The position numbers and the translations under genes are program-made. The notes under the pieces were generated by a model. The model did no database searches, was not told the DNA's origin, and saw nothing but the letters and a program-made list of their open reading frames with translations. Shown here one piece after another: positions 1 through 64,000 of a stretch of 64,000 bases of DNA; positions within the stretch are counted from its first letter, which is position 1, and each line of letters starts with the position of its first letter. The DNA is from Hyphochytrium catenoides (Eukaryota; Protista; Hyphochytriomycota): assembly GCA_900088475.1 (NCBI GenBank), contig FLMG01002637.1, positions 8,312 to 72,311 on the forward strand. Direction: 5' to 3'.

Positions 1-45
1 AAGAGCCCTCCTAATCTGCTGTTGGCCTCCTCATTCGACTCTAGA

Positions 46-3000
46 TTAGGCATTCTCTTTTCCCGCTAGCGAAGAATCAGGGCCAGGTATGTCAATAGAG
101 TGATTTAGGGGAGCGCCAGTTACATCCTTCTTTGACGACGAGCTTTCCGCATTCTTTGAAGAGATAGTCTGTCCCTGTTGGGCTGGGTGCTCCTTCAGAG
201 CTACAGCACCTATAGTAGCAGAGCTCTTCCGATTATGGAGTGATGATGATGATGGATTAACTGCAGAAGTGGAAGATACCTCCAGCATGCTCCCCCTAGC
301 TCGGTTCGATCCTGTTGTTGGCCGCGGCTGGTCACCAGTAGCAGTCTTCTTTGTCGACGTTCTGGAATGTGGATTCTTATAGAGGTAGAACAGTTTTGGA
401 GTCATCACAAGGACCACACAGATGAAGGCAACGAGGCAACAGGATGCTGCCAAGAGAACAACCTTTGTGGTAGGGCCAGTAGTGATGCCCAGAGCTAGAA
501 GGAGGGTTAAACCACCCATCAGAGTGACGCTATAAAGCCCAATCGCCAATTGTTTGGCTTCCGAATAGTCTTCAACGATGTGCCAAGATTTCACGGCAAG
601 ATATACTCCTACCGCCAGGACTAGACCTTTATAAGCCAGCATCACATACAACCCTGCGTTATCACCATAGTCACAGACTTGTCTTGAGACCTGACCCAGA
701 ACTTCGATGAACTCAAAGTCTATTGTCGAGGTCAATCTGGAGCCGAACTGCCAGCTTAGCAAAATAGTGATGTCCGCCAGAATGAAAATAAAGGTCTCTA
801 CGGCTACTCGACCGTTGGAAACTACGACGCGCTTGATCGTTTTCTGCCCGAAGAGAGTGTATACCCGCTTAAGCTTCATGAGGAGAGGAGCAAAAAGCAA
901 TGAGAAACTGATGCTCAAGACCCAAGGACGCCGCACACAGTTAAACTCATTGTTTGGTCCCAGTAAGGAAGTCGAGGAAGTCGTTAAGAAGATAGCTCCC
1001 ACGATGAAAAGGAGGGTGAAGTTGACCTGGGAAGCGATGAGAGCCTTTGAATGCCGGTAGGTTGAATGTGAAGCCAAGGAAAGGCACAAGAATCAGAAGG
1101 CAGAGGGCGACCAAAGAGAACACAACGGAAGCCACAGATGAGTCTACGGGCACGTATTCGCAGCCGATCTCAATATCTTTGTATAGGTCCTGACCACCCA
1201 GGCAGGTCTTGTTGTCTTCGGCGCCCAACCATGAAAATCGTGCCACCATCGCTTGTTCTCGACATCCTGACAAGGTGTACGCTATATGCTCGCGGTTGCA
1301 GGGCGGCTGTGGAGTTAGGACGGAAGACATTCCGAGAGAGATGCTGTTCGCAATGGGCCTCAACATCGGGTACACCGTCTCATGTGGAAGGACCGAGAGA
1401 CTCTTTCGAAAGTCACTTTTGAGGACCCAGTCTACAAATTCGGCAACTTTTTGCGCCTTTGAAGCGGAGTCGGAGCCCCAAACACGCTTGACCACAAGGT
1501 TGTACTCCTTAGACAACGGGTAGCACCCCAAAGAAGAGAGATCCTGGAACATGACCACATAAGGGGATAAGGGCCATACAGCGTTGAGTCCGAGCTTATC
1601 AAGACATCCTTCCATAGACGATAGAAATGGGAGCATTTCAGTGCCGTTAGACATGAAAGTAAGTACTGGAGTTACGAAGGTTGAGGCCTCTTCGGGTCTT
1701 GTCCACACAGCACCGAACGCCCCTGTCACACTCTCAACGGCACCACGCAGACCCCGCTCCGAAGTCATCTCAAGCACGTTGGGTCTGAAGGTTCGTAGTA
1801 GATTGAGGTTATTTGTAACTGAGAAAATGTCCCTGAACTCATTGCTCACTGTCGAAAGGTAGCTGCAAATTATTCGGGATATCTCAGTAGCTCCCACGTC
1901 AACCACCAGGGTAATATTGCTGTTAGGCAAAGCTAACGAAGGGTTCATCAGCTCCTTGAGGCTCGGATCATCCCATGATACGATTCTTCCTAGGTAAATG
2001 TCAGCCAGAACCTGTGGTGTCACGCTGAGTGTTGATACCGCGTAGCCTAGTAGGTTGAATATCAGCGCGACTGTGCCAACGAAGAGCGGGGTGATGGTAA
2101 GTTTTTTATCGACAGTCAGCTGTGTTATGAGTTCCCTGATTGACGCGGTGGAGAGGTAAGTTCTCGTGGACAGAAGCCCCATAGAGAGATCTCCATACAT
2201 ATCTGACGAGATAAGCTCCCACATGCGCTCATCCTTTTCGCGCCACCCGGGGTAAGGGGTGAGATGGGAAGACGTAAGCGCTCTAAAGCTGTCTAGGATA
2301 ACCTCCATCGAGCTTTGAATGTAATCAGAATAGCCTAAGTGGAGGAGGTTTTCTTCTTGATCCGCCGTCGCTGCTAGAGAGCACCGTCGTCCTGAGCCCA
2401 AGCAGGTGCATTGCGCCACAGGAACTCCAAAACAATTAGGCACACAAGAGACCCGTTGTGGCAGAGATGACACGATGCTCTGACGAGAAAACTCGTTCAG
2501 AACCGCAGAGCCGGATTCTCTAGCTAACTCCACGAAGTCTTGACTTGCGAAAGTCCATCGAAAGAATTCGACCAGTGCACTGCGTTTCTTACAGTCCCCA
2601 ATATGCGTCCTCCCTCGTATGGCCAAATAAGAAACAGAATTGATTGGCCAGCCTAATGGAGCGGCCGTGTCCACCACGGTAGCATTGTACCTTGCATCGA
2701 AGATGCGCCTTCCACAACCATCAAGGCGTTGGTGATAGTGTTCACGGAAGGGCTGACGACGTTGTCGACTTTGTTGATGAGCTGGACACTTGAGAACCCA
2801 CGCTCCATAGCTTCCGTGTGATACATAAACGCCATCGAGTACGGTAACAGGGTGAGCTAGTTGTACATGTAGAGCAAGGGGGCAGGGAACTGTTAGAGAC
2901 AACAATAAGAAAACAAGCTAAAGTTTAGGGTGAAGATTACCGCTGCAGTTCTGCTGTCGAGGCCTTCAGGGATATAATAGGTGCGCGTCTTATTTTCCTC

Positions 3001-3742
3001 TGTACAGGTCACCACTGCGTAAGGTAGTCCAGGTTCCCGCGGCTCCTCTGCGGCTACTCCTTGACACCATTTGGGTTGAGTGGAGCGTCCAATTGTAGCC
3101 CTGAAACCTGCACTAAACTCGCTTAGGGCCGTTGTGAAGACTTCAGTAACACCTAACGCGAGCCGAGGCAAGATGAGTCTAATGGGTAATGGGCTCTTGC
3201 GGCGGAAAAGCTATTGTCGGATTGAGGGCGATGATGGCTGGGTCGTCCCACTGGACAATAATGCCTTGAAAAATGTCCGCCAGGACCTTCCTTGAGAGTG
3301 AGATCATATCTCCCTCTTCCAGTTCTGCAATGCTCACAACGGGCACGACCGCTGTCACAGCTAAGGGAAACACCATGAGGTCGCGGTAGAGCTTGAAGTC
3401 TTCAGGTGGGAGCATGTGATCCAGGACTGCAAAGTCAGTGGATCCTTGAATAAGTAGCTCTTGTCTCCTCCCTGCAATTGATCCACTACCCTCATACTCG
3501 ATGTCAACTTGCGGCAGATAGGACGAATTCGTTGCGACGCTACTGTACATACGGGCTAGCCGAGGGAAGAGTGGAGCGGTCAGGGTCCCTCCAGAACCTC
3601 TTAGTTTCCATCCACTGATAGCAGAGGGACCAATAGCTACATCAGAAAGGGCAACACTATTCTTCGCCGCAAGGTAGGTAAGTGCAACAACCAGCCAGAG
3701 GCTGGCTGTCGCAATCCTATTGTCACACAATGTACCCCTCAT
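46..3742 (-). pseudogene. Frameshifted paralog of the tandem PstS-like / class C (7tm_3) GPCR; exons 3742-2941 and 2856-46
   Basis: ORF fragments 3179-3742, 2893-3171, 2653-2835, 947-2905 and 46-1089 align end-to-end with the intact gene at 9548-13271. An 84-nt GT-AG intron (2940-2857) lies at the same codon position (TAA|LTLLPYS vs TAA|FTMLPYS). Frameshifts occur at ~3180-3193 (+7), ~2705-2708 (+2) and ~1060 (+1). Signal peptide, PstS motifs (GSGGT, DFAVLD, LADIFQGIIVQWDDP) and 7tm_3 motifs (CVRRPWVLSISFSLLFAPLLMK, EAKQLAIGLY, TPK) are present. Confidence 0.85.
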
Positions 3743-6700
3743 TTGTCTCCTCCGTCGCCGTTATCAGAAATGGTTTGATACCAGAGGAAGTACGCTTAAC
3801 AGGAGAAGGCAGATGAATGCCATGCACTACTGGGTTCAGGAATTGTAGACAGCGCCCAACAGAAGAAACAATCGTGCTAAGAGCCTTTCGGGGGAAGGTT
3901 ATATGGTTTCTGTCATCTGCGAAACTTGAGGGGAGGAATGTAGAAGCTTCTCTGTGGTCCGTTGCCCCAGCTCTCTACAGCCAGAGAAGAAATGATGTGA
4001 CGGGAATAACGAGTGGCCTCGGGCAGATTTGAGGAATCTTCAAAACGAATCGTAATAGGCCGGAGAGCTGCACATTGGAGGCTACTATGTACGGAGCTCA
4101 CTCCTTTGCCATTATTATTGCATATGTGCCTGCTGATGGCTGTCATATGATGCTATTATTAGAATAGTATGATGACTGTCAATAAAGATCACAGAAGAAA
4201 GAACAATACGTCTTCTGTTCCATGTTAGTAGCCACGATGTGGCAGACGAGCCGCCTGGGTACTTATAAGATAACTCCCATCATACAGGCCTGCCATCTAC
4301 TTACTCCCATCGCCGAAGAGGGTACATCATTAGAAAAGTAAAGAGGTTGGAGGAGATAGACGCCAGCACCTTGCGACTTCGTCTCTCAGCTTGTCAACCT
4401 ACCGAGGTGACCAACATGACAGCAACTGAAGCGAGCAGATCACCCCAGATGTCGGCCAAACGCTGCATGAAGGGAGTGTCCCATCTTCGTACCTCTTCCG
4501 TCCATTAATTGTCCTGTCGCTCTTACGTAGTAATGGAGCATCATGAAGCCTACTACTAATGACCTTTGCTTCTCCTGCTGGTCGACCGAAGTCGTTTCAT
4601 TGTCTCACAAAGCTGAGGAAAGGATAGATAAACACTGGAGCTTCATGGACCAGCAGCAGGTGCCGAAGAAGAGAGCAGCTGATCATCTACTCTCCCCATC
4701 CCATCCATATCCGGAGTAAGCACATCTCCACCGCCCTGCTGTGTGTCCAGCGCCGCTGCTGCATCCTCTTGATATCCTAGCTCTCAACTGAATCTAGGTG
4801 ACATTAGAGGCGGCCCCTCCTCTTCCTTCCTGCAGTCCGTTACACAACCTCCAGGTGATGCTCTCCAGGGCACTTGGGTGTGTCTATCTCTCAGGAGGTG
4901 TGAGTATGCAAGGGCATTGATGGTTCCTCCGTTTCTGGACGATGGAACCGTTGATAATCTCTTTCTCCCTCCTCTCTGAGTCTATTGCAGGATAGTGGTG
5001 GCTTCTGGTCGTCTACTTGGCTCCGTTCTTAGATGAAACGGGTATGCAGAGAGACGTAAGCCGTGCTTGGACCACGTCTTGGAGCAGAAGTACCATCATA
5101 TGATATGGCCTCGTCGTTGATTACACAGATGACGGGGTTTTCTTTCGTAAAACACTTGCAGAAAGAGAATAGGAGGTAAACATGGAGAGAAGGACTGCCA
5201 GAGGAAGGATGGAAGACACAAACGCAGGGAAGGGCAACTAGTGAGGCAGTTAGTAGTGCAGCAGGCGGCTCCGCCAAGCAGGAGCAGAAGATAGACTGCA
5301 AAAGAAAAGCGCAGCAGCTACAGGAGGGTGGTGACAGTAGGGTAGCTTGCGCATTGTAGTCTGAGGAGAGAGGGAAGAAAAACGAACGAAAGAGGAGGAG
5401 CGTCTTTATTAAGACGAACCCTCCTCATACTGAAGAAATCGTCTCTCGCCGCTCTGGTCCGTGGGTGCTTCAATCATTTTGGTGTTCCGTTGTAAGTTCC
5501 TCTGTCCCTTGTTCTTCCTCCTTCCTCCATTTCTTCGCTAGCTCCACTTTCGCATACTTCTGCGCTGTCCACCTTGTTTTTCCCGTCGTCCGCAACTCTC
5601 ATCCTTCACTTCCTTCGGCTACGCCGCCATTCATATCCATTTCGTGTCCGTTATTCACAAGCAGCAGACTGGTCACAGTGCTAGCACCACTGAAAGGAGG
5701 AGGAGAAGTCACAGCCATGTGTGTTTGGCACCAATCAGATAGAGTCCACAGAGCTCTAATAAGCTCTTTCGTAGTAAATCCAGCTCTCTGTTACTACATC
5801 GTTGTCCACAGATTGAGATCTTAGCACACATGAGGAGACTAAGGACCCTTTCATCATCTTCCTCCGGAAACTCTAAGTGTATGTACTCTAAAGTACCAAT
5901 GAGGCTGCTGAACTCACTATGGGTTACCACCATTGTGAAGTGTAAAAATGCAGCAGCCGCCAAACGAGTAGGGGAAAAGCAATCCGGGATCGTTTGGTTG
6001 ACAATTATCACCTATGGCTCCTGCTGCACCAAAACGGCGTTGTTTGTACTTGTGAGCCACAAGATTGACCACATCCGACTGAGTTATACTCCTTTGACGT
6101 ATGCGACAGTGCATAGAGGTGATAAGTGAGAAGCTCCGTTCCGTCGCACAGTCCATTAAGGCCTTATGCGGATCGTTGTGATGCTTTGACATGTTCAAGT
6201 GAGATGTAGTGTCTCGTGATGAAAGACGTGTCCTCTGCATATGTCGACGGCTATGATGAAGATCGAAGCTTCAGCCCCTTCCACCACAGTGTTCGAAGTA
6301 TAGTAGACAAGATCAAGCTACTACTTTAGAAGTATAACACTCTCTCTGTCCATTAGGAGAAGGGATTATGTCATCTAGCTGCTCTTCTCAGACTATTACT
6401 ATGAGTTAGAGCTCTCCCGTTAGCAAGTCAACTACCCCGTCAGATGATTGGAGAGTCTCAACCACTAGGCTTTACTACTCACTCAGCATAGAGTGTAGTA
6501 GCCCATTCTTCCAGACATCAGTATGTCCTTTCTGATTGCAGATGTGGATCAGCGGATGTCTATAAGGTCGTGTCAGCTGTTAGAACTACGCTCTGAGATT
6601 TTATTCTTGTCTCTCGTTGTTTCACGGCTCCATGGTGGGGGCCATTAGTATCATTTGGTAACAGCGGTCTAGAAGACCGAAGTAGAGAGTTATAGTGACT

Positions 6701-9547
6701 TCATTCAGTCAGGGCTGCCAAGGGGAGATGAGTGGTGCATAGCATAGATAGGAGATGAGACCGCAAGAGAAAGAGAAGACGCAAGTAACTACCACTCATT
6801 GCTGAACCACAGGTCTGCGGGGTTTAAGAAGGCAGTAGTGAGACAGAGAGAGGACTCGGGCAAAAAGGAAGGCTGCCAGAGATGAAAGCTTTGGTGTGCC
6901 TACAATATATATGACGATATCCATTTAGCGAAAGAGATAAGGTAGACTGGCAGGCCAGAATGATAATAGGTAAGGTGAACGAGAAAGGCACGTCCTGCGT
7001 CAAAAGAGCAAGGGACTCATGGAAAGTTCAGCGATAGAATATGGAAAGGACGGTGGCCTCGGTTGCAGACAGACGAGACAGAGCCTGACAGTGAAGACGA
7101 GATGGGAGCATGAAGAGAACATCTAAGCAAAGGCGAAGGACAGAAGGTAGTAATGCTTGGCATCGAGGAAGATTAAAGGACGAACGACAGACGTAAGCGA
7201 AGGCTGAAGTATAGGAGACGAAGGTGTGAAGAAGAGCAGACTGACAAAAATGAACGACGGAGACCTTAAAGAATAATGCAAGTCAGGAAAAGTGGACGAG
7301 AGAGAAGATCAAAGCGCAGAGGAAACTGGACAAGAGAGAAGATAGACCCAGCCCCGAGGAGATTGAAAATTATTGAATTGTCGAAGGGTAGGGAAAGTTG
7401 AAAGGATGTAGAAGAACAAAGGACACTGCCCACAGTCCACTTCGTGTGCTCTATTTACCGCCAGTTGCTCGGACGGAAGTAGCAGAACTAGGGTTTAACT
7501 TCTTGTGCGGAGAGGTCTTCACAAAGACAAGTTCCTTCTTGAAGTGCTGTTGACATGTATACTCGCTATATAGTACGGTACTCTCTCTCCGCTTATCTCT
7601 TGGAGCAAGTGCGACGATCAGGAGAATGGATGATCCTCCTTATGAGGCTCCCTGGATCTGAAGCTTATCAGTGTAGCTCTTACAAAGGAGGCCACTCATA
7701 GTCTCTAATCCTATGCCCTTAATCATTCTGTCTCACACTTTATTCTCCAGGAACTTACAACTTTTCTTTTTATCTCTCTCTCTGCTCGTTGACGGTGGGC
7801 TGATCTCCTTCGCCAAAACGGATACCCAGTCAATTAAAGATCAAGCGTAGAGAAGAGTCGCAGCGAAAGCGGGCCCACTAGATGAACGAAGCGAAGACCA
7901 CTTAGCTTCTGGACCCCTTGGACCAGCATCACCCTAATGAGCAAGCTGCGGATGACTATCAGCCAGTCAGGACCTATTGATGATGAGACTTCATCATAGG
8001 AGGAGGATCTGCACAGTCGATAACCGCTCTTCTTCCTCTGAAGCAAGATATTATTGAACCTATGAGGTGGGTCGCCGCCTTGTTTTTCCTCGAACTCCTA
8101 TCCGTTACAAGCCCCCTCTCTCGCTCCCTACCGTTAGCGGCTCTAACGCAGAAGCTTGCCTTTTATAAAAAATAAGCACAGCGTTGTTGGCTGTCATCAG
8201 AGAGAAGAAGTGCTGAAAGACAGGCTGTCATCCCACTCTCTCACAGGCTTCTTAGTGGCAGTGGATGATGAACGGTTATTGCAATGCTTTTCTTTCCTCT
8301 TCGCTCTTCTTCGTTCGGATGATGAGAAGATGGCCAGGTAGAGCGGCGTCCGTTGTGGCCCCTCCTGTCACCTCAGGAACTAAGGCTTTACTAGAAGGAG
8401 ACGAAAGTGTACCTTATTAGTCTTTTTAGGTTAACTGATGGTGGGCCCCAGCAACCGCTTGACCTTCACACGGCTTCCATACTTTTGGCGGTGTCTGTTG
8501 ATAGGCGGAAGGGAAAGTCCCGACAGTCTGCATTTGCTTCGATTCTCCTTCAAAGTGTTCCTCCTTAACACCTTGCTCATCTCGTAAGAAAGGAAACTGA
8601 ACCTTCCCACCCTTTTTTTACCCCTCACACTTCCTTTCTTTCTGTGACTTGAATCTAGGAAGCGAGGATGGTCACCGAACGAACAAGGAACCTTAAAAGT
8701 AACCACCCGTGTCACATCCTAGTCATGTTTAATATTGGTGGACCGAGAGGGACAGTCCAGGCCATCTTCTCTCCTCCCGTGGTAGTGTCTTCTGACTGCT
8801 AGTGGTGAGCCAGTGGAAATAGCAGCGGTTGTTATTTCCACCATCTACTATCTCTTCTTCTTCCAGCAAGACCCGAAGTAGCAAAGCCTGCAGCATGCAC
8901 TGGATACTTCCAAGAGAACCGTCATATTGACTACTACTAAGTGCTACAATATGCTGAAAGAATCAAACGGCTGTTACTTGCAAGCGGTACGACCATCAAA
9001 CCGAGGCTAGCTCTTGACACGGTGTTTTTGCTGCTTCATCATCAAATCATAATAGGCTCTGGCATATCCACCTTGTTAAAGCGGAATCTGCAAGGATGGG
9101 ACGCAAGATGGGAGGATGATTAAACGCATACATTTCGGGGCACACTAACAGCCCTTAGTATTTAGAGGTATATTGCTCATTAATAACACTTTTCTTAGGA
9201 AGACTTTTGCAGGGCCGACTCGCCTAACCGGGGGGTGGCATTGGCCCTCGGTACATAGCCCTAACATCTCTTCCCCATAGGGACTCTGGGAAAGAATGGT
9301 CAGTCCGGTCCGACGAAGCCTGGCCCAAGACGATCGGCTTCCTTGCTTTGGATGGTGAGGGGCAGTGTTTGTCGGAGGAGGGTGAGATAATAAACTGCAG
9401 TTTTAACCTCTTGTCGTGTGCTTCCGTATGATGGACACGATGAGGCACAGGGAGCATCTCATTTGATGAATCCCCGGCTGACAGTCCAATACCCTGGTGG
9501 TTGAGACATCTTCAAATAGCGAATCTCCTCACCGTTTAAATACTACC

Positions 9548-12500
9548 ATGAGTTTCCCACCTCCTTGCCTGTTGTTCCACTCGTTTCTCCTCATTGCTAC
9601 CGTTGTGCAATCTTATAATGCTATGGCTACCTCCCTGGCGGATATGGATCACCATGCAACGCTGAAAGGTGCTGGAGGATCGATGGGTGCCCAACTATTC
9701 TCTAGGCTTAACCGTATGTACGATAGTGCAGTACCTGATCTAGGTCTTCTCGGAGTAGATATTATTTACGAGAGTACGCAAGGGTCTGTTGCAGGGAGAG
9801 AGAAGCTGCTTGCTGAAGGTTCTATACATTTCGCTGTGGTGGATTACCAGCTGCCTCAATCAGACTTCAAATCCTACCGAGACCTCTTCGTTGTACCGTT
9901 TGTAGCCTCTGCGTTGGTCCCGGTAATCAACATCGCAGAGCTGGAGGATGGACAAAGGATCATCCTGTCGAGAGAGTTACTGGCTGGCATATTTATGGGC
10001 ACGGTCACTCGCTGGGACGATGCGGGCATTGTCTCCTTAAACCCAACAATAGTAGATCTACCACCAGAGCCCATTAGACTCCTCCTTCCCACTGGCACCC
10101 CCAAGAGTGCAGAGATCTTTGCACAAGCCTTGAGCTCTTTCAGCCCAGAGTTTGCAGGTACCGTGGGCCTGACCCTGAAACCCCGATGGTGCAATGGCGA
10201 CGCTGTGTCCACAGCCGATCCTGGACTTCCATATAATACTGTCAATTGCAGCGAGGGCAATACCACCAGCAGGCTGTACTACACGGCAACTGGCAAGGAA
10301 GGTTTAACTGCAGCCGTAAGTCCGGCCTACGCCTTGTGTGGCGTAGCTGTATTCATGCCGTCCATCGTTTTAATCAGGTCTTAGACTTCAGTTGATGACC
10401 GCAGTTGCGCCTCCTGTCGCTTTTTTTCTCAAACAGCAGTTTCGCCAATGATACTGACTTGACCTTTTCCCGTCACCACAGTTCACGATGCTGCCCTATT
10501 CAATCACCTTCCTCTACTACAACGAGGCCATTGAACGAGACTTTGCAAGCGCCATGCTTATCAATAAGGCAAATGCTACTATTAGTGCATCTGTGGATAC
10601 TATCACCAACTCTTTACTAATGGCTGAAGGAACTTTTGACACGCGGTACAATGCCTCTGTGCTTGACACTGTCGCCCCACGCGGTTGGCCAATTGTCTCC
10701 ATAGCTTACCTCACCATTCGGGGAAGGACACATTTGGGTGACTGTCAGGAACGAAGGGCCTTGGCCGAATTCTTTCGATGGGTTTTGGTTAGCCCACAAT
10801 ACGTTGAGCTTGCACATAGTTTAGGATACGCGGTGCTTAGCGAGCACTCCCGCAAAAGCATTGTGGCGGATATTGCCAGCCAGGTCTCCTGTGTGTCTAA
10901 CTGTGTCGGTATCCCCAAAGCCCTGTGCTCCTGCATTGGGACTGGTAGGCGTTGTCGTAAGGCTGTAACACCCTCTCAAAAGGCCGAAGTGTTCTATCTA
11001 GGCTATCCTAGCTTCGTCGAGAGTTCAGTTCATGTTGTCCTGGATGGTTACAAGGGTCATAGCTCACATTCGGTAGGTAGGTATCCTGGATGGAGAGAAG
11101 ATAAAACTTTATGGAGTGCCATTGCCTCAGACCTCTATGCTGACATCAGCATGGGTTTGGTGTCGTCAAAGCAGATGTTGGCACATTTAGCGACATCACC
11201 CGAATCCTCGTCCAGCAGTCAAGATATACTTACTAACGGCGAGGTCGCCCTAACTCCTTTTTTCGTGGGGTCTGTGGGCATCGCTTTCAACCTCAATTCC
11301 TTACGCATGGTTACTGTCACGCCCGACGTGTTGGCAGATATCTATCTGGGAAAAATAACTCTATGGAATGACCCAAGGATCCAGCAGCTGAACTCTGATG
11401 TATCTCTACCGCCCATCAACATCTCTATCGTTATCGATGCCGGGGCCCTGGAGATATCTGAAGTTCTCATCACATATTTGCGGAATGTCAGTCAAGACTT
11501 TCACGATGCCATGGATGCCAACAGTAACCTCAACCACCTGCGTACCTTTCGATCTCATGTCATTGAAATGACGTCTGAGCTGAGCTTACGCGGGGCAGTA
11601 GCGGCCATAGAAGGAGCGATAGGTGGGGTCTGGATAAGAGAAGAAGACGAAGAAGATATCAATGTGCTGTTACTGCAGAGCGCCAGGGGCATCAAGATGG
11701 ATCCGTTTCTCTCTTCCATACGGGCCTGTTTTGACGCTTTAGGCTTGCGTGCTGTCTATCCCATCAACCGCTTTGCGTCTATCTTTGACAACGTCGCTAG
11801 AAACGATAGGGATTGTTGGCCGCTCGTTGTGGAGTATAATCTAATGGTCAAACGGGTGTGGAACGCGGACGGTGCTTCATCGACGGCCCAGGAAGTGGCA
11901 GATTTTTTACAATGGTTTATTGGGAATGATCTGCGGGAGGCCCTTGCTGTTTTAAGCCCAGACGTAGCGAGCTTCGTAATGTCCCCCATCGCACAGACCA
12001 TCTCTCTGGGTGAGGCTTCAATTCTGTCTCCTCAGCCGCCCTGTAGCCGAGAGCATATGGTCTATACGTTGTCCGCTTGCCATGAGCAGGTAATGACTGC
12101 GCGTATCAACTGGGCAAGTGGAACTGAGAGCCGAAGCTGCCTGAATGGTCAACCGTTATACGACGACATCGAAATTAGCTGTGATCATGTTCCTCTGGGC
12201 TCATCGGTGGCGTACGGGATCATCGCGCTCGTAGTCATGTCATCCGCCGTATTGGTCCCGTTCCTAGGTTTTACCTTCCATTATCGATATTCGAAGGCCC
12301 TTGTAGTTTCCCAAGTCAACTTCACTCTTCTGTTCATCATGGGAGCTACGTTCCTGGTCATCTCCTCACTTTCATTGATAGGACCCAACGACGAGACGAA
12401 CTGCATAGTGCGTCCTTGGACACTCAGTATCAGCTTCTCCGTGCTCTTTGCTCCCCTTTTGATGAAGCTTAAAAGGGTCTACACCCTATTTGGACAAAGG

Positions 12501-13271
12501 ACTTTGAGGCGAGCCGTGGTCTCAAACCTTCGAGTGGCGGCTGAGACCTCTGTATTTGTTCTGATAGACGTTCTTATCCTACTATCCTGGCAATTTGGCT
12601 CAAAAATAAGCTCCACAACAGCTTTTGAGACTATAGAGATCCTTGGTGATGTTCCTAGGGAAGTGTGTGACTATGGGAACAATGCTGGCATGATCGTTAT
12701 GTTGACCTACAAGTGTCTGGTCCTCGGTGTTGGAGTGTACTTGGCGATCAAGTCTTGGGAAATTGTTGCTGACTATTCTGAGGCCAAGCAGCTAGCAATT
12801 GGACTGTACAACGCCACACTAATGGGCGGCCTAACGCTGCTTTTGACCATGGTGATTGATACATCCATCACCATCAGGGTGCTCCTTCTGGCTGTTTCTT
12901 GCTGTATGGTGGCACTCATCTGCGTGATACTGGTTATGACACCAAAGCTCTTTTACTTGTACAAGAATCCAAACTCTAGAACATCTACGAAGAAGGCATC
13001 AGCAGCGGGACACCACCCTAGCTTCTCCCGTCCTCCTGCTCGAGGAAGCGTCCTTGACATAAACGCTAATGTCAGACCGCAGCCCATACTGTCAGATCCG
13101 ACATCCACTACCGGCCCTGAGACTCCTGCACTTCTTTCTGACCCAGGTACCAAAGTTCAGCCCAACAAGACGGTGGTGGAAAGCGCCTCATCTGTTGGGG
13201 AGGTAAATGATGGAGACAAAGTCTCATGCATGACAGGTCCTCGGAGGACCCTTAGCCCTGCGGTCCCTTGA
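9548..13271 (+). CDS. Class C (GABA-B-like, 7tm_3) GPCR with two tandem PstS-like periplasmic-binding ectodomains; exons 9548-10315 and 10482-13271, ~1,185 aa
   Basis: ATG at 9548 followed by a signal peptide. Phase-0 intron gtaag(10316)...acag(10481) joins GLTAA|FTMLPYS in frame. PstS-like motifs occur twice (LAGIFMGTVTRWDD; LADIYLGKITLWNDPRI; WPIVSIAY and WPLVVEYN). A Cys-rich linker precedes seven hydrophobic helices with class C signatures (C.VRPW.LSISFS.LFAPLLMK..RVY.LF, EAKQLAIGLYN, TPK). Confidence 0.9.
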
Positions 13272-14975
13272 GACGGTGTTCGTCATACTAGACGGCCTTT
13301 ATACTTTGGCAGTCTGACCCTCAGTACAACACCTATCAATGTTGATCTCGCACATTACTAAGCGTCGATGGTAAACGCCAGACACAGAAGGGCTCCATAT
13401 GTTCAAAGATGTAGAGAAAGAGAAGAGATACTTACAGACCGATATTCTTAAATGAGTCATTTTTCCATCTGTGCTAACCTCATCCAGGGCTAGAACGAGT
13501 CTGTTCAACCGGATACCCAGTACTTCAAGCCTTGTATTAACCACGACTGGAAAGTGGTCAATCAGCTCTTGCCCTCTCACCGTCTCGGACAAATCAGCTC
13601 CTCTACTAATGCACTTCTGGGTTATGAATCTAACGCTGGAAAGCGTTGGTCAGGAGCGTTCCGGTCCATCGCCCTATTGTTAGCCATAACCTGATCAGTA
13701 ACCATTGCATCTAAAAGAGCGAATAGCAGCACTCGTGTGACGGTGGTGACGGAACGGAAGAGCTCTGAGGAGCTGATTGTGTCGTTGCACTATAAGGCAA
13801 CAGTCTCTGCCTTCCCCCATGTATAAGATGAGGAATGCAGAGCAGTAAGAGCCTAATGGGCCAGTTACTGGCAAAAAAAAAAAAATTCTGCCCCAGAGTA
13901 ATAGTTAATCTGCTGGCCATCAAAGGACCAGATGACAGGGATTATTGGCTTGGGCCTTTACACAACATGACCTGCTGAAAAGGCGGCTCGTAGAGCTCCC
14001 CGTCCTTTCTTCTTCACTGGATGTGAAGTTGTTGCCATGATGACGGACTGTGAATATCGTATGGACCAGATATCAAGAGGCGTTATTATTGTTCTCAGTA
14101 AATATGTTATAAGATGGATGATGCTAGTTCCTAGACAACCTAGTATGGTATAGAGCTGCTGCAGGAAAAGTTATGCCACTGCCGAGCCACCGGCTCCTCT
14201 TCTTCCCCACTTGTGCATAGTGTCCATTGGTGGGCCGCAACCGCGGCGTGGCAGCAGCTATCTCAGTCGATGAAGGGGGAAACGGACATAAGAGGAGGCG
14301 AGATGAACCGAACTTCAGAACCAGACCACGGCCGCCGAACGTCAGATAATGAGTCAGTCCTGATCACACATTCTCCTAATAAATAATTCGCTAGCTCTCC
14401 ATGACGATCTCCTTTCATCATCGTTTTCATCTGTCCAGCAACAATGCATTGTTCTCTGTCTCTTTCTTTTACTCTATCGTGAGCTCCAGACGCCCTTCTT
14501 CACTTGCTGCTGCTGCAATTCTTCTCTGAGCTCCCAGGCGTCACCAGGCAAAAAGAAGGTGATTACAGGGTAGGGCAGTACAGCACTCACTCGAATACTG
14601 TCAAAACAACTACACCAATTCCTCGGTCACTACGTAACACGACGATGCGGTACATCACAGGAAGTCTCACACTACTAGGGCGGAAAATGGGCCACTGCCT
14701 GGCTGCTGAGGAAGAAAGAAGTCCGCCCGGCAGAACCAGAAGATAGATCAAACACTTAGTCAAGAACTATTAGGAGATGCTGGAGGCAGAGGGGCAAAGC
14801 AAAAGTGTGCAGCAACAGGTGTAGGACAGATGCTAGGGCAGAGAAGCAAGAAGCTAGTAGCTAGGGGAGAGAACATGGGGCCAGGGATGATGGTTTGTGT
14901 CCTGATTAATAAAAGAAAGTCATAGAAGATGCATATCTCCTCTCTCTGACATTTTCTGCCAAGAGTAACCTCTGC

Positions 14976-15656
14976 ATGATGAACAGGATGATGGCACGAA
15001 AGTTGACGACTCTTACTGGGGTAATGAAGGACAGCCGCGACAAAGCTACGACGCCCCCCATTCTGAGTCTTCCTACTGAGCTGCCACTTATCAGAAGCAT
15101 TTGGAAGGAGAAAGCGCAAAGCAGAAACGGTCACACGTCATATGCCACGCTACCCGGTGGTGATGAGAAGGATATGCCCCGTAATGCTATATGGCTGGAA
15201 ACAATGGAGGAAGACCGAACTATTGAGCACTATGACCGCGGCTTGTTGTGGGTGAATGACTCCGTTGTTCTCTCGCCGCCCAGTCCAGTCTTCTATAGCG
15301 TGGTACAGGTGGAATTAGTAGCGCAGTCCTTGCCAGACCTTTGCCATCCGCCACCGTTAGAAGCAGTAGTGCTGAAGGATTGGTCTCAGGGCTACGTAGG
15401 CATTCGCCCCAATAAGGGACTGGTGCTGGCAAGGAACGAGAAAAAACATGACGATACCATGCCAAGAACTGCCCTCAGCAACTTCCTCTTCTTATTGTTG
15501 CCGTTATCTCTCATTGTGCTGCTTCTTATGGTCGGCCCGTGCCTCATCAACGGTAGAGGGGAACGATGGCATGCTTTTAGGGACCATCATCACACATGCC
15601 AGGCTCATCTATTACAAAGTCCGGATAGTGACACTTCCTTGGTCAATGCCGGGTGA
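14976..15656 (+). CDS. Possible orphan protein (226 aa) with one C-terminal hydrophobic helix
   Basis: ATG-initiated 226-codon ORF of ordinary composition with a TM-like segment (FLFLLLPLSLIVLLLMVG). No family recognised. Confidence 0.3.
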   Translation: MMNRMMARKLTTLTGVMKDSRDKATTPPILSLPTELPLIRSIWKEKAQSRNGHTSYATLPGGDEKDMPRNAIWLETMEEDRTIEHYDRGLLWVNDSVVLSPPSPVFYSVVQVELVAQSLPDLCHPPPLEAVVLKDWSQGYVGIRPNKGLVLARNEKKHDDTMPRTALSNFLFLLLPLSLIVLLLMVGPCLINGRGERWHAFRDHHHTCQAHLLQSPDSDTSLVNAG

Positions 15657-18458
15657 AGGACTCTTTACCTGTCCTGAAATACCTCTGCAAGAATGATGTC
15701 GTTGAAGAGGAGTCCACGGAGGTGTTAATATAAGTGATGTTTCTTACGTCCCCCTCACAGTGAGGTACTCACCATTTATGGAGAATAGACTGAGCTGAAG
15801 GATGTTACCGAACGACTTCAAGCCCTTCCTGCGTTCCCACAGACGCTGTCAAGAACATATGTGGGGGAATGTCCACCCGGTTGGAACCCCTAACTTAAGA
15901 GGAAGACGTACTAGTCCCCTGACGTGAGCTCCTGAGAGGCCATTCTCGGTCCACTAGGAGCTACTAAAGCTAAGGACATGGCGCAGCAAGAATTTTCGTG
16001 GAACCTACCCAACAACCTGCCGCTCGGTTTCCTTCTGTGTGTAGGAGGAAGGCACTCCTGTCATACTGACATACTGACGTTTGAAGTCACCAACACTTTC
16101 TCCATATGGTACTTCTAATAGACCTAGAATGCCGCGGTAGACAATATAATTAGCTGCAATCTAAGGGTTTTTCTAAGTGAAAACGAGATGGAATACATCG
16201 CGCTCGTCCGCAATGACATCTGTAGCTAATGCTTCAGAGGAAGTATAGCTACGCCGAGAAGTGATGAGGTCTGCGTTGACAAGCTTCAGCCTGAGTAGCA
16301 GTTACCTCAAATATCAGGGAAAGGGAAAGAGAGGCCTTGGATATGGCTTAAGCCTCAGACTTAACGTAACGTGCACTAGAAGGAGCTCGTTTTGTTGTTG
16401 ACAATTATCTCTCGTGGAGAGGATATATATTAGGGAGCGGATCGTTTCAAGGAGGAACATGCAGGGTTCTGCTAATGTGCCGTTCTCTGATCAACAAAGC
16501 TCACCAGAAGCTTGATTGGGCCATCACCCATCCGAGAGGTACCTGGCGTCACCTGGACCCTTTATTAATAGAGTATGTGAATTAAACTAGAGCTCCTTCT
16601 AGAACTGGGTCTGGCTGACCATTTAGCAGTCAGAACTATTGCTGCATACGCAAGGGCATTTAGAAAGGATTACTGGCTCATTAGACAGATTAAGAGTGTC
16701 ATCTTCATGCAAGTAATGTCAAGATTGAACATATGCCTCTGTGGCATCTATGATTCTCTATCATTTCTCCTTGACTCCAGCGCGGCCCCCGTCGGCGCCC
16801 CATCTTAACCAAATTATGATGATCAGCCAGGCACACCGCTCATCCTTAATAGACCATTCCACTCAGAGTGCTGCTGATGTCTGCTATAGGTGATGTGCGG
16901 TTTGGTAGCTTAATGTTGAGCTAGCAGATAAGAACTGACCCGGAGTGCATCAGCACTTATCCGGGCCATCAACCCGCATGGCTCTCCCCAACTCAAGTTA
17001 CCCCCTTTGCCTCTCAGCTTCAACGGACAATGAAATGCGTGCCATGATGGTGCCATCACACTGCACAAGAAGCCAGCCTTCCCGAAAATTTCTGTCTCCT
17101 GCAAGCAATCCACCGTCAACTCTTTCGTATGGTCCCCGCCTCGCCCAATTCTGAACTTATCTAAGGTTACACAGAGTTGGTAGGTCCACCGACAGACAGC
17201 AGAAGAGAAAGGAATCAATGACCACAATACCCTCGTGAAGAAGAGGCAGCCACAGTCTAACAGAAAGTGCGGGATGGTGGGTAAAGTTCTTGCTCGCAGC
17301 CGGAAGCACGCAATCAGGATGAGCGCCCGTCTGAGTGTTGTTACTTGTCGTAGTAGGGAAAGGAGAGAGGGAGAAGAGAGCGCCAAGCGAAGAAGAGATC
17401 ATGATAAGAGCTTGTACTCACTGTGGGCTGTACACGTACAACGTGGTACGGTATATGACCATTTACAGCTACCGCTAAATATAAAAATAAGGCCTGTACT
17501 TATCATACTAACCCTATCCCTAATCCTAAGCTTCTTTCAATTCAATAGAAATGTATGAGGTGTATAAGGCCTTTAGTTGTGCTGCCTGTCAGTGCCCTTC
17601 CCCTGTGATTGGCTGGATCAGTCTTAGGCCCGCTAACACTGGTGACCAGCAATCTTAGTCTAGGATGCCATCATTGTTCTGCTTCTATGTTGTCAGTTAA
17701 AGGCTTTCCTATCACCCAGACTGTGACTACTCAGGAGCCAATCAAAACGCAGAAAACTCTTAGGCTGCGGGTCTCCTGCTCCTCCAAAGGCATGATCGTA
17801 AGCCATAGATACATTTAGGCCTAAGACGTTTATTGTTTCCTGTGTTTAACCCTGGACTGCAGTTCTAGTCTCCATTCTCCCTCTTCCTCTTGCTCTCTTG
17901 ACGCAATCCCTCCATGAATAGTAACCCCTTTGTATATTATGCATGTCAATAGAGTGTGATTCCTATTGCTTATGTCAAGCGCCCGACTGTGCTGTGAGAA
18001 AGAGTGCAACAAGACGTTTCTAGGCGGGCGCGTTGGCCTGGCCCAGACTGTGGGCCGCTTAAAGCCAGCTAAACAGAAAGATACAGTGCACCCTTGCTCG
18101 CACTTGTTCCAATCTCTTCTCCTTCTATGCTTTAGAAGCCCGCTTTTCCCTGCTCTTGCTGATCCCAAAAGGAAGGGAGAGGCACGGCTCAGTGCAAGGC
18201 TAGCACTGGTCCGGTGGCGGCAAAAGCAGGAAGGTTCCAGGCCTTCTTCAGTAATAAGCCGCGGGGGAAATACTAGATCACCGCCTGGTCACTGCAGCCA
18301 CATCACAACTTCCACTCTGCAGCGAACCCACAGGCTGCCGTACTCGCAATCACTACAGCGAGTCTCTCCTATCTCTTTCTTCCTTTCCTTCGCCTGCTCA
18401 ACATAGCCTAGCGATAGTTTGCCGCGTTCTCAACACACTTCACACAGTTGATAGAACG

Positions 18459-20012
18459 ATGGGCTCAATAAAATCCTTTATCAAAGCTCTCGGGGCCGCT
18501 GTGCTATTGCTCGCATCAGCAGTAGATGCTCGACCTAATGGTGCCCCACGCTGTGCCATTAACCCGGATGCAATCTCTGGAGCTCATCAGTCCCAACCAG
18601 TGGATCTTGGAGCTAAACTGGTGGCCTCCTCTGCGACGTACACTCCTGGGCAGGTTATGGAAGTTACCGTCGAGGGCCCTGCGGAGTGGAAGGGTCTTCT
18701 TTTATATGGCGCCCAGGGCGAAGCAGAAGTCGGTCCTGGCAAAGCCGATGGCCGCAAAGCTCACGTCGGAAAGTTCATGGAGATTCCGCAGAACTTCAAG
18801 GCCCAAGCTGTTGATATCTGCCAGACTGCGGGGATTACCAATGAAGCCGATGGCTCAAACCCGGTAGAAGCCTCAACTATCACTCACGCAAATGGCCAGG
18901 CTAAGGGTGGAAAGGTCGTCTTTAAGTGGCAAGCCCCTGCCAATAATGTGGGACCCGTCAGCATCGTTGGAGCAGTGGCCATGGGTGGCCCCGGTGGCAA
19001 ATGGGGTGTTCTGAACCAGATTGTCCTTCAGCCTGCTGGCGGAGCAGCCAATGGTGCAGTGGGAGGTGTGGTCCAACAGACAGGAGCTAAAGTAGATGTG
19101 AATGGGCAAGCAGTCATTGACATCCTGCCTCCAGGCAGCGACTGTGGCTGTGGCTTTGGCAAGGCCACTCAGCAGCAAACTGCAGGGGCACAGCAGCCCA
19201 ACGGAGGTGTTCAGCAAACTACAATGGTCAACGGCCAACAACAGCAGCAGCAAGGCGGGGTGTCAATTCACGGAGCCTTTCAGGCTAACATCCAAGGTCC
19301 TTTCAATGGCTCTTTCGAGGAGTGGCTTATCCTCATGTTTGGCACTAGCGATTGGGGAGTCCTAACCCAGCAAGGCGGCGCGGTCGGCACTACGGTCCAC
19401 ATTGGGAACTCCATGGGTTCGTCTTCTCAAGGTCCAATCGGCTCCAGCACAGGAATTAGCGCCGGAGGAGTGCAGTCATCTACAACGGCCGGTACTGCTG
19501 GTAATGCACCTCCACAGCAAGACTCTCCGTCCTCGGGCTCTGCCAGCACAGGTATTGCTGGTAATGCACCCTCAAAGCAAGATAGTCCCTCTTCTTCGGG
19601 TTCTTCCGGCTCGCCATCCGCATTACCGAGTGGCCCGGTTCAACAGCAAGGTGCTCCCGCAGGAGAGCCATCTCCATCGGTGAGTGTTCCAGCCATTCCT
19701 GGCGTTGGCGCTGGTGCCAGCCAACAGCAGCAGAGTGTAGAGTTGCCTACAGGAGGGGCAACCTCTGGTGCCTCAGCACCTAGCAGCAACGCTCCTAGCA
19801 AAGCTTCTGGCGCCCCTGTTGGCTCCGGAGGGGCGTCCGCTCCCGCCGGAAACCCTATTCTTAACGCCGGTGCAGCTCAACAGGCTCCCGCAGCACCTGC
19901 CGGTGGCGCAGGCAATGTTGGAACGGTAGCTGTGAGCGACGACATGATTATCGACTCTAAAGACATCGTAGTGGAGGACACCTCGGGAGCTGGCAGGCGT
20001 CTTCGGCATTAG
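18459..20012 (+). CDS. Secreted Reeler-like domain protein with Q/G/S/A/P-rich tail, intronless
   Basis: Signal peptide ending ..AVDA, then RPNGAPRC, YTPGQ.MEVTV, WKGLLLY, HVGKF, TITH and FKWQAP..GPVSI, the Reeler motif series. Uninterrupted 517-aa ORF. Confidence 0.8.
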   Translation: MGSIKSFIKALGAAVLLLASAVDARPNGAPRCAINPDAISGAHQSQPVDLGAKLVASSATYTPGQVMEVTVEGPAEWKGLLLYGAQGEAEVGPGKADGRKAHVGKFMEIPQNFKAQAVDICQTAGITNEADGSNPVEASTITHANGQAKGGKVVFKWQAPANNVGPVSIVGAVAMGGPGGKWGVLNQIVLQPAGGAANGAVGGVVQQTGAKVDVNGQAVIDILPPGSDCGCGFGKATQQQTAGAQQPNGGVQQTTMVNGQQQQQQGGVSIHGAFQANIQGPFNGSFEEWLILMFGTSDWGVLTQQGGAVGTTVHIGNSMGSSSQGPIGSSTGISAGGVQSSTTAGTAGNAPPQQDSPSSGSASTGIAGNAPSKQDSPSSSGSSGSPSALPSGPVQQQGAPAGEPSPSVSVPAIPGVGAGASQQQQSVELPTGGATSGASAPSSNAPSKASGAPVGSGGASAPAGNPILNAGAAQQAPAAPAGGAGNVGTVAVSDDMIIDSKDIVVEDTSGAGRRLRH

Positions 20013-21169
20013 GAATCTGTCGTCTTCATTATTACTTTCCTTTCAAGAACGGTCATTCCCTCCTCTAAAATACAAAGTCAAACATCATTCGTCCCTCAGC
20101 TTCCGTTTCGTTCACTGTTTTGCTCATGAGCCTGTTGACGCACTCTACCTCTTTTGATAGCGAGTGATTGCAGTCAACTCCAGGCTTTAATAAAGTGAAA
20201 AACTGTTAACTATATGCAGAGTTTCTCAATCAGTTCTCCGTTAGAAATAGCATCGTCCTTTCTATTACCTCCATGATACCCTTCGCTTGCCATCATGCCA
20301 ATTTCAGTCCGTAACCCACAGCGCTATTTCTCTAAGCCTAACATCTGCGTAACCGCATTTATGATCTTCTAGCTATTTAGGAAGGTCTTATTCTCTTCGG
20401 AGCCCAAGACCATTCCATCTCCCCTTTACCACTCCTTTCCTCTTCTCTCTCCGTTTGTTACCGAAGTGCAAAAAGAGAATGAAGATGAGAAATGGACAAC
20501 CGAAAACGCTTGATTACGTGAGCTCTGAATCATCGTTTGAGAAGAGGGACAGTCCTAAGAACTGTGAGCTCAAAAACAAAATGAAGTGTTTTCGGAAGCT
20601 TACTGTTGACCATTGGAGGGATGTATAGCACCTATCTCTAGCAATCAAAGATTAAAGAAAGATCAACTCATGATAGGAGGACATACATAGTAGGTGAAGA
20701 CAGGAGGAAGTACCCGAAAGCGTGAAGAAAGCATTTGGAGTGGTAGTGCAGGGCTGGCGGCAGGACATGCACTATTGCTAAAGTTGAGCTTCACAATTAC
20801 ATCTTGCCAAGCTATTCTGGATGTGCCACCCGCCAGAATGCGGCAGAGTGTGTCCCAGGGGTAAAGCACTTGCTATTATCGTTGAGCTGACATTTACATC
20901 TTGCTAAAAGGCACTGTTGACACCGCTGGAGAGAGTCGCTCTTTCGACCACGCCCATAGGCCCATGCGACACATTATGTAAAGCACAGAAATGGACCATA
21001 GGAATAATCAGCAAGGAGATTGTTAACATTGTTTGACCATAGAATCGACAGAAGTAACAGTTCATATTCACCATAATATGTGTGAATGTAGTAAGTCATA
21101 GGATTCTTATTGCTAATAATAATATATAAAGGAGGAAAGGACACGATAGGCCTGCCACCCGCTTGTCTT

Positions 21170-21982
21170 CTACTTGGTCAGCTTGAATGACTGCGGTAAC
21201 ACTAGACCCGTATCTTCAGCCAGTTTCATGTGATTCATTACCACGACCACTGCGGCACTGGCAAATTCTCTTACTAGCGGGTTGAGAGTGGTAGATCGTA
21301 CCTTTCCAATGAGCGTAAAGACTTTCCCATGCGCGAAGCGGATGTTGTTGGCAAAGGCAACGTCAAAGTCATCACCCATTTTGCCCTGCATTTCCGTCAG
21401 GAATGCTTGTTGTTCAGCGTTTGGCATGCTGGGCAGGAGAACTCCAAGTTTGTCTGCAAGGCAACGCACTTGCTCGTCCAGGTCGAGATGATTCTTCTCA
21501 ATAGTCTTCGCTGCTGCCTTCACGAGGGCGGAATTGCCGCGCTGCAATGCTTGCTGACTGGCAGGAGCCTCCCAAAGTCCGGCTTGTCTCACCTTCACGA
21601 TAAAATCGATGTCGTCAGCGCTGAGGCCCAGAGGATTGGGCTGAAAATTGGTAAGATCTCCACTGGGTGCTGCAGCCCCCGCAGCTCCTGTGGCAGCAGC
21701 GCCGCCGGCAGTAGGCGGGAATGGGGAGAGAACTTGTCCGCTAGGAGGTGGTGGTGCAGCTTGCAGGAACCGTTGGGTGGTGACGGTACCATCAACGCTA
21801 CGTTCAGCAGGCAGAGGATGAGTGAAACCGACTGCCAAAACCACAAGAGTGACGGCGGCCAGCGCCACGCCAGCCACAGTGTAGCGCTTCGACTTCATCA
21901 GTTGTCGGAGCGGCAAGGGCTGTCGCTGTTGCTGAGAAGGTTGGTTATAAGCCAGCTCCAGATCACTGAGGTTATTACTCAT
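21170..21982 (-). CDS. DUF4142 (ferritin-like) protein with an N-terminal transmembrane anchor, intronless
   Basis: TM segment TVAGVALAAVTLVVLAVGF. Domain motifs D.DFIVKVRQAGLWEAPA, H.DLDEQVR.LA.KLGV.LP, G.DFD.AFAN.IRFAHGKVF and VR.FA......V.NHM.LAEDTG match my recollection of actinobacterial DUF4142 proteins. Confidence 0.75.
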   Translation of the reverse strand: MSNNLSDLELAYNQPSQQQRQPLPLRQLMKSKRYTVAGVALAAVTLVVLAVGFTHPLPAERSVDGTVTTQRFLQAAPPPPSGQVLSPFPPTAGGAAATGAAGAAAPSGDLTNFQPNPLGLSADDIDFIVKVRQAGLWEAPASQQALQRGNSALVKAAAKTIEKNHLDLDEQVRCLADKLGVLLPSMPNAEQQAFLTEMQGKMGDDFDVAFANNIRFAHGKVFTLIGKVRSTTLNPLVREFASAAVVVVMNHMKLAEDTGLVLPQSFKLTK

Positions 21983-24408
21983 TGTTTTCTGGGAATGACT
22001 GGATCTTAAGAAAGACGAAGTAGGAGGAATCCAATGCCCTTAGCTTTTGCCACGATTAGCTGCCGTGTGGAAGTGGCGAGCTGTAGATGGCTAGACAGAG
22101 AAGGCACGGCGCCAAGAGCTGTTGATTGGGCTCCGACGGAAGAAGAAGAAATGGTCTCCTCTCGTCCCATCCCTGTAGCCGCCCTAATCAAGAAGTCATG
22201 CAAGGCCCTAAGAGCCAGCCGCGGTTATCAACTAAGAACAGCGCAGGTCAAAGCTCAAGAGGAAGGAGAGGAGGCAGAAGGAAGAGACGAAAGGAGAAAA
22301 TTTGTAGGGAGACATCGAAAGGCTGAAGGACGAAGAGGAAGAGACTCAGGCAAAGAGTACAGAAAGGCCACGTGCCTTAGGTCACGACAGTGAAGAGTTG
22401 AGGTGAGAAGCTGCTGCGCCTGTAATGCAGAGCACAGCAGGCATCTGTACAAAGGCAAAGAGAGGGGAGGAGGAAGGAGGCAGTAGGGCAGGACATTCTT
22501 TGCTGGTGATGAAGGTTATCCTGTCCGTTTTGTCAATCAGTCATGTAAAGAGAGGACACAGAAGGACAGGGGAGCCTGCAGCTTGATTGTGGGGTATCTT
22601 CACTTCGACGTGTGATGAATGACAAGAGCTACGGTTGGCTATGATAATGTATGGCGGCTAGGCGGCTGGAGTTTGATAGGCGAAGCCCGTGTTTGTTGAA
22701 GCTACCGCTGAAAAGCAATGGGTATTATTAGGGACTGATTTACTTAGGCTTTACTAAGAGGATAATAAGATCTTAGTCTTGGACCATTTATTTGGGCGAC
22801 GAAGCTGGTGGAGGATCAAGTGAATATAAACTTTTTAGGCGCATGGTTTTAGGCGGAACCTTTAGAAGCATCAAGGTTCTAAACCTTTGTTGCTATGCCA
22901 CTATTATTAATGGGTAGAAGTACGATGAGCAACTAGGACAGAGAAGGTAATTGCTATATTACTACTTACTAGTGTTATATGATTTATTAGGCGTTTATCA
23001 GAGTGGAAGGCTGTTCTACTGTGAATTCTATTTGTAGAAATATTTGGGAAAGGCCAGGTAGGTTTGTTCCAGAAATGCATGTCACATTACCCTGAACTAC
23101 ACCAGCCCTGATGTGTAACCTAGATGGCCCTATCTATTCACTTGACCGAATCTGGCCTCTTCCTCCTCGAACTAATTAGGTAATGGCCTCATACTACCAA
23201 GGTTAGGTTTAGGGCTCGTACAAATGATAAAGTCAGGGAGAACATATATTTAGAACTACTTTAGGGAAATATGACACTTATCATAGATAAGCAGATAGTG
23301 TGCACAGTCGGGTGGTTTGCCGCTTCCCTTTGACCTACCTGGAATCACAGTCGGGCCAACGGTAACCCCTTCCGTTCTGACTTCTTCCTGCCACTGTCTA
23401 CCGGCCCATATTCTTCCGAATTTGTTCTGCTGGAATCTCAAATGAATACCCTTTGCCTTTGACTGAACCCATTTGGCAGTAGCTCTAATCCTCGGCCGTA
23501 CTGATCCGCAATACTGTGGAGTACCATGAACCCCTTTCGTGTAATTCCCATTGCTTAGTAAGAGTACATCTTATCTTTGGAACCTATCCTCCTATCCTAA
23601 TTGCTGCTTCAACTGGCGCTTTCTGGGTCGTTCGCCGAGACTAAATTTAGGTTCTGGTGAGCTGAACCCAAAACCCTTTCCTAAACACCTGAGGCCTTCC
23701 AAAGGTCTGGCAATTACCAGCCATTATAAATGACAGTCAAACAACTTCATTGCAAAAGACGACGATGTGGCGCGACGTTTGTCGGTTCTTTCTGGCAAGG
23801 GATACTTGTACCACATACTGTTTGCCCTTCAGCTCATAGAAATTCTGTTGCCATTGTTTTCTGGCACATGTCGCCATTAGTCCGTCCGTTATCTTCTCTC
23901 TCATCCCCCACCTCCTCTCCCTTCTCTGTGCCTGACAGTGCACCCAGCCATGATGTCGCTTCTGGTTACGCCTCAGCCTGTGGGCAAAGTGTTCTGCCAA
24001 GATCCCCTAACATCCTGCAGGTAAACGTAGAGTGAGCTAGACTTTATGCTGTCATCTGATCACCACCGACTCCTCCTCCTTCATCCTCTTCATAGGTGAA
24101 GGAAAGCCCTTACTCCTGCTACCTGTAGCAGCAGCTATTTTCCAACGGAGGACAGGACAAAGGTATTTGGACCCGGACAGGCAGTCCCTGCTCACTTTAC
24201 CATTTTCTGCAAGGGCGGACAGGGACAACGCCTGAACGCGATCATCATCCTTCACAGATAATCGCAGAAGCGTCGTTTACCACAGACGCTACTACAAAGC
24301 AACTGTCCAACCAACCCCTTCAAGTTTGTTCCTTTGTTGGGCAGTTCTATCTAGGTTAGTGGAAACTCAGGTTGCCGACTGTCCTGAACCAGGTCAACGA
24401 CTCTAAGT

Positions 24409-25923
24409 ATGACAATCACACGCCGTCTGCTTAGCGTTGCTGCAATCCTAGCAGTGCTTACTGCAGCTCCTGCAGCCGGAGCTCAAGATACCTCTTTCTT
24501 CAGAGCTCAGAGATCTTTGCAGGAAGTACGCGCACAGGGAAGAGGGGGAGGAGGAGACGGCGGGGACGGCAACACCGGAGGGAATGACGGAGGAGGAAAT
24601 GGTGGAGGAGGAAACGACAACAACGGAGGCAATGGTGACAACAATGACAATGGCGGTAATACAGGTGGTGGTGGTGGAGGAGGTAGTAATGGCTTTTGCG
24701 CGAACACGGGCCTTCAGCTAAGTGATGGAACCCAGATTCGCACTGGAGCGTGCAGTGAGACGGTTCAAGGAGCCATCCCAAGAGTAGAGAATATGGTATC
24801 AACCAGAATCATTGCGCCTGAGAGTGGTGCTGAGATTGAGGTTGGGGAGAGCTTCACGATCTCGGTGAAGACAAGGAACATGGAGCTTGGATTTTTCAGT
24901 GATCCTCAGCAGCAGTACTATGCCTCTCCTCAGAACCTTAACGCTCAAGGCATCATTCAAGGACATCAGCACGTTGTGCTAGAAGAACTCAATGGTAACG
25001 AGAATACTGACCCCACCGCCTTCAAGTTCTTTAAGGGACTTGATGGTCCGCCTCAAGGAGGGGTCTTGAGCACTGTAGTCCCTGGGCTCCAGAACACGGG
25101 ACAGCACCGTATCTGTACGATGACCGGAAGTCTCACCCATCAGCCGGTCATCATGCCTGTGGCCCAGCGTGGTAGCCAGGATGATTGTATTCGAATCAAT
25201 GTCGTTGCACGCGGAACGAAGGGTCAAGGAGGCAATAGTAATAATGGGGGAGGGGGTGCTGCCGACGCCCAGCAGGGAGGTAACAATGACGGGGGAGCTG
25301 ATGGCCAACAGCAGGGAGCCAACAATGGAGGCGGACAACAACAACAAGGAGGAAATGATAACGGAGACGGAGGTGACCAGCAGCAAGGCGGCAACAACAA
25401 TGACGGTGGAAATAACCTTACTGGGGGCGCCAATAATGGCAATGTGAACGTTGGCGGGCAGCAGGGTGGTCAGACTGGAAGCGGTCAAGAGGCTGGAGGA
25501 CAGAATGGAGGCAATAACCAACAGGCAGGAGGTGATACATCCAGTGGCAACAATCTGCAACAAGGCGGAGAACAATCCGGCAACATCAATACTGGAGGTC
25601 AAGAAGCTGGTGGTGGGCAAGCAGGAGGGCAACAATCAGGTGCTAATAACGGACAGCAGGCTGGAGAAGGCGCTGCAGGCAACAACGGTGGACTGCAGCA
25701 GCAGCAGGGCGGAGAAAATCCTACAGGCAATAGTGGCGGAGGATTGCAGAATGGTGGGCAGGAGCNNNNNNNNNNNNNNNNNNNNNNNNNNNNNNNNNNN
25801 NNNNNNNNNNNNNNNNNNNNNNNNNGAGCTGCTGGTGGGGCCAACAGAAACTTCTCCCGACAACGTACGGGTGGCTTCCAGCGTCAAGGCGGAGGTTTCC
25901 GTGGAGCTCGTGGAGGGCAGTAG
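24409..25923 (+). CDS. Secreted protein with a conserved fungal-type 'HQPV.MPVAQRG.QDDC' domain flanked by G/N/Q-rich regions, intronless (spans an N-gap)
   Basis: Signal peptide. Core motifs FC...G..LSDGTQ...GAC, G.IP, GFFSDP..QYY.SPQ.L...G.I.GH.H, F.FFKGL and RICTM....HQPV.MPVAQRGSQDDC.R. The 60-N gap at 25766-25825 makes the tail length uncertain. Confidence 0.8.
   Translation: MTITRRLLSVAAILAVLTAAPAAGAQDTSFFRAQRSLQEVRAQGRGGGGDGGDGNTGGNDGGGNGGGGNDNNGGNGDNNDNGGNTGGGGGGGSNGFCANTGLQLSDGTQIRTGACSETVQGAIPRVENMVSTRIIAPESGAEIEVGESFTISVKTRNMELGFFSDPQQQYYASPQNLNAQGIIQGHQHVVLEELNGNENTDPTAFKFFKGLDGPPQGGVLSTVVPGLQNTGQHRICTMTGSLTHQPVIMPVAQRGSQDDCIRINVVARGTKGQGGNSNNGGGGAADAQQGGNNDGGADGQQQGANNGGGQQQQGGNDNGDGGDQQQGGNNNDGGNNLTGGANNGNVNVGGQQGGQTGSGQEAGGQNGGNNQQAGGDTSSGNNLQQGGEQSGNINTGGQEAGGGQAGGQQSGANNGQQAGEGAAGNNGGLQQQQGGENPTGNSGGGLQNGGQEXXXXXXXXXXXXXXXXXXXXXAAGGANRNFSRQRTGGFQRQGGGFRGARGGQ
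25766..25825. other. Assembly gap (N run); others at 60499-60540 and 61012-61068
   Basis: Runs of n in the sequence. Confidence 1.
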
Positions 25924-28900
25924 CCTTGAAGAGTTTTAAAATCTCCTTTAATCTCTCTCCTTTCCTTTTCCAAGTCACTCTTACACCAGGATTAGATTGA
26001 GGTCGCCTGTCCAGTAGATTATAAAAAACATTCATTTTGATAATAGATTATGAGGAATCACACCGACTATGCCTTTTGACAAGTCTGCCTTCATTACATT
26101 GTTCATCTGGAGGTGATCGCCGGCTGCAACTCACCGTTATAGTAGGGTCCCAAGTGAGAGGCAGCTCAGAAGCTTGTAGATGGCAATTGACCCTGCAACG
26201 GGTACAGCTATACAGTATCCCGCCGCGTGAGTATAAGAGCTCTCGTAAAACCTGACATTTAGTTCTAATGTGAGGCAGGAGGTAGTGACGGCAAAAGTAG
26301 TGGCAGATAGCACGCTGTGCTGCCAGATGATAGTATTATTCATAGTGGCTCTCAAGCTTAATACTTATAGTGAAGCAAGACAACTATTGTAGGAAGAGTG
26401 CCTCCGTAGCTTTCGTTTGTTGGCTCACCACAGGAACACCCAGAGGTGCTAAGGCAGGACCTCCTTTTCGTCGTAATAGTAAGGAAGAGAGCAATCGTGA
26501 TGCACTTTTGTCCTAGCTTATCTCCATCGATCAGCCTCTGCTGAATCTCGCCGTTTGTTGTCTTTCCGTTACGCTTGTCTCACTAATTTATGTTTCCTTC
26601 TTGACGCAGTACAAAGGCCTCTTATAGCAGTGGGTACGATAGTCTCCTCTACAGCTAGAAGCTTCTTTTTCATAAGCAGTACAAAGGCAATAGCACTTGT
26701 TGTTTACGGTACCTATGGGTAGAAGCCTCCAATGCACCAACAGACAGCTGCTGCTGAGGAGTGTCGTGAAGGGTAGAGGTATTCAGCTACTAGACCATCA
26801 TCAGTCACTTTTCACCACCTTCCTCACAACGATGATGCCACAGGAACTAAACAGTTTTGGACATTGCAACCCTTGATCCTCCCTTCCGCACAACATCCGC
26901 CGAAGATGTCATTAACTAGGGGAGAGATGTCATTAACTAGGGGAGAGATCTCTTCCCTGCGACGTCCCTTCGTATGTGGACGAAGGCGTCCTTCTTCTTC
27001 TCCGTCCTGCATAGCAGAATCACTTTTTTCTCCTCCTCTTAACCCTTTCACTAGAATCATAAAAAGGACCCCAGACGAAAGGCGCAGGTGGACCAGAAGA
27101 GAGTAGTCAAACAGCAAGACGAACATAGTAAAGATCTTGCATAGTAGTACGAGGCTGAGGAAGTCTAGCATCGTACTACTACTAAGCGTAAACCCCGTTC
27201 CTTCCTTCATTTGACCAGAACAACCAAAACCAACGGCTTCACTGCAACTCGACGTCTGGCAGACAGAAAGCGGAGCTCACAGAGACAGTCTTTCCTATGG
27301 TGATGTACTACTAGTATATCGTTGCAAGAACGATATTTTCCTTTTTTGTTGTGCTACGTCGTCGTCTTGGCCCGCCATGAGCCATGTTCGACTTGTTGGG
27401 TACCTGGAGTTGCGCAGAGTTGTTGCCTCCTAGAAGTAGATGTTCGAAGAGACATAACAACACCAACAACTGCCACTCCTCTTCAGACAACGGACATGGC
27501 TGCCATCAAGAATGGTTAGCTTCATCAATATGCATGACGAAGCAAAGGAGTAAGAGATATAGTCTACTATGACTATAGCGGGAGGAGTGAGAAGTGGAGG
27601 CAACCTTCCCAAGCAGATAAAAAGCCAGCAAGTTCAGCCCCTTGATGTGGCTCTGGCCAGAGAAGAAAGGCACCGTCTACTCTGTTGTCTCTTCTTCATT
27701 CACCACTGCTACTGCGAACGAGTGATAATATGGACATCCGACAGACTAAAACAAAAAGATGGCCTTGTTGATTGGACTAACCATACTAGTAGAGATCGTT
27801 GCGGCTCCTCTACGTCAAAGTACCCGGCTGTGATGGGACTCATAAATAGCAGACACCTCTTCTGGTGTCAAGAAGCCCTTACTACGACGAAGACTGACGG
27901 GAGGCGATACCGCTTCTTATGCCTGTAGAAGTAGACTCTCTTCTCTCCTCCTCGGAAGCCTCTATCTATTATCCTGTAGAGGCCTGGACCTCTATCAAGT
28001 ACGGGGCTGTTCCTAGGCATATTGTCACTGCTTCTTCCCTCACAAGAGCAGTCTCCTCCTCCCATCAGTCATCATGGCTCTCTCAGCCTCTAACGATGTG
28101 AGGAGCTTGAGCCCACAAGCAAACGAAGGACTTGCACAAGAAGACGGAAGATCGACCCCTGTGTAACCTCAACCCGCGGACCCACTGCCTGCATATCAGG
28201 GGTGGGGGTGGGGGGTCAGAAGCTTTGCATGCTGCATGATATCTATAGATTTCACTTAACCCTTTGCTACTGTATAGAGCTGAACTGGGAAATATATTCT
28301 CGACAACCTTTGAAAGATTCCATCCCTACACCTCACTTCTGGTCACCCTCCCTGTCACACCCCACTCCCTCATCTCTTCTCTCCTCCCTTCCTTCCCTCC
28401 TCCTCAGGTTGCTTATAAAGACAAGGCTCTTGAAACGCCCCCACCACCACCCGAGGGAGGGAGAGCTGGCTGGCTGACTGACGGACAGCCTGACAGACGG
28501 GACGGGATGGGCTCTGGCTGACTGTAAGAGACATGACACCCGACAGCGAGAGCCTCAGTGCTTCCTCTTACACATTTCCTAGACCACTGGGACGAGCCAG
28601 AACAAAGCATTACGTAGAGCCGACTAGCCATGTCAAGCAGGTGGTCAAGCATTATGGTTTTCCTTCTTCTTCTTCCTTCTCTATCTCTGTCTGCTGTTTT
28701 CTTGTCCTCCTGCCCTCTGACCTCTCTCTCATTGCCCCTTCTAAGGTTCTTCCTCCTCTGCGTTGTTGTTCGCCTTTCTCTTCGCCCGTTGGCCTTATCT
28801 CGTACTCTATGTTGCTGTCTAGCATCTCACCATGCACCACGGGGTGCTTTCTTTCGCCATCTGGGGAACTGGCATGGCTGAGGATGGACAGTCCCACGAC

Positions 28901-29234
28901 TTCTGATTCCAGCAGGAAGATGTGGGAAGGAAGAACCGTGAAGGAAGCTGCCACCTACTCCGCTTACCGTTGTATCAAGGCCTGCCCTTCTGCTGCTCAT
29001 GGTTCCTGAGAGGGCAAAGAAAATGAGGAGCTCGCCTCTCTCCCTCTTTTCCACTTCCATCAGCTTTCGCTCTCTGTTGATCAGAAACAACAGACCTGGG
29101 AGGAGAGTCGTCCGATTGCAGAGAGGTCATTGTTCAATCTGCAGCCTTCCCGAGGTCTTGGTCGAAGGAGAGCTCGCACAGTTGTCACTAGACCCCGTCG
29201 AAAGCCAAGTCTACTTGGGAGATCAACCACAAAG

Positions 29235-30431
29235 ATGTTGTCTCTTGCCGCGACACAAAAGCTTCTCTCAATATGCGTCCTGGCTTTGGTCGCTTCAACA
29301 TCTCCGCCTGTAGGCGCTCTTCCCACCGGCGCCCCAGCTTGCCATTATAACCCCGCAGCTATTATGAAGGGCCACGGTCCACCAGCAACAACCCTCGAAG
29401 GCGCAAAAATCACGGTTACCCCGACAACCTACACCCCTGGACAGACATTAAAGGTTGTCATCAATGGCCCAGCTGGCTGGAAGGGTCTTCTGCTCTACGC
29501 AAGCAGTGCAGGGGCCGTTTCTTCAGGGGGTGCCTCCCCCATTGCCACCAATACTACCAGCGGCAGTACTAGCACCTCCTCCAGTGGAAAGGCCTCCTCT
29601 AGCAGCACCTCTTCATCATCGGGCACTGGGTACCGGCGGCTGCAGGTTACTGGCGGCGGGGGTGCGACGGGAGGCACTAGCGGTGGAGCCACTGGAGGTG
29701 CTACAGGAGGCACCACCGGAGGTGCTACGGGTGGTGCAGGTGGCGCCACAGGAGGTGCAGGTGGCGCCACAGGAGGTGCAGGTGGCGCCACAGGTGGTGC
29801 AGGCGGTGCCACTGGTGGTGCTGGTGGAGCCACAGGGGGTGCTGGCGGAAGCACTGGTGGAGGAGCTACTGGAGGTACCACAGGAGGTGCAGGTGGTGCC
29901 ATGGGCGGGACTAGCAGCGGTGGTGCTGCTGGGGGCAGTACTACAGGTAGTGCTCCACCAGCAGCCGGAGCAGCAGCTGGAGGCACGAAGAATCATGTCG
30001 GAAAGTTCATCAACCTTCCAGCCAAGTTCCGTCCTCAGGATCCTGCCAAATGCTCTGGGGCCAGCGTGAAGAACGAGGCCCTAAGCACAAGCGGTGCTTC
30101 GACCATCACTCATTCGGATGGATCCACTAAGGACAACACCATTACGTTCGATTGGGTTGCTCCATCTGCGGCATCAGGACCTATTACCTTCTCTGCTGTG
30201 GTCAATATGGGTGCTGTGCAGAGTAAGTGGATGCTGATGGAGGCGATGGCACAGCCCTCTGGCGGTGCGGGCGCCGGTGGTGGTGCTTCTGGAGCAAGTG
30301 ATTCCACTGGTGGCACCACAGGCACCACTCCATCTACCTCTGCGGCCACTCAAGCAACCAACACCCACTGGTCTGTCTGCTTATCAGTTGCTGCAGTTGC
30401 GATCAGCGCTGTCTGTGCCGTTGTATTATAG
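29235..30431 (+). CDS. Reeler-like protein, probably GPI-anchored, with the domain split by a S/G/T/A-rich insertion; intronless
   Basis: ATG at 29235 and signal peptide. LPTGAPAC, YTPGQ and WKGLLLY precede a ~165-aa insertion; HVGKF, TITH and FDWVAP..GPITF follow it. S/T-rich stalk and hydrophobic C-terminus (WSVCLSVAAVAISAVCAVVL). Paralog of 18459-20012. Confidence 0.8.
   Translation: MLSLAATQKLLSICVLALVASTSPPVGALPTGAPACHYNPAAIMKGHGPPATTLEGAKITVTPTTYTPGQTLKVVINGPAGWKGLLLYASSAGAVSSGGASPIATNTTSGSTSTSSSGKASSSSTSSSSGTGYRRLQVTGGGGATGGTSGGATGGATGGTTGGATGGAGGATGGAGGATGGAGGATGGAGGATGGAGGATGGAGGSTGGGATGGTTGGAGGAMGGTSSGGAAGGSTTGSAPPAAGAAAGGTKNHVGKFINLPAKFRPQDPAKCSGASVKNEALSTSGASTITHSDGSTKDNTITFDWVAPSAASGPITFSAVVNMGAVQSKWMLMEAMAQPSGGAGAGGGASGASDSTGGTTGTTPSTSAATQATNTHWSVCLSVAAVAISAVCAVVL
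29718..29846 (+). repeat. Coding 21-bp tandem repeat (GGATGGA heptapeptide), about 6 copies
   Basis: Unit ggtggcgccacaggaggtgca repeated with synonymous variation. Confidence 0.85.
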
Positions 30432-32823
30432 TTCTCAGTTAGTGGACTCGAACCCTTGTATCTATTAGAGTAACTCCTTCTCAAAGGATAATAATCGCAG
30501 TTGACAAACAACAATCTCTATCAATGAGCTGGGCCAACCACCGCGATCTGCCGCCTTGGCATGTAACTCGAATATTAAGCAAACCTAGTAGCACTCTTAG
30601 GATGACCTGCCGATATCCTCAATTGGAATAGTCGTTCAACGACCGTTGTCTCTTTGGCCTTCACTCAATGATCAATGACAACCTTAGTACACTGTGTACA
30701 CTGTGTCAAAAGCTCAGCTTTCTTCTATGTCCTCTGTTTCTCGGTTGGCGCGTCTCAAACTCTCTCTTCTGTTGAGAAATGATTGTTGAACTTCTCCTCA
30801 ACGGCGTGGCTACGACGCAGGATTCCGACCACAGTATCAATCCTTCCAGGGTGACATTCTTCACCAATATCTTGTGTCAGTCAGCATCTTCTCGTTTAGG
30901 TTTATTTCGGAGGGAGTTAGAAGGAAAGGGCGAGTATTCCGTCCGTAGAAGGGCACATGAGCAGCTCGAAGGTATAGTGAAAGGTATAGTGAGAAACCTT
31001 TTGGTACGGTCCCTTAATATGGAGCTAACGTACTAACGTAATCACTTCCGAAGGGACTAGCTCGGGCCCGCATCGTCTCGCTCGGGCCCGCATCGCCTCG
31101 CTCGGAGCGAGTGCACACAAGTGAGCGGCAATCTTACCACCACTGCTGACGGTATTACCCGCAGTGGCAATATGCTTCGCTCAGCAGTTTGTACTCTTTT
31201 CCCCATGCTGCTGTCAATCCGACTGTGACACGCTATGGGCAACAACACTTTTGACAATTGCCACGACAGCAGGGAATTGTTGGGCTCACTGTATATCAAT
31301 AGCTTATGAAGCCGCTGGGCAGCGGTGTTACCTGTTTGGCTCACCTAGGTCCCGCGAGAGTTCATTCAGGACCCTAAGCAGCTGAGCGCTTTGGCGGATT
31401 AATTATTTGCTGCCGACATCTCGACATCTCAGGTGTGCTGACGACGTGTGTCGGCAGTGGCGGCTTTGCGATCCCATACGAAATGGCGCCCCCCATCTTC
31501 TGGTGGGTCCACTGCTGCTACTACTATTGACCACCTGGGCCACGAATCAAGTATGGTCTTGGCTGCTATCATCAACTGTTCCCCTTCTTATGGTGTCTCC
31601 ACCAGCGGGAAGGCTGCCCGTAGGCAGCCTGCCACAGCCCGTTACTACCGTTATGTCTCTCTTCTATTGCATCTTCCTCTTAACCGGTTGTCCTCTTCTG
31701 ACCACTCTTGTGGGACCACAGCTATCCCTGCTTGTTTCTTTTTTACCTCCCAACAACGAGTATTCCCCACGGCACCTTGAACATAGAGACCTCAAGGCTT
31801 CAAACCGAAAGACATTGCAAACACCGTCGGTTGGAGGATTCTTCCGCCAAAGCGTGCACTCCGGGGAAGCAAGAACAACGACGAACTGGAGTGCGGGTGG
31901 TGGTGGCTCCACTGAAGACTCGTGAGACAGATTTCAACCATCGTCCCTATGCCGCGGTGCGCGGTGAAGTCAGACGGTATGGTACTCCGTGCAATGGCCG
32001 TGCCGCCGCCTCTGCCTTCTTTGGCATGTGAGGCAAGAGATAGGCTCTGTCGGAAAACAAATAGCTCTGCTCGTAGAGTAAGGAGAGCCTTAAAGCCTGT
32101 AGCCGTTGTCCGCTCAAAAGCGGGGATGACTTCTCTGCTCTCTTCCTAACGATTGAAGACACCTGCCGGTAAACATGAGTCAATACTATGAAGCGCGAGT
32201 TTGTTTTTTGTTGCTGACTGTTCTAACCGCCCGGGCCACTGCCTTAGCAGTAACGACGATTACCCTTCTTCTCAGCCCTCTTTGGCACACAGCCCGATCC
32301 TTCACTTGGCCCTGTAGCGCCTCACTGTCTTACGTGTCTCATTCTCAACAAACAGAACACCTTTGCTCTGGTGGTCATTGCCAAGTGACCCCTTGCCAAG
32401 CCACATTCAGACGGGGGCAGAAGAAAAAGTGAAACCTCACGTCATATCGATTGATGTCCTCATATTAAATAGTAATAGCGTCTCTGAGGCAGCTACATCG
32501 TCGTCCCTCGGCGTCGAGAGCCCATGTTCCATGGGTAATAGGTTAGACTATACCAGCATCAACGGCTATTCAAGCTTAAGAGTGCAGCACGCTATATGTT
32601 CTGTATACCGGTTCATCGTGGAGGAAGTTTATACCTGACTTGAGGCTAGAGCCTATGTGTTCCATCCTGTCTGTCATGCCAAAAGTAGGCAGGTTCTGCC
32701 CTTTCTGTTGACGATATTCATCTGTAAGAGCAAGGAATATCCTAACATCCAACCTCATCCCACCGCGTAAATCTCCAATGGAACCAGGAGGACAAAAAGC
32801 TGCGTGGTCTAGACCGTAACTGC

Positions 32824-34677
32824 TCATCGTCGACGGGCCTGCTTTTTACGGAATCTTGTGTATGGATCCAGCATCAGCTTCAGAATCTCATTGTCGACAG
32901 GCTCCCAGAAGAACTGCTCAGCCATTTGTTCCCTAGAGGCAGAGAGAAGAGATTTTTTCATCGCATTGCTGATGTTAATCTCTAGCGGCATACCATCCGC
33001 TATAAACGTTGCCATCATTTCCATAGAGGTCGCCAGTCGCTTATCTGCCGTCATTGATTTTTCGCGGAAAGCCATAGATTGGTCGTAATAAATAAGCTTC
33101 TCGCAGCAGAACTCAGAGACAAGAAACGATTGAAACGTGGCTCGCGCTCCAATGGTACAAGTGTCAAGAAAGCTCTTAAGCTCTTTTGCGGAGTGCACCG
33201 GAGGAGACTCTGTCTTCTCCTCCACTTTGTTGTGGTCCCCTCCATGAATCTCCTTCCCACGTGGTTGAATATTCTTGTTGTTGCCCTTCTTCTCATTGGA
33301 CGGTATGATGCTCTTCTCTGGCTTTTGTTGTTCATCTTCGGAAACGGGTAAAATTTGATGTCTTGACACCGAGGTTGAAGCGAGTCTTAGAAACCTCTCT
33401 TTCCACAAATGCCACTCATTGTTATATGAAGTGACTATCAGAGACACGCTGAAGACCCAGCTGTAGAGATGCAGGCCAAAGGCGCCGACAATGGAGAGGA
33501 GATCCAGCAGATTGTAATAGAGCTCTGAGTCTGTCTCTTCGAGACTGGCCGGGACGAAAGAGTAGGTCGCTGTCAGTGCCATGGAAGCGGAGGCAGCGTC
33601 GAGCCGTCGGCGCATATGGAACGACTCTTTAACCTGAGGCAAGAGGACGAGCGGGCAAAGAATCCAGAGAAGCTGGTAGAAGACACAGTTGACTTGATCG
33701 AAAGAGGCCTGAGGAGGACGACAGTCAGAACCACAAAAATTTAGTACGCAAATGGAACCAGATAGAGGTTATGGAAGCCTAGAAAGACATGTATGTAGGA
33801 GATGGTGTCGAACGGGAAAGGAAGAGCGGCAGGCAGACAAACCAATAGACCTAGAAAGAGACTTGAAGACCTTGATTGGACCGATGTGTGCACAGGCCTG
33901 GCATACCCATACAGTGAGAAGAGCAAGGGGCATTCTTCATCGACCACCTCAAACCCGCCGCAAGAAAGGAACTTATAAGTAAGACATGTCGGTCCTTACC
34001 CCTAAGCTCGTCTGCTGGCAATGCTCGAAGTCCGCATATGGTACTGTCCAGTCCTCAACCTCAAACACACTACGAATTACGCCCATCCAGCTCTCTCCCC
34101 ATACAACCAACGCTAAGGGAACTAACAGCCATCTGCTCTCCAGCTTTTATCTGTGCCGCAATAGGAATGTCCGCGTGTTTCCGGCAGCCAAGTCCTGCTG
34201 GCACTTACTATCTAGATATAGCTTCACTGTGCAGTAGACCAACAGGAACGTGACTGGGAAGTAGATCGCGTCCCAGAAGAGAAAGGGGAACCAGCAGGGC
34301 GTGCTTTCTGGCATAAAGTAATATGCCACGTAGGCCCATACCTGGAAAGGGATAGTGCATTCGATGAAGACTAACGCTCGGACATCTAGGAGGTAAAGCG
34401 GGTACGTCTTCCGCCTCCGAATGAGAAGGAGAATGCTAGGGATGGATACCAGAAACGCCGAAATACAGATAGCGAGGCAGGTTGTCGAAGCCGTGGCTGC
34501 AAGCAAAAGAGTAAACGATGAGGAAGTAACCTCTTCAGGGCTCCCGGCGGTACCGCTTGCACTGCCATATGAACTTTCACTGCTACTGCTACTCTCGCTC
34601 CCTTCACCGCCATCAGCAACAAGCACTGACGAGTCGAAGGAAAAGGAAGAAGACTCCTGCCACAGGCTGCTTATCAT
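32824..34677 (-). pseudogene. 7TM-RGS protein (AtRGS1-like architecture) with one in-frame TAA; probable exons 34677-34000 and 33708-32824
   Basis: Seven hydrophobic segments result if reading continues through TAA 34149-34147 (..LLRHR*KLESRWLLVPLALVVWG..) and splices gtaagg(33999)...cctcag(33709). C-terminal RGS box: F.SFLVSEFCCEKL, FI.DG.PLEINIS, EILKLMLDPYTRF. An extra small exon between 33999 and 33709 cannot be excluded. Confidence 0.7.
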
Positions 34678-36362
34678 TGGATGATGATGGAGGTGGAGAT
34701 GATTGCAATTATCCGAACAAAGGGTCAGGAACAGTCTTGACTCCCTGGAACATTATTTATCAGCGTATCGCTTACACTCCGTCTCGAAGGCTCTGATGTC
34801 TCTTTTTCTGCTCAGGCACTTCTTGCGGGACTACTACTCGAGTACTGTTTTTATAGAGCTCCTCCACTTTGTAAGACATTGATTGTTGAGGAGTGCACAG
34901 AGGAAAAAAGACTCAAGTTCGTGCCGGAGATGGGCACATTCATGGCTTTCTGAATAATGGAGTCCTGCAGGCGGGAGGTGCAAGAGGTGGAGTATTGAGT
35001 GGAAGTAATGGAACCTAGTCAAGAGGAAGATAGTGGCCCTTCTTCTTCTGCTGTCTTGCTGCTTCATGTTGCGATCAGCAAACAAGGGGAAGGAAGGCCT
35101 GCAGAGCCACCAAGAGAAAGAATTCACTGGGCGGCGCGGCACATCCCTCCTCCTCCCCCATCAAGATGATGGGAAGCCCCTACCTAGCGTTGGATGCGAA
35201 GCCCATACAGAAGCGGGTTTAATTCTCTTTTTTCTAAAAACACTTATTTATATGATTTATCACAATAAATCCACCAGTTCGGAAGGGTAATAAGTCGCCA
35301 TACCATCGCTCTTGGAATTTTTTATCATCACTTATTAGTTTGTTACGCTTTTATTACGAGTATGAAAAGAAATATTCCACGAGCCGTTACACTCAGCCCT
35401 GTACTACGAGCCTCGAAGCAAGGAGCTTCTCAGTAATAAGTGGCCGTGCATTGCTGCAGGCTCCAGTGTCCAGCTAAAGCTTGAGCTTTCTTCAGTAAAA
35501 GAATACGGAAGACATAATCCTGATAAAGAACAAGGAGGGCAGTTCGGCTGCACTTGCCAAGCTGTTAGTAGTTGCAGAGCTCGTGCGATGAACATGGTCC
35601 CGTGGGCAGATCTTAGGGATTTGGAGCTGTCAGCCGCTTCTTTAGTCTGATGGGAAACTTTCCCACGAGGTCCATATGCAGGCCAATAATTTTACTCGGG
35701 GAGCACCGCCGCAACAGGCGCCCACACGCACCATCCTCGAGCATTTATTATTACTGGTTGGATGATCCCGTCTCGCGTCCATGCTCTCATGATCTATTGT
35801 ATAAACCTTAGAAAGAATCCAGATGCATGCAATTGCAAAAAACCCTTTAGATTAGGCTCGTCTCAGCTCGCCCTGCACCTAGGTTCAAATTGCACTCTCT
35901 TCTCAGGCTCGCCAGAACGTACTACTAGAGAGAAGGCTCTCACTGTTGCGTGGAAGATGTATCTGTCGCCCCTTTCCTCCCTTGAAAGATAATATTCTTT
36001 AGAGGTAGCGAGAACAGACAAGTTGTGCTTAACCCGAACGGCTAATGACAATGCTTTTCATATATCTTAGCACTCCTTTCCTGAGTGCCAGAAATAAACT
36101 CACTAAGGAGAGCGGTACCTTCAAGCATGTGTGCAGGAAACAAAAAGACTTACAAAGATTATCGCTTACAGGTTAAAAGGAGGCCTTACAGGCAGGCAAT
36201 ATAATAAATAAGCCCCTAAGCAGGTAAGAAGGATGCAAGGAGATCTAGATTGTTAATGACATGAGCCATCAAGCTAGGCGCGGCCGGAAAGGAAGATGAG
36301 AGAAAACCACGTAAGTAAGAGTTATAATGATGTAGGGGGAAGGTAGTAGCCTCAGCTGCGGC

Positions 36363-37747
36363 TTAGTAAGCCCCTCTGCGCGATGAGAAACTTTGACTAG
36401 GGCCCTGTGGGCCTCTTGCGACACGGAAAGAGGTCCCTCTCTGCGACTGGAATACTTCATTGAAAGAGGAGAGTGAGGCTGAGGAGGAGACTGTGGACAC
36501 TGAAGAGAGAGAGGACGCTGACGAACTTCTACGCCGAGTCTCAGCAGGCAGTAGAGAAGAGCACGAAGGTGCCTCCCAACGCCATGGCCTGCTGTCAGCA
36601 TCGCTACTGCTGCGCCAGGACCGTCCTTCTTCAGGTGGGGAGAAGAGAGCCTTCACTTTCTTAGCGGCAGATGAAGTCCGACTCCCTGATGACAGCTGAC
36701 GAGTCCTAGAGGAAGAAGAAGGTGATCCATGAGACCTCCTGCCTTGGGCGCCGTTTGCCGTGGAGTTGCGGCGCTGGAGAGATGGGTGATGCGTAGCAGT
36801 GGAGGAGGAAGGGTCAGATTTCTTATGGCATACAGTGATGCCGTCATAATCTGGGCCGAAGGTCCGCGCAATGGACTCGTACGACATGACCGCACACCGA
36901 GCCTCCTCGGCAGCGTCAAACTCTACTGTGGCATAGAGCTCGTTATTGACGTCATTCACCTTATCTTCTGCAGTGCAGTTACTGCGCAGACCAGGTTGGA
37001 ACACACGCGCAACTCGCACACGTCCAAAGCCAGAGAACTGCTCAGTGAGGCTGGAGATAGTGGGATTGGACTTGAGGTTGCGGATGACGATGGTTCTAGC
37101 TGCAATTTCCTCAAGATCAACCTTAGGAAGGGGTGCAATCCTTCTGACTCTGGTGGCGTCAGCATTAAGCTGAAGTGCCTTGGAAGTCTTCAGCGCTTCA
37201 ACAACGACAGACATATCCCTTGTGATGCGCTTAACCCGCTTGAATTCCGCAATATGCTTGATGCGCACTGATGATGAGAAAAAGAGGATCAGGGGATAAG
37301 AAGTAGACGTTAGAATAACCAGGTTCAGGGATGTTCGGAGGCTCGCACTTGCTACTCACCAAAGCCATTTTCATCCATCTTGCGGGTCAGGTAGTTATCC
37401 GTAGGGAGGCTCTCGTCGCTAAAGTAGAACTCAATTTGCTTCCGAATGGCATCAAGCATGCTTTCAGGAGAAAGAAGCTGAGCGAGTGGCGGTTGATAAT
37501 TGCCGTCCTGCTTGGCTAATGGTTGGTTGGGAGAAAGCTTCTTGTCGGAGGCTGCTGGTGTCCTCCATCTCTTAGGAAAACCATCTTCACGATCATCCTC
37601 ATGTTGATTGTTGCGAAGCCTCTGTAACGCTGGAAGCGCCGTGTGATCACCTTTCGTAGGGCAAAGGTTGTGTGCATTGCGAAAGAAAGAAGAAGAGTCA
37701 TGCAATGGTTCCAAAGCTGGGACAACGCAAAGCTCGACCGATGCCAT
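36363..37747 (-). CDS. LARP6: La-related protein, LARP6-like (La motif + RRM + C-terminal LSA/SUZ-C motif); exons 37747-37360 and 37267-36363
   Basis: La motif IRKQIEFYFSDESLPTDNYL..KM...GF|V.IKHIAEFKRVK is joined across intron gtgagt...cag. RRM: RTIVIRNL, FSGFG.V, YATVEFD. C-terminal RVARGPQGPSQSF resembles the LARP6 LSA motif. Confidence 0.8.
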
Positions 37748-39149
37748 TTTGTCTAATAAGAAGATTGTGTTGTCGGTAGTTCAAAGAGGAAAGAAGAGGA
37801 GACGTAGGTTAACGCTGGGTGAAGAGAAGAGACAGAAGAAGCTCAACTTCTTGTGGGGATAGTAGAAGTTGAGTTTGTCTGCTTCTGACCAGCTGATGAG
37901 GTCTTGTACTTTCTCTTGTGGAGAGTAGAGAAAATAAAGAAGTGAGGCGCTATTGCATCATAGGAAGCAGCACTGTTGTTGAGGATCACCAAGCATGAAG
38001 TCCGGAAAAAAGAAGCGAGATAGTGTTTCTAAAGTCTTACACTTTATTAGGGTTAGAAGGTGGGCAAATGCTGCGTGCACTTGCTATCATGATGAATCCC
38101 CCTCCTCCTACAGCCACTCTGGAAGTAAGCAAACTTGTCCGTATGCTTCACTTGCAAGGCGCTGTGAGGCTAGACTACGACTAGTAAGAAAAGGACTAAT
38201 AAGAAGGTTTTTAAAATAATCAAACTTATGGGCAGCGAACCATTTACCACTGGCTGCATCAGTACAATGCTAGTGCGTATGACTGAGTAGTCATAGTTGG
38301 GAAAGACAAGCACAGCAGTAGTGTAGACCAAATGTAAGAACTACAGAAGCCATGTAGCAAAGTTAAGCCATACACAGCAGAGGAGATAGGGAGGACATGT
38401 GAGCTGGAGAGCTCTAGCGGTTCTATTATTATTCCAAGCACCAGAGGCGCAGTGAAAGAGTTCAGTCAGCCCCGGAAGCAGCATCCTAAGGCCCAGACAT
38501 CAAAGGGACTGACTGTATGATGAGAACTGGTGACCAGATTCACTTCTCCTCCTTACAAGTAGTCTCTTGAAGCTCATCAAGCCAGTGGATGTGTGATGCT
38601 TCTGGTGTGGCTGTGGTCCACATCCTCGTCTTCTACACGAAGACGAAGAGACTAGGTAAACCTACTTGCTGGTGGTGTCCTAGGAGCAACAAAGACCCTA
38701 CAACTATGCAGAAGATCTCGATAATGATACATCTGCGAGCGAGAGCAGAGTCAACTTGACAAGAAGTAGGCAATCTTGGCTGCGAAGGCTGTTCGCGCTT
38801 ACTATATCTTAGTCCCTTACGCGGGCGATCAGCCACAGTCGTAATCCTGCGTCTCTGCCCTGCTTGATGCCCGCCTTTGCTGCCCTTCACTGCCGGGAAA
38901 ACTCAAGCATCTCTAGTCTGTTATTGGGAAAGGGATTGTTCTGTTTCCAAAGACAAAGGCAGATAGTTATATCACGAAGGATAGCTTAAGACAAAGATAG
39001 TCTATTACGAGCAGCTTCACCGACTTGAGTGAAAAGAGAAGACGAACTTGTTCACTTCTCACGAGCCAACAACACCGATGATTAACCACCACTGCCCTTT
39101 CACCAGGACTCCGAATAGAAATGCAAGGATCTATGTCAGCTTATGTTAA

Positions 39150-40010
39150 AATCTTCTGAGGATAGGAGGCACCGTCCACGGCAGATCTCTACCGCCCTGG
39201 CGAAGGCATAGTTAGTTAGTAGAAGTGCCTTAAGCTTCGAAGGTGGTCGAACGATTTGTCTGGCCTCAAAAGCTACCTGACCTTATGAGAATCTCTATAA
39301 AGTGGCCTAGTCCACGTCCTTTGTCCTGTGGCACCAAAACTGCAAAGGATGTTCAGATAACAGAGGGAGTGGCGAGAAACAGTCCCCTACTTCCACATCA
39401 GTGTACCGCAGTAGAACTGCAGCGCATCTTCCCCCATGAACCGGACTTCATGCTGTGCTTCTTATCTAGACCTCCGCCAGTTAACACTACCGTTCTTCAA
39501 AGAAGCTGAAGCCATAGCCCTGACTAAAGGGAGAGATCTATAGACACGAAGAACTTCTTCAGTAGACACTATCTTTAGAGTGTTCAGTTGGAGACGGTGT
39601 GGAACTCCTTAATGGTAAGACAAAGAGGATCTTCAATGTCTATGATGAGACTCTCAGCCTCTTTTTGCGGTGTGGAAGATGCTATTCACTCTCTACCAAG
39701 TCTGGTATGATTGAAGCTGTCGACCTCTTCAAAAACATACCTATCCTGATCACAAAAGGACAATCATAAGATAGTCACCCAAAACAGCCAAAGACTGATC
39801 AAAGAGAGGCTATAAGGTACAAACTTTGGGTCCAGTACTTTGTCCACCCTTTGATGGGTTGTAAGCCATCAAACGGCCCCAGGGCAATAATGATGTGTGA
39901 TGATCAGGAAACCTCCAGCAGAATCCAGAACACATTGCTTTGCTAAGCACTGAAAGGCAAGATACTTCGTAGATAGAAAGGGAAGTCCAAGGCTTGCTCT
40001 ACACATGTGG
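39150..40010 (+). mobile_element. Very degenerate Ty3/gypsy integrase/chromodomain relic (tentative)
   Basis: Stop-riddled fragments appear in the expected order: VVERFVWP (integrase zinc-binding region), LGPVLCPPFDGL (GPY/F-like) and KARYFVDRKG (chromodomain-like). Confidence 0.3.
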
Positions 40011-41476
40011 TGCGATGCGATGTAGAAAGGGACGTTTGTGTGAGAGTAACGGCTGCTCCCGCTCTATTATTGGCCTCGGACTACCAAGTCATTCCCGTTG
40101 TCACCGTGATAAGCTCTCCTTCAGTTGCCGTTCCCCTGAAGGTTTCCAAAGCCTTCTCATTGCAGGCTAAGAAAAGTACACCACGAACTAAGAGTAAGAA
40201 GGAGGCTCGCAATCTTTCATATTTTATCCTTCCCCCTCAATGCAAAGTATTCTTCTGCACCGTTGTGACCAAAGGACACAGACAAACCAATCCAGCAACG
40301 CATTTCTAATGTGGGTTCTATTTGTGGCAATCATTGCGTACGAGCTGTTCCCTGTAACACCATCTCTTGCCTGAAAGTCCGGAATGGGTGGGGCGGAGAT
40401 GGTAAACTGGACTCTAAAGTTTCAAAAGCTTCATCTCCTTTCTATCTAAATCTATGGGAAATCACTTCTTGAAAGATACGAATGTACTACAGACGCTGCA
40501 ACAAACGAACGAAGGTTAGCTAAGCAGAAACTGGCTCTTGATGGTCTGCAATGGCGTGATCAGGGCTAAGCTGCTTAAGATGGGTAATAAGACTAGGCAA
40601 GGCTGAGGGCAGCCTTAGACCCTAAAGAGACAAGCGATGAGTGGCGTTTGAGCAGTGATGGTTCTTCAGTAACGCCCCCTCGGTGTGAAAAGGAAGGTGA
40701 CAGAGAAGTGAACGGTAGAGAGACAGAGGGACAGAAAGAGACAAGCAGACGCAAACAAAGGACACCCAAATGTACCATCAAAGGGAGAGGGTAGACGGAG
40801 ACAGAGCGTCGGAGGAGATGAGAAAACCTGGAGAAGAAGGGCATTCAGAGAGAGAAAGAATCAGAGGAAGGGATGTGAATGAACGTTACTCCCTCTGCAC
40901 CGGATCTCCCCTATTTTCAGCCGCAGCTGCACCAAAAACTGCAGTATCCGCCTGGTCCTCTGACTCTGCCTCTCCCTAGAGACTTTGAGCTCTTGCTTGC
41001 AAAGACTCCTTTAGCATTCTGATTCTTGTGCATGGCGTTATGATCTTCCAAGTCATTGCACAGAGGAAAGAGCCGTTGTCCACCCCTGGTGGTATTGAAA
41101 AGGCTCAGGAGCCACTTGGAGCCAGCTCTTTTCCAACCATCACTATGATAGGAAGCCTCCTCTCCGCCCACGATCTGATCTGTCCCCAAACTCCGCTTGC
41201 GCTTGTATAATAGTTCTTATGAGTCTTCCTCTTCAATTCCCACTCACTCTTCTACTCCTCTACAAAAGACCAGCTGAGGCGTGATAAAAAGCAGTCACAA
41301 GTAATAGCGAAACCCCTCGTAGTGTGACTGTTCACCCTCACAGCCTGCTAAGTTTCACTCACAGCCGGGCTGTCAGCCGTCACTCATCAAATTTCCGCCT
41401 ACTGGCCACCTCTCACCAATCTACTCTCAACCAGTGTAACAAAGAAGAAAGCACGTCGTTCTCTCAACCACAGACG

Positions 41477-42073
41477 ATGGCACTTCTCAACAGCACTAAC
41501 GCTCTTAGCCTTGGCACTAAGGCGGCAGTACCCACACCACGCCGCCGCCATCTCAACCGCCAGCGATGCATCGTTGAAGGATGTCAAAAGTTTGCTAGAG
41601 GATTGGAAGGTGTCTGCATCCGCCACGGTGGCCAGGGCAACAAACTCTGCCAGGTCCCAGGATGCATTCACCAAGTACGCAAAGGAGGCGTCTGCGTAAA
41701 GCATGGCGCTGAGAAGAGGCTCTGCAGCAAGCCCAACTGCAACAGAACTCTCTACTCTAAGGGTTTATGCTTTGGCCACCACCGTTCCCACTTTGGCAAG
41801 AGCTCTCCTACCAACAGCCAGTCCACAGCTGTTCAGTCTGCACAAGTCCAAGCCCCTCTCGCTTTCAGATCACCTGCCGATGAACTCTTTTTCCAACTCT
41901 TCGATGTAGAAAACCATGGCCCCGCTATTGACCATGAAGCAGTTCTCTCAGCCTACGAGGGTGCACTTCTGAAGAGTACACCCGAGGTTTGCTTCTCCGT
42001 GGAGGAGTCAGTGTTCATGGACCTCACCAATATCTTCACTGCGCCCCCAAGTGATGCGGTTTTTGTTTTCTAA
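41477..42073 (+). CDS. WRKY19-like zinc-finger repeat protein (three C-x4-C...C-x2-H units)
   Basis: ATG at 41477. Units CIVEGCQKFARGLEGVCIRHGG, CQVPGCIHQVRKGGVCVKHGA and CSKPNCNRTLYSKGLCFGH, followed by an acidic/aromatic C-terminus. Confidence 0.8.
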   Translation: MALLNSTNALSLGTKAAVPTPRRRHLNRQRCIVEGCQKFARGLEGVCIRHGGQGNKLCQVPGCIHQVRKGGVCVKHGAEKRLCSKPNCNRTLYSKGLCFGHHRSHFGKSSPTNSQSTAVQSAQVQAPLAFRSPADELFFQLFDVENHGPAIDHEAVLSAYEGALLKSTPEVCFSVEESVFMDLTNIFTAPPSDAVFVF

Positions 42074-43339
42074 GCCACCACCCTGTCTTCAGGTCTCTCC
42101 CAAGTCTAGCGTTGTATCTGTTACTTCTTTCACACGTTCCCCATTCCCACATCAACTATCTGCCCGCGTTCATCATGCCAATGATGACAGCTAGCACTCA
42201 TCCCTCGCGGGATTACAAAGCTTGCGGTCATGAGCTCACACACCACCTATAATTTATGAAGATGACTCTACAGCATGCTGGCCGCCAATGCGCGTGTCCG
42301 TTGTATAATTCATCGCGTACCTTCTTTTTATAGAGATCAAAAGAAGAGGCTACCCTTACTATTCAAACCTTCAATGAAAAATTGTGAACTATCAATGATA
42401 TGCTCTCAGATGTGATTCTTCGGCTACCAGGCTGATAGGTTGCCACTAGGCCCTCTAAATTAAGTTCACAATCTCCCAGATAGAGGCTGACTACTAGAAG
42501 ATTTGCGATCGTGGCCGCTCTTGATGATTATGGAATACCTAGAATCTAGGGGAGACGCAAGTCATCCCTGGAAGTGCCAACTCTACTTCGCGATCCACAG
42601 TCCCTGCTGAGGTCTTTCTTATTATCACGTGAGCCACGACAGTAGTAGTTGTTGGGAAGAAAACGTCTTTCGAAGTAAGCTATTGACAGTAGTAAACCCA
42701 GATCAAGAGCCAACTGAGTGTGATTAGGATTGAAGAAATGATTCTTCTTACTCTCCTGAGCGTGATGCGGTATTCCTCATCATATGAGGAATGATAGTTA
42801 AAGTGCTCTTACCGCGACAAAATTACCTTCTAGTTCGAAGCTAACCTCCCATCCTTTCTTGTGGGAGTGATCCAGCGGCAAGAAGGAATTAATGTCCTTT
42901 TGCTGGTGAAGGTTGCTTTCAATGTCACGACCAGAGTCGCACAAGCTTACTACTTCCTGATATAAATAAGTGAATTAGCACGAGGAGCCATATCTTCATC
43001 CTTCTCATTCTAATGAGGGCCGGCTCCTTGAAGTCCTCTTATAGGCTGCCAACTCAAGAAGCGTTATAGATTAGCTTTAACGGCAAGCTGTGGTCGTTGC
43101 AACGTTACCACGCGAGCTAGGTGGTGTCTGTTGCCTTGTTTATTATTTATAAAAGAGAAGCATGATGTGCATCATCGCGACTGAAAAATAGTCTTATGAA
43201 TGAAATGATACACCAATGATATGTAGCCTGTATATTTTAAAGGTTATATAAAGAAGACTCTCTGGGCAATTGCGAAGACGTGCTGTTATCTTCCATCATT
43301 GCCAATAGATCTTTCGTGACAACTAAGTGTTTCAGTGGA

Positions 43340-44989
43340 CTAATCATCTTTCTGTCCACGAAGAGAACCATGCTGCTTGTCTCCTTGAACCATCATCATC
43401 TGTTGCTGCTGATTGTTCTTCTGTTCCCCGTTATTTTGTATGGGAGCGAGGGTATTAACGCCCTGGCCAGCTCCTCCCACCTGATTCTTCATGTTGTTGT
43501 TGCCACCGGCGGCTGGAGGTGGTGTCGTAAGCACCTGAACCGTCATAGGTGCAGCTGTGGCTCCTCCCTGTCCCTTGTTATTCTTGTTCATGTTATCCTT
43601 ATTGGCACCGTTGTTATTATTATTGGCTGGTGCCGTGGTGATGTGCTGGTTGTTATTCATGCCTCCACCTTTGCCCTTGTTGTTATTGTTGACAGGTGCA
43701 GTGGTCACTGCTGGTGCCGTCTGCTGCTGGTTCTTATTTTTGTCATTCTTGTTATTATTGGCAGGTGCTGTGGTCATTGCTGCTGCTGTCTGTTGCTGCT
43801 GCTGGTTCTTGTTATTGTTATTCTTGTTATTGTTTGCAGGCGCAGTGGTGACCGCTGGTGCTGTTTGCTGTTGCTGCTGCTGATTCTTGTTCTTGTCATT
43901 CTTGTTGTTATTGGCAGGTGCCGTGGTCGCTGCTGGTGCTGTCTGCTGCTGGTGGTTCATGTTGTTATTATTGGCAGGTGCGGTGGTGACTACTGGTGCT
44001 GTCTGCTGCTGGTGTCCTCCCATATTGTTGTTCCCGTTGTCAGCAACTGGTGCAAGAGTTATTACAGCCGGAGCAGTGGTCTGTGCACCTCCTGCTGGAG
44101 GTGCAGTGGTTTGCGCAGCTCCTTCAGCGGGCGGCGCAGTGGTCAAGACCGCGACAGTGACGGGTGCTGTGGTTGCTCCTGCTCCTTGTTGGTTTTGATG
44201 CTTCTGCTTTTTCTCAAGCTTTTTCTTGTTGTTTTTCTGTTGTTGTTTCTGCTGCTGCTGCTGTTGGTAGATCAGAACGCAGTCCGGCAAGTTCACATTG
44301 TTATTGTTGGCCGGGGGGGCCGTAGCTGCTGGAGCAGTAGCGGTAGCCGCTGCTGGAGCGGTGGTAGTAGCTGCACCGGCCCCATTGCTGTTATTCGGCG
44401 CGGTAGTTGGTTGCTGCTTACCGTTGTTGTTGGCTCCAGCGCCTTGCTGATCATTGTTATTCTGTTGACCGGCGTTGCCTTGCTGAGGCGGCAGCTGTGC
44501 TTTTTGAGTCTTGAGGTTGTTCAGCTGGTCGGGATTGTCCTTCAAGAACTGGTCCAAGTTGCAGGCAGGATCAAACCCTTGAATGGCCCCGACAAGCTCT
44601 GGATTCTTTGGTGGTTGTGGGCAAATCTTAGAGCAAGGATTAGCGTTGGCAAAAGGGTCTACATTCTTCTCTGCCTTTCGGAAGTTGACAGCGGCATCAA
44701 TACAAGCTTGCGGGAGGTTGTTACCCTTGGCAAAGTCAATCATCTGGTCCGCCAGGTTTTGCTGGTCACATTCACCTGCGCCGCCTAGCAAAGTGGATAC
44801 CGCTTGACCAGCGAAGGTTGCAAGCTTACCATTAATGTCGCCAGATACGCCAGTTGCGCAGTTTCGAATGCCATTCAGGATGCCATCTGGATTCTGCTGT
44901 CCGAAACGAGCATCTACACCGGTATGAAGCAGAGTCAAGTGGGCGGCAGAGATCGCTGCGGTGAGTCTGAGAATGACGGAGAGCTTCAT
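43340..44989 (-). CDS. Secreted 'RFGQ'-family Cys-containing protein with a long Q/N/T/A/P-rich repetitive tail, intronless
   Basis: ATG at 44989, signal peptide ending VDA|RFGQQNP. Motifs G.AVSTLLGGA..C.Q...AD, AEKNVDPF, IC...P..PEL.G....FDPA resemble a fungal secreted family as I recall it. Confidence 0.75.
   Translation of the reverse strand: MKLSVILRLTAAISAAHLTLLHTGVDARFGQQNPDGILNGIRNCATGVSGDINGKLATFAGQAVSTLLGGAGECDQQNLADQMIDFAKGNNLPQACIDAAVNFRKAEKNVDPFANANPCSKICPQPPKNPELVGAIQGFDPACNLDQFLKDNPDQLNNLKTQKAQLPPQQGNAGQQNNNDQQGAGANNNGKQQPTTAPNNSNGAGAATTTAPAAATATAPAATAPPANNNNVNLPDCVLIYQQQQQQKQQQKNNKKKLEKKQKHQNQQGAGATTAPVTVAVLTTAPPAEGAAQTTAPPAGGAQTTAPAVITLAPVADNGNNNMGGHQQQTAPVVTTAPANNNNMNHQQQTAPAATTAPANNNKNDKNKNQQQQQQTAPAVTTAPANNNKNNNNKNQQQQQTAAAMTTAPANNNKNDKNKNQQQTAPAVTTAPVNNNNKGKGGGMNNNQHITTAPANNNNNGANKDNMNKNNKGQGGATAAPMTVQVLTTPPPAAGGNNNMKNQVGGAGQGVNTLAPIQNNGEQKNNQQQQMMMVQGDKQHGSLRGQKDD
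43590..44030 (-). repeat. Coding degenerate tandem repeat, ~20-aa unit QQQTAPAVTTAPANNN(K/M)N, about 6 copies
   Basis: Directly visible in both the translation and the DNA (tgctggtgctgtctgctgctg / gttgttattattggcaggtgc units). Confidence 0.85.
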
Positions 44990-47295
44990 GATGGAGCTGT
45001 TTCCTTGTACTATATAGTGATAGGAAAGCAGTAGAGTTCTCAAATCAGAAGATCCGCTTAAATCTATTCTCGCAGCAAAAAGCGAGGCTGGTTATTGGAG
45101 CTCGACTTTTTCTTGTTATCCGCAGCAGGTTAAGACAATCTCTCCGGCGTGGTTGATGGAAAGACTGCTCAACTGCGACTGAGCTTGAGGATGAGAAATA
45201 GAGAATGAGAAGAACAGCCTATGGCGCTGCACGCGCGGTCTACAGCCTCTGATACATTCTTCGGCCTCTACTTCGGCATCTTCCTTTGTATTGGAGGTGG
45301 CATATAGGTCCTAAGAATGAAGAAGAACTGCTATGAGACCAGGGAGCGGATCTTTGCCATTACTTCTTAGCCCTGCTGACTAGATAGATAGGTGTTCCCG
45401 TTGATTAAGGCACGAGGTACGAGAAGCGATGGACAAGATACAGGCAACGATGATCCGTTTTCAGCGTCGTTCTGGCTTCTTCTTTCCAACCAGGCAGTTC
45501 TATTACTGTCCAGGGGCTAGCCATCATCATCATTCTTAAACGATCGCCACCACCAACAAAGCCGTTAATAAGGAAGGAGATGAAGGCAGTCACGAAGAAG
45601 ATAAATATGATGGTGACGGTGCTATCCCTGTCATCCCTTCCTGATCCTTTGGTTGACCAGCTTCAGAGAGAGAAGGGCTATAGAGTAGGATGACCGGTTC
45701 TGACGCTTGTCGCGCAGCACTTCTTCCTCCTGACGCTTGAAGATCCTTCATCAGCGGAAGCGGATGGTGTCTTGTTGTTTTGGCTGTTTAGTCAGACCAT
45801 CCGGTCCTCTGAGTCTGATGCGAGGCCTAGGAAAGTCTGACCTGCAACATGCCATCCATGCTTCGTACTGTCGGGAAGTCAGAGCAGAGGCAATGGATGC
45901 TTTTGTATGTGGTGGTTACCGCATCCCTTCGCTCATTCGTGCTGGGATAGATCTGCTACAAGACCACAAAGTAGAGACGGGAAGTCTCAGCAAAGATCAA
46001 AGGAGCAAGATGATGATTCAATTGTCTGCCCCCATCCACTGTTTGTCTACTTGTCACACACCATTCCAGCCTTCCTCTGAACCGCTCTCCCACCCATCCT
46101 CTTTCGTGTACCCTCCTCTTTCCTTCTTATTCATCACCAGTCCAACATCAGGAAGCAGCCATCTGTTGCGTTCTTTTGTCTATTATTGTTCCCTAGTTCT
46201 ATGAGCTAAGTCGCCTTGTCTGTGGGAGCCTAAGATCTCAAGCTTTCCTGCTGTTGATGCATCTCCAGTGCATAACGAGCTGAAGAGGTAGGCAGCCAGC
46301 AGCGGCAGGAGGGTGGTAAGACGAGCAAGGGAAGAAGAGTAAGACTGGGCTAACGGTAGATACTGCGTCACCCATCTAAACCTCTTGCTTACATACGGAC
46401 GGACTCACTATCAGAGGAAGAAAGTCTATAAAAGGACGACTCCAATGGCTTCATTGTACCACCAGAAGATCCACCATTGAGCATCGACACAGTCGGCTCG
46501 GGCCCGTGGTTGTATGGCGTCTTGTGTGTCTTCCACCCTCCTTCACCACCCGCCACGACATGGCAGCGATGGACGAACGAGCTGTCGTCAGAGTACGAGT
46601 AATCAACATATGAGACGGTAATTTTCCGCTACGCGGCGGGCAAGAGAGGGGCTGGTTCGGCCAGCAAGTCACGAAAGGTGGCGGCATACAAGCAGAGAGT
46701 GTAGCACAGCTCACGTAGCTATACTCAGGGCGCCTCAAGCATGTGTAAAGCCCGAGAGGAGAGATGCCGCGTCTGGCTAGTAGCTCTTGGTGCTGCCCAT
46801 CCTTGATGTTTATGGGGGAGATCAGAGGAGAGGGTGTGTCTACTTAGTTGTTGATGCTCAACCGCACACCAGTCTAGACTGGTTGTTCTGCCTTCTTGCA
46901 TTTGGTGGAGGATGGAGCTGGCTCTCTCCTGGGAAGTGATGCCAGTGATGACAGCCGACACTGCCAGTCCGCAAAGTCCCTTTATACTGGTCATACTATC
47001 GTGATGTTGATACAGAACAAACTGGTAGCAGGCAAGATGCAGTTATATTTCCCCTATTATCCCCAAGCTCTGATTCCCTTGCCGACAAGAGGTCTTTCTC
47101 GGATAATCATTTTGAGCATCGGGCGGCTGATGAGACTGAACCACAGAAGTTAGACCAATACTAGTGATGATCAGTTGACTGCTGTGACGTTTGTCCGTGG
47201 CTTATGAAGACGATTGTCCTAGTCGTAGATTCATCATGCCAGTCACAGCACCGCTACTATATGATACCGGAGTGAAAGGATTGGGAGAAGGCTCA

Positions 47296-47884
47296 TTTTC
47301 TTCTGCTCACCCGATGACATGACAGAGGATGCAAATGTATGATAAGCCTCGGACTGGGGGGATCAAACCGGCGCTTGACACCACTAGCCTGGGACCTCTC
47401 CTTGCCGCCTAGCTGGGTCAAACGGGATGGAGGAGGCTCTTGGTCCGTTGGTAAGAGCCGGGTCCTAGCTCTTGAACTAACTAACAAGAACTAAGCGTAA
47501 GGTATGGACTCCTTACCGCCTAAATAATAAACACGTACAATCATCTCCTCTAACATAGGTCCGGCATAACGAAGGGCGGGCGGGCGCGATTGTTTCTGCG
47601 TCTAGGTTCTGGACAGGCGGCAAAGGCTGAGGCTGACCGAGCATATTTGAGACTGAGGAGCGAGGTGGGACTGAAGACCGAGGTGCTTTCTAATAACCGC
47701 GCCAGGACGAAAACCTAACATCCTCCGGATATTTTACCTTTCCTTCTGCTCACCGGGATGACGTGACAGAGCATGCAATGTGTGACAAGCCTCTGGCTGG
47801 AGGATCAAACTGGTGCTTGAGATTACTAACCTGGGAGCTCTCCTTGTCGCCTAGCTGGGTCAAGCGGGAGGAGGCTCTTGATCC
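47296..47884. repeat. Pair of ~150-bp imperfect direct repeats (47296-47446 and 47738-47884)
   Basis: ttctgctcacc..gatgac(a/g)tgacagag..ggatcaaac(c/t)gg(c/t)gcttga..cctggga..ctccttg(c/t)cgcctagctgggtcaa..gaggaggctcttg occurs twice; most differences are transitions. Confidence 0.9.
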
Positions 47885-48850
47885 CCAGGGAGTAGGGCGT
47901 CGTAGCAGTGCGATGTGTGCGCGATTAGCATAGCGAGTTAGCGTAGCGAGTGTTGAGGAGTGGTAGTTTGTTGGGACCTCCTGCCTGCTTGGACCCTACC
48001 ATCCTATTCTAGCCGCCCGCCGTGTCTTTCCGTTTGGACGGGTTGATAGGCCGGGTAGCCTTGGTAAGCGTCAAAGTGCCTGCGCCCCAAGGATTTGATG
48101 GTTTGGTCGGCCGCCTGACCGTTCATTAGTGCAGTGGCGCCTCCTACCCTCAGGGAGTGCGTTGAGTACCGTTCGGGTGGATGTCCGCACTTTGCTGCTG
48201 CAGCTTGCTTCACCAACTTGGCCACGTTCTCGGCAGTAACAGTGATTCCGGGCGGTCCTCCCGCTAACCCCTGCTCGCCTGGATGACCCCAGGCCGAGTG
48301 CACCGCCTTCAGCAGACGGCCTGCCTTGACAGGGCACAGAAGAGAGTGTCCCGAGCAACCTCCGTAAGCGACTATGAGACCCTCTCCCGATCTGGTCGTT
48401 TTCGCCGCAGCGTAAGCGTAAATCGATACCCAAAGCCGTAGGCCATTGATTCTAAGGACGCAGGGGTGGGCCTCGGTGCCCATGAGGCAGTACTACGACC
48501 TTCTGAGGGGGAAGCAGTACGCCAGAATAGTGAGCCCCATAAGAGTTGGTGGTGTGGTGTGTACCAAGAAATAGCGTCTGAGAAGCGCAGCAGGATTGGC
48601 AAACGGTCACGGGCTGCTTCTGGGCAGTGAGAGCCGATTCGCGGCTAAGGCCCTGTCTTAGGACATGGTGCCCTCTGTGTGCCATCCTGGGCATCTCGTT
48701 GGAAACCATATGATCGGCAGTAGTAAGCAGCGAAAGGGCCACTCTGCTCAGTATCCGCTGGTTGCTCCTGGGAATGTGGCAGTCCGACGTGGTGCTCAGG
48801 CACAAGGGTGGCATTGACAAACACTTCACCTAGCCAAAAGTGCCGAGTGC
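47296..48850 (-). mobile_element. Truncated tyrosine-recombinase retroelement (DIRS order, Ngaro/PAT-like) with 3' split direct repeats
   Basis: The YR C-terminal motifs LCPVKA, YSTHSLRVGGATAL and IKSLGR.HFDAY.GY lie in ORF 48004-48483, with frameshifts upstream. Two ~150-bp direct repeats lie downstream. Confidence 0.8.
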
Positions 48851-49768
48851 TACGGCCTTACGAGGGCCGCTACAAATTGCTATAGCTGTTCAGAGAGGAA
48901 CAGAGGTGGTGCCTGTTAGGGAAGCCGAGAACGTGGAAAGGACGTAGGATTATCTTAAGCAAGATAGAATAACCGACAAACATCTGTGCTGTCTTAAAAA
49001 ATATCTGTAAGCACAGGATACTACTAGGTAGTAGGTGTTGGCTTGCTCTGACCCATCCAGCTACCGTGAGCCGCACCATACTACCTCAAATGGTTTCTTA
49101 GTGGGTCGTGGGCGCTGTCGGTTTCCAGATGATGGAGCTTGCTTCTTCCCTCAGCCTCTCTCAGTTTCTCCAGGATAGAGTACCAATCACTTAGAAGCTA
49201 CAAAGCAGCATAATGTTCTCTTTCCTTCCAACTATCTGCCTTTTCACACTTCCACTCAAAAGGTACCGCCTTGACTTTGTTCGCCACTTTGAGCACGTGC
49301 TATTGAGGCCCCTTCCAATAGAGGCCTCTTACCGGGATCAGCTTAATTAATGATTCAAACTCTGCTCACATATGCATATTGTTTATTGCTTGCCTCTCTC
49401 CTCTTTTGTCTAACTTTAGGGTATCCTCTTGAGATCAGCGGTGCTAGTCCCCTTCATTGGCCTCTTGTAACTCTTTGTGATTTAGGCACAATAAGTAGCT
49501 AGCTTGTGCTGTCCCAGTAGTTTTCACTACCAACTCCACCTCCATTCTTCCTAGGGAAGTTTGACTTCAAATCTCACCGCGGGAGCCAGCAGCAGAGCTC
49601 ACTGGTGTAGGCAAGGGGATGCCCTTGCAACCCGCAATGGTCTCGAAGAAGAGACCAGAGACATAAGGTGGGGCTGTCTAGTCGCACTTATGCTAGATGC
49701 CAAAGTTAAGGATGGACGGTGAGTCCTATATGACATCAGATGGTCCAGTAACTACCTGTCCTTTAGTG

Positions 49769-52473
49769 CTAATGAGCGTTGGAGTTCACTTGAGAAAAGA
49801 CTCTGAGGGGATGTGCCTCAGTGTTGAAAGTGTAGTCGTCGAGAGATATGTTATGGTACGGGTCCATAAGAAGGTAGGCATATTTGAAGACTTCAGCGAA
49901 GACATAGCTTGGCTGACCATCGTTGAGTAGCCTTGCCTGAGCTGGACTATTGAGGGAAGACGATGAACGTTTCTGGCGAACATCATTGTACTCCGCTAAA
50001 CCATACTTGGCAATACAGCCATCTCGTATAGACTGTTGGGTCAAAGGAACATGATAAGTCACTTCTCCGACTAGTGTGAAGTAAGACCACACCCAGCCGA
50101 AGGCAATGAACACGTTCAAACACTAGAGTAGCACTCGGAAAGACTTTTGCTGCAAAAAAAAAAAAGGTTGAGGATCCACGAATGGGAAACGAGGCCTAGT
50201 GGTTGGCGACAGAAGAGGAAGTACATTCTAGGAGACGCATTATAGGCCAGAGGCGAGGTGAGAATAGCTAGATTTGATGTTACCTGAAAAATTTTCCAGC
50301 CCATTTCTCTATATATAGGGTCTCCGGTAAGCTCGTGCAGGTAGAAAAGGGACTCTAATGTCTCGGGTCTCAAATAATACGTAGGGTTTGATATATCCTG
50401 TAGCTTTCCTTTCTCCGAGAACTGGTATGTGTCCCCCGAGAGCCCTGAAGGCTGCGAGACAGTGTGAGTGCGTTTATCAGCTGGCGATACAGATACGTGT
50501 CATCGCTGTAAACCTTGCTCCTACCGTGGAGGTAAAGAGCTTGACACACGTATTAGCGAGTTTCCCGGCCAACGCAAGCAGCTCCTTCCCTTTCTCTGAC
50601 ATAATAGGCTGATAAACAGATTCAGAGCCCATTGCGAAAGCGCCCAGGGCCAGGTTTCCGGGAAGATAGCATGTTAACTCTTCCATCCTCCAGTCCTACA
50701 CAGCGGATACGTGGAGTTAGACAGCTGGGTGTGCTGTGGAATGGTCATTCACTCTCACCGATGATAGCTCCCCGTCGAAACTCATATAGCCTCCCGTCAC
50801 AATAGGGATTTTGAGGCGCCTAAACCTCATGCCCGGTGAAAGGTCATCAACCTCCTTTAACAAATACTCTTGCATTGATGTCACTGCCTTCTGCCATGTC
50901 TCAAGTAGCCAATTCTCAGCTTTGCCTCCTTGTAGGTAAACCTAGACGTAAAATTGGAGGTATCAAGTCGCCGTGCCGTGCAATAGGAATTTGGGCACAA
51001 GCGTTTAGAACCTTGACGGGACAGAATGACATGCATAAGGAATACCTCACCTTCAGCAGATACTCATAGAAGGAGTCTGCCAAACCGCCTACACTGATTG
51101 GAGAAACCTGAAAAGTGCCGCGTTCAACGTCATAGTGGGTGAAAAATAGGCCGCCTATTTCTGGCTTAGCCTCCCTAATGCGCTCATAGATTGCGTTGGC
51201 CCGATCTGCATAGGAGGAATTTCCGGTAACATGGGAGAGGTAGCGCATCTCTAGTTGGTAAGTTCCCATGTCAGCTAGGGACGTTCTGGAGGACATAAGA
51301 ATGATCTTAGAAAGGTCATGCCAGGGACCTGACGCCAGAACCTTAGTGAATGGGTTCGACAGCCACTTCTTTAGAGTGAGAATTTGCATGGGACAATGAA
51401 AAAGAAGCTTATTCACGAGTCAACCACTCACACGTCGGGACCTAAGTAAAGGCCGCTGCTGGAATTGTCCTTGAGATTGAACGCCATAGGCGGCACCCCA
51501 GTCTTTGTCCCTTTGAAAGCTCTTATCATTTTGTCTGCCAGATGTCGTGCCTTGGTTAAGAAGACTGAATCCTCCGACAGGTCATATGCGCTAAGTAAAC
51601 CTCCTAAGTTGCGAATGCTGGTCTCAAACAGTGAGACATAGCCGCTCTCTATTTTCTCGAAGTCCAGCGTTTTTGCGACCCATTCCCGTGCGTCTTGGAA
51701 CTCTTCCTACAATGAAACAAAAGGATTGAAGAAAAGCCGATGAAAGAGGGACGACGGATGAGTACGGGGCAGAGGTCGTGACGGACAAGCTAGCACATCG
51801 AGAGGCACTAGCTTCTCAATAAGAAGGGGCTTCTCCAGGCAACAGACAGGGTTATAATAAGCAAGAGGCGGCAGACCGCATTAGTTTGGAAGACCTTGAG
51901 ACCCAAAATGAGAAGGGTTGAGAGAGAGTCCAGAATAGTTGTCCCTTGTCCACCGAATGGCTGCTTTATCGCCCCACTGACTGGGGCAAGCTCGTCTGCT
52001 CCCCATGCCCTTCCATGTTAAGCGATGTATTAGTGCTGAATGATACACGCTTCCTAACGTAAGTATGATCTTATTGCACACCGTCCATAGGATTCTTACC
52101 GCTCCTTATAGTTTCTGAACATGAATTTGATGACTTCCCGGATATTCTTTCGTCTGAAGGCTAGCTCTGGGGTGTCCGTATCAGTATATCGACCTTCACG
52201 GGCTCTCGCTCTCCGCGACGTTAAGTACGCTGCTCTTCTTGCCTCATGGTCCAATCCATTATCCTCCCATCGCTCACTGCCCCTAAAGCCTCCGAAGTGC
52301 CCAAATCGGGACGTCAGGGTGTCACCGAAGCTAGCGCTGGTCTCATCCCTACTTCCTAAGGAGTACCATAGCAGTAGCTGGCAGCTCACAACGACGCATA
52401 CAAGTATTCCAATTTTGAAGCGTGGCCGTGAAGCAGAGGTGCGCCCTCGTTGTTCCTTCCTCGCTTCTTTCAT
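49769..52473 (-). CDS. Glycoside hydrolase family 47 alpha-1,2-mannosidase, type II membrane protein, multi-exon
   Basis: N-terminal TM segment. Spliced motifs AWGADELAPVS, TILDSLSTL, VSLFETSIRNLGGLLSAY, LADMGTYQLE, GGLADSFYEYLLK, MEELTCYLPG, YYLRPETLES, SYVFAEVFKYAYL and FNTEAHP. Internal exon edges are only partly resolved. Confidence 0.92.
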
Positions 52474-53899
52474 CTTGATAAGGTCTAAGTCGCGGACTCA
52501 AATGTCCCGCAAGAAAGCTGACATGGAACTAGGCATTTCGACAATTACCAGCGTCCACCTCGTAATTGATTGAGAATGACAACATGCATGCCGGCCTCCT
52601 GTTCAGAGGGAAGCCTCTGTCATCAAACCCTTATTGCGGCAAAAGCTGCTCTCGAACAAAGATACAGCTCCTCTCATCCCGCGAAGAGCAGGAGAACCCG
52701 CCGCAGGATGGAGACGGCAGTTGTTATCAGATTGCCAACAACAGCCTCTCTCTTGGACAGCACCAAGTACGAAAGCAGATGGCCAATAAAGATTTTGGAG
52801 AGATGGCCAATAGTTGTCTCACGCCGCGCAAGCATGATCTCCAAAAACAGAGACTCAATCATCGTGCCTTCAATCAGAGCCAACCCCTTGCACTTACAAC
52901 AAAGAAGACGAAGAATCCACCCACCACGCGCCATCTTTTTCCTACTTCTCAGGTATCTCATGGCCCAAGGCTCATCTCATCTCCCTCCTCTCGCCTCTAT
53001 GGTTGAAGTGTGTGTGCGAGTCGTTCTACAAGCCATCCTTCAAGTGTCCAGCGCAACCTAGCCCAACAGGTACGTAGGGATAACCTCTAGAGTTATAGTA
53101 GACAAGAATCAAGGTGCGCACCTAATGGTTATCGGCACAGATTCTCTAATGTCTAACCCTGTAGCAAGGTGCGCTAATCTGAGAAAAAGGTATACTGCTT
53201 ATTAATTCCGCTAACGTCTATATCCATGAATCATCTGGCAGATGTGATTGAGGATGATGGGTTGCCGCAGTGCTGCAGGATGATCATGATGCAGCTAGCT
53301 GCAGCCGACCTACTGCTGCCGCAGCCAATCTCCATTCTCTTCCTTGCTTCCCATCCTGTGCACTCCTTACCCTGTCCTCTCTTTCTTATGAGATGACAGC
53401 CACCACGACGGTATTCTACACGTTCTCCGTTCTCATCGAAGTGGTATTATTTTGTGAGAGTCTGCCTTCTTCACATGGTGAGGGTTGAGCAGGGCACTAC
53501 ACCTTGGTGGTGCTAACCTCATGGTAGGTAGGAGATCTTTCAACGCATGGCATCTTACTAATCCCATGAAGAAGTATTAGGAGGCTCACCTAACAGGAGC
53601 TACCACATGCGCTTGGCGGTAATACAGAGACGGAGCATCGTGGGGAGATCTATTATCTCCGTCCATGATGTCAATCAAACATTATCGCATGGTGCTCAGG
53701 GTATTATAGTAGGCGAGCTCTTCATTTCTGTCTTGGTCTGCTTGCGTATGTCATCGCGTTCTTCGCTGTGGCAGCATTAAGTTACTGTCCTCCCTGCCGA
53801 AGGTGACTAGGCTACCCTATCCTTCTGGACCTTGCAGCGGATCCCCCTCTTCGATCTCACTTAACTAAAAGTCAGGGTATTAGCGCGTTTGCCCTCTAG

Positions 53900-54180
53900 A
53901 ACTGGTTCTTCGGTGGTTCCTGTAACTGTACCCTGCGCATCGAGATCACAAGTACTTCTTGGAATCGAGTTCCAGACGTTGGTGGGCGCACACTAGCCAT
54001 GTTTATTCCTTACAGACCCCTGACCGAGAACCAGACGAAGATAGTGAACAAGGCATTGGCTTTTGTCCAGCCGCGACATAGACCACAAGATGACGAAGTG
54101 GACACGTGACCTTCATCTTGTAGAGCTTGAACTTACTAGTCGGAAGCATGGCCCTATGGGCTTTGCTCCTAATAAGTGAT
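53900..54180 (+). mobile_element. Short degenerate Ty3/gypsy integrase fragment related to the element at 61.6-64 kb
   Basis: Reads PLTENQTKIVNKAL / DIDHKMTKWTRDLHLVELELTSRKHGPMGFAP (one frameshift), versus PLTDGHTTEIVNKAM..YMDYKMTNWERDFHLIEFAYNSRKHAATGFAP in ORF 62129-62647. Confidence 0.8.
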
Positions 54181-54467
54181 CGAGGAAGAGTCGAGCCATT
54201 CTGCAGAAGGTGATACCGAAAGGAAGAGATGAGAAAGCAAAGATTTGGGCAAGCACCCGCAGTCAGTCTTTGATACACTGACAGGGGAAAAGCGAAGAGG
54301 AAGAATAAATGGAGCTTGACCTCCATGTGCAGGAGCCCTAGGAAGCCGCATCTGAGGACCATGCCAAGGAGAGAGCTTGACTCCCGTCACTGGATCCTGA
54401 GATCGGTAAAAATAACACCTCGGCGGCTGCTTGCTTCAGTTCTTTGGACTATGAATTTATCCATGGG

Positions 54468-54491
54468 TATATAATATATATATATATATAT
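54468..54491. repeat. (TA)n microsatellite
   Basis: tatataatatatatatatatatat. Confidence 0.85.
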
Positions 54492-56497
54492 TCTATGTCG
54501 CATATCACCCCTTTCACGCTTTTATTTTCAAAAGAACAGACAAGGATGAGACAATAGGGTCTTTAATTTTAGTTCATTAAAGGACGAAGGCGGCATTTAC
54601 TGAAGTAACAACGATTGACTTCAAGGGCCGATGTCGGAAGTGGTGGTGGACTGTCTGCCAGCGTGGCAGAGACCCTGAATAAAGTCATGCTATCGCCACT
54701 CGTCGTCCACAGTCACTTGCCAACCTGGGCGACTTCTTTGAAGCGAATTTCCCCGAAGCCAAAGACGCTGTTGCTTTACACTAGTGATGAGCCATATAAA
54801 TTACTGACTATTACTACTACTTATAAAAAAAAAGACATTGACACCTATGGTCGATCTGCGATAACCTCCTGCTATCGTACGGCAGCTGCCAGACTTCCAT
54901 TATAGTCTGATGAAGCCTCTTCTCTACAGGCCGTACCACCAGTTTGTCTCCTGCCCATCTCCAACAACAGCCCCTTCCACAGGGAACTCAGACCCGCAAG
55001 CTTTGATCTACGCCCCGCACGGCTGCTAGGCATCCATCTGCTGACCAGAACGGGGCTTAAAGTACTTGGCGAAGTGCAAGGCTTGGATATAACGGGGCTC
55101 TGAGTATGGTGTAGAGATGCCGCCGAAATACGCCTTTAAACCGAAGCTGAGAAGTCACTGTGGCAGTCTGACTTCTTCTTGTTCCTGGCAAAGGTCCTTC
55201 AAGGGCAATGCGGTTACAAGTGTCCTATTTGCTACTCGCTCTTCCGACTATCTCCCGCGACCGCTTAGCCATCATAGGATGAGAACAGACTAGCACTTGG
55301 ACACAGTGCTCTGATTTGAGGGAGAGCCAACAAATGGCTCTCAGCAAGAGAGTTTCTGTTCTGTTTTTCCTCTTCGCTCTTCTCTCCGCTGACGTTCTAC
55401 TCTTCTCTCTCCCTCTTGTTCTCTGTTTCCCACCTCATCGGTAGTAGATTGACCTAACGGATCGGAAAGACTCTCTTCTTCTGGTCGAAAAGACTCGCAT
55501 AGAGATCCGTGAAAGTCCTCCTCTAGAACTACTTACTTGTCTTCAGTTTTATTGAGTCCTGGCCAGCCAAGGTAAGTACAAAAAGATTGACAATGGACCT
55601 CAAAGCGCTGTGTCTGTCGGTTGCTGCGAAGCTTGCGGATAAACTACGTTTTCTTCTGCTCACCTTAGAGTCCACTCCTACTCTCACACCACCTGGTTAT
55701 TCCAACCGCCAGAAAGCAGCCTCCACCACTCTTATTACTATGTGTTTCTTTCAGCATAGTAGAACTACTGCTTCTTCTTAGATCCAACGGTAGACCAATA
55801 AAACAGTAATAATCCGCTTACAAAGGTACAACGACAGAGCAATAGAACAGAATAAGTCGCCTTCTTTCAGTTCTGAAGGCGTCCTGAGGTTCTTTCTCAA
55901 CTCTGCCCGCAGCATCGGGCCATGTAGTTCTACATCCGGTGACTTGACACGAGCGAGAGAACCAGTGCCTTGATTACTTTTAGCCCGTACTTTAGAGCTG
56001 GTCATTGGATGAAGCCACAGAGGGAAAGACTAGTAGTAAAGTGTCAAAAAGCAACATCAGCTGCAACACCACCATATTTTATCTTAGTAGAGCTGGTGTT
56101 TTATTACTCTGGAGTAGGTAATTCTTAGGGTTAGATTAGGCTCATCTTATACATAGGATAAGACAGATTGCATAGGTGGAGGTGCCTCAACCTCCAACAG
56201 CTTGAGTTCTATCTAGGCGTCCGTAGATCTACATCTTGCCTGGCACCTCTTGCTGCAGCGTCTCAGTATCATACGTGATAGAATTACCTCCTCCCTAGAC
56301 TGCTTGCGATGAACATCATCCTCAGATGTCAACCAAGGCTTCTTCTCGAAAGTGCTCACTTCACAACGTCACCTCTCCCCGCTACGGGCGACGCCAGTGA
56401 AGGGTTCAAGAACTTGCAGACGTAGATAGGCCAACGCGGCTCACTACATCTTCGTAACGAAAGAGAGCAAGCCCGTGACACTGCTGAGGCACTAGTT

Positions 56498-59400
56498 ATG
56501 GTGTGGTCTCTAGTCTTGTCGCGTGGTGCCGTACTATTGCTGGCAATATGTGCTAATTCTGCAACACCACTTGTCCTTGCGGATAGTATAACAATCGCAG
56601 CAAATGACTCCCGTGTTCAACTACCGCCTGTGGCTCCCGTCAGGCCGAAGGAAGTCTACTTCGGCAAGGTTAATGGAGAGGATCGTGGTCCTAACCCAAT
56701 GGACCCGCCAAAAGTCTTAGTAGATGACTATGACTGGCTCTATGACCCCCACAGAAACAGTTCTGAGGGAACAGCTTACCTCAAAGCCGAGACTTCCTAT
56801 TTTCAACACATGACGCAGCACTTGGCAAACGCGAGCAGGCATCTACTTGCCCTTACTACCAAGTTTAGCGGGGAGGTATGACCTGGCCACCACCATGCGC
56901 CTTATCTGACTGTGGGTGCTCGGTTCTTGTCTGCCCTTGCACTATTGTTCTAACTCTCCGTCGTTTGTTTTGGTTTTCCTCTCCGTCATTTGTCCTCTAG
57001 ACCTCAAAGACATCTCGGAGCCAACAATATCACACCCACACTCTGCAACGACGCTATGATGGCTCTCTGATGAGGAGACACGGTCGAGATCGTCCAGCAC
57101 CTTCCTCCCGCCATTTGAAGGTTGATCAAGAGGAGAACGACGTGACGGGTGAATTGAGAAAGCGTCTTTGCAAAGATAAAGATTTCTGCGCTACATTTTT
57201 TGCGTATAGCGAGGACAACGCGCTTCTCGCGTTTGGAGTGGTATGGGTCCCTTCATCTCCAGCGGCTTGCCGCTCTTTCATGAAGGGTTTGTGCCTCTTT
57301 AACGTTTCCATCTATTTTTTCTCCGCTCGACCTCTCTCATTCAGGACTATGAGGGTGACGAGTTGTATAGCCTTCGCTTCATGAACGCGTCCAGTCGCGA
57401 AGAGTTCAATGAAAGGATAGACATGGTCCCGTCTTCTTCTTGCTCATGGAGTAGCGCCGCCACGACCACGGTCTTCTATTACACGACCGGAGTGGGACCA
57501 AACCGATCGGACAAGCTCTGGCGTCACGTTCCGGGTACCGCTGTGAGCACAGACGAGCTCCTCTTCGAGGCCGAAGACAAGGATGACTACGTCTACGTGA
57601 GCCAGATCACTCATCGGTACATTAGACTGCTGTCTTCGTTCAAGCCTGTCATTTTCGTTTTGTTGAGGAGAGGACACTCATGGGAAATATTTTCTTTTCT
57701 CTGCACTGCTAGCTATGTTATCTTTAGTGTCACGAGTTGGAACTACTACGTCACTTGGTTCATTGATCTTGAGGTTGACGGACGTCTGCCGCGAGTCATG
57801 GAGCCCCGAACTGACTTGTTCCTGTACCAGGTAAGCTTGTCATTGCCTAATGTCTTCCGAATGAAACTGAACTTCTTTACCACCTCAATAACAACCATAC
57901 TTCTCCCTTCTATCCTTGCCCACAACCTACAACCTAGCCCACCCTCTCCGGTACCGACACACTCTACATAATAGCATCAGAGGTTGGTCAGAATGGGAAG
58001 TTGCTGATGGGAAATATTAGTGAACCTTCAAGAAAGAACTGGAAGGAGATTCCCGTCAGCGAAGATTCCACAGTCGATCTGACTTCTGTGGTGTGCTGTG
58101 CTACACGATGTGCTGTCCTTGGGCGTCAAGGTGTTTACATTCACTTTCTTGCCTTCTTTTCTTCCCATCTTTGATATGAAGCTCTCTCAATGCCTCACGC
58201 CTTAGCTGTCATGTATGGTGGAAGTTATGCTATGCATCCCCGTTACTTTCTCCCTAATCGTCCTAATTCAAGACAGGTCCACCTGACCTCGAAGCCTTTG
58301 CTTTCCTCATGATTCACCAGCAGGACCAAGGTTTGGACTATGGATTCTTGACAAGGACGCTGCGCTACCGGTGGCAGACTTTAGGGAAGGAAACGAGACC
58401 TTTGCTCTTTCTCCTTTCTGCAAGGACTCTGATGGTGCTACTGATATCCTATTAGTGATTTATGAGAGCAGGGTGAGCACCTTTACGTTAGTACAATCCA
58501 CCTGAACGGAAATGGCCGTCATCTTGACTTTGTATCTCCTCCTTCTCCCCTTCCACCCTTCTCCCACGCTTCTCGTCGCTGCTCTGGGGCGGCTCATGAA
58601 TGATGTAGATCACACCACCTAAGACGTTCGAGGTTGACATGCTTACTGGAGAGAAGACGTTCATCTCGGTAAGTGTCACTAGAGTCTGTTTTCCCTATCC
58701 GGCGGAGTTCATGAGTCACACTTGACAATTGCTTAGATTCTTTGAATGCTTTTCTCATTTGAACCTCATACCCCACCCAGCAACAAGCCATCCCCAACTT
58801 CAGACGAGATGACTTCGTGGTGGAAGACCTCCTAGTCAGGTCTCATGACGGTGCAGAGGTCCCGATGTCTGTGCTCTATAAAAAGTCTCTAAAGAAGCCA
58901 CAAGGAGTGCCTCAGGCAACCATCTTATATGGCTATGGCGGGTTCCAAGTGCCCCTCGACCCCTTTTTCTCTAGCACAAAGTGAGTGAGACTAAACACTG
59001 CACCGGAGTTGAACATATTAAACAACTAAATCTTTTCCACCTCTTCCGACGCTCTGGCCTTCGTCTCATCTCTTCATTCTTTGTCTCAAGTCTGGCACTT
59101 GCGGAACTGGGAGTCATTCTCGTGACAGCTAACGTTCGAGGCGGGACAGAGAAGGGTCAGAGCTGGTGGGCGGATGGCAGACTGCTCAAGAAGAAAAACA
59201 GCTTCTACGACTTCATTGCGTGTGCAGAGAGGCTCATTGAGATGAACTATACCTCTTCTGATCTCTTGGCCCTGTCAGGAGGAAGCAACGGTAAGGGCAG
59301 TGCCGTCCGTCTTTGTTCTTCTATTAGTGATGAACCACATGGCGGCCGAGTGCCTAATAGTCTCTGGCCCGCACACCTTCATCCCGCCGTGTCGTCAGGA

Positions 59401-60205
59401 GGACTGTTAGTAAGCGCAGTAACAACTATGAGGCCAGACCTTGCAAAGGTAGTGTTGTGCCAAGTGCCTGTCGCCGATCCGCTCACTACACTCAGTCGAG
59501 GTAACGTTAAGAGATGGAATGACTCTCTATATAATAGCCAAGCACCGTCCTCGCTGGCGGTGGTGGGTCAACAACAGCGGAGCAAATTGCTAACGTTAGA
59601 TCGCCTACAGACTTCTACTATGCAGGAGAGTATGGAAACGCAAATCAAGCGGAACATTTTGAGGTGAGCAGGCGCCCTAACACATTGCCCGTCTTCTGGC
59701 CTGACGCGTAGAGCAATCCTGACTTGTCCCTTTCCTGCCTCCTCCACTTCAATGCCACAGAACCTCCTGTCCTACTCACCCTACAGCAACATCAAGGAGG
59801 TAGCTTATCCAACAATGGTGGTCACAACATCTTTCTATGACGCTCGGGTAAGTGTTGTATCTTCACCCATCCGAGGAGCTAGCGCGGAGAGGAGTGGCAG
59901 TGTTTATGACATAAAGCACTTGCGGCAGTGGCTGACGCCTAGCTCTGTTGCTTTGCCCCTCATGTCAGGTTGGATACTGGGAGCCTGCAAAGCTTGTTGC
60001 AAAGTTTCGCCAAAAGAAGACTGATAGCAACCTTCTCTTATTCAATGCTCCAATAACGGGCGGACATGGTGGCCAAGACTATTATAAGGACTTTGCCATC
60101 TACCACGCATTCGTGCTGGAGCAGCTGGGCGTCGTGGTAGTTGCCGGACAGAATAAGAGTAGTTATACAAACACCTCTTCTTCGTCTACTGCACCTGGGT
60201 TCTAG
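56498..60205 (+). CDS. S9A serine peptidase (oligopeptidase B scaffold) with a signal peptide, ~13 exons
   Basis: N-terminal PPVAP..P....FG..NGEDRGPNPM.PP..DDY.WL. Catalytic-domain motifs SHDGAEVPMS, LYGYGGF, NVRGG.EKG..WW..G.LLKKKNSFYDFIACAE, GGSNGG (Ser), YDARV (Asp) and GGHGG (His). Exons join in frame via GT-AG introns. Confidence 0.9.
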
Positions 60206-61599
60206 CCTTCAATCTTTCTCTGTGACTCCCGCGGTTCTTTGGTCATTACCTAGCTAGCGGCAGAGATCAGCAGTACCTTGCTGAGAGCGAAAAAAAAAGA
60301 ACGAGGAGGATGCGCACAGTTTGTTGCTTGCTGCCATCCCATGTCATGGTCTTCCTTTCTTCTTCTGCCTGTGACTTTTCCACTTAAAAAATATATGACA
60401 ATTTTCTTTTGAATGATGCCTGCATGGGTGACGAGGCCTCTAGTGAGGTCACATTGACACCAGCCCCCAAGTAACCACTTACTTTATCCATAACGGAGNN
60501 NNNNNNNNNNNNNNNNNNNNNNNNNNNNNNNNNNNNNNNNGCCATCAAGGGCAGTTTAATCTTCTCCTTCTTTCTTCCGTCCTACTTGCCCTGTTCTGCC
60601 GATTGCTATGTAGGACAGAGCTCCTTTTTCGTCATTGGCTAGCTCATGTGCCAGCAAGGTCCATCTATAGTGTCATTCTTCTTGTTTGGGTTGTTCCTCG
60701 TCCTCTTGGCCCTTGAACCCTTTTTCACTACTTTTCTTCTTCCTTCCCTTCGTAGATGCTGGACCATGGCTTCTTTGTAAATATCTCCCCAGATCATCGC
60801 TCCAGGTGATGAGCGACAGTTGCCCACTTCTTCAGGTAGATGGTGGTGGAGGGGCCCATAGATGGCTGCAGAAGGCGTAAAAACACCGCTGGAATGCGTG
60901 TGGAATCCGCTACAGGCAAGAGGTCACTTTCTCTTCTGTATAAGGTTCGACTTTCGAATCTTGAAGTATAGGAGACCAAGGAGGGATCGAGAGAGAGAGT
61001 GAGAAGGTGCTNNNNNNNNNNNNNNNNNNNNNNNNNNNNNNNNNNNNNNNNNNNNNNNNNNNNNNNNNGACTTCGCATTGCGGGAACACGGGCAATCAAC
61101 AAAGTGTCTTCTACTGCAGAAGAAACATATTGAATATCATACGACGGAGGTGAGGAAAGAGTCTCATCATGATGAGAAGGCCAGACTACTACCTGAGAAT
61201 GCAAAGATAGAGTAGTAACAAGAGGGGCCGGATCAACAGGGTGTCTTAAGAACATGCCAAGAGGAAGAGGGCAGAAAGCCAAAAGAAAGAGAGATCCGTC
61301 GCCAGAGCCATTCGTTGACTCTTCGAGTACCCGTCCTGAGAATACTCTCAAAGAGAAGAGGCCGCATCCCATACACCGGCCGATCTCAGGCGCTGGTCAG
61401 TAGTTGAGGGAGTGCACAGTTAACACACTTGATGAGGAAGTGCACATATAATATCCTATGCCTTTGAAACTCTGGGCTTGGGAAGGAGCATAACCAGCGA
61501 TAGAATTGTCTAAGCTCTTCGTCTGGTACCGCGTTTTTTTAGCTCTTGTTGTTGACCGTCGAGGCAACTGATTAGTGGTAGATGTGTTAGTCGTCTTTA

Positions 61600-64000
61600 A
61601 CTTGGCGGTGAAAAAGCATCTGTCAATGGTTTCCGTACATCGTATTCAGGAACCCAAGAGGCCTCCGCCCGGTCGAAACCCTTTCCATCTAACCAGGTGC
61701 TCCACGCCGGTCCTAGTGAGACGTATGTCCAACAGCTCTTCTGCATTGTACTCTAGGGCTTGGGTGGCAGGCTCCACTACCCAAGAGGGGGGTTGAAGGC
61801 GCTCGAGAAGCAAACTCCTTCGGGTTTGGATGATAGGGCTTCAACCGGCTCTAATGAGAATCTGGATGTTGTCTCGCCATCGCTGGAGGCAAATCCAAGG
61901 TGGTATATGTATCTAACTCCTTAGCTGCTAGCACCTTGTAGGGTGTACTGTACCGCGGCAGCAGCTTCGGTTTGGGACGAAGCTGATCCATTTCGTCCAA
62001 GTTATAGTCAGTAGCTAACATGACCTTGTCTCCCACCCTGAACTGCAATACCGTGCGATGAGGGTTGTGAAGCGCCTCCATGTAATCCTGGCTAGCGTCC
62101 AGAGGGTGCTGTTGAGCGACGAGGAGTGTTACTCTGATGTTCTTCTCAAGTGTGGTGTGTCTGCTACACCGGAGATCAATCCATCCTTTCTTACCTGTTG
62201 GTAAGAGTTGGTTGTGACTGCAGCGAATGCCGCCATCAGAAATGTCACTGGCAAGTAGCCGCAAGCCAAATAGAAGGGAGCGAAGCCAGTGGCGGCGTGC
62301 TTCCTACTATTGTACGCAAACTCTATGAGGTGGAAATCGCGTTCCCAGTTCGTCATCTTGTAATCCATATAGCAGCGTAAGGCAGTCACCATTGCCTTAT
62401 TCACGATCTCCGTCGTGTGACCATCAGTCAAGGGCTGTGTGACGGAGACATGGCTAGAGAGGTGCCTAACCGTTTCTGAAGCTCGGTCCAGAATGCACTC
62501 GTAAATTTGCTGTGTCTGTCTGAGATGACGACTTGTGGGAGACCATGATGCTTCACCACTTCTTTCTTCAGGTAGAGTAGCGCCGCCTGCTAGGCTGTCG
62601 TCGACTTCCTCAGACGAAGTGCGCTTGTTTAGTAAGTTTGTCAACAACTACCATCACAGCGTCAAACCCTTCTGCCGTGCGGGCCAGGTCCACTATAAAA
62701 TGGATCAACATCGTGTGGCACTTGCTCGCAGAAGGGCTCTTGATTGGATGGATGACCCCGTGTCTTTGGTTCTTGCTCTTGGTTCTCGTGCAGACGATGC
62801 AAGAGTTGTTGAAGCGCTTAATATCTGTGTCCATTCTGGGCCAGAGAAAAAGGCGCATTAACTTCTCTTGTGACTCGTTGATACCATGGTTTGAGTCGTA
62901 GACGTTGTGCGTGCCTCCACCAAGAGTTGAGTGACGAGCTCCTTGTCTGCCCGGGGAATGCCGAGCTCCTTGTCTGCCCGGGGAATGCAAATCCTGTCGG
63001 CTCCGCTTCCTTCTTGTCGGACGGCCAGAATTAAGCTCGTGCTACGACATAACGCGAAGCGCTTGAGTCGGGCTGGAGTGACCTTAGTGTTCCTTCCAGG
63101 GTTCTTCAACGCTGTCCAAAGCTCCTTAAAGTACCCGTCCTGCTCGTTACCCTTCACTATCCGTTCGCATAGTTCGTCTGCCATCTTCACACCCGCTTCC
63201 GAGTAGGTAACTCCTGCAGTGTTAAGCTCTAGCGCTGTTAAATGGTCTGGTCTCCTGCTAAGGCATCGGCTACCACGTCGGGTGCTTCCGGAATATACTT
63301 CAGGGTCACATCGTAAGTGAGGAGAATGTCTAACCATTTCGCTTGGAAGCGATTGAGCGTCGACTGAGACAGGAGGAATGTGAACGAATGGTGATCCGTC
63401 CACATCTGGAAGTGCTTGCAGGATAAAACGCGGAACCAATCCTCTAGGCAAGACGTGATCGCCAGCAACTCCTTGTCATACACTGAGTAGTTTACCTCGT
63501 TTGGGTGGAGCTTCCTGGAAGCAAAGACTATTGGTTGGGGACCGTCTCCTTAAGTCCTGCATAATCACTCCTCCAATTGCAAAGTCTGAGGCATCCGTGG
63601 CAACAATGAACTCAGCGTTGGGGTCTGGAATGAGCAAGACTGGGGCCTTCACCATAGCAGTCTTCAGAGCTTTGAAGGCTGCATCAACAGACGACGCCCA
63701 CTTGAAATCTTTTCCTGAACTCTTCCGTCGTCAGATCAATGAGAGTGCTATCTCTGCGTAGCGTGCGAGAAACTTTCTATGTCAAGCCGAGGAACATCTT
63801 TACCACAGAGTTGGGCGTTGGCCAGTCCATCATCGCTTTGATCTTGGCCGGGTCAGACATCACTTTACCGTCACCAATGACGAAGCCCAGGAACTTCAGC
63901 TCTGACGGAAAGAACCTGCACTTGTCTCGGCTCGGGAACAGTAAAGCTTGTTGTGGTCGCTCAATCGCTGAAGAATCATCTCCAGGTGGCGTTGATGCTC
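61600..64000 (-). mobile_element. Degenerate chromodomain-bearing Ty3/gypsy LTR retrotransposon (RT end, RNase H, integrase, chromodomain); continues beyond the window
   Basis: LKFLGFVI..DPAKIKAMMDWPTP (RT), DASDFAIGGV and YDKELLAI..WTDH (RNase H), HG..FLWPRMDTDIKRF..SC..C and FDAVMVVVDKLTK (integrase), PKLLPRY..PYKV (GPY/F), EYNAEELLD..HLVRWKGF..ASWVPE (chromodomain). Many frameshifts. Confidence 0.92.

Follow-up and report, generated by a model that had tools for sequence, protein, structure and literature searches.

The gene at positions 9548-13271 of the window, the 64,000-nucleotide stretch of the Hyphochytrium catenoides genome analysed here, raises the question of how a bacterial-type phosphate-binding module can stand on the membrane core of a eukaryotic G-protein-coupled receptor (GPCR), and of what such a receptor would sense. 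External phosphate sensing in unicellular eukaryotes is, to our knowledge, largely unsolved. The type I flytrap (ANF_receptor) defines metazoan class C subfamilies, not the 7tm_3 superfamily. A sequence-only reading of the locus had proposed a signal peptide, two PstS-type domains separated by a Cys-rich hinge, a Cys-rich linker and a GABA-B-like seven-helix (7TM) domain; it had further claimed that a bacterial binding protein was recruited and duplicated, that the resulting receptors are candidates for an uncharacterised, nutrient-sensing family, and that the gene is present twice in the window.

The gene, hereafter copy 1, reads as two exons on the forward strand (256 + 929 codons by open reading frame and splice signals; Table 1). 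The open reading frame that opens at 9497 has its first ATG at 9548; exon 1 ends in phase 0 at 10315, with a GT donor at 10316-17 and an AG acceptor at 10480-81, and exon 2 starts at 10482 in frame with a 927-codon open reading frame (10488-13271). We infer the splice between 10316 and 10481 from homology continuity and from an intron position common to the paralogue. The exon-1 and exon-2 matches cover successive parts of the NCBIfam PstS model TIGR00975 (positions 1-163 at exon-1 amino acids 39-208, 4e-22, and positions 188-307 at exon-2 amino acids 4-127, 1.7e-9), and a single PstS domain is therefore cut in two by the intron. With domain 2, the stalk and the 7TM domain all inside the one uninterrupted 927-codon frame, the fusion of domain 2 to the 7TM is independent of any splice. 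The encoded order is thus the one previously proposed, from a signal-peptide-like N-terminus through PstS domain 1, the hinge, PstS domain 2, a four-Cys stalk and a class C 7TM to a Ser/Thr/Pro-rich tail; the signal peptide is a call from hydropathy.

Table 1. Positions of copy 1, its paralogue (copy 2) and their features in the window.
Feature	Position	Strand	Evidence
Copy 1, exon 1: 256 codons, signal-peptide-like N-terminus and N-terminal two thirds of PstS domain 1	9548..10315	+	ORF, first ATG, TIGR00975, PBP_like_2
Probable signal peptide, ~25 aa; hydrophobic core aa 2-20, small residues near aa 25-27	9548..9622	+	hydropathy; cleavage site inferred
PstS-like domain 1 (distal), intron-interrupted	9656..10871	+	TIGR00975, alignment to E. 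coli PstS chains, family alignment
Intron, 166 nt, GT...AG, phase 0, inside PstS domain 1 (predicted)	10316..10481	+	sequence, PstS profile continuity, paralogue intron position
Exon 2: 929 codons + stop, domain 1 C-terminal third, hinge, domain 2, stalk, 7TM, tail	10482..13271	+	one open frame
Cys-rich hinge between PstS domains, five Cys in 22 aa (exon-2 aa 137-158)	10890..10955	+	sequence
PstS-like domain 2 (membrane-proximal)	10986..12035	+	TIGR00975 2.2e-24, PDB PstS matches, AlphaFold + Foldseek, family loop comparison
Four-Cys beta-rich stalk between domain 2 and TM1	12042..12182	+	Cys positions, conservation, model beta strands
Class C (7tm_3) seven-helix domain, GABA-B-like	12195..12935	+	Pfam, PDB sequence search, Foldseek, conserved residues
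Cytoplasmic Ser/Thr/Pro-rich tail + stop codon	12936..13271	+	translation
Copy 2: paralogue, same architecture, head to head with copy 1	46..3742	-	tblastn of each copy-1 exon against the window; sequence reading
Copy-2 7-bp tandem duplication, leading to a stop at 3181-3179	3193-3180	-	sequence reading
Copy-2 intron, 84 nt, codon position identical to copy 1	2940-2857	-	tblastn + sequence reading
Copy-2 frame change	near 2707-2701	-	sequence reading
Copy-2 frame change	near 1061-1059	-	sequence reading

Both ectodomain modules align with bacterial PstS. Exon 1 also carries a Pfam PBP_like_2 match (6.5e-10), the TIGR00975 match that reveals the second PstS domain covers amino acids 63-312 of translated 11001-12200, and the PDB sequence matches to both domains are all PstS proteins. 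The three TIGR00975 pieces score 78.6, 37.2 and 86.1 bits, below the equivalog cut-off of 205, and on these profile scores the two domains are PstS homologues rather than equivalogs. In an AlphaFold model of the part carrying domain 2, the stalk and the 7TM (pLDDT 82), domain 2 superposes on whole bacterial PstS chains, and its top 14 Foldseek matches in the PDB are PstS or PhoX (TM 0.72-0.80 on target). Sequence and predicted fold together place domain 2 in the type II periplasmic-binding-protein fold of PstS, and domain 1 is supported as PstS-type by sequence only. A Pfam scan of the copy-1 protein gave no match to ANF_receptor or Peripla_BP (type I Venus flytrap); the outcome named beforehand as speaking against the sequence-only reading, an ectodomain closest to type I modules, did not occur. 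Recruitment of a bacterial-type binding protein is the natural reading of the homology, and the two domains align with each other (26% identity over 97 residues, E 3e-8). Relative to PstS/PhoS of the bacterial PstSCAB ABC transporter (PDB 1IXH, 9K3X, 5WNN), to which both modules are homologous at E 1e-9 to 1e-24 against TIGR00975, copy 1 differs in a phosphate loop replaced in both domains, in scores far under the equivalog cut-off, and in being tethered to a GPCR where bacterial PstS hands its ligand to a permease.

The membrane core is that of a class C receptor. The Pfam 7tm_3 match extends over exon-2 amino acids 572-818 (9.3e-27; 94.7 bits against a cut-off of 33.5) and profile positions 5-249 of 251, with seven hydrophobic segments, of which TM3 falls under the hydropathy threshold yet is helical in the AlphaFold model. 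The best PDB sequence match is GABA-B2 (4e-14), in keeping with the GABA-B-like character first proposed, followed by GABA-B1, mGlu2 and GPR156, and Foldseek returns GPR156, GABA-B and mGlu. Copy 1 retains the TM3/ECL2 Cys pair, Lys and Arg in TM3, Glu in TM6 and Pro-Lys in TM7, hallmarks that it shares with GABA-B1/B2 and GPR156 and that are conserved in 72-89 of 85-89 aligned relatives; the same set (TM3-ECL2 Cys pair, basic residues at the cytoplasmic end of TM3, TM6 acidic, TM7 PK) has been listed for diatom class C receptors (PMC3727952). As read from the translation, the copy-1 7TM is intact and keeps the class C activation hallmarks. It is joined to the ectodomain by stalk cysteines at exon-2 amino acids 521, 533, 553 and 567, each a Cys in 88-97% of aligned relatives, including relatives with other ectodomains. 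In the hinge, by comparison, only the fifth cysteine is shared (39/39 relatives), whereas at each of the first four, where 33-38 relatives have an aligned residue, at most one of them has Cys (0-1); the hinge spacing is identical in the paralogue. Four of the five hinge cysteines are, on this alignment, specific to the copy-1 lineage. GABA-B receptors, the nearest solved 7TMs by sequence and fold, differ in having a type I (ANF_receptor) flytrap without a Cys-rich stalk, where copy 1 has two type II PstS domains and the four-Cys stalk; in the copy-1 tail, a Pfam scan found no family match and no coiled-coil or other pairing motif.

This architecture is far from unique. An exhaustive protein search returned 3718 relatives, 34 of them at E<=1e-30, with the closest database match at 32% identity. 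Phaeodactylum, whose GPCR3 and GPCR4 carry nearly consecutive gene-model numbers (Phatr3_J44131, J44133), was rejected as the source of the window on account of this low identity. A word-index protein search had given no match for exon 2 and a single DOMON plus 7tm_3 protein for the 7TM-only query, which reflects a sensitivity limit and not absence, because the exhaustive search recovered so many. Domain scans of seven long relatives found PBP_like_2 and 7tm_3 in every one and two PBP_like_2 stretches in five; such proteins, often with PBP_like_2 twice, occur at 25-32% identity in Plasmodiophora, Mallomonas and many metagenomes, the architecture being present in numerous further eukaryotes as well, and single-stretch alignments (query amino acids 4-849 and 239-836) span the binding domain and the 7TM. 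Plasmodiophora brassicae PBRA_005806 (CEO97692.1, P0040), the Mallomonas annulata EukProt protein (P0006) and Spizellomyces SPPG_06488 share the order of one or two PstS-like domains, four-Cys stalk and class C 7TM, with a proximal domain that is degenerate in all of them, as in copy 1. Sequence comparison thus shows copy 1 to belong to a widely spread eukaryotic family of tandem PBP_like_2 plus 7tm_3 proteins. Among relatives the stalk and 7TM chassis also bears ANF_receptor, Peripla_BP_6, Bmp, Laminin_G_3 with cadherin-like domains, or DOMON. A 7tm_3 core with a solute-binding domain of bacterial type mounted on it is also known from class C receptors of Allomyces (OpuAC, SBP_bac_1, LysR_substrate) and from the Dictyostelium Grl receptors (Bmp) (PMC3251606), which use other binding-protein families where copy 1 has PstS, in tandem.

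The receptor family is accordingly not newly recognised: Krishnan 2012 already listed the PstS-like plus 7tm_3 architecture, with Spizellomyces SPPG_06488 as an example (PMC3251606), and Rolfe 2016 listed 7tm3 and binding-protein fusions in the Plasmodiophora genome (PMC4815078). The claimed duplication stands as a tandem but not as a local event, being old and common to distant relatives. What does hold is the lack of functional characterisation, since we found no study of ligand, G-protein or localisation for PstS-type class C receptors in the searchable literature, and a choanoflagellate GPCR catalogue (PMC12716839) makes no mention of periplasmic-type domains. The tandem-PstS class C design is therefore catalogued in several protists and functionally uncharacterised in that literature.

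The ligand question turns on the contact residues, which we scored in E. coli PstS numbering as T10, F11 (backbone), S38, D56, R135, S139, G140 and T141, plus D137. In E. coli PstS, R135 and the S139-G140-T141 turn give several hydrogen bonds to the anion. At the first eight of these positions domain 1 reads S, M, S, D, P, P, K, S, with D137 changed to G, and so departs from the phosphate-contact set: the equivalents of T10, S38 and D56 are retained as S45, S80 and D99 in the alignments to E. coli PstS and to the family, and the loop R135-x-D137-x-S139-G140-T141 has become P-T-G-T-P-K-S. As aligned, half of the phosphate-contact residues of domain 1 are lost. In domain 2 the loop is fully changed (R135 to D, D137 to G, S139 to L, G140 to E, T141 to I) and D56 is probably S. 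Most tandem relatives, unlike copy 1, carry the full signature in the distal domain ([ST]10, S38, D56, R135, D137, S139, G140 and T141), whereas the canonical loop is found in the proximal domain of none of 14 by a crude regex-based count; there the relatives have a conserved loop of their own, R-S-x-x-S-[DE]-[TS]-N. The loop of the paralogue differs again from that of copy 1. Because the complete contact set survives in the distal domain of most tandem relatives, sensing of external phosphate was probably the original role of the family. With R135, D137, S139 and G140 replaced in domain 1, the ligand of copy 1 is probably not canonically bound orthophosphate, and the earlier suggestion of nutrient sensing, plausible for the family, is not supported as it stands for copy 1. 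The loop change might mean that binding was lost altogether, rather than a new ligand gained; the conservative change of T141 to Ser and the three contacts left are compatible with weak or differently coordinated phosphate binding.

Copy 2 is 46-68% identical to copy 1 in amino acids, by segment. The gene is thus present twice in the window, as claimed, but the second copy is not intact: its reading frame is broken at three places, and it is probably a pseudogene. Other open reading frames of the window encode, by Pfam, Reeler, RGS, La, WRKY19-type zinc finger, DUF4142, S9 peptidase and GH47 domains; the RGS-domain gene, ~20 kb from copy 1, says no more than that the genome encodes components of G-protein signalling.

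We put at about even the chance that copy 1 is a cell-surface class C GPCR whose tandem PstS-derived domains now recognise a ligand that is not orthophosphate bound in the canonical way, the gene being a diversified member of a receptor family that has expanded in the genome. In such a receptor the type II PstS tandem would take the place of the type I flytrap and be linked to the membrane core through the conserved four-Cys stalk; a small solute would bind in the distal-domain cleft and close it, the movement would reach the seven helices by way of the degenerate proximal domain and the stalk, and the helices, probably as a dimer, would activate a heterotrimeric G protein. More tentatively, the tandem-PstS class C receptors may be the surface sensors by which protists and algae detect phosphate or oxyanions, expanded and re-tuned in their pockets in this genome, with copy 1 detecting a different anion or phosphorylated nutrient or else acting, like GABA-B2, as a partner that binds no ligand and couples a canonical paralogue to its G protein. 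Taken by itself, a ligand-blind role, in which copy 1 would pair with a phosphate-binding paralogue and supply G-protein coupling as GABA-B2 does for GABA-B1, is rather unlikely: both pockets are degraded while the 7TM hallmarks are fully kept, and the 7TM is most similar to GABA-B2, yet a freely drifting pocket would not be expected to conserve half of the domain 1 contacts, and the tail lacks a pairing motif in the Pfam scan. That copy 1 is instead a true extracellular orthophosphate sensor, its changed loop binding with other coordination or lower affinity, we consider unlikely; the clear PstS ancestry of both domains, the retained S45, S80 and D99 with only a Ser for T141, and phosphate as the likely ancestral ligand, given the whole signature in most tandem relatives, weigh less with us than the replacement of R135, D137, S139 and G140 by P, G, P and K in domain 1 and of all five loop residues in domain 2.

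Two further readings concern what kind of protein this is. The Plasmodiophora fusions were labelled 'novel putative transporters' (PMC4815078), and JGI automatic names call relatives 'ABC-type phosphate transport system substrate-binding protein'; these names come from the binding domain only, whereas the membrane part of copy 1 is a class C GPCR domain with receptor-activation residues and does not, in the Pfam scan, resemble PstC/PstA permeases or members of other transporter families, and we reject a nutrient transporter as highly improbable. Hardly credible at all is a gene-model artefact that joins a secreted PstS gene to a separate neighbouring GPCR gene. An intron does have to be assumed, but it lies inside domain 1 and not between binding domain and 7TM, the paralogue agrees with copy 1 in layout and in the place of its intron, and alignments to relatives run through both parts in one stretch; for domain 2 and the 7TM the single open frame already refutes it, and this reading too is rejected.

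Copy 1 alone is another divergent member of a catalogued family that the searchable literature leaves without functional characterisation. Its distal pocket, without the arginine-serine-glycine loop, makes it a useful specificity variant or negative control in binding studies, and a receptor that combines a high-affinity phosphate binder of bacterial type with a G-protein-coupled core is an obvious and directly testable candidate for a phosphate sensor. The family shows that two binding modules can be carried in one class C chain, and that a type II fold instead of type I is compatible with class C receptor function, or at least with the maintenance of such receptors by selection.

Copy 1, the receptor gene on the forward strand, encodes a fusion of two PstS-type binding domains to a class C seven-transmembrane (7TM) core. 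Exon 1 matches Pfam PBP_like_2 (6.5e-10), exon-2 aa 572-818 match 7tm_3 (9.3e-27; 94.7 bits, cut-off 33.5), and the NCBIfam PstS profile TIGR00975 finds a second complete PstS domain at aa 63-312 of window positions 11001-12200 (2.2e-24). Hydropathy adds a hydrophobic stretch at the N-terminus to the 7TM helices, the Cys-rich hinge between the PstS domains occupies exon-2 aa 137-158, and four more cysteines (the stalk, exon-2 aa 521-567) immediately precede TM1. Sequence matches in the PDB are all PstS proteins for both binding domains, and for the 7TM region GABA-B2 scores best (4e-14), followed by GABA-B1, mGlu2 and GPR156. Since the membrane-proximal PstS-like domain (domain 2), stalk and 7TM share a single unbroken ORF, the fusion of a PstS-type domain to the class C core is independent of the gene model, and the architecture observed in the sequence-only reading is real.

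The proposed splice joins a first ORF (start 9497, first ATG 9548, stop 10384) to a second of 927 codons in a different frame (10488-13271), each exon having been searched separately. The donor at 10316 lies immediately 3' of a complete codon, the acceptor at 10480-81 closes a pyrimidine-rich tract, and 10482 is in frame with the 927-codon ORF, so that the exon model has the same limits, 9548-13271, as originally proposed. TIGR00975 aligns exon-1 aa 39-208 to profile positions 1-163 and resumes in exon 2, where aa 4-127 cover positions 188-307; the distal PstS domain (domain 1) therefore spans the intron. A same-architecture paralogue (copy 2) carries an 84-nt GT-AG intron (2940-2857, minus strand) whose insertion point agrees with that of copy 1 to the codon, both introns following Thr-Ala-Ala. 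Profile continuity and this shared position, both indirect, thus point to the predicted exon 1-exon 2 junction.

Features of the receptor genes and of other genes in the window
Feature	Position	Strand	Detail
Exon 1, copy 1	9548-10315	+	256 codons
Intron, copy 1	between exons	+	166 nt, phase-0; GTAAGT donor, AG acceptor
Exon 2, copy 1	10482-13271	+	929 codons plus stop
7-bp tandem duplication, CCCATTA CCCATTA	3193-3180	-	paralogue PstS domain 1; exact repeat, shifts frame, creates TAG stop
Frame change, paralogue	near 2704	-	tblastn split and sequence reading
One-base frame change, paralogue	near 1060	-	tblastn split and sequence reading
WRKY19-type zinc fingers ORF	41324-42073	+	
DUF4142 ORF	21170-21982	-	
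Prolyl-oligopeptidase (S9) gene	57363-59667	+	split
GH47 mannosidase fragment	50916-51416	-	

The paralogue lies head to head with copy 1 across 5.8 kb, in which no ORF of at least 120 codons was found. With each copy-1 exon as tblastn query, matches extend over 3604-253 of the minus strand in five segments, whose amino-acid identities are 46-68% and peak in the 7TM. The segments are separated by the intron and by three frame disruptions, at the first of which copy 1 has a single CCCATTA. The disruptions may be assembly errors; because none falls in a homopolymer run and their sum does not restore the frame, the paralogue is probably a recent pseudogene.

Elsewhere in the window, a minus-strand ORF that encodes strongly hydrophobic segments (34150-34677) is located upstream of an RGS-domain ORF (32827-33642, minus strand; Pfam RGS 1.1e-8 at aa 166-266), and 32824-34677 is a probable multi-exon transmembrane-RGS gene some 20 kb from the receptor pair. 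Two large forward-strand ORFs, 18459-20012 (1.2e-6) and 29130-30431 (1.6e-7), carry Reeler domains and probably encode secreted products. The zinc-finger, DUF4142, S9 and GH47 ORFs are ordinary eukaryotic genes.

An AlphaFold2 model of window positions 10869-13031 (hinge to 7TM end, 721 aa, aligned with 89 relatives) has a mean pLDDT of 82, with the hinge poorly predicted (pLDDT < 55) and short beta strands in the stalk. In Foldseek comparison with the PDB, PstS or PhoX structures take the first 14 ranks (TM 0.72-0.80, normalised to the whole PstS chain, ~345 columns), so that the modelled part of the ectodomain is of PstS type, as had been proposed, rather than a type I flytrap; the membrane part matches GPR156, GABA-B, mGlu and CaSR at the next ranks (TM up to 0.81, GPR156). 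The TM3 cysteine is kept in 88 of the 89 aligned rows and the ECL2 cysteine in all 89, and TM3 Lys and Arg, TM6 Glu and TM7 Pro-Lys, conserved in most rows, are present in copy 1, whose membrane core looks signalling-competent by these residues. Each stalk cysteine is likewise Cys in 88-97% of aligned relatives, including those with non-PstS-like ectodomains: ANF_receptor or Peripla_BP_6, Bmp, Laminin_G_3 with cadherin-like repeats, or DOMON. The stalk-plus-7tm_3 relatives are a very modular protist receptor clade. Six relatives (P0001, P0026, P0031, P0048, P0054 and P0078) combine the four-Cys stalk and 7tm_3 core with DOMON, with Laminin_G_3 plus bacterial cadherin-like and Big_9 repeats, with Bmp and TIG, or with single or double ANF_receptor domains.

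A word-index protein search with exon 2 gave no match; the exhaustive search reached 3718 proteins with E<=1e-3, of which 34 have E<=1e-30, and its best match is only 32% identical. PBP_like_2 and 7tm_3 occur together in all seven long top matches scanned, PBP_like_2 as two stretches in five of these, and relatives come from metagenomes, a transcriptome, a Mallomonas annulata EukProt protein and Plasmodiophora brassicae PBRA_005806. In the ESM Atlas, clusters labelled Chlorophyta and Discosea contain the PBP_like_2 and 7tm_3 pair; 7tm_3 is paired with OpuAC in a diatom cluster. Earlier work had reported a glutamate-family receptor of Spizellomyces that carries PBP_like_2, and Allomyces receptors with other type II binding domains (Krishnan et al. 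2012, PMC3251606), ABC-periplasmic-like N-termini on Phaeodactylum class C receptors (Port et al. 2013, PMC3727952), and Plasmodiophora 7tm3 fused to SBP_bac_1 or PBP_like_2, named transporters (Rolfe et al. 2016, PMC4815078); our literature search found no functional study of PstS-type class C receptors. The sequence-only reading holds for the protein's make-up but rated both its novelty and the second copy too high.

Residues of the copy-1 pockets are compared by the numbering of E. coli PstS chains in the PDB alignments. A true phosphate sensor, which we consider quite improbable, would have to work with a domain 1 that retains S38 (S80) and D56 (D99), has S45 for T10 and M46 for the backbone-contacting F11, and reads P-T-G-T-P-K-S in place of the loop R135-A-D137-G-S139-G140-T141. 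In a MAFFT alignment of distal domains, the phosphate-contact set is complete in most tandem relatives, the Plasmodiophora and Mallomonas proteins among them; four relatives lack the loop, like copy 1. By regular expression, a count cruder than the alignment, the canonical loop occurs in 9/14 distal and 0/14 proximal domains, two of the five distal domains scored as degenerate being near-misses by eye (one loop SGI-ended, one full loop just beyond the span of the expression). In domain 2 of copy 1, R135, D137, S139, G140 and T141 are replaced by D, G, L, E and I; proximal domains conserve a loop of their own, R-S-x-x-S-[DE]-[TS]-N, with an acidic residue at the G140 position in 33 of 44 relatives, as with the copy-1 Glu. 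That copy 1 is a ligand-blind partner subunit is also unlikely, and with middling confidence we favor a ligand other than canonically bound orthophosphate. Such a ligand would drive closure of the PstS-type module, which the stalk would relay to the GABA-B-like core. In our reading, when the family arose its distal module bound phosphate and its proximal module had a structural or relay role, and in copy 1 specificity has since changed or binding has been lost.

Follow-up and report, generated by a model that had tools for sequence, protein, structure and literature searches.

In this study, we analyzed a window of 64,000 nucleotides (the whole stretch of Hyphochytrium catenoides DNA considered here) and found five intron-free genes, at least three of whose domains (DUF4142, VAQRG and RFGQ) are probably foreign; on this reading they were acquired by old transfers and belong to surface proteins, and the linkage of some of them was later copied within the genome. 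Transfer into pseudofungi is already known, and what is new is the side-by-side clustering at two places in the genome. The first-pass annotation had presumed a non-fungal host, and H. catenoides is indeed a stramenopile ('pseudofungus'); host exons were identical to the PDB sequences HcCCR and HcKCR2 at 98 of 99 and 100 of 100 residues, respectively.

The five single-exon reading frames proposed in that annotation (two Reeler, one DUF4142 and two with Cys domains that lack a Pfam match) proved to be uninterrupted at their places, and a secretion or anchor signal together with a G/Q/N/S/T/P-rich region could be read from the sequence of each product (P1 to P5). The N-termini of P1, P3, P4 and P5 pass from a basic through a hydrophobic to a small-x-small stretch, which is typical of signal peptides; the calls of signal peptides, membrane anchor and GPI-type tail were made by inspection. 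P1 to P5 appear to be secreted or surface, glycoprotein-like proteins, in which a small binding-type domain is carried on a low-complexity spacer and combined with a host sorting signal. A location at the cell surface or in the wall, and any binding function, are suggested by these sorting signals. In contrast with the five genes, their neighbours are intron-split, as had also been claimed: the GH47 gene (49799-52035, minus strand) was matched in at least five pieces and the S9A gene (56678-57611, plus strand) in pieces, and the La-domain gene is split at 37268/37352.

P2 (21170-21982, minus strand) is a predicted type II membrane-anchored DUF4142 protein of 270 aa, which matched PF13628 with 77.3 bits (E 1.8e-21; gathering threshold 27 bits) over model positions 2-137 of 138. 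Its layout comprises a cytosolic head, one membrane helix, a P/A-rich linker and a domain of the four-helix-bundle type (residues 123-257), and H165, H218, H251, E138, E256, D169 and D207 were invariant in 29 DUF4142 sequences. A protein word search with P2 returned 27 matches, among which Actinomycetota were the only names and no eukaryote was named. When prokaryotes were searched (185,579 species), at least 599 DUF4142 loci matched, and the 80 highest-ranking ones were all from Actinomycetota, with identities of 55% or less. In a quick, unrooted tree that carried a long-branch warning, the two host copies formed one clade (SH-aLRT 99) within a set of 23 rows, 17 of which were Streptosporangiales. 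The earlier proposal that this DUF4142 subtype is actinomycete-like is consistent with these results. The gene may have entered by a single transfer from a Streptosporangiales-type actinomycete with the membrane-anchor layout, followed by duplication.

P3 (24409-25923, plus strand), which has no Pfam match, is composed of a signal peptide, an RSLQE motif, a G/N-rich leader (G+N 77%), the core VAQRG domain (24676-25278, plus strand) with four conserved Cys and three conserved His, and a G/Q/N-rich tail (G+Q+N 74%). An assembly gap of 60 N (25766-25825) lies inside this low-complexity tail; it begins 487 bases past the end of the core domain, and no domain call rests on it. Since the 60 N are divisible by three merely as a matter of convention, the reading frame beyond the gap is nominal, and the searches with P3 used only the letters upstream of it. 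The 32 codons beyond the gap are RGG-rich, as is the end of the paralogue C195, which shares the layout of P3. The AlphaFold2 model of the core (pLDDT 88) is predicted to be an Ig/FN3-like beta-sandwich, and its closest structural matches were generic sandwich modules (Z 9-10). A word search with the core detected 112 relatives, and the approximately 60 that were named were all Fungi, from Rozella to Ascomycota; no named non-fungal eukaryote occurred among these matches, about half of them named, in a search that covered proteins of 110-352 aa, so that longer stramenopile or oomycete relatives would be missed. Membership of the VAQRG family was indicated by E-values of 7e-59 to 1e-25 at 80-90% coverage and by the four Cys, the GHxH and the AQRGSQDDC blocks. 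The nearest relatives were zoosporic fungi (53-59% identity over the core), and in an unrooted tree the four host copies formed one clade (99/93), which is one side of a branch, inside a clade with the chytrid Quaeritorhiza (97/85). The fungal VAQRG genes contain introns whereas the host copies have none, a difference that DNA-level transfer by itself does not explain.

P5 (43340-44989, minus strand; 549 aa), also without a Pfam match, has a signal peptide, a helical Cys domain (approximately 44468-44908) and an N/Q/T/A/P-rich tail with 26-residue repeats; in-frame tandem repeats of 78 bp are also found among the low-complexity regions of the five genes. The word search with P5 was blank, and a profile search that covered all 1.84 billion representatives found 380 relatives. 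Thirty of them were looked up; all 20 that were named were Fungi, with no named non-fungal eukaryote, and the nearest were zoosporic fungi. For 139 proteins, E-values over the domain ranged from 5e-40 to 1e-10, and in Paraphysoderma and read-archive members the mature N-terminus RFGN/RFGQ follows the signal or a KR site. The AlphaFold2 model of the domain (pLDDT 87) had no fold match. In an unrooted tree, the host copies were non-monophyletic and were split between the two deep subfamilies, with blastoclad fungi as their neighbours in either one. Thus, the VAQRG and RFGQ domains both belong to fungal-type families, as had been proposed.

The two Reeler genes pass the family threshold (PF02014, 21 bits). 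P1 (18459-20012, plus strand; 517 aa) matched with 29.6 bits (E 1.2e-6), P4 with 32.3 bits (E 1.6e-7) and a further copy on scaffold C3217 with 24.1 bits; overall, host Reeler scores were weak (24-40 bits), and a sequence search of PDB found no solved-structure match to the Reeler proteins. P1 contains a signal peptide, a Reeler domain at approximately residues 25-200 and a G/S/Q/A-rich tail ending in RRLRH. P4 (29235-30431, plus strand; 398 aa) probably starts at the ATG at 29235, the first after the start of its open reading frame (29130-30431). Its Reeler domain is interrupted by a 161-residue S/T/G/A-rich insert (29505-29987; G+S+T+A 88%), a region with 21-bp in-frame tandem repeats at 29730-29860; the parts on either side of the insert can be aligned with residues 2-65 and 80-172 of P1, and the Pfam match covers the C-terminal half only. 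The protein ends in a hydrophobic tail of 17 residues that resembles a GPI signal. A 'Reeler domain' family with a Pseudofungi+Fungi transfer topology has been tabulated in a 2026 paper (PMC13345962).

With regard to origin, the recipient sequences fell inside an actinomycete set for DUF4142 (SH-aLRT 99) and in a clade with a chytrid for VAQRG (97/85) and were non-monophyletic for RFGQ, all three trees being unrooted and that of DUF4142 quick; names were available for about half of the matches, the rest being metagenome or read-archive proteins. The VAQRG domain may have come from zoosporic fungi, and the RFGQ domain likewise from zoosporic fungi, in at least two lineages, a direction of transfer that we infer; host-type tails and end motifs would have been added afterwards. 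The transfers appear to be old, since codon composition is host-like, tails and end motifs are of host type and only 55-80% identity is left between paralogues.

Two other accounts of the foreign look of these genes were considered. Under vertical descent with massive loss, VAQRG, RFGQ and Reeler would be ancient eukaryotic secreted families left in Fungi and hyphochytrids (perhaps also in unsampled protists), and only DUF4142 would be foreign. Such an account fits unrooted trees, with the VAQRG copies of the host making up one side of a branch, the many matches from unnamed environmental organisms, and a VAQRG search blind to proteins above 352 aa, the size of the host's own copies; moreover, the read-archive organism ERR505057 has an RFGQ orthologue of the same architecture with 67% identity, which implies a long presence of the RFGQ gene in this lineage. 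However, the identity of the VAQRG core to zoosporic fungi is as high as that between fungal phyla, and the RFGQ host copies lie in two deep subfamilies, each with several fungal phyla, so that vertical descent needs two ancient paralogues lost in all other eukaryotes. In addition, none of the approximately 80 named VAQRG and RFGQ matches was a non-fungal eukaryote, and a published screen reports a transfer 'highway' from Fungi to Pseudofungi. We therefore consider vertical descent unlikely. Far less probable still is an artefact in which contaminant fungal- or bacterial-type DNA was joined to host DNA by the scaffolder. The assembly is indeed scaffolded from short reads, and the window has three N gaps, one within P3. 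Yet P1, P2 and the P3 core lie in a gap-free stretch (1-25765) along with spliced host receptor genes, and P4 and P5 in another (25826-60498) that also contains the genes for La, RGS and GH47 as well as the 5' portion of the S9A gene. The GC3 of the five genes (0.46-0.56, against 0.49-0.70 in host exons) is host-like and far from actinomycete values, paralogues of window genes sit on eight other scaffolds, and the contamination screens of the assembly authors were negative. Given the gap-free linkage to intron-bearing host genes and the host-like GC3, the scaffold shows no sign of contamination.

A further account concerns the meaning of the neighbourhood. Even if the transfers are real, it is quite possible, at somewhat below an even chance, that the island lacks functional meaning and reflects one old segmental duplication of a chance neighbourhood or a permissive insertion region, with neither co-regulation nor joint action of the genes. 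Linkage beyond one locus was nevertheless observed: a DUF4142, Reeler and VAQRG neighbourhood occurs again on scaffold C3217, together with a fourth fungal-type Cys-domain ORF, which indicates that the linkage is old and copied, at least for the DUF4142 and VAQRG pair. Each of the two DUF4142 genes in the genome is accompanied, at a distance of no more than 10 kb, by a Reeler gene and a VAQRG gene; the other paralogues stand alone in the 10 kb to either side. Given that the 61-Mb genome contains 5 Reeler and 4 VAQRG loci, rough arithmetic puts the chance of such company at approximately 2e-6 per DUF4142 gene. The linkage has also outlasted protein divergence to 67-72% identity, and Cys modules of the same kind are shuffled among these families. 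On the side of a meaningless island, gene order and strand are not alike in the two clusters, and neither a Reeler nor a DUF4142 gene adjoins the homologues in Spizellomyces, in Quaeritorhiza and on two environmental eukaryote contigs. A simple block duplication does not account for the three families together, since Reeler genes compared between the clusters (41% identity) show no greater similarity than they do to solitary copies (43-46%). P5 lies 13 kb off, beyond four unrelated genes and outside the repeated cluster. The only upstream word shared (CTCCTTC, in 8 of 10 upstream regions) is post hoc and CT-rich. The suggestion that the genes share a regulator, the adjacent WRKY19-type zinc-finger ORF (41324-42073, plus strand; PF24906, E 5.6e-15), was not supported, as no link between it and the five genes was found. 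Of the horizontally assembled surface toolkit that had been proposed, the actinomycete-like DUF4142, the fungal-type VAQRG and RFGQ domains and the non-fungal host stand, and the zinc-finger connection is not supported.

RxLR-like motifs (RRLRH, RRLRG, RNLRAM and RSLRAR) form the C-terminal ends of several of the proteins, and P3 carries RSLQE ten residues after its signal peptide. They were rejected as oomycete-type RxLR effectors, in which RxLR, often followed by EER, stands within approximately 30-60 residues of the signal peptide. A motif near the N-terminus occurs in P3 only and reads RSLQ instead of RxLR, and the other motifs are C-terminal or internal. On our preferred reading of old transfers with copied linkage, a bolder and rather doubtful proposal is that the DUF4142/Reeler/VAQRG neighbourhood is a selected surface cluster built from the parts of two kingdoms, actinobacteria and zoosporic fungi, that was equipped with host-specific stalks and, for processing or sorting, with an RxLR-type tail at the C-terminus, and gives the stramenopile fungus-like wall or adhesion properties.

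Hyphochytrids and oomycetes resemble fungi in looks and feeding and are unrelated to them. The present data bear on how far this likeness is borrowed or reinvented, and the candidates are unannotated and predicted to be non-enzymatic surface modules, which screens based on annotation can miss. A selected surface cluster, if it exists, would be one tangible genetic component of the convergent 'fungal' lifestyle; if it is functional, it would make it possible to test how a new host accommodates foreign parts for wall or adhesion by adding stalks, anchors and end motifs to them. In the case of a cluster without function, several well-supported transfer candidates would still be added to the known pattern.

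Each family can be compared with a known system. Like the anchored DUF4142 proteins of actinomycetes (Streptosporangiales and Streptomyces), to which it is 46-55% identical over the domain, the host protein has the same N-terminal anchor-linker-domain layout and the same invariant His/Glu/Asp positions; unlike them, it has a longer Q/P/A-rich head and linker and is encoded by a nuclear gene of host codon composition in two diverged copies. The host VAQRG proteins share with a family of secreted fungal proteins, to which the labels 'ribosomal protein s17' or 'TFIID subunit 15' are often wrongly given, the 170-residue core, the four Cys, the GHxH motif and the HQPVIMPVAQRGSQDDC block (E-values down to 1e-59), whereas they are longer (453-862 aa against 200-350 aa in fungi), have long G/Q/N- or T/A/P-rich regions and, in one copy, an extra N-terminal Cys module. 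Compared with Reeler proteins (the N-terminal domain of reelin and F-spondin, and small secreted insect Reelers, which have a microbe-binding role), the host copies pass the same Pfam model and place the domain, with two conserved Cys, directly after the signal peptide, but they show weak scores, long low-complexity tails and the one long insert. As in the RXL pro-domains of diatom wall proteins and the N-terminal RxLR of oomycetes, Arg-x-Leu stands at candidate processing points of stramenopile secretory proteins, whereas most host motifs form the very end of the protein, a placement that has been described neither for the diatom nor for the oomycete proteins. Finally, cases of fungal gene transfer into oomycetes have been reviewed (PMC4447370), and 16 Fungi-to-Pseudofungi transfers, some into H. 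catenoides, have been reported (PMC13345962). The recipient group is the same, the donors are fungal and often chytrids, the genes are secreted or linked to osmotrophy, and detection likewise relied on recipient sequences nested among fungal ones. The unannotated clusters OG9023, OG35382 and OG4574 of the latter study may include the families of the window, and no physical grouping of such genes with one of bacterial origin, as seen here at two loci, was described there. The published transfers mostly concern enzymes and transporters, whereas those proposed here are non-enzymatic, unannotated Cys domains on low-complexity stalks.

Five uninterrupted ORFs were found in the window. Two of them match the Pfam Reeler model, P1 (18459-20012, forward strand) and P4 (ORF 29130-30431, forward strand, first ATG at 29235), and P2 (21170-21982, reverse strand) is a strong match to DUF4142. 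P3 (24409-25923, forward strand) and P5 (43340-44989, reverse strand), which carry the Cys-containing domains called here VAQRG and RFGQ, respectively, had no match in Pfam, and a scan of NCBIfam returned no match for any of the five proteins. Signal-peptide-like leaders could be recognized by eye at the N-termini of P1, P3, P4 and P5, as could a cytosolic head followed by a single membrane helix in P2 and a hydrophobic, GPI-signal-like tail at the C-terminus of P4. Each protein combines a single compact domain with a single region of strongly biased composition (G/Q/N/S/T/P/A), which consists in part of in-frame tandem repeats. In P4 this region is placed within the Reeler domain, whose halves align to residues 2-65 and 80-172 of P1; the insert (29505-29987) comprises 161 S/T/G/A-rich residues, includes 21-bp repeats in frame as well as an RRLQ motif, and may be either a loop insert or an in-frame intron of unusual length. 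These observations agree with the first-pass annotation, which had proposed five intronless genes, each with a secretion or anchor signal, a compact domain and a low-complexity region.

The neighboring housekeeping genes had been described as intron-rich, and they were indeed found split: GH47 (49799-52035, reverse strand) matches in at least five pieces, S9A (56678-57611, forward strand) also in pieces, and the La domain of a further gene (36363-37747) is divided by an intron at 37268/37352. All of these are matches of individual, unjoined pieces. An RGS exon adjoining a hydrophobic exon (32824-34677) and a WRKY19-type zinc-finger ORF (41324-42073; PF24906) were also present, and no link between the zinc-finger gene and the cluster was found. 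Spliced receptor genes share the N-free positions 1-25765 with P1, P2 and the core of P3; positions 25826-60498, equally free of N, contain P4, the RGS, La and zinc-finger genes, P5, GH47 and the 5' part of S9A. Between them, the low-complexity tail of P3 contains an assembly gap of 60 N (25766-25825), located 487 bases past the end of the core domain. That the frame seems open across this gap is due only to the nominal gap length and says nothing about continuity. The 32 codons that follow are rich in RGG, and so is the end of the closest paralogue (on scaffold C195); this fits a single P3 gene without proving it. All P3 queries were limited to the sequence preceding the gap.

The assembly comprises 61.0 Mb in 4759 contigs, and the published Hyphochytrium catenoides genome consists of 4758 scaffolds and the mitochondrial genome, with 3.64 introns per gene (PMC5795050). 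Of two rhodopsin exons of the genome, one agreed with the PDB chain of HcCCR (8gi9) at 98 of 99 residues and the other with that of HcKCR2 (8h87) at 100 of 100, and a preprint gives H. catenoides as the origin of the 'Hc' channelrhodopsins (bioRxiv 10.1101/2022.09.26.509509). This identity establishes the host as a stramenopile pseudofungus, not a fungus; a non-fungal host had been proposed. Three channelrhodopsin genes (HcCCR, HcKCR2 and a third locus) are located at C3799:6417-7183 and at C2531:7223-8107 and 15707-16882.

P2 had been assigned to an actinomycete type of DUF4142, and this assignment held. All 27 hits of a protein search were DUF4142 proteins, and every hit with a name was from Actinomycetota (top hit Sphaerisporangium, 53%). 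With one genome taken from each of 185,579 prokaryotic species, a scan detected no fewer than 599 relatives; the 80 top-ranking ones were all from Actinomycetota, headed by Thermocatellispora (55%) and followed by Planomonospora, Sphaerisporangium, Spirillospora, Actinomadura and Streptomyces. An N-terminal anchor-linker-domain layout and invariant His/Glu/Asp positions are common to P2 and the bacterial proteins. In a quick tree, to which a long-branch warning is attached, the two host copies formed one clade (SH-aLRT 99) within a 23-row set including 17 Streptosporangiales, with most Streptomyces elsewhere. The GC3 of P2 (0.54) is host-like. There is a good case that DUF4142 was acquired in a single old transfer from an actinomycete and then duplicated. 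No function is assigned to DUF4142 in the literature. The genome also contains five Reeler copies, with pairwise identities of 29-46% except for one pair at 63%. Sequence searches of PDB with P1 and P2 gave nothing useful, public assemblies yielded no exact match to P2, and neither a metagenome scan for host-type DUF4142 genes nor one for Reeler genes returned a hit.

Both Cys-containing domains had been described as mainly fungal, and every relative that was looked up and carried a name was from Fungi. The VAQRG search, which covered proteins of 110-352 aa, returned 112 relatives, with named ones from Rozella, many chytrids, blastoclads, Glomeromycota and Ascomycota (the last wrongly labeled 'ribosomal protein s17'); since host copies have 453-862 aa, similarly long proteins in other stramenopiles would go undetected in this range. 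A language-model atlas agreed with the fungal range, and the domain of P3 was 53-59% identical to those of zoosporic fungi. In a careful unrooted tree, the four VAQRG copies of the genome formed one clade (99/93), which joined four Quaeritorhiza proteins in a supported clade (97/85), and the remaining fungal sequences were arranged roughly by phylum. All four host copies are single-exon (genome average, 3.6 introns per gene); fungal VAQRG genes are intron-bearing, with 713 bp for 216 aa in Spizellomyces (L019:10001-10713) and 1248 bp for 325 aa in Quaeritorhiza (L115:10001-11248). The predicted core is an Ig/FN3-like sandwich (pLDDT 88) in which four Cys and three His are kept. It resembles glycoside hydrolase accessory modules, S-layer domains and macroglobulin domains (Z 9-10, at most 10.2), a likeness so generic that no function follows from it.

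For RFGQ, a word search gave no match, and a profile of host paralogues found 380 relatives of any length among 1.84 billion representatives. Thirty of these were looked up; 20 were named, and all 20 belonged to Fungi (blastoclads, chytrids, Glomeromycota, rusts and agarics). The tree was divided at depth into two subfamilies (100/100), both spanning several fungal phyla, and host members occurred in both: P5 and the paralogues on C3104 and C4384 were near Paraphysoderma, and that on C2973 adjoined Sorochytrium. Vertical descent would demand two ancient paralogues, each lost from all other eukaryotes, and is thus less simple than two transfers from zoosporic fungi. A read-archive organism (ERR505057) has a P5 orthologue with 67% identity and identical architecture, indicating that the gene is old within the lineage. 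The predicted RFGQ fold is a small helical bundle, and a structure search with it found no convincing match (Z at most 6.1). One paralogue (C4393:5574-6061) is broken, matching in two frames with a TAG inside, and is likely a pseudogene or a sequencing error.

The five genes had been regarded as one island. A second cluster was identified on the 17-kb scaffold C3217 (1-16977), with DUF4142 (2449-3546), Reeler (6408-8975) and VAQRG (12299-14887) genes and a fourth Cys-domain ORF (16204-16803, reverse strand), whose Cys domain matches the C-terminal domain of a Paraphysoderma RFGQ protein, where it is fused to RFGQ. Thus, the DUF4142/Reeler/VAQRG neighborhood is repeated, and P5, which lies 13 kb off, past the RGS, La and zinc-finger genes, falls outside the repeated unit. 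Both DUF4142 genes of the genome adjoin a Reeler and a VAQRG gene, for which rough arithmetic from copy numbers and genome size gives a chance of ∼2e-6 per gene; the remaining paralogues are solitary within 10 kb on either side. The DUF4142-Reeler adjacency is gap-free at both loci and that of DUF4142 with the VAQRG core is gap-free in the window; on C3217, an N gap (10482-10598) separates the Reeler and VAQRG genes. A simple block duplication would account for the DUF4142 and VAQRG copies; it does not fit the Reeler genes, as the cluster Reelers are not mutual closest copies; gene order and strands also differ between the clusters, so their history goes beyond one clean block duplication. En-bloc transfer was rejected for the donors sampled: next to VAQRG genes of fungal or environmental origin, neither Reeler nor DUF4142 occurs, which points to assembly in the host lineage. 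A giant-virus vector for VAQRG was likewise rejected, 2.9 million viral contigs containing no VAQRG relative.

In the paralogues on C3104 (L008:1465-2904) and C4384 (L009:673-1980), the RFGQ domain is followed by two copies of a Cys module starting VQCNAKQLEV. A related module (33% identity, E 6e-7) precedes the VAQRG domain on C810 (L006:817-2394), so the small domains are shuffled among these gene families. CTCCTTC was present on the sense strand in 8 of 10 regions, the 500 bases upstream of P1-P5 and five paralogues, compared with 14% of 500-bp windows drawn at random and 20% of the regions upstream of control ORFs in the same genome. As it is CT-rich and was selected after the fact from all 7-mers, it is only a weak lead to a shared upstream element.

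P1-P5 look like surface or wall glycoproteins, in which a flexible spacer, probably glycosylated, would keep a small binding-type domain at a distance from the membrane or wall. P2 would be anchored by its type II helix and P4 by its GPI-like tail, with P1, P3 and P5 presumably released. Host-like codon use, added biased regions and Arg-x-Leu motifs could be signs of adaptation to the host. RxL[Q/R] occurs 8 times in 13 proteins of these families versus 1.3 expected from shuffles, with five of the eight within the final 16 residues. Arg-x-Leu-Arg-type tails (RRLRH, RRLRG, RNLRAM, RSLRAR and RRMRAR) thus terminate secreted proteins of this genome that are unrelated to one another; they are located at the end of P1 (19998-20009), L016:9204-9218 (on C3217), L008:2884-2904, L009:673-693 and L004:194-211. 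The ERR505057 orthologue retains a C-terminal RSLRA. Motif analysis of these proteins led us to reject an RxLR-effector reading; the tail may be a processing or sorting signal.

New in this analysis is evidence, at the level of whole families, that H. catenoides contains two fungal Cys-domain families lacking annotation; the proof of host identity, the twice-present neighborhood of mixed origin, the module shuffling among these families and the C-terminal RxLR-like tails are also new. Fungal and bacterial transfer into pseudofungi is already established. A 'Reeler domain' family (OG17088) is listed with a Pseudofungi+Fungi transfer topology of uncertain direction (Supplementary Table 4, PMC13345962), and a secreted Reeler protein has been reported in Plasmodiophora. 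In diatom wall proteins, an RXL pro-domain is removed by an unknown protease (PMC5525289), and by analogy it is a reasonable guess that the tails described here reflect a related stramenopile processing step.
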